From NCBI RefSeq assembly GCF_046119375.1, contig NW_027362770.1, forward strand, positions 99,572,001 to 99,636,000: DNA of 64,000 nucleotides, written 5' to 3'. Made by a program: the position numbers and the translations under genes. This document shows positions 1 through 64,000 of this stretch, one piece after another (the first letter of the stretch is position 1; each line of letters starts with the position of its first letter). The notes under the pieces were generated by a model that ran no database searches, was not told the DNA's origin, and worked only from the letters and a program-made list of their open reading frames with translations. The DNA comes from Phyllobates terribilis (taxonomy: Eukaryota).

Positions 1-762
1 GAGATAAGAAATACTGTTGACCAGTAAGCCATAAGTGGAGAATGTGTAGCGACTGAGGAATCAAAGGGTTACGTTCAGAACAGTGTTACAGATCCAGCTT
101 CCCATCTGCAAAGCAGGAGTGCAGAGACAGAAAGGAAGTCACAGTGACTCACATTGACCCGTGTGACTCTTATACCAATAAGAAAGATCCTTCACCAAGA
201 GTGAGTACCTGCTGTAGCATAAACCGAGTTGACGGCTGCGTAATTCCCGTAGGCAGCTGGGCTACAGGGAAACGTGTCAAACTGTTCCTGGAGGTCGATA
301 GAGAAGTCTTTTATGACCAGGAAGGAGCACGGGGTGCTGCAACATAGTGGAGGATACGGTCAGTGAGAGGATAGAGCAAGGAAGCTCTTATGAGGAACTC
401 TGTTCCTCTGGAACTGTACCTAAATATTGGTCTGCGGTTTGCCATAAAACTAAAATATGAGTCTCTGACTTTTCCAGAAGAAATGTTCAAAGAAATGCAT
501 GTCGCTTAACAAATGTTGAAGATCTGGTTCAAGAATTCTAGTAAAGATGTTTTAAACTTTTTAAAACGGTTCTTGGCTTCCCTGATTCGTTGTGTAAATT
601 TTAAGGTCCCCATACTATCATACCACTTGTGGCCAGAAAAGGGTAAGCAGGTAATCCTCACAAAGCACTCACACACTCAGGGGTACCGGTTCAGGGTGTT
701 TAGGATTGCAAAGCAAACCTCGCCACCATGGAAGCAACCAGGGGCGAGAGTCGTCCCTTACA
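1..762. mobile_element. End of an unclassified insertion, possibly LTR-like; continues left of the window
   Basis: GC-richer block ending ...CCCTTACA at 762 (reads TGTAAGGG on the minus strand). Homology to the V2 upstream unit (15621 onward) resumes at 763 (CATTGTAATGGGTG). No recognisable protein. Confidence 0.35.
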
Positions 763-1843
763 CATTGTAATGGGTGAAATACACAATATTAATGACATGT
801 CCAGGATAAATTGACCTGCTTTTGATTTCAAATGCAAAACATTGGTCAATTGACACTGCATATATTTTGTGTGTGCGTAAGATTACGGAAAATCTCATGC
901 ACAATCAGATAATGTAAAACACAGTACCCTTACATTGACTTTTTAACTAGACTACAATGACCTGATTTTCTCTCGGTAGAAAATAAGAAAAATTGATTTA
1001 ATGAAATCGCACATTGCACTGGATTAAAATCAGTTGGTTCCTTTACACAATTGATTCATTAATTGATGTTAAAATTTCCTGTGGATTATGTTATATTTTT
1101 GAAGGATATTGTAGGTCCTTATCTGAAGAATTGACATGCCGAATTCTGGAATTTTTGGGAGTCTATAGGATAGTACTTTTGTGCTATATTGTCCATGTAC
1201 AATACTGCAGGGAAAATCATATATTTTTATATCTCCAAACACTCTAGATTTGTGATCCCTCCTACATGGAAAAATAAATATTTTCAAAAAACATAATAAA
1301 TTAATGAATTAAAGAGCGATCTGTTGTAGAATTCTGTGGCATTCTTTTTTTATATTCATCATTTGTACTACCTTTTGTAAGATATACTGTATATTCTGGG
1401 CCTAATTTAATAAAACCGCTAAATAAAAAAGTTTCCTTGTTACCTGACTGTCATTATTCCAGAGCACATTTAGACACAGAATCTGAGCTCTGATTTTTAT
1501 TGGACTGCTGTCAGTTATTTCCCTTCCGACTCTTTTATTCCCTGGTTGAATTTGATGAACAAAGGTCTTTTTTTAAACTTTATTTTATAACTTTGCAATT
1601 ATAATAATCTTCTTTTTACAACTACAAGGTTATATTTTGATGTACTTTTAAAGAAATAACTTTTCATGGTTGTTTATTCTTGTTTTATTAAAAATTAGCA
1701 TAGTGGCAGTTAAATTATGACACATAGATCATTTAAAAATACTTTATGCTTTTAAAATGTAAAGAGCATGTAAAATAAATATTTTTAAAATTTCAAATTT
1801 ACACATCATGAAGTAATTGAAAGACATTGTAATTCTGTATTTT

Positions 1844-1868
1844 CACCTCTGAGCGCCGCTGTTTAACC
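1844..1868 (+). promoter_or_regulatory. Pcdh promoter CSE (CGCT box, CTCF-type site) for V1
   Basis: CACCTCTGAGCGCCGCTGTTTAACC, identical before all six exons; CGCT-box CSEs are established for clustered Pcdh promoters. Confidence 0.9.
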
Positions 1869-2103
1869 ATAAAGGAGAAAAAATGCAAAACTAGAAATCC
1901 ACCGGTATTTTCCTTTGTCAGACACATTGATGATCTGCAGAAAGAACCACGGATCTTTTCTGGATTCTCCTGGATGCAAAGCTAAAGATACAATTTAAAA
2001 AGACAAAAACAGAAATCATGAACATTTTTCTGTTTAATATTTGCATTGGATGATAAAGTCTTACTGGATACATTATATAAATTAAGGAAAATCATCACTG
2101 AGG

Positions 2104-4524
2104 ATGGACAAAATGGAATCTTCTATACAGGGCTGCACAGGAATCAGATGGCAAGTAATATATGTCTTATTTTCTTATTTTTGTTACTCAATCTCTGGTC
2201 AGATTCATTACTCCATTGTAGAAGAAATGAGAAAAGATTCTGCAGTAGCAAATATTGCAGATGACCTTGGATTAGATATTAAGCAGCTCTCATCTAGAAA
2301 ACTGAGGATTGTGTCCAGGTCAGCAGAGAGATATTTCTATGTAAATTTAGATAATGGAAATCTGTATATAAAGGACAGGATAGATAGAGAGACATTGTGT
2401 GGTACGGAGGCTTCATGTTTCTTAACCTTTGATGCTGTGGTTGAAAATCCATTCAAGAATTTTAACATTAAAGTTGACATTCAGGATATTAATGACAATT
2501 CTCCACAGTTCTATCACAATTCAATTACTTTGGAAATAATTGAATTTACATCACCTGGAGCAAGATTTGCTTTACAAAGTGCAGAAGATCCAGATATTGG
2601 TAGTAATTCAGTGCAGACGTACAAGCTCAGTGATAATCAGTATTTTACACTCACTGAGGATATCAGAACAGATGGGAGTAAATATCCAGAGCTTGTCCTA
2701 GAGAAACCATTAGATAGAGAGAAACAAGACATTCATAGATTAATACTAACAGCCGTGGATGGAGGAAATCCTATCAGGTCTGGTACAACATTGTTAAAAA
2801 TTATTGTTGTAGATGCCAATGACAATGCCCCTATATTTATGCAAAAAATGTATAAAGTCAACCTAAAGGAAAATATCACAGTTAATTCTACAGTGATCAT
2901 GTTAAATGCTACAGACAACGATGAAGGGGTCAATGCACAGATCGCATATTCTTTTATTAAAACATCTGGAAACATACATCACACAGGAATATTTAGTATT
3001 AACCCAAAAACTGGTGAAATCAAGATCAATGGAGTCTTAGATGTTGAAGCAACAAAGAATTATGAACTTTCTGTACAAGCCAAGGATGGAGGAGGCCTTG
3101 TAGCTCATTGTAAGGTTCAGGTGGAAGTCATAGATGTAAATGACAATGCTCCTGAGATATCCATCACCTCATTATCTTCTTCTATTCCTGAGGACTCTGC
3201 CCCTGGAACAATGATCGCTCTGATTGAGGTTCATGACCAAGATTCTGGAGATAATGCAGATGTTGACTGCCAAATTCTTGAAGAAGTTCCTTTTAATTTA
3301 CTATCATCAAACACTTACTATAGACTTGTTTTAAGTGCTGCTATAGACAGAGAGAAAACATCTTCTTATAATATCACTATTATAGCTACTGATAGAGGAT
3401 CTCCACCTTTTTCCAGTAGACTAGTTCTCACATTGGATATATCAGATGTCAATGACAACCCACCAATATTTGCTAAATCTTCTTATGTGGCTTATGTGCC
3501 AGAGAACAATTTACCAGGGGCATCAATATTCAGTTTACAAGCCTCAGATCCAGACACTGGAGATAATGCAAAAATAATTTATTCAATATCCAATGCCATT
3601 AAAGAAACTTCATCAATGACATCTTATCTCTCCATCAATATTGAGACTGGAGTTCTCTATGCTCAAAGATCATTTGATTATGAGCAGAACAAGGAGTTTA
3701 TAATAGAAGTCACAGCCTCAGACAATGGATCCCCCTCTCTGAGCAGCAATGTTACATTATTTATCCATATAGTGGACCAGAATGATAATGCTCCAAAGAT
3801 CTTATACCCATCATCAGATACTGGTGGGTCAGCTGTGTTTGAGATGGTGCCTTTTGTTTCTGAGCCTGGTTCTTTAATAACTAAAGTGGTGGCAGTGGAC
3901 GTAGACTCTGGACACAATTCCTGGCTCTCTTATCATTTTATACAAGTGTCAGACTCAACTCATTTTGTCATAAGTGAGTACACAGGTGAGATCAGAACAT
4001 CACGTATCTTTCAAGAAAAAGACAAGTTAAATTACAAGATTGTGGTGATGGTGAAGGACAATGGACATCCCACTCTCTCTGCTACAACTACCTTAAGTCT
4101 TATTATTGCAGACGACTTTCAGCAGGTTGTTCCTAAGCTCAGCAACAAACTGAAAGATAAAGAAATTCAAAGCAACTTACAATTCTACTTAGTGGTTGGA
4201 CTTGCACTTATTTCTTTGCTCTTTATAATAACTGTGATGGTGGCGATTATATCCAAATGTAAGCAGCCAAAACCATTACCAGCCTTCTCTTCTCTCACTA
4301 CAAATCTGTATCCTCCAATTGATCCCAGGACCTTCTCCATGTATAGTGATGGATCGTTACCGTTACCATACTCATATAATATGTGTGTGGCACTAGATCC
4401 TGCTGAAGGTGACTTTGCTTACATGAATCCAAGTGGAAATGTTCCTGTGGAAAACCTGATTGATGCTGATAATACAGAACAAGGAACGGAATGTCTCAAC
4501 AAAATATCTCCAAGCGCTGAACAG
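2104..4524 (+). CDS. PCDHG: Protocadherin gamma variable exon V1 (signal, EC1-6, TM, variable cytoplasmic domain)
   Basis: Open frame with DxNDN, DRE/LDxE and DxD cadherin motifs, the EC1 DRETLC...C motif, TM FYLVVGLALISLLFIITVMVAII and cytoplasmic LPLPYSYNMCV. Phase-0 donor CAG|GTAAGA at 4524/4525. The exact paralog cannot be assigned. Confidence 0.95.
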
Positions 4525-5243
4525 GTAAGATGTTTTTACTTTCTGCCTGTTGTATAAGGCCTGAAATATGTACTTTGTGATTTCTAGAACTTTTTGTCCT
4601 TCAGAAAGAACTTTGTCTGCAGCTAATCACTTGCTATTATTGTAGTCTCTCTAGGAGTAAAATGGAAAATTAACAATGAAAACTTACTGATAATTTACCT
4701 GTGTCTGTAATTATCACAATATTTATGATTTAATAACTAGTGTTGAGCCACCCCCATAGTGTTCGAGTTCGGTTCGGTTCGTCGAACAACCGTGTGTTCG
4801 CCGAACTGTTCGTCGAACTGTTCGTCGAACACCTTCGAACACTGTTAAAACCAATGGCAGGCAAACAAAAACACATAGAAACACATAGAAAACACCTTCA
4901 AAGGTGTCCAAAAGCTGACAAACTGCTCAGAAGACATAACTAACACATGGAAAAGTGACAAGTACATATAGTCATGCGAAAAGAAAATAGGTGGAGGAGT
5001 AAAAGGAGGGGGAGACACAGATATAGGCATGTCATGCCCTTCTAAAATCCAAAAAGTGAGAAGCCGACACGGCCAGTCCGTTCCTGCCCGTGCCACCTCC
5101 GTGTCCCCGGGTTTGTGCCAGAGCCACGGTGGACCCTGACGGCCAGCCCCCCTCTCCCAATACTGGTGCCTGTCCGCTGTTGGGTAGAGCGAGCCCCCCT
5201 GTGGTGGAGGCAGCTCTAAGCTTTTAAATTTAAATTGTCTCTC

Positions 5244-5515
5244 TAATTTGAATGAATACACTTTAAATCCTTTTACAAGGATCTATTGGAGGGCAAGTCT
5301 CATGCCAGCAGCCGCGTAATTCCAGCTCCAGTAGCGTCCACTAAAGCTGCTGCAGTTAAAAAGCTTTTATAAGGATCGAGCTCGGCTGTCCACCGCAAGG
5401 CATCCTACCGCCAGTCCCAGCCCCTATGCCTTGGGGTGTCTCCTGATGCTCTTCACTGAGTATCCCGTGGTCCCGAAGCATTTCCTTTGAAAAAATTAAG
5501 TGTCCAAACTTCAGG
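5244..5515 (+). pseudogene. Decayed 18S rRNA fragment (helix 17/18 into V4) inside the hAT element
   Basis: CTTTAAATCC...GGATCTATTGGAGGGCAAGTCT..TGCCAGCAGCCGCG-TAATTCCAGCTCCA...GCTGCTGCAGTTAAAAAGC...GATGCTCTTCACTGAGT...CCCGAAGCATTTCCTTTGAAAAAATTA is collinear with vertebrate 18S as recalled; many substitutions and indels. Confidence 0.9.
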
Positions 5516-5619
5516 TGGTGTAGCTTGCTTAACAGCCGGGATAATCTGCTGACTAGCAGACACTGCTACTAGGCACAAAGTATTTCCTGGGCTAGATGCA
5601 GTTAAAAATTTGTAATTAG

Positions 5620-7430
5620 ATACTCTCGTTGGATGCTGAGAATGCATTCCATAGAGTCTCCTGGCATGCCATATATTATTCTCTTAAAAAGTTTGGGGTA
5701 GGGGTCTAGGGGACCCTTTTATAGCCGAAATCACGGCCCTGTATCGCAATACGTCACCTAGGCTGAAGATAAATGGAACTGTAGCACCCTGAGGGCTCGG
5801 TTGCTACAGAGGTATTGCACCTCACCCAATGGTGTGATATCTCACTCTCAGGTAAGGATGGAGTGTGGATCAGGACCCAACACCTGCATGCATTACACCT
5901 CATTCCCATGGGGCAGGGAGACCAATATGCCCCTGAGATGGGCACGACAGTCCCTATCCCTGGCTGGAGTGGGGGGAGGGAACACTGAGGAAGGGGAACC
6001 CTGTAGTGCAGGAGCAGGGAGGAAGCAGTTCCTGGGTGCATTGAGAAGGGAGTATAAAAGGTGGGCACCATCTTAGTTCAGTGCAGAGAAGTCTGAGCAG
6101 AAGTGACAGGGAGCAGGGGCTCTGCATGAGCTCTGCTCCGGTGGCGGGCGTAGTAACAGAGGCCCAGGCCTGGAAGAGGGAGAAGGAAGGAAGAGGAGTG
6201 GAGAAGGCTCCAGGAACGAGGAACGAAGGGATCCCAGGGGTGCGGACGGGCGAGTTGCCACCGCACGCCCGAATCCACCTGCGTGGAGTTGTCAGGCCAA
6301 AGGGGGAGACCGTTCCCCGAAACTAGTGGAGGCGGGAAACGACCCTCAGCTAGAAACCACATTTTATGTGGCGCAACTCCTTGCTACACCCGCTAGGAAG
6401 GCACCACATAGGGTCAGGGAAACTGGCGCCAAGTTTACCAAGAGGAGGCCCGAGGCAGCCGGACTGAAGGGTTGGTAAGAAAGGCAAGACAAAGGACACA
6501 CAAAGGGGGTCCTGTGAAGCGCTCCAATGTTATCTGGGAGTTGTCTGAGCCCCTCACCTGGTGAGCACAGTACGACGTGGGCAGCCGTTACCTGCAGAAG
6601 TGGTCTGGATAATAAAAACTGTGAGTAAAGGCCCTGGACTGCATCACTGACTCCGTTTCGTTACTGCTGCTGCCCTGCACCATCACCCCCATCCTCCGCA
6701 TACACTGCCCTGAGGCTATACTCCTCCCGTGGGAAGTTATGCTATGCTCTGCTGCACCCACAGCACCAGTTTCAGCGGTCTGCCCTGCAGCGGCGGTTCA
6801 CTCTGACCGCAATCCACGGGTGGCGTAGTCGGACATTTAAACATCAAAACCACATAAATAGTTCCGCCACTGGTTTTACCACCCTGAGCCATGGAACCGG
6901 GTCGCCGCCACGGAGACTACAACCATCAGCATCCACCAAAAAGGGTCCGGCTCCGGGTGTCCCAAGGCCCAGGGGGCGCGTCAGAACATTTTCATCACCT
7001 TTCATAATCACCAATGGGACAAGGCAGGGATGTCCTCTGTCCCCTCTCCTATACATCCTAGTGACGGAGCACCTGCTCTCATCAATTCGCCATAACCCCA
7101 ATATTAGGTGGATTGAGGTGGGAGGCACCGAGTACAAGTGCTCTCTATTTGCTGATGATGTCCTAGTATATATCACTCAATCACATATATCCATCCCTGC
7201 TGTTATGGCTGAAATAGATCACTTTGTTACATGGTCAAATTTTAAAATCAATGCAGCGAAGTCTGAGGCCCTCGATGTCTCCCTCCCCAAATCCATACAA
7301 GATTCCATCCAGTCCAACTTTCCCTTTGCCTGGCCCTCACAGGGTATCAAATACTTAGGAATTCCTATTCATAGAGACTTCTCCCGTCTGTTATCTTAAT
7401 TTTGGGCCCTTTATTGAACAACTCCATACA
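5620..7430 (+). mobile_element. L1-clade LINE reverse transcriptase fragment, split by a solo LTR
   Basis: ILSLDAENAFHRVSW at 5620; RLKINGT then FSSPFIITNGTRQGCPLSPLL rejoined across the LTR; SLFADDVLVY; IKYLGI. Confidence 0.9.
5780..6983 (+). mobile_element. Solo LTR, Gypsy-like (1204 bp)
   Basis: TG...CA ends; 4-bp TSD GAAC (5776-5779, 6984-6987); TATAAAA near 6054 and AATAAA near 6610; removing it restores the L1 frame. Confidence 0.88.
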
Positions 7431-7431
7431 G

Positions 7432-7503
7432 ACCACGGTTGGCAAGTTAGAACTGTAAGATTCATTACGTGAACCACTGGTGTTTTGTGGAAAAGCACAT
7501 GTA
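7432..7503 (-). pseudogene. Diverged duplicate fragment of the hAT transposase (part 1)
   Basis: Matches about 9872-9948 (CCACGGTTGGCAAGTT...AAAAGCACATGTA). Confidence 0.8.
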
Positions 7504-8860
7504 CACTGTGTTCCAAATTATTATGCAAAAAGTGTTTAGGAGTGATAAGGGAAGAATTTGTTTGTCAGTTAAACTCATTGATGGTGATGTGTGTCAGGGC
7601 TCTTTATATCACTGTAAGCAATTGCGGACACCTGTGCTAATTAGTTTGGCAGGTGTGTCCAATGAAAGGCAAGACTACTTAAGAAGGCTGTCCCACATTA
7701 TTAAGCAGCCTACATTTTCTGCCAAAATGGGAAAGAAAAAGGATGTGTCGGCTGCTGAGAAGCAACAAATTGTGGAGTGTTTAGGTCAAGGCATGACTAC
7801 AATCAACATTGTGCGATGATCAGGATGAAGTGTCTTGGCAATCAAGAAGTATGTAGCTGATTCACAGTACACACGTGTGCGTGCTGATAAGGGCAAATTG
7901 TGGACTCTTTCCTACAGGCAATTACGTCAGGTTAAAAGAGCAGCGGCAAAAAAGCCTTGTCATAGCAGCAGACAAGTTTTTGAAGCTGCTGGTGCCTCCA
8001 ACGTCCCCCGAACAACAAGATGCAGGGTCCTTCAGATTTTTGCAGCTGTGCGTACGCCATCCTGTCGACCTCCTCTATCCACTTCACACAAGCAGAAACG
8101 GCTCCAGTGGGCCAAACATTACATGAAGACTGATTTCAAAACTGTTTTGTTCACAGATGAGTGCCGTGCAACGCTCGATGGTCCAGATGGATGGAGTGGA
8201 GGATGGCTGGTTGATGGACACAGCACGCAAACACGGCTACAGCGCCAACAATGAGGAGGTGGAGTAATGTTTTGGGCTGGAATCATGGGGAGAGAGATTG
8301 TCGGCCCCTTTAGGATCCCTGAAGGGGTAAAGATGAACTCCATAATGTATGTGGAGTTTCTCAAACAGCACTTCCTTCCATGGTTCAAGAAGAAGAACCG
8401 TGTATTCCACAGCAAGATCATTTTTATGCATGATAATGCACCGTCTCAGGCTGCACAAAACACATCTGCATCTCTGACTGATATGGGCATAAAAAGGGAC
8501 AAACTTATGGTGTGACCCCCATGCTCCCCTCTCCGCTACCCCATTCAGAACCTCTGGAGCATCATCAAAAGGAGTGTCTATGATGGCGGGAGGCAGTTCA
8601 CATCTAAGCAACAGCTCTGGGAGGGTATTCTGTCCTCATGCAAAACAATTGAAGCAGAAACCATCCAAAACCTGACAAATTCAATGGACGAGAGAGTTCA
8701 GAAGCTCCTTTCGAACAAGGGGACCTATGTGCAAATGTAACATCACCGAGAATAAAGTTTTGAGTTGAAAACTGTTTGATTTCAGTTTCTAATAACCTGC
8801 TAATGCTTATAATTTCAAAAATGACCTTTTTTTTGGTCTTTATTAAAATGAAAAGGTTGA
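7504..8860 (+). mobile_element. Degenerate Tc1/mariner element, right TIR missing
   Basis: TA then CACTGTGTTCCAAATTATTATGCA; frameshifted transposase with MGKKKDVS, FTDECRATLDGPDGW, MFWAGI and MHDNAPS. Confidence 0.88.
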
Positions 8861-8869
8861 TCGAAGAGT

Positions 8870-8990
8870 GTGGGGGATCTAAGAGAGTGGCAACCCAGTA
8901 GTCAGGATTACTTCGAATTCTGACAATCTGAGGGTCATGTTGCAGGTAGTGCAGCAAGAAGGCACTTATGTGTCTTGCGCATCTCGGAGC
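8870..8990 (-). pseudogene. Diverged duplicate fragment of the hAT transposase (part 2)
   Basis: Encodes LHYLQHDPQIVRIRSNPDYWVATLLDP, matching about 10028-10145. Confidence 0.85.
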
Positions 8991-9370
8991 CCCAAAATTA
9001 TTTTCCGGGCTAGATAAAGCTAAAAATTATTATTAATTTTAAATCTGGTAGAGCTTAGTATAGATGGCCTAATAGAATCAGTACTGCACACTGCTACAAA
9101 GCCCAAATTATTTTCCAGCCAAGATACAGATAAACATGATTAGTAATTTTAAATCTGGTGGAGCTTAGTATACATGGCCTAATAGAATCAGTGCTGCCCA
9201 CTGCTACAAAGCCCAAATTATTTTCCAGCCAAGATACAGATAACATGATTAGTAATTTTAAATCTGGTGGAGCTTAGTATATATGGCCTATTAGAATCAG
9301 TGCTGCACACTGCTACAAAGCCCAAATTATTTTCCAGCCAAGATACAGATAAACATGATTAGTAATTTGA
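8991..9370. repeat. 110-bp tandem array A (about 3.5 copies)
   Basis: GCCCAAATTA recurs at 9101, 9211 and 9320. Confidence 0.9.
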
Positions 9371-9416
9371 AAGCTTAAAATGGTTGGTGAGGTGATTTTA
9401 ACCAATCATCAAGCTT

Positions 9417-12400
9417 TTACTCTCCCCAGGATGACACAGGGGTAGAAAAGTCGTTTCGGATCCATGATTTGTTCATCTTTATGAACGTGAGTCTGTCTAC
9501 ATTATCAGTGGAGAACCGCGTGCGCTTATCTGTCAGCACACCACCAGCAGCGCTGAACACACGTTCAGACAGAATGTTGGCTGCAGGGCATGACAAGATC
9601 TCCAAGGCGTAAGTGGCTAGCTCCGGCCATTTATCCAGATTGGAAGCCCAAAAAGAGCAAGGGTCCAGTGACACAGTCATGGCTTCAATGTTTACTTGGA
9701 GATACTCCTGTACCATCGTCTCTAGGCGTTGACTATGTGTCAGACTTCTTGTCTCCTGTGGCCTTGCAAAGGATGGGCTAAAAAAGTGGTGAAATGATTC
9801 CGCAAAATTGATGTTACCAGCAGATACTGTGGTTCTGTTACGGTTTGAGTGCTGAACACTCGACGGTCCCACGGTTGGCAAGTTGGAACTGTGAGATTCA
9901 CTACGTGCACCACTGGTGTTTTGTGTAAAAGCACATGTAAGATTCTGCAACAGTCTCTGCTGATACTCCTGCATGCGTGCATCCCTTTCTATGGCAGGAA
10001 TACTTTCTGCAAATTTACTTTTGTACCGGGGATCTAACAGTGTGGCAACCCAGTAGTCAGGATTATTTCTAATTCTCACAATTCGAGGGTCATGTTGCAG
10101 GTAGTGAAGCAAGAAGGCACTCATGTGTCTTGCGCATCCAGGAGCACCAAGTCCCTGTTGTGTTGGTGGCGAGGTAACAATCATGCTTCCTTCCTCTGTC
10201 CTCTCCCCCCAACCTCGCACAACAGAAATGTGATCAAGGTCTCCCTCATCTGATGAGTCTTCCATCAGTTCGTCCTCCACTTCTTCCTGGGCTCCTGCAC
10301 CTTCCTCACTAGTTTGGCTGCTACCATGCGCCCTGGTAAAACCATCTCCCCCACCATCACATGCCTGCCACCTTGGTGCTGCCGACCGTCTGGACCTTGC
10401 AGATGTTAGCCCTTCCGCATACAACTCCTCCTCCTCTACTTCCTCCACCTCCTCTTGTGCCACCACCTGACTCCGAAGTCTGTTTAACATGTGCTCCAGC
10501 ATGTAAATCACCGGAATAGTCATGCTGATAATGGCATCGTCAGCACTAAACATCTTCGTCGCCATTTCAAAACTGTGCAGAAGGGTGCATAGGTCCCTGA
10601 TCTGAGACCACTCCTCCAGCGTGATTTGCCCCACCTCTGGATCTCGTTGGCCCAGGCTATACGTCAGAACGTATTGCACCAGGGCTTGTCGGTGCTGCCA
10701 CAGTCGCTGCAACATGTGCAGAGTTGAATTCCACCGGGTAGGCACATCGCATTTTAGCCGGTGAAGTGGCAGGCCCAACGACTTCTGTAGAGATGTAAGT
10801 CGCTGAGCTGCGGGACGCGAACGGCGGAAGTGAGCACACAGCGACCGTGCCCTCTGCAGAAGGCCATCTAGTCCGGGATAGTGGGCTAAAAATTGCTGGA
10901 CAACCAGGTTCAACACGTGAGCCATACAAGGCACGTGTGTGACATTGCCCCGGCGAAGGGCCGCACCCAGGTTTGCAGCATTGTCGCACACGGCCTTCCC
11001 TGGTTTCAGGTCCAGTGGAGACCACCATTCATGAAATTGGTTCTCCAGAGCTGACCACAACTCCTCAGCTGTGTGACTCACATTTCCCAGACATTTCAAA
11101 GTAAAAACCGCCTGATGATGTTAAGACCTACTGCGAGCATAGTAAGGAGGTGTGCAGGATCCCTTCTGCGCAGTTAGAAAATTTGTGGCATGACCAGACA
11201 GGCTTTGGGTGCAGGTGGAGGACCGAGAGGAGGTTGAGGAGGCAGAAGCAGTGGAGGAACTTTGAGATAAAGAGGATTGACGCACAACTCATGGGGACGG
11301 CAAGACTTGGACAGCAGCCCCTTGTCCTGCTGTCACCATAGTTACCCAGTGCCCAGTCAGCGACATGTAACACCCCTGTCCATGCCTACTCATCCAAGTG
11401 TCTGTGGTGAAATGCACCCTGTCACACACAGAGTTTCTCAAAGAAGCGGTGATGTTGTGTGCGACATGCTGGTGGAGCGCAGGCACACCTTTCTTTGAGA
11501 AGTAGTGCCGACTGGGCATCTGGTACTGGGGCACTGCGACGGACATAAGGTCTCGAAAATCCTCTGTGTCCACCAGGCGGAAAGCCAGCATTTCTGTAGC
11601 CAAGAGCTTGCAGATGGTGAAATTCAACCTCTTAGCTTTCTCATGGCTAGGAGGAAATGGTCTTTTACTTGTCCACATCTGAGGGACCGAGGGCTGGCTA
11701 TTGTGCTTAGACGGGGTTGATAAGGGTGTCCCCGGCAAACTGCCGGTCTGTGAGGAAGATGCAGACGGACATGTTAGGTTGCCTTGATCCAAAGGTGGTG
11801 CTATCGATGTCGGGCAGCGCTCAACACCAGCTGGTGTTTCCACCTCCAAAGAAAATGATGACCTGCCAATCACGCTGGCTGTTGCGGGTAAAGAGGAGGC
11901 AGGTCTGCGTCCCAAAACAGGTGTGACTGCTGTCCCCCAGTCACAGAGGATGAAGAGGCCGCGGATGCACAAGATATGGCAGACGGTGGTTGGCCCGGCC
12001 GGCTAGGCCGCATTGCAGCACAGTGAGCTTCCCACTGCAACTTATGCTTCATGTCCATGTGCCGGTTCATGCATGAAGTACTCAAACTATGTATTTTTTG
12101 GCCTCTACTTAGCTTTTGCTGACAAATGTTACAGATAACACGAGTTGGGTCATCTTTATCGATCTGAAAAAATGCCCAGGCTATGCAAGGCTTAGCACCC
12201 ATGCGACCTGAAGAGCCACCACGACTTGTGGTGAGAGGCAGAGTTGTGTTTGAGGATGCAGTTGTTGACGTGCTTCCAGTACTACGTCTCTGTCCCGGAA
12301 GGTGCAACCTGACCTCGTCATCACTAGCATTCTCCTCCACCTCCTCTGCTGACCTCATCTCTTGGCTGACTGTGGGTTGACAGTCAGTGGGATCTCCAAC

Positions 12401-13119
12401 CTCATCATCATCACCCTGTGCGTTATCACACCCGTCGTCCTCAGAGCCAACCTCTTCCTGCCCTGACAAAAAACTAAAGTTGTCGCTCCAATCAGGTATT
12501 TGAGTCTCATCATCGTCTTCCTCAATGTCTCCACCAACAGGAGTTACAGTTTGGGAATGAGGGTCTACATTATGGTCAGAACCTTCAGCGTCTGGTTCTG
12601 GATCCGACTCATAAAGATTCTGGGCATCAGTGCAGATCATTTCCTCATCTGGATTCACAGAAGTGCTGGAGCCGATCTCTGATTCCCAGGCTATAGCATG
12701 AGTAAACAGCTCTGCAGACTCAACCATCTGTTCTACCTCATACTCAGACGGGCAGCTGGAGATTTGGGAGCTGTGAGGAAGCAAGTGCGATTGGGGTGAC
12801 ACCTTTGAGGACTGGAGTATTTGTGATGTTGAAGTTGATGTGGAGGAGAGAGCCCACTTAAAGGAGCACTTGATATTCGTTGAAGCACCTGCTGTTTTTG
12901 TGCCTCATCTGGAATTTGTAGCAATTGGCGTGGCCATAAGAAAGGGATCTTATCACATTGTCCGCTAAAAGAAGTAGACATTTTAGTTTGGCTGGAAGAT
13001 GGTCTTTCTTCTGCAGATGTTACTGTTGCTTTAACACCTACCCCACGGACACAACCTTTGTTCCCCTTCCCAACGCGCCTATTCCCCTTTCCACCAGCAG
13101 CAGGCCTTTTTCCACTCAT
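9417..13119 (-). pseudogene. hAT (ZBED-like) transposase, disrupted
   Basis: BED finger (AWAFF...CNICQQ...RHMDMKH), FTTDTW, VCDNAAN, CMAH, DVPTRWNST, and the C-terminal WPELA...SERVFS dimerisation domain. Two frameshifts (near 12770 and 11900) and in-frame stops at 11289 and 11121. Confidence 0.92.
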
Positions 13120-13230
13120 TTTGGTGGTTAACTAATTCACAACTCTGGAGTTGTTTGCACAAAAAAACAATGGATGGGAGCCGAGCAAAGCTGAGTGGCC
13201 AAACTGTGGTATTAGGCCAAAACTATTGGC

Positions 13231-14180
13231 TGGGTTAGATGCAGAAAAAAATTATATTCAATTTGCAACCTGATGGAGGTCAGTATAGATGGACTAATAG
13301 ACCAAGTCCCACACACTTCTAGAAGCCCAAATATTTTTTCAGAGCTAGATGCAGAAAAAAATTATATTCAATTTGCAACCTGATGGAGGTCAGTATAGAT
13401 GGACTAATAGACCAAGTCCCACACACTGCTAGAAGCCCAAATATTTTTTCAGAGCTAGATGCAGAAAAAAATTATTTTTAATTTGCAACCTGATGGAGGT
13501 CAGTATAGATGGATGAATAGAACAAGTCCCACACACTGCTAGAAGCCCAAATATTTTTTCAGAGCTAGATGAAGAAAAAAATTATTTTTAATTTGCAACC
13601 TGATGGAGGTCAGTATAGATGGACTAATAGACCAAGTCCCACACACTGCTAGAAGCCCAAATACTTTTTCAGAGCTTGATGCAGAAAAAAATTATATTCA
13701 ATTTGCAACCTGATGGAGGTCAGCATAGATGGACTAACAGAACAAGTCCCACACAATGCTAGAAGCCCAAAGTTTTTTTCAGAGCTAGATGCAGAAAAAA
13801 ATTATTTTTAATTTGCAACCTGATGGAGGTCAGTATAGATGGACTAATAGACCAAGTCCCACACACTGCTAGAAGCCCAAATATTTTTTCAGAGCTAGAT
13901 GCAGAAAAAAAATATTTTTAATTTGCAACCTGATGGAGGTCAGTATAGATGGACTAATAGACCAAGTCCCACACACTGCTAGAAGCCCAAATATTTTTTC
14001 AGAGCTAGATGCAGAAAAAAATTATATTCAATTTGCAACCTGATGGAGGTCAGTATAGATGGACTAATAGAACAAGTCCCACACACTGCTAGAAGCCCAA
14101 ATATTTTTTCAGAGCTAGATGCAGAAAAAAATATTTTCAATTTGCAACCTGATGGAGGTCAGTATAGATGGACTAATAGA
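13231..14180. repeat. 110-bp tandem array B (about 9 copies)
   Basis: GCAGAAAAAA recurs every 110 bp from 13241 to 14121; units nearly identical. Confidence 0.95.
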
Positions 14181-17100
14181 ATGATGCTATGCCCAAAAGG
14201 TTTTACTTCACTAGGTGCAGTAAAAAAATTGGTATTCTATACACAGGTGGTGTAGCTTGCAACACAGATAGGCTACTCCACTGACTAACACACTCTGCAA
14301 TAGGCCAAAAAGGATTAGCTTTGCTAGATTCAGCCAAATGCTGTGAAACAAACTTGCACAGCACTGGCACAGACCTGCCTGGCAAAAACTGATAGGAACT
14401 GATGTAACTTAGTCCTGAAAAGGACTGCAATTACAATTAGTCTTTACTCCCAACCTATCTATTTAAGAGCACAGACCTGCATGATAAAAGTCGTAGGAAA
14501 TGCTCTAACTTAGTCCTTAAAAGGACTGCAATCACAACTATTCCCTACTCCCAAGCTATCTGTAGATTTGTGCGAAAATTGGCTTGAAATTAACAAGGTA
14601 TAGCGCACACAGCAACAGCGGTGCCGTCTAACACGCAGCTGCAGCAGTGAGAAAATGGTGGCGACGGGGAAAATGGCTCGGTCTTATAGGGCAAGGACAT
14701 GTGACATACACTGCCAATGACACATGCCCTTGCTTGTGTGAAAAAAAGCACTTCGCTCCGTGTGTACGCTGCTGATAGGCTGACAGATTGCACCTCCCCA
14801 CTGTAAATGCGGGAAAGAGAAAAAAAAATGGAGATCTTCATTATTCCTGCAGAGATCCATCCCCTGCCCCTCCCCCCGCCCCACAGTACACTCAAACTGC
14901 GTATTAACATTAATTTTCATCATTACTGAGAAAAAATCCAGTTATGATTTTGGTGCACGAACAGTTATCGAACATAACCTCGAACAGCCGAATTTTTTTA
15001 AATTCGTTCGTGTTCGCCGACCGGCTCGAACACCGCCCAAAACAGCTCGAATTTGAGATTGGCGAACAGGTCGAGTCGAACAATGCTCATCTCTATTAAT
15101 AACTTAAAATCAGAAGCATATTTTAATATACCCTACTGGCAGACTCCTTGTTCAGGATCCTTATCTTTTGTCCAGAAGAGAAGGCCGAAATAAATCATAA
15201 CTCTCTCTCTGGAGGACTTGTATTGCCCAGCATTAATCAGACAATGTATTGAGTTTTATATACTTTGTGTAATGCTTACTTTTCCCTGTTGAAGAGCTGC
15301 AGGAAAATATAGCATTCTTTGCTGAAATGTCCCAATATAGAGATCTTTCATGATCTTTTTATTGCATAGGGACTATTTTGACAAGGAATTGTTAAAAGTG
15401 GACAATTCCATGAAAAGTGGATGTCTACATCGTCCTCAGTCCAGAATGCAGTGTTAACCACTGAGCCACCATAATGTTTATGGGCCAAACTGTTACTCCA
15501 AGATCCCGTGTTGCATGTTTTCTGTGAATCTCACACAGCAGAAATACCATATTAATATTTACAACAGTACTTACCACTGTGGCTATCTTTCCATGAAAAA
15601 TAGTGCTTTGTGATAGGGTCCATTGAAATGGGTGAAGTGGACAATATCAATGACATCTCAAGGGAAAGTTGACCTGCTGTGGATTTGATATCTAAAACAT
15701 TGGTCAGTCAGCGCTGCATATATTTTGTGTGCAGAAAATCTCATGCACAATATGGGTAGAGTGAAACACAAAACCCTTATATTGACTTTTTGCAACACGA
15801 CTACAAGAACTTCTTCGTAAAAAATAAAAAATAAATTCATTTAATAAAAGCTCACATTGCACTAGATTAAAATTTATTGGTTGTTTCCCTTACACAAATG
15901 ATTCATTGGTTGCTATTAAACTTTTGTGTGTATCATGTGTGGGTGGTATTGTAAGTCTTTATCTGAGGAATTGGCAAGCTGAATTCTGTAATTATAGAGA
16001 GGCTAAAGAATAATATTTTTGTTCTTTATCTTCCGTATAATATACTATGAGAAAAATTATAATTTTAAACCTTGATACACTTTAGAATTGTGATACATCC
16101 TAGGTAGAAAAAAGATATTTAAAAAAAAAAGTTCTAAATTTCAGCTTTCATCCTTAACTTTAGTAATCTTCTATAATCTGAGCCTCACTTACTAAAACTG
16201 TCTAATAAAAAACTATTCTTGTTATTTAATGCAAAAAATGAAGGTTCAGCTTTTATTATTCCACTTTCAGACATGGTGTCTGAACTCTGATTGGCTATTA
16301 TGGGCAACAAAGCCGGTTTTCATTTATATAAAGCCCCGCGTGACTGCAGGTAAAGTGTGATCTGTATTCAAAGGATGTTTTCCAAGTCTGTAATGTCCTT
16401 ATCTGAGAGCTAATGGATGTATTTGGAGTTGGAGAAGGTGTAAAGTAAAACAGCTAAATTGGAGAATTTTAGTTATGAGCAAAAAAAATAAAACAAATTT
16501 ACTTAGTCTTGAGACCAAATGTTTTAAGGAAGGACATAATTAATTTAGATCCTGCAAAACTATCTTGAAAAATATTCTATGTTAAATTTCCTTAAAAGAA
16601 AATGAGGCTATGTATCTTTCTGGAGAAATAATATATGTTTGTATAAATGTACAGAATCCTTACAGATACATATTCTGTGAAACATCCAATGGATGCCTGA
16701 ATCTTTCATTGCATATAGGCTACTATGTTCAAACATATTGGTGTAATAGAAACAGCTGCAGGCTTATGCTTTGTTGACCAAGCAGCAGATGGCACTGTGT
16801 TAATATTTAGCTTTTTAAAATTAAAGTGTGAACCATGTTCGTTTATTTTTCTCAGTATTTTCCTGTATCCTCTATGTTAGGATGATGTAGATAATGCTTG
16901 CTGAATGTTCTAAGTAAAACCATTCATTCTCCTATAATATTTAAGTGATGATCGACTCTGCTGATATCTGAAATATGCAAGAAATAAAAAATATACATTA
17001 AAACTTCCTTCTTACTGGATTGCTGTGAATCATTCCTCTGCCTCCTCTATTATTTCCTAGTTGAACTTGATGAAAGTATGAACATACGTCATTTATCAAC

Positions 17101-17381
17101 TGTATATTGTGTCTATGCAACAATGTTCATCTTCTTTTTCCACCTGTAAGGTTATACATTTTATATACTATTAAAGAAATAACTTTTCTTAGGTGTTTCG
17201 AAAGGCTGTGGATTCCTGTTTTTTTAAACTTAACATAGTGGCAGAAAAATGATAAAATACAGATAATTCACAAAACACTTACTTTATGCTTTTAGAATAT
17301 AAAGAGCATTTAAACTGAATATGTTTAAAAATTCAAATTTCCATTTCAAAGTAATTGAAAGACATTGCAATTCTGTATTTT

Positions 17382-17406
17382 CACCTCTGAGCGCCGCTGT
17401 TTAACC
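17382..17406 (+). promoter_or_regulatory. CSE for V2
   Basis: Identical 25-bp CSE. Confidence 0.9.
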
Positions 17407-17623
17407 ATAAAGGAGAAAAATGCAAAACTAGAAATCCACTGGTATTTTCCTTTGTCACATTCATTGCTGATCTGCAGAAAGAATCACAGACATTTTCTGC
17501 ATTCTCCTACACAGAGATAAAATTTAAAAAGATAATTAAAAATATGATGAAGATTTTTCGATTTAACATTTGCATTTGATGATAAAGCTTTGCTGGATAT
17601 TTTGGGGAAAATCATCACTGAGG

Positions 17624-20044
17624 ATGGACAAGATGGAGCCTCCTATACAGGGCTGTGCAGGAATCAGATGGCAAGTAATATATGTCTTATTTTCTTATTT
17701 TTGTTACTCAATCTCTGGTCAGATTCATTATTCCATTGTAGAAGAAATGAGGAAAGACTCTGTTATAGCAAATATTGCAGATGACCTTGGATTAGATATT
17801 AAGCAGCTCTCATCCAGAAAACTGAGGATTGTGTCCAGATCAGCAGAGAGATATTTCTATGTAAATTTAGATAATGGAAACCTGTATATAAAGGACAGGA
17901 TAGACAGGGAGACATTGTGTGGTTCGGAGGCTTCATGTTTCTTAACCTTTGATGCTGTGGTTGAAAATCCATTCAAGAATTTTAACATTAAACTTGACAT
18001 TCAGGATATAAATGATAATGCTCCCCAGTTCTATCAAAATAAAATTACCTTAGAAATTGTTGAATTGACATCACCAGGAGCAAGATTTGCTTTACAAAGT
18101 GCAGAAGATCCAGATATTGGTAGTAATTCAGTGCAGACATACAAGCTCAGTGATAATCAGTATTTTACACTCACTGAGAATATCAGAACAGATGGAAGTA
18201 AATATCCAGAGCTTGTCCTAGAGAAACCATTAGATCGAGAAACACAAGATACTCATGAATTAATACTAACAGCCTTAGATGGAGGAAATCCTATCAGGTC
18301 TGGTACAAAATCACTAAAGATCATTGTTATAGATGGTAATGATAATGCTCCCCTATTTGCTCAAGACATGTATACAGTCAACTTAAAGGAAAACATCCCA
18401 GTTAATTCTACAGTGATCACATTAAATGCTTCTGACAATGATGAAGGGATCAATGCACAGATCACATATTCTTTTATGAAAACATCTGGAAACATCCATC
18501 ACACAGGAATATTCAGCATTAATCCAAATACTTTTGAAATCAAGATCAATGGAAACTTGGATTTTGAAGTAACAAAGAATTATGAACTTTCTGTACAAGC
18601 CAAGGATGGAGGAGGCCTTGTAGCTCATTGCAAGGTTCTGGTGCAAGTCATAGATGTAAATGACAATGCTCCTGAGATATCCATCACCTCATTATCTTCT
18701 TCTATTCCTGAGGACTCTGCCCCTGGAACAATGATCGCTCTGATTGAGATTCATGACCAAGATTCTGGCGATAATGCAGATGTTGACTGCCAAATTCTTG
18801 AAGATGTTCCCTTTAAATTATTATCATCAAACACTTACTATAGACTTGTTTTAAGTGCTGCCATAGACAGAGAGAAAACATCTTCTTATAATATCTCTGT
18901 TATAGCCACAGATAGAGGATCTCCACCTCTTTCCAGTACACGAGTTCTCACATTGGATATATCAGATTTCAATGACAACCCACCAATATTTGCTAAATCT
19001 ACTTATGTGTCTTATGTGCCAGAGAACAATTTACCAGGAGCTTCAATATTCAGTATACAAGCCTCAGATCCAGACACTGGAGACAATGCAAAAATAATTT
19101 ACTCAATTTCCAACACCATTACAGAAACTCCATCAATGACATCTTATCTCTCCATCAATATAGAGACTGGAGTTCTCTATGCTCAAAGATCATTTGATTA
19201 TGAGCAGAACAAGGAGCTTATAATAGAAGTCACTGCCTCAGACAATGGATCCCCCTCTCTGCGCAGCAATGTTACATTATTTATCCATATAGTAGACCAG
19301 AATGATAATGCACCAAAGATCTTATACCCATCACCAGATACCGGTGGGTCAGCTGTATTTGAGATGGTTCCTTTTGTTTCTGAGCCTGGTTCTTTAATAA
19401 CTAAAGTGGTGGCAGTGGATGCAGACTCCGGACACAATTCCTGGCTCTCTTATCATTTTATACAATTGTCAGACTTAAATCATTTTGTGATAAGTGAGCA
19501 CACAGGAGAGATCAGAACATCACGTATTTTTCAAGAAAAGGACATGTTAAATTACAGGATTTTGGTAATGGTGAAGGACAATGGACATCCCACTCTCTCT
19601 GCTACAACCACCTTAAGTCTTATTATTGCAGATGACTTTCAGCAGGTTGTTCCTAAGCTCAGCAACAAACTGAAAGATGACGAAACTCAAAGCAACTTAC
19701 AATTCTACTTAGTGGTTGGACTTGCACTTATTTCTTTGCTCTTTATAATAACTGTGATGGTGGCGATTATATCCAAATGTAAGCAGCCAAAACCATTACC
19801 AGCCTTCTCTTCTCTTACTACAAATCTGTATCCTCCAATTGATCCCAGGACCTTCTCCATGTATAGTGATGGATCGTTACCATTACCATACTCATATAAT
19901 ATGTGTGTGGCACTAGATCCTGCTGAAGGAGACTTTACTTACATGAATCCAAGTGGAAACGTTCCTGTGGAAAACCTGATTGATGCTGATAATACAGAAC
20001 AAGGAACTGAATGTCTCACTGAAGCTTCTCTGAGCACAGAACAG
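17624..20044 (+). CDS. PCDHG: Protocadherin gamma variable exon V2
   Basis: Intact ORF starting MDKMEPP; an in-frame upstream ATG at 17579 is an alternative start; donor CAG|GTAAGA at 20044/20045. Confidence 0.95.
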
Positions 20045-20599
20045 GTAAGATGTTGTAACTTTTTGCCTGTTGTAAGGATGTCTGTATTGTGTAATTTTTC
20101 TTTTTTAGTATTATATATCCTTGATGGACATCTTTCCTTATAGCTGACTTTGAAGCTAAGCACTTGCTACCAGAGTTATCTTTCTATTCGTAGAATCTAA
20201 AATAGGCAGCCTCAACTTATTGATTATTCTTCCTGTGTGTTTAATTATTGCACCCTTTTTATGAAGCATTTAGTGGGGCTGTCCACTCTAGAAAACATAT
20301 CTTTATACAACCTATTTGGAGTTTTCCTGATTAAGATTCTTCTCTTTTGGTGAAAAAGGGAAAGCTTTTATAAATGACAATTATCTCTCTGGAGGACGTG
20401 TACTGATTTGAATATACTTTTTGTTAGCTTAAGTGTTACTGATGTGATGCTGCAAGAAATTTTAGTATTCATAACCAGCATTCCCTGCACATTATTTACA
20501 ATCACTAGGGGTTCAAACAAAATGATAAATGGTGTCCTTTTCACTGTGTAGTGACCCTTCTAAAAAGTGGTTGAAAAATGCATATTTGCTTCTCCACTG

Positions 20600-20950
20600 C
20601 GGCAATATCAGCACAGTGCAGGTATTTCACATTACAAACCCTTCTATCAGCTCTCCTCCATTTACAGAACTATCAGTTCTGATGTACTGCCTCCCTACCA
20701 CCACTGCCTTTCTGGAGATATGTCAGTACCACACTTATGTATATTATGCTCAGGCAACTTATAATGGCTCTGCAGTGAGATAAGGGCTCTCATTATGTCT
20801 TACACAGGAGTAACCTATTCTGGAATACTCCTGTATGAGATGTAATATCATGTCTTGGCAGACAGTATGGGGGTAGGGGCAGTATAGCAGTGGTGACCCT
20901 GTTATCAAAGGAGGAGAGCTGATACAAATGTTTGTAATGTGGCACAGCTA
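20600..20950. repeat. Foldback / MITE-like inverted repeat
   Basis: CACATTACAAAC..TATCAGCTCTCCTCC (about 20628-20660) is inverted at about 20910-20945; boundaries uncertain. Confidence 0.5.
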
Positions 20951-21684
20951 AATTTAGCTATGCTGACTCTCTTCCCCACAATGACTCATACAGGAGGTTA
21001 GACCAGGAGAGCCGAGCTGTATTTTTATATATCACTCACTGAGAAACTTACTCTGAGCGATGGTAGAGGTGTGTTATTCTTTCTATTGATTGTTGCTGTC
21101 TCATTATGATTTGTCAGCATCAAATAGGGGGAAGTAAAAACCCCCCAGTGAAAACTGTTTGACCCATATGGAAATTAACTTATTAGGGGCCAAGTACTTT
21201 GATTGCTAATATCTCCGCAACATGAAAGCGACATTTAAAAAAAAATTTTAGTTCTAAAATGCATCCACTATTACATTGTATGTCCAATTAAACATTAAAA
21301 ATTTGGTGAACAACTTTCAGGCCAAGTTCCAATGTTGCATATCAATTTCAAAACTTATTCAAAATTCTACATCAATCTACAAAGCGATATTTATCAGTGT
21401 AATGTTTTGCAAAAATTGAAATAAGCGATGACATCTTCAGGATAAAAGAATGCTCTGCAGTTTTCAAATCCAAAGCATTGGGCAATTTACACTATGTTCT
21501 TTTCAGAGCAAGTGCACAAGTTTTCCTAAAGTTTCATTCATATTCTGATTATTTAAATGACATTTTCCTTTTTCTGACTTTTCTACTCTATTACAATGAC
21601 ATGATTTTCTCATAGTTTGTAAATAGGAAAAAGCTTGAAAATTAAAACACATTTCACATGGTTGTTTCCTTTGGACAATTGATT

Positions 21685-23536
21685 GTCTAGTGACCCTATT
21701 CCCTCACATCTCCTTCAGTCCCTTTCTCCAGCTGTCACCACTCACCTAACTAAAATTTTCAACCTCTCCCTCTCATCTGGTATCTTTCCCTCTTCTTTTA
21801 AACATGCCAGCATACATCCATTACTTAAAAAATCATCCCTTGACCAGAACTGCACGGCCAACTACAGACCTGTTTCCAATCTTACATTTATCTCTAAACT
21901 CCTGGAATGCCTGGTTCATTCCCATCTAATCTGCTATCTCTCAGACAATTCTCTTCTTGACCCTCTACAATCTGGTTTCAGCTCTTTACATTCTACTGAA
22001 ACTGCCCTCACTAAAGTCTCTAAAGCTCTACTAACAGCTAAATCTAATGGTCACTACTCCCTGCTGATTCTCCTGGATCTCTCTGCAGCATTCGACACTG
22101 TGGATCACCAGCTCCTCCTCACTATGCTCTGCACTATTGGCCTCAAGGACACTGTTCTCACCTGGTTCTCCTCCTATCTCTCTGACCGCTCCTTCTCTGT
22201 GTCTTTTGCCGGCTCCTCCTCCTCTCTCCTTCCCCTTACTGTCGGGGTTCCTTAAGGATCAGTCCCAGGCCCCCTTATTTTCCCCTTATACACCGCTCCT
22301 ATTGGACAATCAGCAGATTCAGTTTTCAGTATGATCTCTATGCTGATGACACCCAATTATATATCTCTGCTCCGGACATCACCCCTGCATTACTACAAAA
22401 GACCAGTGATTGTCTTTCTGCTGTGTCTAACATTATGTCCTCCCTCTGCCTAAAACTGAATCTGTCAAAAACTGAACTACTCGTATTTTCTCCCTCCACT
22501 AACCTACCTGTGCCCGATATTGCCATTTCCATTTGTGGCTCAACCATTGCTCCCCAGCAACAAGCCCGCTGTCTTGGGGTCATTCTTGATTCAGATCTTT
22601 CCTTCACTCCTCACATCAAATCACTCGCTCGTTCATGTCATCTACACCTCAAAAACATCTCAAGAATCAGGACATTTCTCACCTTTGACTCAGCAAAAGC
22701 TCTTACTATAGCTCTTATTCATTCTTGTCTCGACTATTGCAACTCTGTACTAATTGGTCTCCCCTCCTACTAAACTCTCCCCTCTCCAATCCATCCTTAA
22801 CACAGCATCAAGGATCATATACCTCGCCAACCGCTACACCGATGCCTCTTCCCTGTGCCAATCATCGCATTGGTTACCCATTTAAAAAAGAGTTCAATTT
22901 AAACTTATCACGCTTACCCACAAAGCGCTCCATGCTTCAGTACCCCCCTACGTCTCCTCACTTGTCTCAGTCTACCACCCTACACGTGCCCTCTGTTCTG
23001 CCAATGACTTAAAACTAAAATCCTCCATAATCCAAACTTCCCATTCCCGTCTCCAAGATTTCTCGCGTGTTGCGCCAATACTTTGGAATGCACTACCCAG
23101 GACAGTTCGATTAATTCCCAATACCCACAGTTTCAAGCTGACCCTAAAAACCCATTTCTTTAGACTGGCGTATCGCCTAAACACACTATCTGTCCGTCCC
23201 AGTTTTCCCCCATATTAAAATCTTTTTCAATTTCAGGTTCATACCATCCATGTACTTATCAGCCTCGGTCAGGACTGTACACATACTGGCTGGCGACCAG
23301 TCCATGTATTATTATTTATCCTATTTAGTATATCAAGGCTGCATTATACAATATATGTAGACTTTACCTTTTGTGTCTCCCCCATTTCCTCATAGACTGT
23401 AAGCTTGCGAGCAGGGCCCTCACTCCTTTTCATTTGAGAAATGCTTATTCTGTATTGTTTGCATAAGTCCCCCCCCCTAAAATTGTAAAGTGCTGCGGAA
23501 TATGTTGGCGCTATAAAAATAAAAATTATTATTATT
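21685..23536 (+). mobile_element. 5'-truncated L2-clade LINE
   Basis: RT motifs [20 protein letters not shown] and YADDTQLY; 3' tail GCTGCGGAATATGTTGGCGCTATAAAAATAAA plus (ATT)n; candidate TSD AATTGATT (21677-21684, 23537-23544), single-copy in the paralog near 40207. Confidence 0.92.
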
Positions 23537-23947
23537 AATTGATTTATTGATAACTATAAAGGTTTTATGTCGATCATTTTTTTATTTTAGTTGAAGTATT
23601 GTACATCCTTTATATGAGGAACTAACATGTATTATGTAGTTGTATAGGATCTAAAGTAAGATATTATTGTGCCATATTTTATGCATAGAATACTACAGGA
23701 AAAAATGTAAACTTCCTTCCTATAAAATCTAGAATTTTAATATGTCCTAGGTAGAATAATCAATATTTCTATTAATAATTACATACATTTGCTAACTTAA
23801 TAAATATACAGTATGTTATATAATTTTAGGTTTTTCAGTTTTCATCCTTACCATTACACTACTTTTTGGAATTCATACATTTTCTGAGAATCATTTAACT
23901 GTATAATGAAAATTAGCATTGTTACCTACTGCAAAACTATAAAACCA

Positions 23948-23971
23948 ATTATTATTATTATTATTATTATT
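23948..23971. repeat. (ATT)n microsatellite
   Basis: About 8 units. Confidence 0.85.
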
Positions 23972-25164
23972 TATGTCAGCATTTTCCAAGACTATAATGT
24001 AGTAAACAAAGAGTTTGTGGCAATTCTGGAGTTAAAACAGATGTATTGAAAAGGAATTAAACTAATAAGGATCATAAAGTTTCTTAGTTATGAGCAAAAT
24101 GACAATTGCATTTATTTAGTCTTGAGAATATATATTTTAGGCAACGACATGATAAATTTGGCTCCTACAAAAAATATGTTAAAGTGTTCCATGTAAAATT
24201 CCTTTCAAAGATAATGAGGTGCTGCCCTTTCTGAAAAAGTAAAATTTCAGTTTCTAGAGTAACAGTCTTTTTTCCAGTGCAGCGGTGAATCTGTAGATAA
24301 TTCTATGGTACTTTAAGGGCCAATCATAGTAGGAGCAGCTAATTATTTAAAAAAATTGCTTTGCTGAAATATGTGCTAAAAAATGTAAAACAAATCCTAA
24401 CATATTCATATTGTCAGAAACATCAAACAGGTGCTTTGAAGCATTACATTTGTCAACCCTCCAACATGTAAAGGCTAACTTGTTTTAAAATGTTGGTAAA
24501 ATAGCAAGCGCTGCAGGCTTATGCTTTATGTGCTTTGTAATGCAGACAGGAATTTTGGAATTGGTTAATTGTTAGAGTTTGTTAATAATGTACTGTGAGA
24601 GCTCTTTGTGTATTGTACTGTGTGAGCTCTTTGTGTACTGTGTAAGCTCTTTGTTTTGTTTGTGTCATTTTTTTCCTGTATCTTTCATGCAGTGATATTG
24701 TAGAGAATAGTAGATGTATTTCTCAAGTGAAACAGATCATTCTATTAAAATATTTGAATGCTGATTAATAGTACTAAAAGTTTAAATCTGGAACAAAACA
24801 AATGTTCACATTAAAATTTGCTCTAAATCATGCCTCTGTTTCCTTTTCTATTGCCTGGATGAATTTCATAAACATAAGTCATTTTTTTATTTAAATATGT
24901 AACTATGCTTATCTTCTTATTAAGCCTGTGTAGTTATAATTTCTTAATTTATTTTTAAAGAAGTTAATCTTCTTGGGTGATTTTAACAGCCGATTATTGC
25001 TCTTTTATAAAAAATGAAAGTAAGAAAAGTTTAATAATAAAATGGAGAAAGCAAGAAACGTGTATACTGAATGTTTTGTTTATAGAATATAAACAGCATT
25101 ACAAATTCAATATTTTGTATATTTCAAATTTAGACTTTATAAAGATATTGCAATTCTGTATTTT

Positions 25165-25189
25165 CACCTCTGAGCGCCGCTGTTTAACC
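25165..25189 (+). promoter_or_regulatory. CSE for V3
   Basis: Identical 25-bp CSE. Confidence 0.9.
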
Positions 25190-25404
25190 AGTAAAAAGAA
25201 AAATGCAGCATAGGAAATCCACTGGAATTTTCCTTTGTCATTCACATAACTGATCTGAAGAAAGAGCCACAGACATTTTCTGGATTCTCCTGGACACAGA
25301 GATAAGGATAAAATTTGAAAAATGCAATTACAGACATCATGAATATTGTTCTATTTAACATATTGTTCTATTTTACTGGATTTCTTTTGGTGGGAAAATT
25401 ATCC

Positions 25405-27831
25405 ATGGACAAAGACAGGATGGAATCTCCTATTCAAGGAAGCACAAGAATCAGATGGCAAGTAATTTACATCTTATTTTCTTATCTTCATTACTCAGTC
25501 TCTGGTCAGATTCATTATTCCATTGTAGAAGAAATGAGGAAAGACTCTGTTATAGCAAATATTGCAGATGACCTTGGATTAGATATTAATCAGCTCTCAT
25601 CTAGAAAACTGAGGATTGTGTCCAGATCAGCAGAGAGATATTTCTATGTAAATCTTAATGATGGAAATCTGTATATAAAGGACAGGATAGACAGAGAGAC
25701 ACTGTGTGGATCAGATGTTTCTTGCTTCTTAACCTTTGATGCTGTTGTTGAAAATACATTCAAGAATTTTAAGATCAAAGTTGACATTCAGGATATAAAT
25801 GACAATTCTCCACAGTTTTATCATAAAACAATTACTTTGGAAATAATCGAATTTACATCAGAAGGAGCAAGATTTGCTTTAGAAAGTGCAGAAGATCCAG
25901 ATATTGGTAGTAATTCAGTGCAGACATACAAGCTCAGTGATAATCAGTATTTTACACTCACTGAGAATATCAGAACAGATGGAAGTAAATATCCAGAGCT
26001 TGTCCTAGAGAAACCATTAGATCGAGAGACACAAGAAACTCATGAATTAATACTAACAGCCTTGGATGGAGGAAATCCTATCAGATCTGGTACAACACTA
26101 TTAAATATAATTGTTACAGATGCCAATGATAATGCCCCTGTATTTACTCAGGATATGTATAAAGTCAATTTAAAAGAAAACATCCCAGTTAATTCTACTG
26201 TGATCATGTTAAATGCTACTGACAGTGATGAAGGAGTCAACGCGCAAATTGCTTATTATTTCAGAAAAAGCTCGGGAAACATCCATGATACAGGAATTTT
26301 TAGTATTAATTTAACTACTGGTGAAATCAAGACCCATAAAAATTTAGATTTTGAAATAACAAAAAATTATGAATTGTCTGTACAAGCCAAGGATGGAGGA
26401 GGCCTTGTAGCTCATTGTAAGGTACTGGTGGAAATCTTAGATGTGAATGACAATGCTCCTGAGATATCCATCACCTCATTATCTTCTCCTATTCCTGAGG
26501 ATTTTGCACCTGGAACAATGATCGCTCTGATTGAAGCTCATGACCAAGATTCTGGAGATAATGCAGATGCTGACTGCCAAATTCTTGAAGATGTTCCCTT
26601 TAATTTATTGTCATCAGACACTTATTATAGACTTATTTTAAGTGCTTCCATGGATAGAGAGAAAACAGCTTCTTATAATATCTCCATTGTAGCTACAGAT
26701 AGAGGATCTCCACCTCTTTCCAGTACACGAGTTCTCACATTGGATATATCAGATGTCAATGACAACCCACCAATATTTTCTAAGTCAACTTATGTGGCTT
26801 ATGTGCCAGAGAACAATTTACCAGGGGCTTCAATATTCAGTATACAAGCCTCAGATCCTGACACCGGAGATAATGCTAGAATAATTTACTTAATTTCCAA
26901 CACCATTACCGAAACTCCATCAGTGACATCTTATCTCTCCATCAATATAGAGACCGGAGTACTCTATGCTCAAAGATCATTTGATTATGAGCAGAACAAG
27001 GAGTTTATAATAGAAGTCACAGCCTCAGACAATGGATCCCCCTCTCTGAGCAGCAATGTTACATTATTTATCCATATATTGGACCAGAATGATAATGCAC
27101 CTAAGATCTTATACCCATCACCAGATACTGTTGGGTCAGTTGCATTTGAGATGGTGCCATTTGTTTCTGAGCCCGGTTCTTTAATAACTAAAGTGGTGGC
27201 AGTGGATGCGGACTCTGGACACAATTCCTGGCTCTCTTACCACTTTATACAAGTGTCTGATCAAAATCATTTTGTCATAAGTGAGTACACAGGTGAGATC
27301 AGAACATCACGTATCTTTCAAGAAAAGGACATGTTAAATTACAAGGTTGTGGTAATGGTGAAGGACAATGGACATCCCACTCTCTCTTCTTCCACCACTT
27401 TAAGTCTTATTATTGCAGATGACTTTCAGCAGGTTGTTCCTAAACTCAAAAACAAACTGAAAGATGAAGAAACTCAAAGCAACTTACAATTCTACTTAGT
27501 GGTTGGACTTGCACTTATTTCTTTGCTCTTTATAATAACTGTGATGGTGGCGATTATATCCAAATGTAAGCAGCCAAAACCATTACCAGCCTTCTCTTCT
27601 CTCACTACAAATCTGTATCCTCCAATTGATCCCCGGACCTTCTCCATGTATAGTGATGGATCGTTACCTTTACCATATTCATATAATATGTGTGTGGCAC
27701 TAGATCCTGCTGAGGGAGACTTTACTTACATGAATCCAAGTGGAAATGCTCCTGTGGAAAACCTGATTGATGTGGATAATACAGAACAAGGAACTGAATG
27801 TCTCAAAGAAGCATCTCCAAGAGCAGAGCAG
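25405..27831 (+). CDS. PCDHG: Protocadherin gamma variable exon V3
   Basis: Intact ORF starting MDKDRMESP (in-frame ATG also at 25339); donor CAG|GTAAAA at 27831/27832. Confidence 0.95.
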
Positions 27832-28267
27832 GTAAAATGTTTTTACTTTCTGCCTGTGGTATAACGTTCTATAATATGTACTTTGTGATTTCTAAAATTA
27901 TTTGTTCTCTAAGAGTAATTTTATGTACAGCTGACTTCGAAGTTCATCACTTGATGCCAGAGTTTACTTTCTATGAGAATAATCAAAAATAGTCAGTCTC
28001 AACCTATTAATAATTCTTCCTTTGTGTTTACTTATACTATTATAATATTGCAACAATATTTATGATGTCGCTAGATTCTTTTCTTATGACCAAAAGGGAA
28101 AGCTGATATAAATAACAATCATCTCTCTGCAGGACTTGTTTTGCCCTGCATTACATAGACAATGTATTAATTTGAATAAATTCTGTGTAATGCTTAAAGA
28201 GTATCCATCATTTAAATTTTGTTGATCAATCTATATTAGACATGAAAATAAGTTTCTTAGTTATATA

Positions 28268-28735
28268 TAAGTGCATCCCACTAAATTAGAATATCATCAA
28301 AAAGTTAATTTATTTCCGTTCTTCAATACAAAAAGTGAAACTCATATATTATATAGAGTCATTACAAACAGAGTGATCTATTTCAAGTGTTTATTTCTGT
28401 TAATGTTAATGATTATGCCTTACAGCCAATGATAACACAAAAGTCATTATCTCAGTAAATTAGAATGATTAACAAATAACACATGCAAAGGCTTCCTAAG
28501 TGTTTACAAAGGTCCCTAAGTCTGTTTCAGTAGGCTCCACAATCGTGGGGAAGACTGCTGACTTGACCGATGTCCAGAAGGCAGTCATTGACACACTCCA
28601 CAAGGTCCCAGAGTTCCAATTTTCATTTGGAAATCAAGGTCCCGGAGTCTGTAGGAAGAGTGGAGAGGCACACAATCCAAGGTGCTTGAGGTCTAGTGGG
28701 AAGTTTCCACAATCAGTGATGGTTTGGGGAGCCAG
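28268..28735 (+). mobile_element. Internally deleted Tc1 remnant (left TIR plus transposase scraps)
   Basis: GTGCATC..AAATTAGAATATCATCAAAAAGTT Tc1-type end; KTADLTDVQKAVIDTLHK joined to GNQGP...KFPQSVMVWGA. Confidence 0.8.
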
Positions 28736-29638
28736 GAGGAGAAAGAAACTCTTTTCTCTAATAAGATGAAAAAAAAATTAAAACAACGGTTACTCTTAAT
28801 TTTCTCTATGGTGACGCTGCAGGATAATTTAGCCTACTCAGCCAGAATTTTCTTTAGATTAAAAAAAAATTGTAAATGTATTAATAGAGGGACAACTAGT
28901 GTCCTGTTTATTGTTGAGGTACCCATCAAGAAAGCCGTAATTGCTAAGTGCCTAAAAGTTTAGTACTTAAAAAAAACGGATATGCAGATGGATCCCCAGT
29001 CTAGCACTGCAACTTCATTAACAACTTTTAATGTAGGCTAAGTTCCAATGTAGCATGTCAATTACAGATCTCATGCTGCAAAAATACTGCATTAATCTAC
29101 AAAGTGGTATTTATCAGTATGGTATGGTATATTGCAAAGGGTTAAATACGCGATGACATATTGAGCATTAATGAACATGTTGCAGATTTCAAATCTAGAG
29201 CATTGGTCAATTTACACTACATAAATGTCACCTTCATATATTAGTATATAAATGTTTGGAGCAAAAAAAAATCTAATAAAAGGAAATCTTCTTTGCACTA
29301 GATTTAAAAATCTTGTTTTTTTCCTATGAACAATTAATTCATTTGATAACTGATTAAGGCTTCTTGTAGATAATTTTCTTTTTTTTATTAAAGTGGGGCA
29401 TTGACACCCTTATATGAGGAACAGACATGTATTATATGGTTATAGAGACTTTAAAGTACATTATTGTTATTTTACGTATAGAATGCTGCAGAAAAAATCA
29501 TAAATTTCCTATCTGCGTAAAATCTATAATGGTTAAATGACCTGAGAAGAAAAATAGATATTCTCAAAAAATGACATATATTTGATAATTTAGTGTTAAT
29601 ATCTTGTAGAATTTGACGTGTTCAGAATTTATTCATAC

Positions 29639-29881
29639 TAATGATGAGCAAATGTGCTCCGATAAGGGGTTATCTGATCACACTCGGGTGCTAACCAAGT
29701 ATCTTAGGTGCGTTTGGAAAATAGATTTGCGTCACCACCTGTTTGTCAGGCAGTCCTTGCATGTGTTGCGACTGTCAAACAGCCGCAAATCAAGCAGCCG
29801 CGGTGACGCAAACCTATTTTGAAAGCACACTGAAGATACTCGGTTAGCACACGAGCGTGCTCGGATGACCCCTTATCACTA
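29639..29881. mobile_element. hAT-type palindromic MITE
   Basis: TAATGATGAGC...ATCACTA ends; internal inverted symmetry; degenerate 8-bp TSD ATTCATAC/ATCCTTAC. Confidence 0.7.
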
Positions 29882-30049
29882 ATCCTTACCATTTTACCAC
29901 CGTTTGTAAGTCATACATTTTCTAAGCATCATTTACTAAAACTGTCTAATAAAAGCAAACCTTGTTACCTACAGCAAAAAAAAATAAAAGTATTATTATT
30001 AGTATTCTATTATTATGATTTAATACTACATATTTGTAAAAGAAAATTT

Positions 30050-31320
30050 TGTCAGGGAGAACACTGGATGGATCACGCAGTTTGCACCACAGTCACCCGT
30101 TTGTCAGGGAACACAATTCCGCTGCCTCCAAGCATCAGGACAATTGCACAATTGACTATCGAGTGATGGACGAGGCCGCGGCTGTTCCACTACTAGGCCG
30201 GTTATTGGGAAGCTCAAAGTGAGTGTATGGAATTTACACCTACGATTCCAACACATGGAATATATATATACCCTGGTACAGTCACTGCCAACTCCACAAT
30301 AACTAAAGGGAACTACTAGCTGCCACCACCATTATTTTATGCAGGCCAATTGGACACCCGTTACAGGTAGCGTATGGCCTCAGGGGTGCGGTTTACAGAG
30401 CAAAAGGAACAGAGCTATTAAATTTTATATATCTAACGTGAAAAGGTAGGCAGTGTTTATAAAAAGATACAAAGATAATACAAAATAGGAACAAAATAGG
30501 AACAAAACTACAGTATATACAATTACATAAAATAAAGGGATAACAAAAGAAAATTACTAAACCTGTGTCACAGAAATGGCTCAGAGCTTAGCAGAGGGAG
30601 ATACTACTTAGGAAAATGGACAGAACCTACAGCAAGCTGTACCCTTAAGGACTGACAAAATACAAAAACCCAAATTCTACTTTTTATTAGATCAAGGTTA
30701 TGCCCTCATATCTCCCCTTGGTGAGCTCATATGGGGGCTGGTTGTGGGATGTGCTAGGTCTGTTAGAGTTTTATGAGATCCCTAACTTTCAGGCTATCTT
30801 TGCTCCTGGAGGTCCCAGGCGGTAGATATGGTTGTAATGTTTCCTATTGCGATTTCACCTTTCTATAAAGATTAAACATGGCATGGATAGCATCATCCTT
30901 CAGACCAATAGTAAGTTGGAGGGGTTAGAATGGCCTTACGGTGATGTGAGGGAATGCGTTAAGTTCATCCCTTCGCTACGATGCGAAAAATATATCTCCC
31001 ATAAATATCAGAACAATGCAAACTCCAATACTCATCACTGACCACTGGCTTCAAAGTGTCTGAAACAAGCCCTTTGAACAGAGGAAGCTCTCGCCTCAGA
31101 ATTGTACTCTTCTGCATCTGTATAAATGAATCCCAGTCTTGGTGGCTTGTTTCCAGAGCAGATCTCTGCTGTAATTACTTGATCACTGCAGGAGGTTTCT
31201 ACTTCAATGGAGGGGGATTGCCAGCTCTTTCTCACTTCCCCAGTTATAATTAATCCCATATGTTCAATGTGAGGGTGATATGTTCCTTCTCCAGAGATGT
31301 CTTTATGGATTTTAATTTTC
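30050..31320. mobile_element. Unclassified insertion of about 1.3 kb (TGTCAGGG start; possible LTR remnant)
   Basis: Absent from the paralogous unit near 40600; no TSD found. Confidence 0.4.
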
Positions 31321-32035
31321 CTCTATTACAATATTATTAAATCAGCTTTAACGGAATTATTTCAAAGCAGTTTTAGAAATGGAATCTGAGCTCTGATTTG
31401 TTGTTATGATGAGAAACAACGCCAGTTCATCTGGTGAAAACTTTTTTTCATATATATATAAAGCCCTCTGTTCCTACATGATTTCCCATCCTGCTGCCGT
31501 CTTGCCGCAGTTCCTCCAATTTTGTAGGGGTTTGCCAAAAATTACATGAAAATGCCAAAGTAGCAACATTTTAATGCAGCCTTGCGTTGTGCAAAAAAAT
31601 TGACACTTAAAAGATTTTCAGATTAGTTTTCTAATGTTAAAGCTTTGATAAATTAAGGACAAAATGTGTTATGTATTTAAAGGATGTTTTACTTCAGTAT
31701 AATGTCTAAAACCAAGAGTTTGCAGAAGTACTGGAGTGGGGAAAAAAGAAAAACAGCTAAACTAATTGGAATCATGGACAATTTTAGGACATGATGAATT
31801 TGTTTTTTACAAAAAATATGTTAAAAAAAATGTTCCATGTAAAATTCTCTAAAAAAATGAGCTGCTGTCTCTTTCTGGAGAGGAAAAAAGTTAAATCTTT
31901 AGAATAAGTTTCTGTGAATTTGTAGAAAATCCTACAGTACTTCAAGAGCTGGACATAGTTGGAGATGTTGATTGACTTCGTTTTCTCAAATATTTGCTTA
32001 TACTCATAAAAGTAAAGAATCATTACAAATACATA

Positions 32036-33685
32036 CAGTTATATGAAAAAGTTTGGGCACCCCTATTAATCTTAAGCTTAATGTTTTATAAAAATTGGTG
32101 TTTTTGCAACAGCTATTTCAGTTTGATATATGTAATAACTGTTGGACACAGTAATGTTTCTGCCTTGAAATGAGATTTATTGTACTAACAGAAAATGTGC
32201 AATCTGCATTCAAACAAAATTTGACAGGTGCATAAGTATGGGCACCCTTATCATTTTCTTGTTTTAAATACTCCTACCTACTTTTTACTGACTTACTAAA
32301 GCACTTTTTTTGGCTTTGTAACCTCATTGAGATTTGATCTTCATAGCCTGGTGTATGCAATCATGAGAAAAGCTACTTAAAGTGGCCACTTGCAAGTTGT
32401 TCTCCTGTTTGAATCTCCTCTGAAGAGTGGCATCATGGGCTCCTCAAAACAACTGTCAAATGATCTGAAAACAAAGATTATTCAACATAGTTGTTCAGGG
32501 AAAGGATACAAAAAGCTGTCTCAGAGATTTAACCTGTCAGTTTCCATTGTGAGGAACATAGTAAGGAAATGGAAGAACACAGGGACAGTTCTTGTTAAGG
32601 CCAGAAGTGGCAGGCCAAGAAAAACATCAGAAAGGCAGAGAAGAAGAATGGTAAGATCAGTCAAGGACAATTCTCAGACCACATCCAGAGAGCTGCAGCA
32701 TCAACTTGCTGCAGATGGTGTCACTGTGCATCGGTCAACTATACAACGCACTTTGCACAAGGAGAAGCTGTATGGGAGAGTGATGCGAAAGAAGCCGTTT
32801 CTGCAAGCACGCCACAAACAGAGTCGGCTGAGGTATGCAAAAGCACATTTGGAGAAGACAATTTCTTTTTGGAAGAAGGTCCTGTGGACTGATGAAACCA
32901 AGATTGAGTTGTTTGATAATACAAAAAGGCGTTATGCATGGCGGCAAAAAAACACAGCATTCCAAGAAAAACACTCACTACCCACAGTAAAATTTGGTGG
33001 AGGTTCCATCATTCTTTGGGGCTATGTGGCCAATGCCGGCACCGGGAATCTTGTTAAAGTTGAGGGACGCATGGATTCCACTCAGTATCAGCAGATTCTT
33101 GACAATAATGTTCAAGAATCAGTGATAAAGTTGAAGTTACGCCGGGGATGGATCATTCAGCAAGACAATGATCCAAAACACCGCTCCAAATCTACTCAGG
33201 CATTCATGCAGAAGAACAATTACAATGTTCTGGAATGGCCATCCCAGTCCCCAGACCTGAATATCATTGAACATCTGTGGGATCATTTGAAGAGGGCTGT
33301 CCATGCTCGGCAACCATCAAACTTAACTGAACTGGAATTGTTTTGTAAAGAGGAATGGTCAAAAATACCTTCATCCAGGATCCAGGAACTCATTAAAAGC
33401 TACAGGAAGCGACTAGAGGCTGTTATTTTTGCAAAAGGAGGATCTACTAAATATTAATGTCACTTTTCTGGTGAGGTGCCCATACTTATGCACCTGTCAA
33501 ATTTTGTTTGAATGCAAATTGCACATTTTCTGTTAGTACAATAAACCCCATTTCAAGGCAGAAAGATTACTGTGTCCAACAGTTATTACATATATCAAAC
33601 TGAAATAGCTGTTGCAAAAACACCAATTTTTATAAAACATTAAGCTTAAGATTAATAGGGGTGCCCAAACTTTTTCATATAACTG
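32036..33685 (+). mobile_element. Full-length Tc1 (DD34E, IR/DR type) transposon
   Basis: TA TSDs (32034-35, 33686-87); about 211-bp TIRs with outer and inner TGGGCACC direct repeats; about 4 TIR mismatches. Confidence 0.96.
32435..33457 (+). CDS. Tc1 transposase, 340 aa, uninterrupted
   Basis: Paired-like HTH, GRPRK, WTDETK, QQDND-(34)-[13 protein letters not shown]; AATAAA in the right TIR. Confidence 0.93.
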   Translation: MGSSKQLSNDLKTKIIQHSCSGKGYKKLSQRFNLSVSIVRNIVRKWKNTGTVLVKARSGRPRKTSERQRRRMVRSVKDNSQTTSRELQHQLAADGVTVHRSTIQRTLHKEKLYGRVMRKKPFLQARHKQSRLRYAKAHLEKTISFWKKVLWTDETKIELFDNTKRRYAWRQKNTAFQEKHSLPTVKFGGGSIILWGYVANAGTGNLVKVEGRMDSTQYQQILDNNVQESVIKLKLRRGWIIQQDNDPKHRSKSTQAFMQKNNYNVLEWPSQSPDLNIIEHLWDHLKRAVHARQPSNLTELELFCKEEWSKIPSSRIQELIKSYRKRLEAVIFAKGGSTKY

Positions 33686-34107
33686 TATAGCCAAAAACTT
33701 CCAACAAATACCTTGAAACGTTTCATTTTTCAGCCCACAGTCATATAAATGCAAACTTGTTCAAAGATGTTGGCTTAGTTAACACATTGCTATTTTTTGT
33801 GTTGAAAAGAACAGAAATGGCAATGTGCTTAGTAAAGTTTGTTAATAGTGTACTGTGTGAGCTCTTTGGTTGGTTTGTGTCAGCTTTCCCACTAATCCTC
33901 CCTGTTGTGATATTGCAAATAATATTTGTTGTATGTCTCTAGTAAATGAGTTAATTCCCCCCAAATCCCTGAGTTCTGAATGATTCTACTGAAAGCAAAA
34001 ATCTGCAACATAAAAAATCTACACATTAAAATTACCTTTTTACCAGTTCGCTGTAAATCATGCCTCTGCCTCTTCTACTACTCCCTGGATGAATTTGATA
34101 AACATAA

Positions 34108-34530
34108 CGATTGAGAATCAGAAAAAGCTTGTGGGAAATTCTGCCAATAGATGAAGGATGTCCAAAGTAAGTTAGATGAAGAGTTTTTATTTTCTTATGC
34201 ATTTCGGAGTTGATCCAACTTCTTCCTCAGATTCTGAAATGTGTAAGATTCTTCACCTACTTTACTTTGGAAATCCACATTCACTGGCAGCGCCTAGAAT
34301 TTCCAGCAAATTTTTTCTAATTCTCAAACGTTCATTCCAGGTCCAGCAGTGCATGCCTAGAAACCAGAGGTTGGGGCTGCTGCCATCTATGGTGAACTAA
34401 CACGCCCTCTCCATTGTTGTGCCTGGCCTACTATGCACATCCTCCTCTGGAGACCAGTGCACGATCTGGTATTGAAACTAGATCTACAGATTTATACACG
34501 GATCGCTTTCCTATTATTGTGATTGTTAAG
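34108..34530. mobile_element. Unclassified insertion of about 420 bp, about 290 bp upstream of the V4 CSE
   Basis: Interrupts AAACATAA/GTCATTTT, which is contiguous in the paralogs at about 24870 and 41970. Confidence 0.5.
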
Positions 34531-34819
34531 TATAAGTAACTTTTCAACTGTACTATGTAACTATGCTTATCTTTTTATAAAGCTTATGCACTTATAACTT
34601 TATTATTTTTAAATAATTTAATTTTCTTGGTTGTTTTTAATGGCTGTTTATTTCTGTTTTATAAAAACTGAATATAATAACGGTTTAATAATAAAATGCA
34701 GAAAACTGGAAAAAAAGTTCACTGAATGTTTTATCTTTAGAATACTAACAGCAACACAAATTAAATATTTTAAATACATCAAATTTATATTTTATAAAGA
34801 AATTGCAATTCTTTATTTT

Positions 34820-34844
34820 CACCTCTGAGCGCCGCTGTTTAACC
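34820..34844 (+). promoter_or_regulatory. CSE for V4
   Basis: Identical 25-bp CSE. Confidence 0.9.
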
Positions 34845-35072
34845 ATAAAGTAAAAAAATGCAGAACTGAAAATCCATTGGAATTTTCCTTTGTCACTCAC
34901 ATTGCTGATCTGCAGAAGGAACCACAGACATTTGCTGGATTCTCCTGGACACACAGCTAAAAGGATATGAATTGAAAACACAATTACAGATATCATGAAT
35001 ATTGTTCTATTTAACATTTGCATTTGATGAGAAAGCCTTACTGGATTATTTTAGGAAAAATTATCCCTGAAG

Positions 35073-37493
35073 ATGGACAGGATTAAATCTCCTATACAGG
35101 GCTACACAGGAATCAGATGGCAAGTAATATATGTGTTATTTTCTTATCTCTATTACTCAGTCTCTGGTCAGGTTCATTATTCCATTGTAGAAGAAATGAG
35201 GAAAGACTCTGTTATAGGAAATATTGCAGATGACCTTGGATTAGATATTAATCAGCTCTCATCTAGAAAACTGAGGATTGTGTCCAGGTCAGCAGAGAGA
35301 TATTTCTATGTAAATCTTAATAATGGAAATCTGTATATAAGGGACAGGATAGACAGAGAGACATTATGTGGATTAGATGTTTCTTGTTTCTTAACCTTTG
35401 ATGCTTTGGTGGAAAATCCTTTCAATAATTTTAAGATCAAAGTTGACATTCAGGATATTAATGACAATTCTCCACAGTTTTATCATAAAACAATTACTTT
35501 GGAAATAATCGAATTTACATCAGAAGGAGCAAGATTTGCTTTAGAAAGTGCAGAAGATCCAGATATTGGTAGTAATTCAGTGCAGACATACAAGCTCAGT
35601 GATAATCAGTATTTTATACTCACTGAGAATATCAGAACAGATGGGAGTAAATATCCAGAGCTTGTCCTAGAGAAACCATTAGATCGAGAAACACAAGAAA
35701 CTCATGAATTAATACTAACAGCCTTGGATGGAGGAAATCCTATCAGGTCTGGTACAATATTAATAAATATAATTGTTATAGATGGTAATGACAATGCCCC
35801 TATATTTACCCAGGATATGTATAAAGTCAATTTAAAAGAAGACATCCCAATTAATTCTACAGTGATCATTTTAAATGCAACAGACAATGATGAAGGGGTT
35901 AACGCACAAATTGCATATTATTTCAGAAAAAGCTCAGGATACATCCATGATACAGGAACATTTAGCATAAATACAAGTACTGGTGAAATCAAGACTCATA
36001 AAAATATAGATTTTGAAGTAATAGAAAATTATGAATTGTCTGTACAAGCCAAGGATGGAGGAGGCCTTGTAGCTCATTGTAAGGTTCTGGTGGAAGTCAT
36101 AGATGTAAATGACAATACTCCTGAGATATCCATCACCTCACTATCTTCTCCTATTCCTGAGGATTCTGCCCCTGGAACAATGATCGCTGTGATTGAAGTC
36201 CATGATAAAGATTCTGGAGATAATGCAGATGTTGACTGCCAAATTCTTGAAGATGTTCCCTTTAATTTATTGTCATCAGACACTTACTATAGACTTGTTT
36301 TACAAACCACTATTGACAGAGAAAGAACACCATGTGTTAATATTACTGTTATTGCTACAGATAGAGGATCTCCTTCTCTTTCCAGTACACGAGTTCTCAC
36401 ATTGGATATATCAGATGTCAATGACAACCCACCAATATTTACTAAATCTACTTATGTGTCTTATGTGCCAGAGAATAATTTACCAGGAGCTTCAATATTC
36501 AGTATACAAGCCTCAGATCCTGATATTGGAGACAATGCAAAAATAATTTACTCAATTTCTAACACCATTACAGAAACTCTATCAATGACGTCTTATCTCT
36601 CCATCAATATAGAGACGGGAGTTCTCTATGCTCAAAGATCATTTGATTATGAGCAGAACAAGGAGTTTATAATAGAAGTTACAGCCTCAGACAATGGATC
36701 CCCTTCTCTGAGCAGCAATGTTACATTATTTATCCATATTGTGGACCAGAATGATAATGCACCAAAGATCTTATACCCATCACCAGATAATGGTGGGTCA
36801 GGTGCATTTGAGATGGTTCCTTTTGTTTCTGAGCCTGGTTCTTTAATAACTAAAGTGGTGGCAGTGGATGCAGATTCTGGACATAATTCCTGGCTCTCTT
36901 ATCATTTTATACAATTGTCAGACTTAAATCATTTTGTGATAAGTGAGTACACAGGGGAGATTAGAACATCACGTATCTTTCAAGAAAAGGACATGTTAAA
37001 TTACAGGATTGTGGTAATGGTGAAGGACAATGGACATCCCACTCTCTCTGCTACAACTACCTTAAGTCTTATTATTGCAGATGACTTTCAGCAGGTTGTT
37101 CCTAAGCTCAGCAACAAACTGAAAGATGAAGAAACTCAAAGCAACTTACAATTCTACTTAGTGCTTGGGCTTGCACTTATTTCTTTGCTCTTTATAATAA
37201 CTGTGATGGTGGTGATTATATCCAAATGTAAGCAGCCGAAACCATTACCAGCCTTCTCTTCTCTCACTACAAATCTGTATCCTCCGATTGATCCCAGGAC
37301 CTTCTCCATGTATAGTGATGGATCGTTACCTTTACCATACTCATATAATATGTGTGTGGCACTAGATCCTGCTGAGGGAGACTTTACTTACATGAATCCA
37401 AGTGGAAATGTTCCTGTGGAAAACCTGATTGATGCTGATAATACAGAACAAAGAAGTGAAAATCTCAAAGAAACATCTCCGTGTGAAGAACAA
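35073..37493 (+). CDS. PCDHG: Protocadherin gamma variable exon V4
   Basis: Intact ORF; donor CAA|GTAAGA at 37493/37494. Confidence 0.95.
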
Positions 37494-38649
37494 GTAAGAT
37501 GTTTTAATTTTCTGCTTATAGTATAAAGGTCTGTAATATGTACTTTATGATTTCTAGAGTTATTTTGTCATTCAGTATCAACCATTTTAATAGCTGATTT
37601 TGAAGCTAATCGCTTGCTACTGGAGTTTACGTTCTATAGGGAGAATCTAAAATGTAGTTTTTTGTGTTCTTGAAACCATGTAGAAAAATTGAAAGCCTTA
37701 TCTATACTGGACAAGACTTTTTGTTTCAGCAGGGGGCGACCTAAGCACCATTATTTACCCACTTCTTCTTAAATCTAAAATACACACTGTGTCGATTGAT
37801 AACTCTTCCTTTGTATTTAATTTTCACAACTTTTTTTATGATGCAGTTAGAAAGTTGGGCTACTCTAGAAAATTTATGTTTTTAACCTTTTGAGCATTTC
37901 CTGTTCAAGATTCATATCTTTTGGTAAGAAGGTAAAGCTGATATAAACAACATCTATTCCTCTGGAGGACTTGCACTGCCCTGTATTATGCATATAATGC
38001 ATTGAATTGAATAGACTTGGTGTAAGTTCGGAATTAAACAGTACACATGAAAATAATTAACTTTGTAAAATATCTTAACAGAAAAATCAGCTTTTTTATC
38101 CCTAGGGACTGGGGACTCTCAATTTATGAGTAAAATCGGAATTCAATGTAGACAGATTTTCACGTTACTGAGATGTAATTTGTAAAAGCACCAGCTTTCA
38201 CTTCCTATGAAGAGGCGAGAAGGAGGGAGGAACTAGAGGCAGACAAACACTTTCTACTGAAAGATCTACTGTTACAGTTCTCCATAGAGCTTTATGAGCA
38301 CAAGTGTCATCTCCTATCTCAATAATTGGAAAATCTGTATTCACTGAAGACACATTTTATCTCTGAATTGAGTATTTTGAGAACGAATGGTCAGTCCAAG
38401 TTGAGAAATAAAGGCATTTCTCTAATATGCTATATTGCAAAGTTTCTTCTTTTCATGTGTACTACAGATTTATGGGAAAATAATTAGACAATGGTTATTT
38501 TTTAATGCTATTTATGGTACAGGAAAGCTTACCCTTCACAGCTAGCATTCCTTTTAGGTTATAGGTAATTTCTTAAGGTCCCAACAGAGGGACAATTTGT
38601 GTTCTGTTTACTGGGAAGGAACCATCAAGAAATCAGTAATTGTTAAAAG

Positions 38650-39806
38650 TGGAAAGAACACCAGGTCACCCTGACTCAGGCGTCCTGAAGCATGGAATAG
38701 CGAGGAACCACTCGTTGTGCAAATTCAATTAAAAAAAGGGGGAATCATAGAATCATAGAATGGTAGAGTTGGAAGGGACCTCCTGGGTCATCTGGTCCAA
38801 CCCCCTGCTCAACGCAGGATTCACTAAATCATCTCAGACAGATGTCTGTCCAGCCTCTGTTTGAAGACGTCCATTGAAGGGGAACTCACCACCTCTCGTG
38901 GCAGCCTGTTCCACTCATTAATCACCCTAACTGTCAAAAAGTTTTTTCTAATATCTAATCTGTGTCTCCTCCCATTTAGTTTCATCCCATTGCTTCTAGT
39001 CTTTCCTTGTGCAAATGAGAATAAAGATGATCCTTCTACAATGTGACAGCCCTTGACATATTTGTAGACAGCTATTAAATCTCCTCTCAGTCTTCTTTTT
39101 TGCAAGCTAAACATTCCCAAATCCTGCAACCGTTCCTCATAGGACATGGTTTGCAGACCAGTCACCATTCTGGTCGCTCTTCTCTGAACTTGCTCCAGTT
39201 TGTCTATGTCTTTTTTAAAATGTGGTGCCCAAAACTGTACACAGTATTCCAGATGAGGTCTGACCAAAGAGGAGTAAAGACCGATAATGACTTCACGTGA
39301 TCTAGACTGTATGCTTCTGTTAATACATCCCAGAATTGTATTTGCCTTTTTTGCTGCTGCATCACACTGTTGACTCATGTTCAGTCTATGATCTATTAGT
39401 ATACCTAAGTCTTTTTCACATGTACTGTTGCTTAGCTCTATTCCTCCCATTCTGTATATGCTTTTTTCATTTTTATTGCCCAGATGTAGTACTTTGCATT
39501 TTTCCCTGTTAAAAACCATTCTGTTGGTTGCTGCCCACTGCTCCAGTTTATTTAGGTCTTTTTGAATCCTCTCTCTCTCTCTTCTCTAGTATTAGCTATC
39601 CCTCCTAGCTTTGTGTCATCAGCAAATTTAATCAGTTTACCCTCAATTCCTTCATCTAAATCATTTCTCAGAGCTGTGAGAAAGAACGCAGGTTGGAGCA
39701 TTCGAAACGCGTTGCTATTCCTGTTACGACTATGGAAACTGATTTTATGGACAAAAGTTCTGTTTGCTGTACCTAAAAAGCTGGAACCCTCCCCTTTTTT
39801 TACTTG
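38650..39806. mobile_element. Short Penelope-like insertion hosting a CR1
   Basis: 12-bp direct repeat AATTGTTAAAAG flanks it (38638-38649, 39807-39818); inverted CAATT..AAAAAAAGGGG segments; GAAACGCGTTG motif. The family call is inference. Confidence 0.55.
38743..39664 (-). mobile_element. 5'-truncated CR1 LINE
   Basis: KFADDTKL, FNREKCKVLHLG, RPHLEYCVQFW and RRLRGDLI motifs; 8-bp tail repeat (TTCTATGA)n at 38743-38760. Confidence 0.95.
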
Positions 39807-41529
39807 AATTGTTAAAAGCAGACTACTTGAAAAATGGATATGGACATGGTTGCCCACTCCAGGACTGCAGCTTAAATAACAACTGTTAGGCCAAGTTTCA
39901 ATTTAGTGCTGTAATTATAAATCTCATGCTGCAAAAATACTACATCGATCTATAAAGTGATATCTACCGGTATAGTGTATTACAAAATGACATAATCAGG
40001 ATGAATTAACATGATGTGGATTTAAAATGCAAAGTATTCGGCAATTTACACAGCATATATTGCACGAAGTTTCCTAAAATCCTATATGGACTTTTCAACT
40101 CTATTACATTGACATAGTTTTCTTTTAGTTTGTGATTGGGGAAAATCTAATAAATTAAAGAGAACTTTGCCCTAGATTAAAAAAAAATTGGTTGTTTCCT
40201 ATGGACAATTGATTTATTGATTACTCTTAAGGCTTCTTGTGGATCTTTTTTTAGATGGAATATTCTACATCTGAGATATATGAGAAACTTACATGCTTTA
40301 TTATGTGGTTAAAAGTCTAAAGTACAATATCAATGTGCAAGATTTTGACTAGAATACTAAAGGTAAAATTGTAAAATTCCAATCTCCATAAAATGTAGAA
40401 TTGTAATATGTCCTAGATAGAAAAATAGATATTTTTAAAAAATGGCTTACATTTACTAATATAATCGTAATATGTTGTAGAATTTGGAGGTTTTCAATTT
40501 TCGTCCTTACTATTGTATTACTTTTTGTACGTCATACATTCTGTGATCATAATTCACTAAAACTGTCTAATAAAAAGTATCCGTTTTACCTTCAGAAAAA
40601 AATATTATTATTTTATCTATTGTATCAGCAGTTATTATTCCAAAGAAGTTTTAGAAATGGAATCTGAGCTCTGATTGGTTTTTATAAGTTACAACAGATT
40701 TCCTGGCAATACTTTTTATACATAAATCCCTCTGTGCTTAGATAAAGTGTGTTGTGTATTTAAATGAGGTTTTCCAAGACTATGATGTCCTAAACCAAGA
40801 GTTTGAGAAAGTACTGGAGTTGAAAAAAGATATATAAAAGGTAACTAAACTAATTGGGATCAAGGAGAATCTTAGTTATGAGCAAAGAAGAAAATGAAAT
40901 TCATTATTAAGACAATGGGGCGCTGTCTCTTCTGGTGAATATTAAAGTTCAATCTCTAGAATAACATTCTTTTTTGCCAGTGCATCTTTGAATCTGTAGA
41001 AAATCCTACAGTAATACAGGAGCCGATCATAATAGAAACAGTTGATTGTTTGAGAAATGGTTTTGTTTTCTGAAATACATACTTATAAAAATCTAAAAAA
41101 TCCTTAAAGATACATATCATCAGAAACATTCAACAGGTGCCTTGAAGAATGTCATTTGTCAGTCCTCCATCATGTACAGGCAAACTTGTTTTCAAAGATG
41201 TTGACATAACAGTAACAGCTGCAGGCTTATGCCTTGGATACTGTGTTGAGCAGATAGGGAATGGCAATCTGTTAATTGTTATAGTTTGTTAATAGTGTAC
41301 TGTGTGAGCTCTGTGTGTACTGTGTGAGCTCTTTGTGTTCTGTGTGAGCTCTTTGGTTTGTTTGTGTCAGTTTTCTCCTGTAATCCTCCATGTTGAGATA
41401 TAATAGTTAGCTGCTGTATGTCTTTATTAGCTGCTGTATGTCTCAAGTAAATTAGTTAATTTTCCCAAAATATGGGATATAAATGCTAAATGATACTACT
41501 GAAAGGCGAAGTCAGCAACAAAATATATA

Positions 41530-41915
41530 CGCAGAAGATCACGGGATACACTAGCCTATGATCTTCTGCGCAGGCGCCGGTGAGTCACATAGACTCGTGG
41601 GAAGGAGAGAGGGAGGGAGGATCATAGAGGGATTTCAACACTCAGGCATGAGATTACAGCCCTGCAACAGGACACTGTGACGTACAGGGGAGGGGGGTAC
41701 TAAGATAATAAAGAGAGGAGGTGGGAATTTCTTTTGGGCATGGGACCTGGAGCAATCATTACCATATAGTCATAATATAAGATTTCAAAACAGCAAAACT
41801 ATTAATATGAGGCATACAGGTATGAATAGATTTACATTTCTACATTTCTATCACCTGTATGCTCATATGACCATATTAATAGGTTAGTTACGTCTCAGGA
41901 TGTGACAGATTCCCT
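41530..41915. mobile_element. Partial TTAA-type (T2/Kolobok-like) MITE, right end
   Basis: Ends GACAGATTCCCT followed by TTAA; absent from the paralog near 34030. Confidence 0.55.
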
Positions 41916-42231
41916 TTAACAGCTGTAAATCATGCCACTAGATACTTTTCTATTCCCTGGATGAAATTGATAAACATAAGTCATTTTTTATGTGAATATG
42001 TAACTACACTTATCCTCTTTTTAAGCCTGTGTAGTTATATTCTTTTTTTAAATAAGTCAATTTTCTTGAATGCTTTTAATGGCTGTTATTCCTACTTTAT
42101 AAAAAACTGAATATAATAACAGTTTAATAATAAACTACAAAATCAAACAGTGAATGTTTTGTTTTTAGAATATAAACCGCAATTGAAATTAAATATCTAT
42201 ACTGTATGAAGACATTGCAATTCTGTAATTT

Positions 42232-42256
42232 CACCTCTGAGCGCCGCTGTTTAACC
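42232..42256 (+). promoter_or_regulatory. CSE for V5
   Basis: Identical 25-bp CSE. Confidence 0.9.
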
Positions 42257-42481
42257 AGAAAATGGAAAATTGCAGAACTAAAAATCCACTGGTATTTTCC
42301 TTTGTCACTCACATTGCTGATCTGCAGAAAGAACCACAGACATTTTCTGGATTCTCCTGGACACAGAGCTAAGGATACAATTTGAAAAGGCAATTACAGT
42401 ATCTTGTACATTGTTCTGTTTAACATTTGCATTTGATGATAAAGCCTTACTGGATATTTTTTGGAAAATTATCCCCTGAGG

Positions 42482-44902
42482 ATGGACAGAATGAAATCTC
42501 CTATACAGGGCTGCACAGGAATCAGATGGCAAGTAACATATGTCTTATTTTTTTATCTTTATTACTCAGTCTCTGGTCAGGTTCATTATTCCATTGTGGA
42601 AGAAATGAGGAAAGACTCTGTTATAGCAAATATTGCAGATGACCTTGGATTAGATATTAATCAGCTCTCATCTAGAAAACTGAGGATTGTGTCCAGATCA
42701 GCAGAGAGATATTTCTATGTAAATCCTAACAATGGAAACCTGTATATAAAGGACAGGATAGACAGAGAGACATTGTGTGGGAGAGAGACTTCATGTGTCT
42801 TAACCTTTGATGCTGTTGTTGAAAATCCTTTTAATAATTTTAAGATCAAGGTTGACATTCAGGATATTAATGATAATGTTCCTCAATTCTATCATAATAC
42901 TATTACATTGGAAATAATTGAATTGACATCACCAGGAGCAAGATTTGCTTTACAAAGTGCAGAAGATCCAGATTTTGGTAGTAATTCAGTGCAGACATAC
43001 AAGCTCAGTGATAATCAGTATTTTACAGTCACTGAGAATATCAGAACAGATGGGAGTAAATATCCAGAGCTTGTCCTAGAGAAACCATTAGATAGAGAGA
43101 AAAAAGACATTCATAGACTAATACTAACAGCCTCGGATGGAGGAAATCCTATCAGGTCTGGAACAACATTACTAAAAGTTATCGTTATAGATGCCAATGA
43201 CAATGCTCCTATATTTATGCAAAATTTGCATAAAGTCAACTTAAAGGAAAACATCCCAGTTAATTCTACAGTGATTATGTTAAATGCTACAGACAATGAT
43301 GAAGGGGTCAATGCGCAGATCACATATTCTTTTATTAAAACATCTGGAAACATCCATCACACAGGAATATTTAGTATTAACCCAAAAACTGGTGAAATCA
43401 AGATCAATGGAAACTTGGATTTTGAAGTAACAAGCAATTATGAATTGTCTGTACAAGCCAAGGATGGAGGAGGCCTTGTAGCTCATTGTAAGGTTCTGGT
43501 GGAAGTCATAGATGTAAATGACAATGCTCCTGAGATATCCATCACCTCATTATCTTCTCCTATTCCTGAGGACTCTGCCCCTGGAACAATGATCGCTCTG
43601 ATTGAGGTTCATGACCAAGATTCTGGAGATAACGCAGATGTTAACTGCCAAATTCTTGAAGAAGTTCCTTTTAATTTATTATCATCAAACACTTACTATA
43701 GACTTGTTTTAAGTTCTGCTATAGACAGAGAGAAAACATATTTTTACAATATCTCCATTATAGCAACAGATAGAGGATCTCCACCTCTTTCCAGTACACA
43801 AGTTCTCACATTGGATATATCAGATGTCAATGACAACCCACCAATATTTTCTAAATCTAATAATGTGGCTTATGTGCCAGAGAACAATTTACCAGGGGCA
43901 TCAATATTCAGCATACAAGCCTCAGATCCTGACACTGGAGACAATGCAAAAATAATTTACTTAATTTCCAGTGCCATTGCAGAAACTCCATCAATGACAT
44001 CTTATCTCTCCATCAATATAGAGACGGGAGTTCTCTATGCTCAAAGATCATTTGATTATGAGCAGAACAAGGAGTTTATAATAGAAGTCACAGCCTCAGA
44101 CAATGGATCCCCCTCTCTGAGCAGCAATGTTACATTATTTATCCATATAGTAGACCAGAATGATAATGCACCAAAGATCTTATACCCATCACCAGATAAT
44201 GGTGGGTCAGCTGTGTTTGAGATGGTGCCTTTTGTTTCTGAGCCTGGTTCTTTAATAACTAAAGTAGTAGCTGTGGATGCAGACTCTGGACATAATTCCT
44301 GGCTCTCTTATCATTTTATACCAATGTCAGACCAAAATCATTTTGTGATAAGTGAGTACACAGGTGAGATCAGAACATCACGTATCTTTCAAGAAAAGGA
44401 CATGTTGAATTACAAGATTGTGGTGATGGTGAAGGACAATGGACATCCCACTCTCTCTGCTACAACCACCTTAAGTCTTGTTATTGCAGATGACTTTCAG
44501 CAGGTTGTTCCTAAGCTCAGCAACAAACTGAAAGATGAGGAAACTCAAAGCAACTTACAATTCTACTTAGTGGTTGGACTTGCATTAATTTCTTTGCTCT
44601 TTATAATAACTGTGATGGTGGCGATTATATCCAAATGTAAGCAGCCAAAACCATTACCAGCCTTCTCTTCTCTCACTACAAATCTATATCCTCCAATTGA
44701 TCCCAGGACCTTCTCCATGTATAGTGATGGATCGTTACCTTTACCATACTCATATAATATGTGTGTGGCACTAGATCCTACTGAAGGTGACTTTACTTAC
44801 ATGAATCCAAGTGGAAATGTTCCTGTGGAAAACCTGATTGATGCTGATAATACAGAACAAGGAACTGAAAATTTTGAAGAAGCTTCTCCAAGTGTTGAAA
44901 AG
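42482..44902 (+). CDS. PCDHG: Protocadherin gamma variable exon V5
   Basis: Intact ORF from ATG 42482 (the ORF track starts at a TTG); weak donor AAG|GTATTA at 44902/44903. Confidence 0.93.
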
Positions 44903-45472
44903 GTATTATTTTAGATCTTTATATTCACTTGGGAGACTCTTTAATATATATACCTTATGCCTTTCAAATTAAGGTGTAATCATATCATTCTTATTATTTG
45001 TTCTTAAAAACCATACACAAATTTTTGCCTACTTTAACTTATTAAAACAAAACAAGCAAGTAGATAACTGTCCCTCACCAAATTTCTTCAATAAATATGA
45101 CTCTCTAAATATCCAATATGTATCAAGCTAAGTGTAAGAAATGGTTAATCTTGAAACATAACTTTTAGCCATTCTAATAGGTGCTTATCCCAAAGCCAAC
45201 ACTTTGGTGTGTTAGTCTATTAGCTTCCCATACTTACGTTTGTACACTAGGCTTCCCTGAATAACCCTAGTCGATGAAACACATTGGATGACACATAGGG
45301 AAATTTTATGGCAGTCTATATGAAGGAATAGCTGTGTACTACCCTTGTTAGTTCAGTAGTCATTGTGTACCCTAGAATCCAAGGGCCTGACAGTATCTAC
45401 AGTAGGGCATTTTGTATGTGCTGCCTTGATCTGAAATGGAAACCCCAAGACTTTCATGTGGTAGGTGAGAAC

Positions 45473-46145
45473 TAGAGATGAATGGAACTGAATTCTACTC
45501 AAATTTTTCAGAATCCACATTTGCCATAATGCAGATTTTTTGTAATTCACTTCTGCGCAGATTCAGCAAAATAGTGGCTGCTGGACGACATTTTTCTGAA
45601 CTGTAAACTGCCATGAAAAGGTTAAAAAAAATTAAAAATACCTATACTCACCTTACAGCTCAACTCTTCAACCCATCTGCTACTCACCACCACCCATCTG
45701 ATCCTCGCCGTATTTTATGATTTTTCGCCATTGGACCGGAAATCTCCGGGCCACTCAAGATGAGCTGGAACTTCCGGCTTTCATGAGGCCTGGGAGGGCT
45801 GTTTGGCTGCACAGGGAAGGTCATGATGCACATCATGAGCTGTAGCCTTCTGTGTGCTTGCAATGAGGATTCCAGCAGCCGGGATGCCAGCACGTGTGTT
45901 TAAAAATCAGAAGATGCTACGAGGACACGACGGGTGTCGGTGAGTAGCTAAGGGGCTGGAAAGGTAAGGTTACTATAAGGATTTTTTTTTACTTATTACA
46001 TTTGTTATGCTCTGGCATCTGGAGATTCCCCATAGCATAATAAGGGACATCACATTTGTGGAGAATAACTTTTCCGCAACACAAATTTCTAAGGAAAAAA
46101 GTGCAAACAGAAAAATTCTAATTTTGCCTGATCCGCTCGTCTCTA
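45473..46145. mobile_element. Non-autonomous hAT element (673 bp)
   Basis: TAGAGATGA...GCTCGTCTCTA TIRs; 8-bp TSD GTGAGAAC/GTGAGAAT. Confidence 0.85.
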
Positions 46146-48339
46146 GTGAGAATGTTCTTTCCCTTCTCTCTTTTGTATCTACTACTGATTAATACCTGAA
46201 CAATAGTCTTTTTTTCTATGCATTAGCAATTTGAGAAGGAACATGCAACATTTTATAGTACATTTGGGACAATCAGATATTGTTACATATTTTAGATGTG
46301 GAACTATGCAATGTGTATTATATATTTTTAATTTGCCAGGGACATGTATGTACCTCAAAGTTTATTTCTTGCATGTGAATACAATGGGTGGGGTCTGACC
46401 ATTATAAGCACTACCAAAACACTTCCAATTGGAAGCTCACCCTTCCTAACCACAAGTAGAAATGATGAAGATTAACAGGATAGGGCTGACCCAGTAGTGT
46501 ACATGAAAGTGCTTCATTGTTTCCAGGGCCTAACATGCTAAATGATTCCTATAATAACAGGGCTCCAAACTTCTAATACTTGGCATTTGCATTTAGAATT
46601 TTCTCTTAGTCACTTGCAACTAAATCTTAGGATTCGAGTTATAAATATTTATAGTTTAGAAATATTTCTCCTACAGATGATATGGACTATTTATTCAATG
46701 ATAATACTACTAGAGATTGTGAGGCGATTTTAAAATGGCCATACAAATAATTCTGAAAGACGTCTGATGGTGGAGTTTATATGCAGAAGGAGGTTTTCCT
46801 CTTTCGTTAATGGGATATAATTCATTTATTTAAACAATTGTTACCATAGCTACACTATTGTACAGGGTACATGTGTATATTTGGTCATTTTTCCAATTAA
46901 TAGGAATTTTTTACAATCTTTTCCCTTTCTTTTCAGTGGAATGTCTATAGAGGTTATAGAATATTTTTGAGTATTATTTTGTTCATTTCTTTTTCTTTTA
47001 ATTGTATTAAGTACTATAGCCCCGATTCAGCATGGCGATTACACCAGAATTCAAGTGTAAATCCCTTTGAAAGATTGCAAATTTTTTGAGCAACGTGGAG
47101 TTGCACAAAAATGTAACAATTTTTGCTGCTTTCATGTAAATTTTGCTCAGCTTCGCCAAAATGGGTGGAGCCGTGTTCGTACAAGGTGGATTGCTGTGTA
47201 GCTTAATGATGAGCTGTAGCATACTTTAACCTAAAAATCTTACACCCAGCCATGACTGGAGTAAGATGTGTAGGGAGGTGCACAGAGTGAATCAGGAGCA
47301 TCTGACTCCAACACGCCCCCTCATCAAGACTGGTGTGAACATCACCGGTCATTATCTTGATGAAGTGGGACTTATGTGTTCTATTGATTGGATACAAAAC
47401 CCTCAGTAGGCAGATATTAGTACAATAACTGAACTCATCTATTTTTTATCCAGATTTTTCAATGTAGATAGATTTACGCTTATAGGAACAGCCTTTAAAA
47501 TTTAATATAATTTTCTTAAAATCTTTAAAGATACAGTTTTGTGTATTATATCACATAATATTCTACACTTTGAAGTCCAAAAATGTTTGAACAAAACATT
47601 TCTGAGGGGCTGGCACGAAGCACTAACTCAATCTGTGAGATATACTCATGCTACTTACAGACAACATAAATTGTACTATGCAACACTTAAGTTAGTATTG
47701 TATTTACCTGTTTTGAATTGATATCTCATCTTATTAATGATAGAACTGAACATAGAAGTAGTTTAGCTAGATCTTCTCTTATTGGAAATAAAATAATATT
47801 GGTTTCCAAAACAAGATGAAAATAATTATTTCAATCTTTGACATTACTTACTTGCTTAACCAAGTTCAAAAGTTAGAGAAAAAAATGATCTGGTCTAATA
47901 AATCATATTAACAATATTGTAAATATCTGTTTCCAATATGAGAACAAAGGTAAGAAAAAAATGAATAAAATACTTTTGATTGTTTACAGCTAAACGAAAA
48001 AGATTATGAGTCTTTTAACCAATCATATATGTATGGCTCAATCTGTCTGCTAAATGCTTACTTTTTTTAAATGCTTATTTTTTTGCTTAAAAAAGTGACA
48101 TTCCAACTTTACAGTGTACTAGCTATGTACCGTGATTTTTCTATATTCCCTAAAGAACGCTGTAAGGAAATGTTCTATCTTTAACATATATAATAATGAA
48201 CAAATTAAGAATCTCAGATAAATACAATAACTCATATACAGTAAGAAATTTTGGATGGTAAAAATAGAATACATTAGCTAGACAGTGTTTTGAACTTTAC
48301 TGAGGCCCTCAGTAATCTTTATCACCATTCAAGACCATA

Positions 48340-48432
48340 CTGATAGGGAATTTAGATTATGAGCCCCAATGGAGATAGTGATGATAATGTCTGTAAAGCG
48401 CTTCAGGATATTAAAGATCTATATTTATAAGT
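48340..48432 (+). mobile_element. Decayed L2-type 3' tail
   Basis: GATAGGGAATTTAGATTATGAGCCCC...GTCTGTAAAGCGCT resembles the L2 tail near 23480. Confidence 0.55.
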
Positions 48433-49403
48433 AAAATTAAGTAGACAAATACATTTATGAGATGCAATTCACTCCTCACATGCTTTTATCTACTATATAA
48501 ATATTTTAGTAGTCCATGTCTACCACCGGTACCTTTACAGCAAGAAGGGTAGCATGGCTAGTGGTGTTCAGGTCTGCAATCCTACAGATTGCCTAAAAAA
48601 TGATACTTATATTTTCAAAGATCATTGGCTTCAGAACTTAGCAACATGTCATTATCCAAAACTAAAACTGACCAAGTCCTATGTTCCTTACTAGCTTTAT
48701 TCCTTCCTTCAGTGTAGTGACGTCTTGCCTAGAACATTTGATATGTAGCTAGTTGCCATGTAGCTCATTCTTATCCGAGATTTTGCCAAAACATGCAGTA
48801 CTAAAATATCTGCCATTCATGAATTTATTTAGTTTGATCATTGGCGTCTTGTTTCCATTGAAAAAAAAAAATCAAATTTCAGCTTTGCCACCACAAAACC
48901 CTTAATGAGGCCATGACAATTCCTTTTAATGCTTGACTGGACATCCGATTAGACTACCCACACTTACACTTTTGAGCGCAGGTTGTGTACTTTATTTCTT
49001 GCTGCTAGACACTCTTTTTCAGTTTTCATATAACCATTGTTAGGGGACCTGACCCTTCATCTTGGTGAGCTCAATAGTTATCCTCACAATACTAACTCGA
49101 GGGTAGGAAGGATATATGGCTTCTGTTTAGAGATACTTCTTTAGATACTTTCTAAATAATAGTTTCATTATCCTAATCTTTCATCCTTTTAAACATGGAA
49201 TTTTATCTAGAATTTAGGAATCTTAAACACTTCAATTTATTATTTTATTCTAGGTTTCTACAACAGTTTTCTGATATGTTCACTGGTTCAAATGATTCTC
49301 TGGGAATTGAAAAACTAAACAACTAAAGGAAATTTAAATATAAATATATTCCTAAATACATTTAATTAGCAAATCAAAATTGTTTTGTTTAGGGAAGTAT
49401 GGA

Positions 49404-49725
49404 CTGTAGAATCAAATTGGCCTCCACAATGTTCTCTGGGAGAAACCTGTCCTAGAATGTTAAGACAGGAACCTATGAGCATGTGTAGTAGGAAGTTTCG
49501 CCTTCCTTCATATGTAGGACACTACAATACTATTGGGTATTCCAGAGACGCTAAGATAAGAAGAGGCCGCTAGCACTTCTACCCTGTCTTTCTGAATAAC
49601 AATATAAGTATCTCCAGGTCATGGCAGTGAAGCTTCCTACTGGACGTGCTAATAGGCTCCTGTCCTTATATTCTAAGACCGGTTTCTGTCAGTGTATCAA
49701 GGTGATGGCCATTTTAATTCTATAG
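49404..49725. repeat. Foldback MITE with about 95-bp inverted arms
   Basis: CTGTAGAATCAAATTGGCC...GTAGGAAG is inverted as CTTCCTAC...GGCCATTTTAATTCTATAG. Confidence 0.65.
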
Positions 49726-50233
49726 TGATTACCTCTCTAGACAATTAGCTGATTAAATCTATTTAGGAATTTTTTATAATGACATTTCCTTCAGTTATTT
49801 ATTTTTTTCTACTCCCAGAGAACCCCTTTAAAGATATCTATTTTCAATAATTGGAGCACTTTGTTGTTTAATTGCTTTTACTTCTGCATATCCTTTCAAT
49901 CTGTAGGTTATGCTATTTCTCCTAATAACCTGAAAGCTGCAATATCTTATTTAGCGCTTTTAAATGTGTATAGCAAAATTTGTCTTGTATTTCCTGCTTT
50001 CTATATGTTAATATAATATTAGTTTCATTATTATTATTGAAAAAGGCAAAAAAGAAAAATATATGTCTTTGTGGTAACAAATTCTTAAAACTGTTTAATA
50101 GTTGGTGTGTATATGAAAATTGGACATGGTAACATACAGCAAATTAAAAATATGCTTGAGAATATCAGTATTCTAAGAATTTAGGGTTTATACTTAGAAA
50201 ATAATCTTTTTGAACATTGCAATTCTGTATTTT

Positions 50234-50258
50234 CACCTCTGAGCGCCGCTGTTTAACC
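50234..50258 (+). promoter_or_regulatory. CSE for V6
   Basis: Identical 25-bp CSE. Confidence 0.9.
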
Positions 50259-50492
50259 ACTAAAAAGAAAAATGCAGAACTGAAAATCCACTGGTATTTT
50301 CCTTTGTCACATTCATTGCTGATCTGCAGAAAAAAACACACAAAACAGACATTTTCTGGATTCTCCTGGACTCAGCTAAGGATTTAATTTAAAAATAGAA
50401 TTAAACATATCTTGGACATTTTTCTGTTGAAGATTTACATTGGATGATAAAGTCTTACTGTACATTTTATGGAGAATAAATAATCATTGAGG

Positions 50493-52898
50493 ATGGACAA
50501 CCTTCGATCTCTTATACGAGGCTGCAAAGGAATCAGGTGGCAAGTAATATATGTCTTATTTTCTTATGTATATTCAATCTATGGTCAGATTCATTACTCC
50601 ATTGCAGAAGAAATGAGGAAAGACTCTGTTATAGCAAATATTGCAGATGACCTTGGATTAGATATTGATCAGCTCTCATCTAGAAAACTGAGGATTGTGT
50701 CCAGAGCTTCAGAGAGATATTTCTATGTAAATATGGATAATGGCAATCTGTATATTAAGGACAGAATAGACAGAGAGACCTTGTGTAAGAGAACAGCTTC
50801 ATGTTTTTTAACCTTTGATGCTGTGGTTGAAAATCCTTTTAATAATTCTAAAATCAAAGTTGAAATTCAGGATATAAATGACAATTATCCACAGTTCTAT
50901 CATGATAAATTTTTATTGAAAATAATTGAATTGACATCACCGGGAGCAAGATTTGCTTTACAAAGTGCAGAAGATCCAGATATTGGTAGTAATTCAGTGC
51001 AGACATACAAGCTCAGTGATAATCAGTATTTTATACTCACTGAGAATATCAGAACAGATGGGAGTAAATATCCAGAGCTTGTCCTAGAGAAACCATTAGA
51101 TCGAGAAACACAAGATACACATGAATTATTTTTATTAGCGCTGGATGGAGGAAATCCTATCAAGTCTGGTACAACATTACTAAAAATTATTATTATAGAT
51201 GCTAATGACAATGCTCCCCTATTTGGTCAAGACATGTATAAGGTTGCCTTAAGGGAGAACATCCCAGTTAATTCTACAGTGATCATGTTAAATGCTTCAG
51301 ACAAGGATGAGGGAGTCAATGCACAGATCACATATTCTTTTAGTAAAACATTTGGAAATATTCATCACTCAGGAATATTTAGTATTAACCCAAATACTGG
51401 TGAAATCAAGATCAATGGAAACTTGGATTTTGAAGTCACTGAAAATTATGAATTGTCTGTAGAAGCCAAGGATGGAGGAGGCCTTGAAGCCCATTGTAAG
51501 GTACTGGTGGAACTCATAGATGTAAATGACAATGCTCCTGAGATATCCATCACCTCATTATCTTCTTCTATTCCTGAGGATTCTGCACCTGGAACAATGA
51601 TCGCTCTGATTGAGGTTCATGATCAAGATTCTGGAGATAATGCAGATGTTGACTCCCAAATTCTTGAAGATGTTCCCTTTAATTTATTGTCATCAGACAC
51701 TTATTATAGACTTGTTTTACAGACCATAATAGACAGAGAAAAAGCACCTTGTTATAATATCACTATTATAGCTACAGATAGAGGATCTCCATCTCTTTCT
51801 AGTACACGAGTTCTCAGATTGGATGTATCAGATGTCAATGACAATCCACCAATGTTTTCAAAATCTAATTATGTGGCTTATGTGCCAGAGAACAATTTAC
51901 CAGGAGCTTCAATATTCAGTATACAAGCCTCAGATCCAGACACTGGAGACAATGCAAAAATAATTTATTCAATTTCCAGTGCCATTACAGAAACTCCATC
52001 AGTGACATCTTATCTCTCCATCAATATAGAGACCGGAGTTCTCTATGCTCAAAGATCATTTGATTATGAGCAGAACAAGGAGTTTATAATAGAAGTCACA
52101 GCCTCAGACAATGGATCCCCCTCTCTGAGCAGCAATGCTACATTATTTATTAATATAGTGGACAAGAATGATAATGCACCAAAGATCTTATACCCATCAC
52201 CAGATACCGATGGGTCGGTAGTCTTTGAGATGGTGCCTTTTGTTTCTGAACCTGGTTCTTTAATAACTAAAGTGGTGGCAGTGGACGTAGACTCTGGACA
52301 CAATTCCTGGCTCTCTTATCATTTTATACCAGTGTCAGACCAAAATCATTTTGTCATAAGTGAGCACACAGGGGAGATCAGAACATCATGTATCTTTCAA
52401 GAAAAGGACATATTAAATTACAAGGTTGTGGTGATGGTGAAGGACAATGGACATCCCACTCTCTCTGCTACAACCACCTTAAGTCTTGTTATTGCAGATG
52501 ACTTTCAGCAGGTTGTTCCTAAGCTCAACAACAAATTGAAAGTTGAAGAAACTCAAAGCAACTTACAATTCTACTTAGTGGTTGGACTTGCACTTATTTC
52601 TTTGCTTTTTATAATAACTGTGATGGTGGCGATTATATCCAAATGTAAGCAGCCAAAACCATTACCAGCCTTCTCTTCTCTCACTACAAATCTGTATCCT
52701 CCAATTGATCCTCGGACCTTCTCCATGTATAGTGATGGATCGCTACCTTTACCATACTCATATAATATGTGTGTGGCACTAGATCCTGCTGAAGGTGACT
52801 TTACTTACATGAATCCAAGTGGAAATGTTCCTGTGGAAAACCTGATTGATGCTGATAATACAGAACAAGCAACTGAGCTTGTTCCAAGCACTTACCAG
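50493..52898 (+). CDS. PCDHG: Protocadherin gamma variable exon V6
   Basis: Intact ORF starting MDNLRSL; donor CAG|GTAATA at 52898/52899. Confidence 0.94.
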
Positions 52899-53877
52899 GT
52901 AATAGTTTACATCTTTATATGGTCAATAGATGATTTTATAAATTACATTGTAACTTTAAAAATGGAATTTCTAATATGGTAATGAGTTTCAAAGAAATTT
53001 TTTTTCAAGGATATGATTGTTTTGTTACTTTAGTCAAATACACTATTGTTACATTTATTATTATCCAGGTTATTTGGGAATCATTGGTCAGTGTTCAAAC
53101 TGAGAAAAGTTGCAAAATCTTTAAAATTGTAGAATTATAGAATAAAAATTTATATAAAACAAAGAAAAAAGCTATGCTTTTTCATCATACCGCCGAAAGT
53201 GGAATAAAACTAGATCAAAAAGTTGAATGTAAATAAAAATGGTATTGCTGAAAACGTCATCTTGTCCCGCAAAAAACAAGCTGCCATACTGCTCTGTCAG
53301 TGGAGAAATAAAAAAGTTAAAGCTCTCAGAATACAGCGATGTAAAAACAATTATTTTTTCTATAAAATAGTTTTTATTATGTAAAAGCGGCAAAACAAAA
53401 AAAAAAATTATATAAATGGGGTATAGCTGTAATCGTAGTGACCCACAGAATAAAGATATCTTATCAATTTTAGCATATAGTGAATCGCATAAAAAAACAA
53501 TTCCTGAATTGCTGGTTTTTGTTCAAAAATCGGAATAGACAGGGATCAAAAATTTTTATGTACCTGAAAATGGTATCAATAAAAATGACATCTCTTCTCT
53601 CAAAAAACAAGCCCTCACATGACTCTGTTGGCAGAAAACTAGAAAAATAATAGCTCTCAAAATATTGTGATGCAAAATCTTTTTTTTGCAACAAAAGCAT
53701 TTTTAAGAGTGTGATAGTAGCCAAAAATAAAAAAGATACAAATTTAGCATTGTGACGATCTGAAAAATAAAAACATGTAATCACTTATACTGCACAAGAA
53801 AGGACATAAAAAATAAATTAAACAAATTCTTCACTTGCTGTTGATTTGTTCATTTTGTCTCCCAAAGATTGCAATAA

Positions 53878-55290
53878 GGCTCGACTCACATTTATTTTAC
53901 AATCTACCCTGAGCGCTTACACCGGGATTTACGTATAAATCTCAGAAATACGTGATTCAGAGAGAAACCCTGGCAGAAGATTTCCTGTAATGAGGCAGAT
54001 GGAGGCACTGTGTACTCTGTCTGGCCTATGATTCAGTGGCATCTGTCTTTTAAAATGTGCATAAAAGCACAGTCAGTTACTGTTTTGTGCTCTTCTGAAA
54101 ACAACACAGATGAACAGAAGCCAGACAGAACACAGAGTAACTCTGCTGCATCACTATAGTCAATGTGTTAGGCGTCGGTCTGGTTCTGGATTTGAAATGT
54201 GTCCAGGACCTTCTGTGGTCTCTCATTTTGGTCCAGCCAGGGCTGATGCTGCTCAGCATCATCATCAGCCCCAACACCTAGCTGGTCCGTTAGCACTGTT
54301 TATCTCCCAGGTAGTTGTGCCTAACAATGTTAAGCCTGGGTTGCAGAGAGAGACAGTGCTTGCAGAGTCTAAGTCCAGAGTTTGCCATACTGAGCATGTC
54401 CGTGACCTGGCGGATCATGATTGGTGGTTTGGCACCCACCTGACCCGGTGACCTGGCACCGCCTGATTGGTCCATGGGTAACGTCACCAATGGCACGTCG
54501 GTGGGCAGGGCTTAGTCTTTAAATGGCCCGCCCACAAACATGGCGACGCGCTCAGATCTTTTGATCTGGTTGTTTGTGGTGTGCACGCTGAAACTCTTGG
54601 GCTCCTCTAAGAGCCATAGCTTTATGCAGGCAGGTAGCTTGAGCCATATAGAGTGGGTCTGCTCAGTCCTGTAGCAAGCCGGCTGAGTGCATGAATACCC
54701 AGCGGGTATCACACCCACATATTAGCGCTGTCTTCTATAGCGTAGCTCCTGTGTCGAAGACAGGGCTACTGCTCCTAGTCCGGTCACACGTCTCCCTGCG
54801 GTTCTTGGAGATTGTGTGAGCCGCTTTAGCGCCATTCCCCATAGCGTAGCGCCTGTATCAAAGACAGGGCTACTGCTTCTCCCACGGTCGCACGTCTCCC
54901 TGCGGTTCTTGGAGATTGTGCGAACCGTCTTACCCTTCCGTGTGCATTAACATGAAGGGCTAAGATAGTTGATAGGCGCGTCGCCGGTCGCTCTCCTTCC
55001 GTGCAGTTAACGGAGATAGAGCGTATCGCTTTACCCGGTCCGGTGTGCTGTTAACATGGACGGGTTATCAGTTTAGTTGTCGCTTTCCTTTCCACCCGGA
55101 AAGTGTTCAGCAGCAGTCCATTAGGCTGCATTGCGGACCCCGGGGTCGGTTGCGTTCCATTACAATAAAGTTGTCTGCAACCGCCCTCTTAACACAATGG
55201 ATCCCTCTGAGTTTCATCTGAATCATGTTATTTAGAGTCTTAGATGGATGTAAGTGCTCAGTGTAGAGCGCAGGATAAATGTGATCCAAA
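53878..55290. mobile_element. MITE-like element split by a solo LTR
   Basis: GGCTCGACTCACATTTAT and ATAAATGTGA partial TIRs. Confidence 0.5.
54166..55194 (+). mobile_element. Solo LTR (1029 bp)
   Basis: TGTTA...TAACA ends; perfect 5-bp TSD CAATG (54161-65, 55195-99); AATAAA near 55164; internal direct repeat of about 105 bp at 54740-54925. Confidence 0.88.
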
Positions 55291-58200
55291 ATGTGATGTA
55301 AAATGTTCCTAATAAAAGCTTCAACTCAATCCACAAAGATAGTAAGTCCCCACTCAGGTCTGTCATCTGTCAATGCAAATATAGGGGGCTTCCATGTTAC
55401 TAGTAGTACAAAGGCTCTAGGAAAGCGCTATGGTTCTTTTCCACTCAAAAGAAATAAAGCGAAATATGAGCTCCCAAATTCAAATATCCTCTCCCACAGT
55501 GTGCCTAAACAACATTCAGCATCGATATGTCTGGCATTTCTATAGTGATAAGAGCCTGCTTAATTTGTGGGTACATGTCTCTCGTCACTACATCTGTAGA
55601 TAAATTCCTCTAGGGGTGCAATCTCCAAAATAGGTTCGCTAGAGAGGGGATTCTGCTCTTCTGGCACGTAAGGTCTCTGTATATGGAGTCAGCAAACTAT
55701 TCCAAGATAATTTGTTCACCAAGAGCCAAATAGCGCTCCTTCTCTCCAAAGTCTCGCCGTGTGGCTAAGCAGTACTGCACAGGCACATATGAGGTATTTC
55801 CATGTTGAGCAGAAATTGTTTGACAAATTTTGGTGCAATTTTTACCTATTTCCCTATGTTAAAATGTAAAATTTGGGGCCAAAACAAAATTTTTGTGGTA
55901 AAAATGTATAAAATTCAGTGACAGACCCGTGGTGTCAATATGATCACTGCACCCTTAGATGAATTCATTGAGAGGTGTATTTTGTAAAATGTGGTCATTT
56001 ATTTTGCTGTTCCGCTCTTCTGGCATCTGATGGGCTCTCCCAGTGGGTCATGACACTTGCAAACAAAATCTGCCCTACAATTTGGAGCTTCCTCCCGTCT
56101 AAGCATTCCATTATGCCTGAAAAGGGTTTCCTGATTACATGTATGGTATTGGCACACTCAGAAGAAAATGCACAACAAACTGTGAGATACATTTTTTTTC
56201 CTATTATCCTTCTTAAAAATTAAAAACTTGAGGCTAAAACAAAATTTTAGTGGTAAATATGTAATTATTCTTTTCACTTTTTCAATTCTGTGGGGCACAT
56301 GTGGTGTCAACTTGTAAAATGGTCACTTATGCAGGAGTTCTGCTGTTCTGGCACCTCGGGGCTCTGCCAATGTAATATGGCACTCTCAAACCATTCCAGC
56401 AAAATATGAACTCCAATATGACGCTTCTTCCCTACTGAGCTTTGCACTGTGCCACAAAAGTAGTTTTTGACCCCATATGGGGTATTAGCATACTCGACGT
56501 ACTCAGGAGAAATTGTGTAACAACTTGTACTTTACATTTTCTCTTATAATCCCTTTTGAAAATAAAAAACTTGGGGACAAAGCAACATTTTAGAGGAGCA
56601 TGCAAGGTGTTTAAGCCTCTTCATATTGGCATGCCTGACCTGTCATGTTACTCTCCATAAGAAGAAAACACCCCTATAGATCCCAGTCTTAGCCTCTCAC
56701 CCAGTCAAATCCGATCTCATACTTTGCACTGACAAAGGGCAATACACCAAAACACTGTGTCTGCAAATTGAGATTCTGATTTGGCTTTTATCCAAAATCA
56801 TATTACCAGGCTTGTTAAAGGGTCAATATTGACTACTATTGCTACTTCCAATAGATGGCACAAGAGTTTAAGCCCTCTTCCTCTCTTAAAAGACAATTTA
56901 CACAAAGGAAAAAAAAAATATTTTCCATTTATTCAGCCTAATGTAATACAATCCTGTGAATAGACTGAAGGTTAAAAATGCTCACTACACCCCTAGATGG
57001 TGTAGGGGCATCCCCAATCTATTCCAGCCAAAATTGAGCTCCAGAATTCAGTTGGCGTTTCTTCTCTTTCAAGCCCTGCCGTGTGCCCAAACAGTAGTTT
57101 TCCACTATATATTGGGTATGGATGTACTCAGGAGAAATTTCACAACAAATTTATGGTCCATTTTCTCCTTTTACCCTTGTAAAAATGAAAAATTTGGGGC
57201 AAAACTAACATTTTTGAAGGAAAATGTATTTTTTCATTTTCAAGGCTCAACATTATAAAATTCTGTCTCGCAGCTGTGAGTTCAAGGTGCTCACCACACC
57301 TCTATATAATTTCTTGAGGGGTGCAGTTTCAAAATTGGGTCACTTGTGGGGGTTTTCCATTGCACATCAACGGCACTGCAAACACAGCATGGCATCCACT
57401 ATCTATTCCTTCCAAATTTGCACTCCAAAACTCAAATGGTGCTTCTTCCCTTCCAAGCCCTGCCGTGAGCCCAAGCAATTGTTTTACACCACATATGGGG
57501 TATTGGCATACTCAAGAGAAATCGCACAACAAATTGTATGGTCCATTTTCTCCTGTTACCCTTTTTTTCAGGAAAAATTTATTATTTCATTTTCTTGGCT
57601 CAACATTGTAAAATTCTGTGAAGCATCTGTAGGTTCAAGTTTCTCACCACACCTCTAGATAAGTTCCTTGAGGGGTGTAGCTTTCAAAATGGCATCACTT
57701 GTGGGGGTTTCCACTGATTAGCCACATCAGTGAATGGCATCCTCTATTGATTTCAGCCAATTTTCAGTTAATAAAGTCAAATGGTGCTCCTTCCCTTCTG
57801 AGCCCTGCCGCGTGCACAAACAGTAGTTTTTCATCACATTTTGGGTATCGGCGTACTCACGAGAAATAGCACAACAATTTGTATTGTCCTTGTTTTACTG
57901 TTGCCCTTGCAAAAATGAAAAATTTGGTGGGGCTAAAGCAACATGTTTGTGGGAAAAAAGTAAAATTTTCATTTTTTCTTCTAAATTGCTTTAATTCCTG
58001 TGAAGCACCTGAAGGGTTAATGAACTTATTGAATGTGGTCTTGAGCACTTTGAGGGGCGCAGTTTATAAAATTGTGTTACTTTTGCATATTTTCTGTTAT
58101 ATAGGCCCCTCAAAGTCTCTTCAAATGGGATGTGGTCTCTACAAAAATTGGTTGTGCAATTTTTTGGGGAAAATTGAAAAATTGCTGCTCTTCTTTTTAC

Positions 58201-58685
58201 CCTTCTAACTTCCTAACCAAAAAAAATAGGTTTCAAAAATTATGCTTATGTAAAGTAGACTTGTGGAAAATTGTATTTATTAACTATTTTGTGTGATATA
58301 ATTGTCTGGTTTAAGGGCATAAAAATTAAAAGTTTTAAAATTGCAAAGTTTTCAACATTTTCGCCAAAATTCTAATATTCTCACAAATAAACACAAAGAA
58401 TATCGGTCTAAATTTACCACTAACATGAAGTACAATGAGTCATGAATAAAACAATCTTAGAATCTGTGGGTTACATTGAAGCAAGGCAGAAATATTGCCA
58501 GATAAAGTGACACAGGACAGAATTGTTAAACTTGGCTTGGTCAGGAAGGTGAAAACAGGCTTGGGGGTGAAGGGGTTAAGTGGAAAATGTTATGAGAAGC
58601 TGCAGTGAAACAAAAGGTACTATTGAGATTTATTATATTAATATAATTTTGTTCAATATTTTAATTACATATTTGTCCTACAATT

Positions 58686-59857
58686 CAAAAAATACATATG
58701 TGCCAGGAACAAAATAATGGACAAGTAAATACCTATAAAAAATATCAAATCTTTATTTAAATACAATTTAAAAAACGATAACCATTTATAAACTCTTGGC
58801 ACAAATAGATTAAAATTTGGTGGGTGAGCTATTCTGGGAAACCCCTATATACAATTAAATATAATCATGATAAATAGGGTCTATACTTAAAATTAAAAAA
58901 TGTATATACATATTTATATATGTACACACATACATGTGGTACATAGGATCTATACTTATAGTCATAAATATATATATAAAGTCATGTTATTTGCATCCAT
59001 TAACACATACAGTACAGACCAAAAGTTTGGACACACCTCATTTAAAGATTTTTCTGTATTTTCATGACTTTGAAAATTGTACATTCACACTGAAGGCATC
59101 AAAACTATGAATTAACACATGTGGAATTATATACTTAATAAAAAAGTGTGAAACAACTGAAAATATGTCTTATATTCTAGGTTCTTCAAAGTAGCCACCA
59201 AACTTTTGGTCTGTACTGTATATATATGTATGCATGTACACACACCCGCATCCACATGTATGCTTGATGAATATGCTACTAATTGAAATACGCCCAAGTT
59301 GGCAATATATAGCACTGCTGGGTACGCATATTAAATGGTGTACATAAATATGCAAGAATACAATAGAAACACCTGACAAAGCATTGGTGAAACACGTATT
59401 GGGTGTTTGATGGGTACATTTTTTTGACACATATTTGTATATTTTGGTACTTGATATTATCCAGGGATTTGCATATATTTTCTAATGTATATTTTTCCAT
59501 TTTTCCTTGTATATTTATGTACAATATGTGTACTCTGCAATGCTATATACTGCCCACTTGGGAGTATTTCACTTTTATATCATATTCATCAAACACACAT
59601 GTGGATGTGGGGAGGTGTGTATATACATACATATGTATATATTTTTATGATTCTGAGTATAGACCCTATTTATCATGATTATACTTAATTATATATAGGG
59701 GTTTCCCAGAATAGCTCACCCACCAAATTTTATTCTACCTGTACCTGATGTTTATACATGATTACCGTTTTTCAAATTGTATTTAAATAAAAATTTGATT
59801 TTTTTATTGGTATTTACTTATCCATTATTTTGTTCCTGGCACATATGTCTTTTTTGG
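58686..59857. repeat. Long imperfect palindrome (about 1.17 kb)
   Basis: Arms 58686-58940 plus 59222-59360 are inverted relative to 59470-59857. Confidence 0.8.
59010..59218 (+). mobile_element. Internally deleted Tc1 (209 bp)
   Basis: CAGTACAGACCAAAAGTTTGG and CCAAACTTTTGGTCTGTACTG ends; TA TSDs. Confidence 0.88.
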
Positions 59858-60028
59858 ATGTTATGCATTTTGGTGCCCTATGGGGACACAATATATTTTG
59901 ATATTGGATTGCAATATATGGATACGCATTTGTCCTTTTGATTGGATATAAAGCCGCTCATTTGTAGAGATATCTGTGCCATAGCTAATCATACTCTTTA
60001 TATACAGATTTAACAAGGTGTACAGTTA

Positions 60029-60240
60029 CTGTATTTTTTGGACTATAAGACGCACTTTTTTCCTCCAAAATTTTGGAGGAAAGTGGGGTGTGTGTCTTAT
60101 AGTCCGATATACATAAATATTGTGGCTGTGGGTGGTGGAGGATGTGGAGGAAGCGACAGTAGTGGAGTAGCGGTACACAGGAGGCAACAGCCACCTGCTG
60201 CAGCCTACACTGTGCCCGCAACTAAAGAAAATGAATATTT
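60029..60240 (+). mobile_element. Tigger/pogo-like left end fragment
   Basis: CTGTATTTTTTGGACTATAAGACGCAC with inverted TGTCTTATAGTCCG. Confidence 0.6.
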
Positions 60241-62047
60241 GTACGTAAAAATTGGTATTGTTTTTACCAAATATATCTGAATCTGGTGCATCACAGACTG
60301 TTCTTAGAAAGGATTATTGCTCAACATGATGGTTCTTTATGAATTTGAAAATAATTTTGTTGGGATTCACTTATTATATAATCTCATGTAGTATAAGTAG
60401 TTCTACAAACACATCCAGAATTTGACTTATTGCATACAGGACTGTTTGGTTTCCGAAACAAGATGAAAATAATTATCTCATGGATTTGTGTGGCCGATCG
60501 CTTAACAATAATAAAAAACTTGGAAAATAAAAAGATTTGGTCTAATCAACTAGACTATAAACCTTGTATATATAATCTTCCAACTTATGCTCCAGTTGTA
60601 ATGTAACAATGGTATTAAAACAGCTAGAAGCTAGGTAGGAAAAAACAACAAAAGATTCATGGTTGTTGAAGTTTAAATGAGAGACAATAAGACTAACAAT
60701 CAATCATCTCCATTTAGTTCTTTGCCACTTGTTTAATGCTTCCTTTTTAAAACATGACTTTTACAAATCTGCAAAAATTTGATTGGCCGGATTTGCTTGA
60801 CTTGAGCCATGAAATTTGATTTGCTTTGAATTTATTAATACATCACTAATCAAATTACTGGTAAGTCATATATTATGCTCTGGACTCAAGAACATACTAA
60901 ACAGAGAGTTAAAAAATAAAAGAAGTATTATACTCATCTTGCCCCTCATCTGCCCTGCTGCCATAGTTCCCTCCTGGTCCTCTGCTGGCTCGCTTCCTCC
61001 GGCTACACTCTTCACTTCCAGCTTCAGTATTTTCACTCTCCGATTTTTCCAGAGCATAAAGGGCCTACATTCAACGCCCCACTATATCTTGACATCATTT
61101 GTGTACTAGTCACTGCAGGATGCACTGATACTTAGGAGAAGAGCAGAGGCAGCAAGCCGTAGATAACTGAGGAAACAGCTGAGATGCTAGGATAGGTGAC
61201 AGGCAAGGCAATTATATTGTGTTTTTTTAAGCCCTCGATTTAAATGTATGTGGATCGCCTTGAAAAAAATTTGGATTCTGGCAAATCTGAGTCTTTTGTG
61301 AAATTGAAAGCTAATTTGATTTCTCTTAAATGGATTTTCTCTTCTCTGTGAATGTTTAGATTTTACTATGTGCCATTTATATGCCATGGTTTTTGCAAAC
61401 TCTCTAAAGAATACTGCAAAGGAATTCTGTATCTTTTCAAAGTCAACTACATTAACAATGGTATATTAACAAATTAAACTATTCACAAAATTGCAATAAG
61501 TAATTGTCATTATTTTCAGTATTTAACAAAATTAACATAAAAGCTAACTAAACAGTTATATATGAAGTACAACTGGGTTAAACAATATTTTTTTGCTATT
61601 ATTCATGTGGATTTAATTCATTCCTCACTGTATTACTGCACCTTAAGTTTACTCTATATTTCATACAGTGTTAGCCCACTACACTATATCCATAATTCAG
61701 TAGCCCATGTCTACCACCTGCAGTGGGAAAGGCCACATGGCTGGTAGTGCAGGAACTTTGAAAAGCAATTATAGAATTCAATTATAGAATTCATTGTCTT
61801 TTAATACTAAAATTTACCTAAAAACTGTTGCTTACATTTTCATAATTGCTGATTTGTCTGAAAAAGCTACAATGTGGAAGTCTTTAATCACTTCCCAGTT
61901 AGATGGCAAATCTTTGACTTTATTTTTTGCCATCCTTTGAAATTCACTGATGACATTCTGCTTCCATGGAAAAATACTTATTTTTCATTTCCAGCCTTGC
62001 CATTACATAGTTATTTTCTTAATCTCCTGGCTATACAGTAAGATTAA

Positions 62048-62410
62048 AGGGAATCTGTTAGCAGGTTTTTGCTATGTAATCTGAGTGCGGCATGATGTAG
62101 GGGCTGACAGCCTGATTATAGTGATGTGTCACTTACTGGGCTGTGTGTTGTAGTGTCGAAAAAATCAGGGTTTTATTAGCAGGAGATTATCACTGCAGGA
62201 CTAGTTGTCTTGTGCCATGTAGTCCTTCTGCTCTCTGTAACCACGCCTCCATCACTGATTAGCAGCTTTCTGCCAATTTAGAATATACGCAGTGATATGA
62301 CAATCAGTGGTGTGGGTGAGGTTATTCAGAGCTCAGCAGTAAGAGAAATGGTCGATCCTAAGCAGAAAATACGGTGAGTTTATCAAAATGACAGCAAGCA
62401 ACCAAATAAG
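62048..62410 (+). mobile_element. Truncated TTAA-type (T2/Kolobok-like) MITE, left end
   Basis: TTAA followed by AGGGAATCTGTTAGCAGG; right end absent. Confidence 0.6.
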
Positions 62411-62582
62411 TGACGGTATCTGTCCATACATAATGCTGCTCTTAGGTTAAGACAATTACCAATAAACTTTTGGGCTCTTGTTGTAAGTGTATTCTTCTTT
62501 GTTACAAGCTGTTTTTTTCTGCTTTCATCTAACAATTTTAGAGGATACTTGCTTTTTCTCATGTTAAGTTTTGTATGCTATA

Positions 62583-62929
62583 CAGTGGGGAAAAAAAGTA
62601 TATACTTTTTATTTTATACTGATAAGTTCAAACAGGTGCCAGTACTACAGGTAATGAGTAGAGGACAGAGCAGCCTCTTAAAGAAGAAGTTACAGGTCTG
62701 TGAGCGCCAGAAATCTTACTTGTTTTTAATTGACCAGATGCTTATTTTCCACCAAAATTTGAAAAACAATTCTTTCCAAATCAGACAATGTGATTTTCAG
62801 GATTTGTTTTCTCATTTTGTCTCTCATAGTTGAGGTCTACCTATGATGTCAATTACAGGCCTCTCTCATATTTTTAAGGGGGAGAACTAGCACAATTGGT
62901 GGCTGACTAAATACTTTTTTTCCCCACTG
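62583..62929. mobile_element. Internally deleted Tc1 (347 bp)
   Basis: CAGTGGGGAAAAAAAGTA and TACTTTTTTTCCCCACTG ends; TA TSDs. Confidence 0.88.
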
Positions 62930-63305
62930 TACATATGGGAATTTTATCTAGTAATTAGTATCTCAAATCCATCACCATATCTCTAATTCTATATTTATAC
63001 TGCACGTCTCTGCCATGTTTACAAGTTAAATAAATGCGAATTCTGTCTTTGTAAAGCTCTTTTGGTGTTTAAATGCTATTTCTCCAGCATATTCTCCAAT
63101 TCTGTTAGATTACATGATACTCTTGGTAAGCAAATTGTATTTTGAAATTACCCAACAATCTGTAATATCTTACTTAGTGCTTTTACAAAAATATAGTATG
63201 GTTTATTCTGCTTTTCCTGATTTTTATACATATTTCTTTTTTAATAATATAAGGTCAAAAATATACAAAATATTTCTGTTTGTTTAAAACTATTAATAGC
63301 ACTTA

Positions 63306-64000
<695 letters not shown>

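Follow-up and report, generated by a model that had tools for sequence, protein, structure and literature searches.

Clustered protocadherins give neurons their identity through strictly homophilic binding. Do the neighbouring variable exons of such an array share one history along their whole length, or does each segment have its own? A preliminary description of an exon array in the frog Phyllobates terribilis called its ectodomains domain-level mosaics. We analysed the same 64,000-nt stretch, hereafter the window (NW_027362770.1:99,572,001-99,636,000, forward strand; positions below are counted within it).

Six tandem exons of gamma-B type

The window contains six intact, collinear open reading frames on the + strand, V1 to V6, of 802-809 codons without interruption, closed by the donors GTAAG, GTAAA, GTATT or GTAAT. 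Each is one large exon encoding a signal peptide (SP), six cadherin repeats (EC1-EC6), a transmembrane segment (TM) and a short cytoplasmic stretch, and ends in a splice donor. In the exon protein, Pfam detects Cadherin_2, Cadherin in five stretches and Cadherin_C_2; the PDB match 6E6B (Pcdh gamma-B4, E 6e-202) aligns across EC1-EC6. These features mark V1-V6 as gamma-B-like clustered protocadherin variable exons.

2104-4524, +: V1 variable exon (GT donor after 4524; ORF, Pfam, 6E6B)
2200-2502, 2503-2829, 2830-3150, +: EC1, EC2 and EC3 of V1
3151-3462, 3463-3792, 3793-4119, +: EC4, EC5 and EC6 of V1
17624-20044, +: V2 variable exon (this and the next four: ORF and GT donor)
25405-27831, +: V3 variable exon
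35073-37493, +: V4 variable exon
42482-44902, +: V5 variable exon
50493-52898, +: V6 variable exon
1841-1869, +: invariant 29-bp promoter element with CGCT box, V1 copy (upstream alignment, exact match)
17379-17407, 25162-25190, 34817-34845, 42229-42257, 50231-50259, +: the same element upstream of the other exons

The exons share a single orientation and are mostly 7-10 kb apart, with a gap of 15.5 kb between V1 and V2. Their pairwise identity is 89-93%, against 65-87% for their flanks; both flanks are common to V2, V3 and V4 over kilobases. The 29-bp core, lying inside about 45 bp and 243-263 bp upstream of each ATG, gives six exact matches where none is expected by chance, and we take it to be the conserved promoter element of the clustered protocadherin family. 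Constant exons were not found within the 64-kb window; isoforms of the related Ranitomeya genes carry Cadherin_tail (PF15974) and one common gene end, as would fit splicing of the variable exons to constant exons used in common.

Groupings change along the ectodomain

All motif groupings listed in the preliminary description are found in the six-copy alignment. In EC1, V1 and V2 both have DIKQ, CGxEAS and NPFKNFNIK; CGxDVS unites V3 and V4, but DINQ, also assigned to these two, occurs in V5 as well. EC2-3 pairs V1 with V5 (DREKxDIHRL, SFIKTSG, NPKTG), V3 with V4 (TSEG, YYFRKSS, KTHKN) and V2 with V6 (ETQDTHE, APLF, NASD, NPNT), and EC4 pairs V4 with V6 (LVLQTxID, PCxNIT, GSPSLSS). The motifs fall at or beside published interface positions.

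These changes of partner are real and beyond chance. In the six copies, PHI is significant with all sites (z -9.1, p<=0.0005), with one site per codon (z -7.0) and at third positions (p 0.0065); maximum-likelihood trees of the regions disagree, and AU tests reject one another's trees. A parsimony partition yields four blocks (SP-EC1; EC2 and most of EC3; the end of EC3 and EC4; EC5 to the end), with p<=0.003 whether all sites or only third codon positions are used.

V1 2469-2490 (alignment 372-393), +: breakpoint interval 1, shortly 5' of the EC1/EC2 boundary
V1 3039-3055 (alignment 942-958), +: breakpoint interval 2, within EC3, ~100 bp 5' of EC4
V1 3472-3482 (alignment 1375-1385), +: breakpoint interval 3, shortly 3' of the EC4/EC5 boundary

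Segment-wise histories are thus upheld, but "domain-level" is only roughly right, because the breakpoints sit about 12-33 bp from EC1/2, 95-111 bp from EC3/4 and 10-20 bp from EC4/5.

When the six copies are compared by themselves at strictly silent codons, the signal becomes marginal or disappears: PHI gives p 0.04 and the partition p 0.2-0.5, a single tree mostly survives the AU tests, and neither V4+V6 in EC4 nor V1+V2 in EC1 is recovered. Silent-site support for differing domain trees comes instead from the cross-species quartets described below. In a GENECONV-like run test, one exact-match tract survives correction, 157 bp between V3 and V4 (Bonferroni p 0.003), and no other exact tract is significant, which suggests that the majority of the events are ancient, with blurred borders. 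Raised GC3 is a frequent, though not defining, companion of gene conversion; no such rise was seen in the homogenised parts (GC3 0.22-0.42, EC5-EC6 without increase).

V3 25798-25954 and V4 35460-35616, +: 157-bp identical tract (GENECONV-like run test)
2577-2715, +: near-invariant EC2 block, V1 copy, 139 bp
18097-18235, 25884-26022, 35546-35684, 42955-43093, 50963-51101, +: EC2 block in the other exons

An EC2 block of about 140 bp had been described as almost invariant, synonymous sites included. It is: 6 of its 139 sites vary, against 19.9% overall, as do 2 of its 47 third positions, and it is the lowest-variability window in the exon (permutation p 0.0004). The V6 copy differs at 6 sites from its ortholog and at 0-3 from its paralogs in the window; the block would seem to have been homogenised mainly within P. 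terribilis.

Paralogs against orthologs

We compared sequences of Ranitomeya (including R. imitator, "Rimi") and Anomaloglossus ("Abae"). Gene order in R. imitator fits the whole-exon tree, P0006, P0010, P0012, P0029 and P0028 corresponding to V1, V2, V5, V6 and a seventh P. terribilis paralog outside the window, P0038. Orthologs of V6 are Ranitomeya P0027, P0029 and P0024 and Anomaloglossus P0044. Insertions of 7.5 and 11 kb interrupt two Anomaloglossus exons, and a stop codon is present in one; these exons may be pseudogenes.

EC2-EC3 track orthology, as does EC1 for V5 and V6, while EC5, EC6, TM and the cytoplasmic part cluster by species, silent codons included. For the quartet V6/Rimi_P0027 versus V1/Rimi_L5b, DNA sites count 43 for orthology and 12 for concerted change in SP-EC3, against 3 and 13 in EC5-EC6; for V6/Abae_P0044 versus V4/Abae_P0026 they count 24 and 0 in EC3, against 2 and 21 from EC5 to the cytoplasmic part. 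At silent codons the quartets flip likewise: orthology prevails across EC2-EC4, grouping within species from EC5 through the cytoplasmic part (8 sites for orthology and 2 concerted versus 1 and 13, Fisher p 4.9e-4; in a second contrast 11 and 0 versus 0 and 12, p 7.4e-7).

For V6, paralogs are nearer than orthologs in EC5, EC6, TM and the cytoplasmic part and in the EC2 block; the same is seen in SP-EC1 for V1/V2 and in EC3 for V1/V5, and paralog dS falls below ortholog dS in SP-EC1, EC3 and EC6. Thus dS is 0.20 between V1 and V2 in SP-EC1 and 0.13 between V1 and V5 in EC3, against 0.33 in each case between V1 and its Ranitomeya ortholog; at p 0.08-0.09 these two contrasts are suggestive only. 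The V1/V2 case consists of amino-acid quartets and one ortholog, the orthologs of V2 and V5 being represented by protein. Overall, dS is 0.40 in EC3 versus 0.17 in EC5, a ratio of 2.3.

Mosaic structure of individual copies

V3 is the sister of V4 from SP through EC3 (region trees, 3SEQ-like test), and the two differ mainly from EC3 on (EC3-EC6). V4 is a three-part mosaic: V3-like in its 5' part up to about alignment position 1213, with an ancestral-like EC4 patch of its own and V2-like EC5-EC6 (3SEQ-like test, p x60 = 0.02, all sites and third positions alike). The (V2,V4) clade has an SH-aLRT of 96 in the region tree. V2 and V4 differ at 16 sites in EC5 and 13 in EC6, other pairs at 16-28; apart from V2-V4 in EC6, only V2-V4 and V5-V6 (17), both in EC5, fall below 19. 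V2 itself joins V1 in SP-EC1 and EC4, P0010 (the Ranitomeya ortholog) in EC2-3, and V4 in EC5-EC6. V1 and V2 differ mainly in EC2-EC3. In V5, EC1 groups with the Ranitomeya ortholog P0012 and V3/V4, and EC3-EC4 lie near V1.

V4 36297-36378 and V6 51714-51795, +: hypervariable EC4 patch, ~gamma-B positions 375-399
V4 36379-37088 and V2 18930-19639, +: V4 tract nearest V2, EC4 end through EC6
V4 35847-36086 and V3 26185-26424, +: V3/V4-type EC3 core, also in P0038 and Anomaloglossus P0026

The V1/V2 pairing in SP-EC1 and the V1/V5 pairing in EC3 are read as exchanges. V4+V6 in EC4 and V2+V6 in EC2-3 are not: the EC4 states and ETQDTHE are mostly ancestral, being present in Anomaloglossus and outgroup frogs. 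In the EC4 patch, copies differ at 13-25 of 82 bp (V4 and V6 at 13), and sharing rests mostly on replacement sites; the exchanged haplotype is the derived one, common to V1, V2, V3, V5 and the Ranitomeya copies.

P0038 is ortholog-like in EC1 and EC4, with EC2-EC3 of V3/V4 type; V4 and P0038 have EC2-EC3 in common and differ in EC1 and EC4. The two EC3 types are separated by 7 fixed differences, of which P0038 has 6 V3/V4 states and none of the other type, against 0 and 7 for its EC1/EC4 ortholog. Between P0038 and V4, dS is 0.07 in EC2 and 0.27 in EC3; between P0038 and its ortholog it is 0.20 and 0.53. Glu at gamma-B 125 co-occurs with Tyr/Arg at ~250-252 in V3, V4 and Anomaloglossus P0026, and with Ile/Arg in P0038. 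The best candidate for a new recognition code would be P0038, and not any of the six copies.

Origin of the mosaic

Observed here are incongruent histories and defined segments in which paralogs lie nearer to each other than orthologs do, with silent-site support from the cross-species quartets. Could selection at a few interface positions have produced them by parallel amino-acid change, with no exchange of DNA? The failure of silent codons to recover V4+V6 and V1+V2, the non-significant silent-only partition, the mainly replacement sharing in the EC4 patch and the position of the motifs at or beside the interfaces all point that way. We nevertheless consider convergence quite unlikely: partition and PHI are significant at third positions, silent-codon quartets change history along the exon, paralog dS lies below ortholog dS in three regions, and ancestry, not convergence, explains many of the "shared" states. 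It is less probable still, indeed barely credible, that similar copies were mis-joined in assembly. No junction is spanned by the independent short-read contigs, which lack the length for it, and database proteins of P. terribilis derive from the same assembly; yet copies 7-11% apart are readily separated by long reads, all six frames are intact, runs of three studies contain the local V4 sequence with scattered SNPs only and no joints, and the arrangements of V2, V5 and V6 recur in Ranitomeya orthologs.

Exons could also have been born hybrid, by unequal crossing-over between misaligned exons as the array expanded, making later conversion unneeded. V4, with its V3-like 5' and V2-like 3' parts, fits such a long two-parent pattern, the kilobase-long likeness of the V2, V3 and V4 flanks is that of tandem duplication units, and the tests used do not separate crossover from conversion. 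What makes this origin unlikely is that the flanks are much more diverged than the exons, that several short patches each have different partners, and that the EC2 block is common to all six. Moreover, copies with orthologs in other genera are still nearer their local paralogs in EC5-EC6, so that exchange after the duplications is needed.

We regard it as probable that interlocus gene conversion overwrote different segments in different pairs of these exons. A separate promoter would serve each variable exon. The lineages of V1, V2, V5 and V6 would predate the Phyllobates-Ranitomeya split, and those of V6 and V3/V4 the split from Anomaloglossus. Non-allelic homologous recombination between neighbouring exons, in tracts of ~0.1-0.7 kb, would then have exchanged SP-EC1 and again EC4-EC6 between V1 and V2, EC3-EC4 between V1 and V5, EC5-EC6 between V2 and V4, and EC2-EC3 between the V3/V4 lineage and P0038, and would have homogenised the EC2 block across all six. 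From EC5 to the cytoplasmic part, the exons would evolve in concert within each species, EC2-EC3 cores mostly retaining orthology. That conversion rather than crossover acted, the direction of events, and selection for distinct binding guarding EC2-EC3 are what we infer. The earlier proposal of patchwork exchange between paralogs holds, chiefly through the cross-species comparison rather than silent sites within the window. The dominant process is homogenisation sparing EC2-EC3, as in the published pattern, and not a reshuffling of interface halves; that exchange creates new recognition codes, as was also proposed, is a hypothesis.

Relation to known systems

Mosaic evolution by interlocus conversion is known from tandem recognition families including the MHC and immunoglobulin V segments, where a diversity-generating role is directly supported. 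The frog array resembles them in short-tract exchange among tandem paralogs that gives trees differing by segment; it differs in that homogenisation dominates, and a diversifying role is hypothetical here.

Regional conversion in the clustered protocadherin arrays of vertebrates is already well documented (Noonan et al. 2004, cited through PMC4978886), with reports on fugu (PMC1852091), Xenopus tropicalis (PMC4978886) and anole (PMC2764143). The present array shares their tandem variable exons, 3' ectodomains and cytoplasmic part homogenised within species, and a dS peak in EC2/EC3, its EC3/EC5 ratio being close to the "low-level" values for Xenopus, mouse and anole. In the published pattern, homogenisation spares EC1-EC3 (PMC4978886, PMC1852091, PMC2764143). 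Here, exchange also appears to reach specificity-setting parts, namely SP-EC1 (V1/V2), the EC2 block, EC3 (V1/V5) and the EC2-EC3 cassette of the V3/V4 lineage and P0038. In contrast to fugu, with 3' halves >99% identical, the frog events appear old and their tracts short.

Domain-shuffled Pcdh chimeras were made in the laboratory by Rubinstein et al. 2015; according to the summaries in PMC5106212 and bioRxiv 10.1101/493106, specificity depends on the EC1:EC4 interface as well as on EC2:EC3, and binding to the parent was not seen for the original chimeras. Going by these summaries, the frog exons likewise combine EC1, EC2-3 and EC4 of closely related isoforms anew, but are natural and deduced from sequence. 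It is possible, if doubtful, that conversion in this array also moves EC2-EC3 as one cassette against an EC1/EC4 frame, leaving the recipient homophilic yet distinct from both parents; since EC2 binds the partner's EC3, a tract spanning both would carry a self-compatible interface.

EC1-EC3 trees, widely taken as "conversion-free", can accordingly mislead for young paralog groups. The V1/V2, V3/V4 and V4/P0038 copies are natural chimeras with known parents, and bear on how new specificities arise without non-binding intermediates. If the cassette reading is true, new neuronal identity codes could arise naturally in this way.

Organization and identity of the variable exons

The window carries six clustered protocadherin variable exons of gamma-B-like type, V1 to V6, each a long open reading frame (ORF) that is collinear from SP to the GT donor:

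V1: 2104-4524, + strand
V2: 17624-20044, + strand
V3: 25405-27831, + strand
V4: 35073-37493, + strand
V5: 42482-44902, + strand
V6: 50493-52898, + strand

V1 contains Cadherin_2, five Cadherin stretches and Cadherin_C_2, and mouse protocadherin gamma-B4 (6E6B) aligns with it across EC1-EC6 (E = 6e-202). The six exons match database proteins of Phyllobates terribilis at 98-100% identity; their close relatives in the database belong to Ranitomeya, Dendrobates and Anomaloglossus. All six share an identical promoter element, which includes a CGCT box and lies 243-263 bp upstream of the ATG. Among the copies, flank identity is 65-87%, against 89-93% in the exons.

The inter-exon sequence contains hAT, Tc1 and reverse-transcriptase remnants:

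9417-12802, - strand: DNA transposon of hAT type in the V1-V2 interval, its ORFs encoding a BED zinc finger and a hAT dimerisation domain
21683-22255, + strand: reverse-transcriptase fragment (RVT_1)
32390-33457, + strand: Tc1/Sleeping-Beauty-like transposase ORF between V3 and V4, apparently intact, 355 aa (HTH_Tnp_Tc3_2, DDE_3, HTH_SB)
38824-39519, - strand: ORF with no Pfam match, resembling a retroelement reverse-transcriptase tail

The hAT-type transposon probably explains why V1 and V2 are spaced so widely and why homology of the V1 downstream flank ends after some 80 bp. The first 80-160 bp 3' of the donor are common to V1-V4; sequence downstream of V5 and V6 is unrelated except for a short ATCTTTATAT motif (4525-4604, 44903-45000 and 52899-53000 compared).

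Incongruent histories among the six copies

The motifs on which the preliminary description based its domain-wise groupings are all present in the protein alignment, which is nearly gap-free; DINQ, listed for V3 and V4, occurs in both but also in V5. Pairwise counts among the six copies are lowest for V1-V2 and V3-V4 in EC1 (16 differences each), V3-V4 in EC2 (11), V1-V5 in EC3 (21) and V2-V4 in EC6 (13). In EC4, V1, V2 and V5 differ by 15-18, V4 and V6 by 26, and V4 or V6 from any other copy by 30-38.

Maximum-likelihood trees change accordingly, from (V1,V2) in SP-EC1 to (V3,V4), (V1,V5), (V2,V6) in EC2-3, (V4,V6) in EC4 and (V2,V4) in EC5-6, and in AU tests every region's tree is rejected by the data of other regions. 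Informative splits cluster along the exon. The PHI statistic on the six copies gives z = -9.1 for all sites and -7.0 when each codon contributes one site; p is 0.0065 for third positions and 0.04 for strictly silent codons.

A partition by minimum parsimony length over all 105 topologies places breakpoints at alignment positions 372-393, 942-958 and 1375-1385, lowering tree length from 317 to 278 (best of 300 site shuffles, 295); the first two are also recovered from third positions (p<=0.003). To call the mosaic domain-level is approximately right: two breakpoints fall about 30 bp or less from domain borders, but one falls within EC3, about 100 bp from its border with EC4. By a rough estimate, two of three within about 30 bp is not a significant coincidence with the borders. 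A 3SEQ-like test singles out V4, which is V3-like up to about alignment position 1213 and V2-like thereafter (p x60 = 0.02, whether all sites or third positions are used).

Trees from codons silent in all six copies, a check proposed in the preliminary description, retain only V3+V4 in EC2-3 robustly and recover neither V1+V2 nor V4+V6. On the silent codons of the six copies a single tree is not rejected by AU and the partition is not significant, so we claim no silent-site proof from the window alone; by construction, this set leaves out the variable patches that carry the signal. A GENECONV-like exact-tract scan of the six copies found no tract at silent sites, and over all sites only a 157-bp identical tract of V3 and V4 survives correction. 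With weak silent-codon evidence and this single tract, the window alone leaves room for convergence in several patches. The nearly empty scan also leads us to reject recent conversion as the main source, and no signal of biased conversion was seen in GC3.

Switches between orthology and within-species similarity

DNA was compared with P0038, a seventh P. terribilis paralog (locus L001, without overlap with the window), three Ranitomeya imitator exons (P0027, P0032 and L5b, the last being P0006) and three Anomaloglossus exons (P0026, P0044, L2c); the Ranitomeya orthologs of V2 and V5 were compared at the amino-acid level. The whole-exon tree pairs P0006, P0010, P0012, P0029 and P0028 with V1, V2, V5, V6 and P0038, respectively. 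The R. imitator exons stand in this same order, so these five lineages are older than the genus split.

Site counts in quartets, orthology / within-species
V6/P0027 vs V1/L5b: SP-EC3, 43 / 12
V6/P0027 vs V1/L5b: EC5-EC6, 3 / 13
V6/P0044 vs V4/P0026: EC3, 24 / 0
V6/P0044 vs V4/P0026: EC5 to cytoplasmic, 2 / 21
V6/P0027 vs V1/L5b, silent codons: EC2-3, 8 / 2; EC5-cyto, 1 / 13 (p = 4.9e-4)
V6/P0044 vs V4/P0026, silent codons: EC2-4, 11 / 0; EC5-cyto, 0 / 12 (p = 7.4e-7)

Such a switch from orthology to within-species similarity along the exon points to interlocus conversion, of which it is the classical signature. Among the six copies dS is 0.40 in EC3, 0.17 in EC5 and 0.13 in TM-cyto, the same profile as described for published protocadherin clusters, where dS peaks in EC2/EC3 and is lowest in EC5/EC6 (PMC4978886).

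The R. imitator V6 ortholog P0027 differs from its local paralogs at 14-15 sites in EC4 and 7-10 in EC5, against 30 and 19 from V6 (L004, L005); being nearer to the local paralogs there, it indicates that the converted segment is not the same between genera. In Anomaloglossus, insertions of about 7.5 and 11 kb, annotated as introns, interrupt the exons that encode P0044 and P0026, and the next exon has an in-frame stop; these are possibly pseudogenes or assembly problems:

L002, 3001-4005 and 11522-12901: pieces of a split exon
L003, 10001-10324 and 21468-23549: pieces of a split exon
L002, 19855-22290: next exon, with in-frame stop

Exchange and shared ancestry in the individual groupings

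The orthologs separate groupings made by exchange from inherited ones. For V1 and V2 with P0006 and P0010, amino-acid quartets give orthology against within-species counts of 1 to 6 in SP-EC1, 10 to 2 in EC2-3 and 0 to 6 in EC4-6 (contrasts between segments, p = 0.006 and 0.0015). Together with SP-EC1 dS values of 0.20 for V1-V2 and 0.33 between V1 and its ortholog, this upholds V1+V2 in EC1 as within-species exchange. V3 and V4 are sisters from SP through EC3 and share the 157-bp tract; their EC3 type is old, because Anomaloglossus P0026 carries it too. The V1+V5 grouping in EC2-3 is mixed: the DREKxDIHRL type is inherited, since orthologous lineages have it, while EC3 dS (V1-V5 0.13, V1-ortholog 0.33) points to exchange.

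Two groupings stand as shared motifs but not as exchange. ETQDTHE, common to V2 and V6 in EC2-3, is the state of outgroup frogs and reflects shared ancestry. V4 and V6 are each other's closest copies in EC4, but 13 of 82 bases differ in the patch, and its Q/K-T-T states are shared with outgroup frogs and with Anomaloglossus P0044 and P0026. One derived patch haplotype is common to V1, V2, V3, V5 and all three Ranitomeya exons, the V6 ortholog among them. It is this derived haplotype that was exchanged in EC4, with dS of 0.09-0.10 among V1, V2 and V5; V4 and V6 simply stayed outside the exchange.

P0038, a single uninterrupted ORF, is linked to its Anomaloglossus counterpart L2c by 31 orthology sites against 6 in SP-EC1 and, in the variable portion of EC4, by 13 against 1. 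At the seven sites with fixed differences between the two EC3 types, the EC3 core of P0038 matches V3/V4 at six and the other type at none; L2c matches V3/V4 at none and the other type at all seven (p = 5.8e-4). In EC2 and EC3, dS is 0.07 and 0.27 for P0038-V4, and 0.20 and 0.53 for P0038-L2c. The V3/V4 type of EC3 is also absent from the Ranitomeya ortholog P0028. The EC2-EC3 pair was therefore swapped between lineages inside Phyllobates, with EC1 and EC4 kept in P0038.

A nearly invariant block in EC2

The EC2 block described as almost invariant (alignment 480-618, V1 2577-2715) indeed varies at only 6 of 139 sites and 2 of 47 third positions; no other window along the exon varies as little (p = 0.0004). 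In the other seven sequences 23 sites and 12 third positions vary, which leaves a strict nucleotide-level functional element unsupported; no GC-rich CTCF-like motif is visible in the block. Within the block, V6 is closer to the other window copies (only 0-3 differences) than to its Ranitomeya ortholog (6 differences). The block is best explained by species-specific homogenisation superimposed on strong protein constraint, to which a mild nucleotide-level constraint could still contribute.

Binding interfaces and nature of the exchange

In gamma-B numbering, counted from the V1/6E6B alignment and approximate near loops, aa 144 corresponds to position 111, aa 158 to position 125 and aa 283-286 to about positions 250-253. 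In EC1, the motif at aa 118-121 flanks the equivalent of F86, the residue on which the EC1:EC4 contact is centred. Positions 125 and 253 have been published as an interacting pair of specificity residues; Glu158 is found together with Tyr/Ile283 and Arg285 in V3, V4, P0026 and P0038. Next to the F86-equivalent position, Phe is replaced by Ser in V6 and its Ranitomeya orthologs (V6 aa 120, window ~50847). In addition, V6 carries Lys at the equivalent of position 111 (aa 144, ~50919) and Glu near that of position 294 (aa 333, ~51486). These may form a charge pair comparable to the published K111:D294, though not all orthologs keep it.

Short-read contigs from three studies confirm the local V4 sequence; none from these studies spans a junction. 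These data do not distinguish crossover from conversion. Altogether, both the patchwork and the exchange are real. The kind of event was already known; what is added here is its reach into EC1-EC3. Specificity is described as set by both the EC1:EC4 and EC2:EC3 interfaces, with laboratory chimeras that do not bind their parents (PMC5106212; bioRxiv 10.1101/493106), and it is plausible that the natural mosaics have new, self-compatible specificities.
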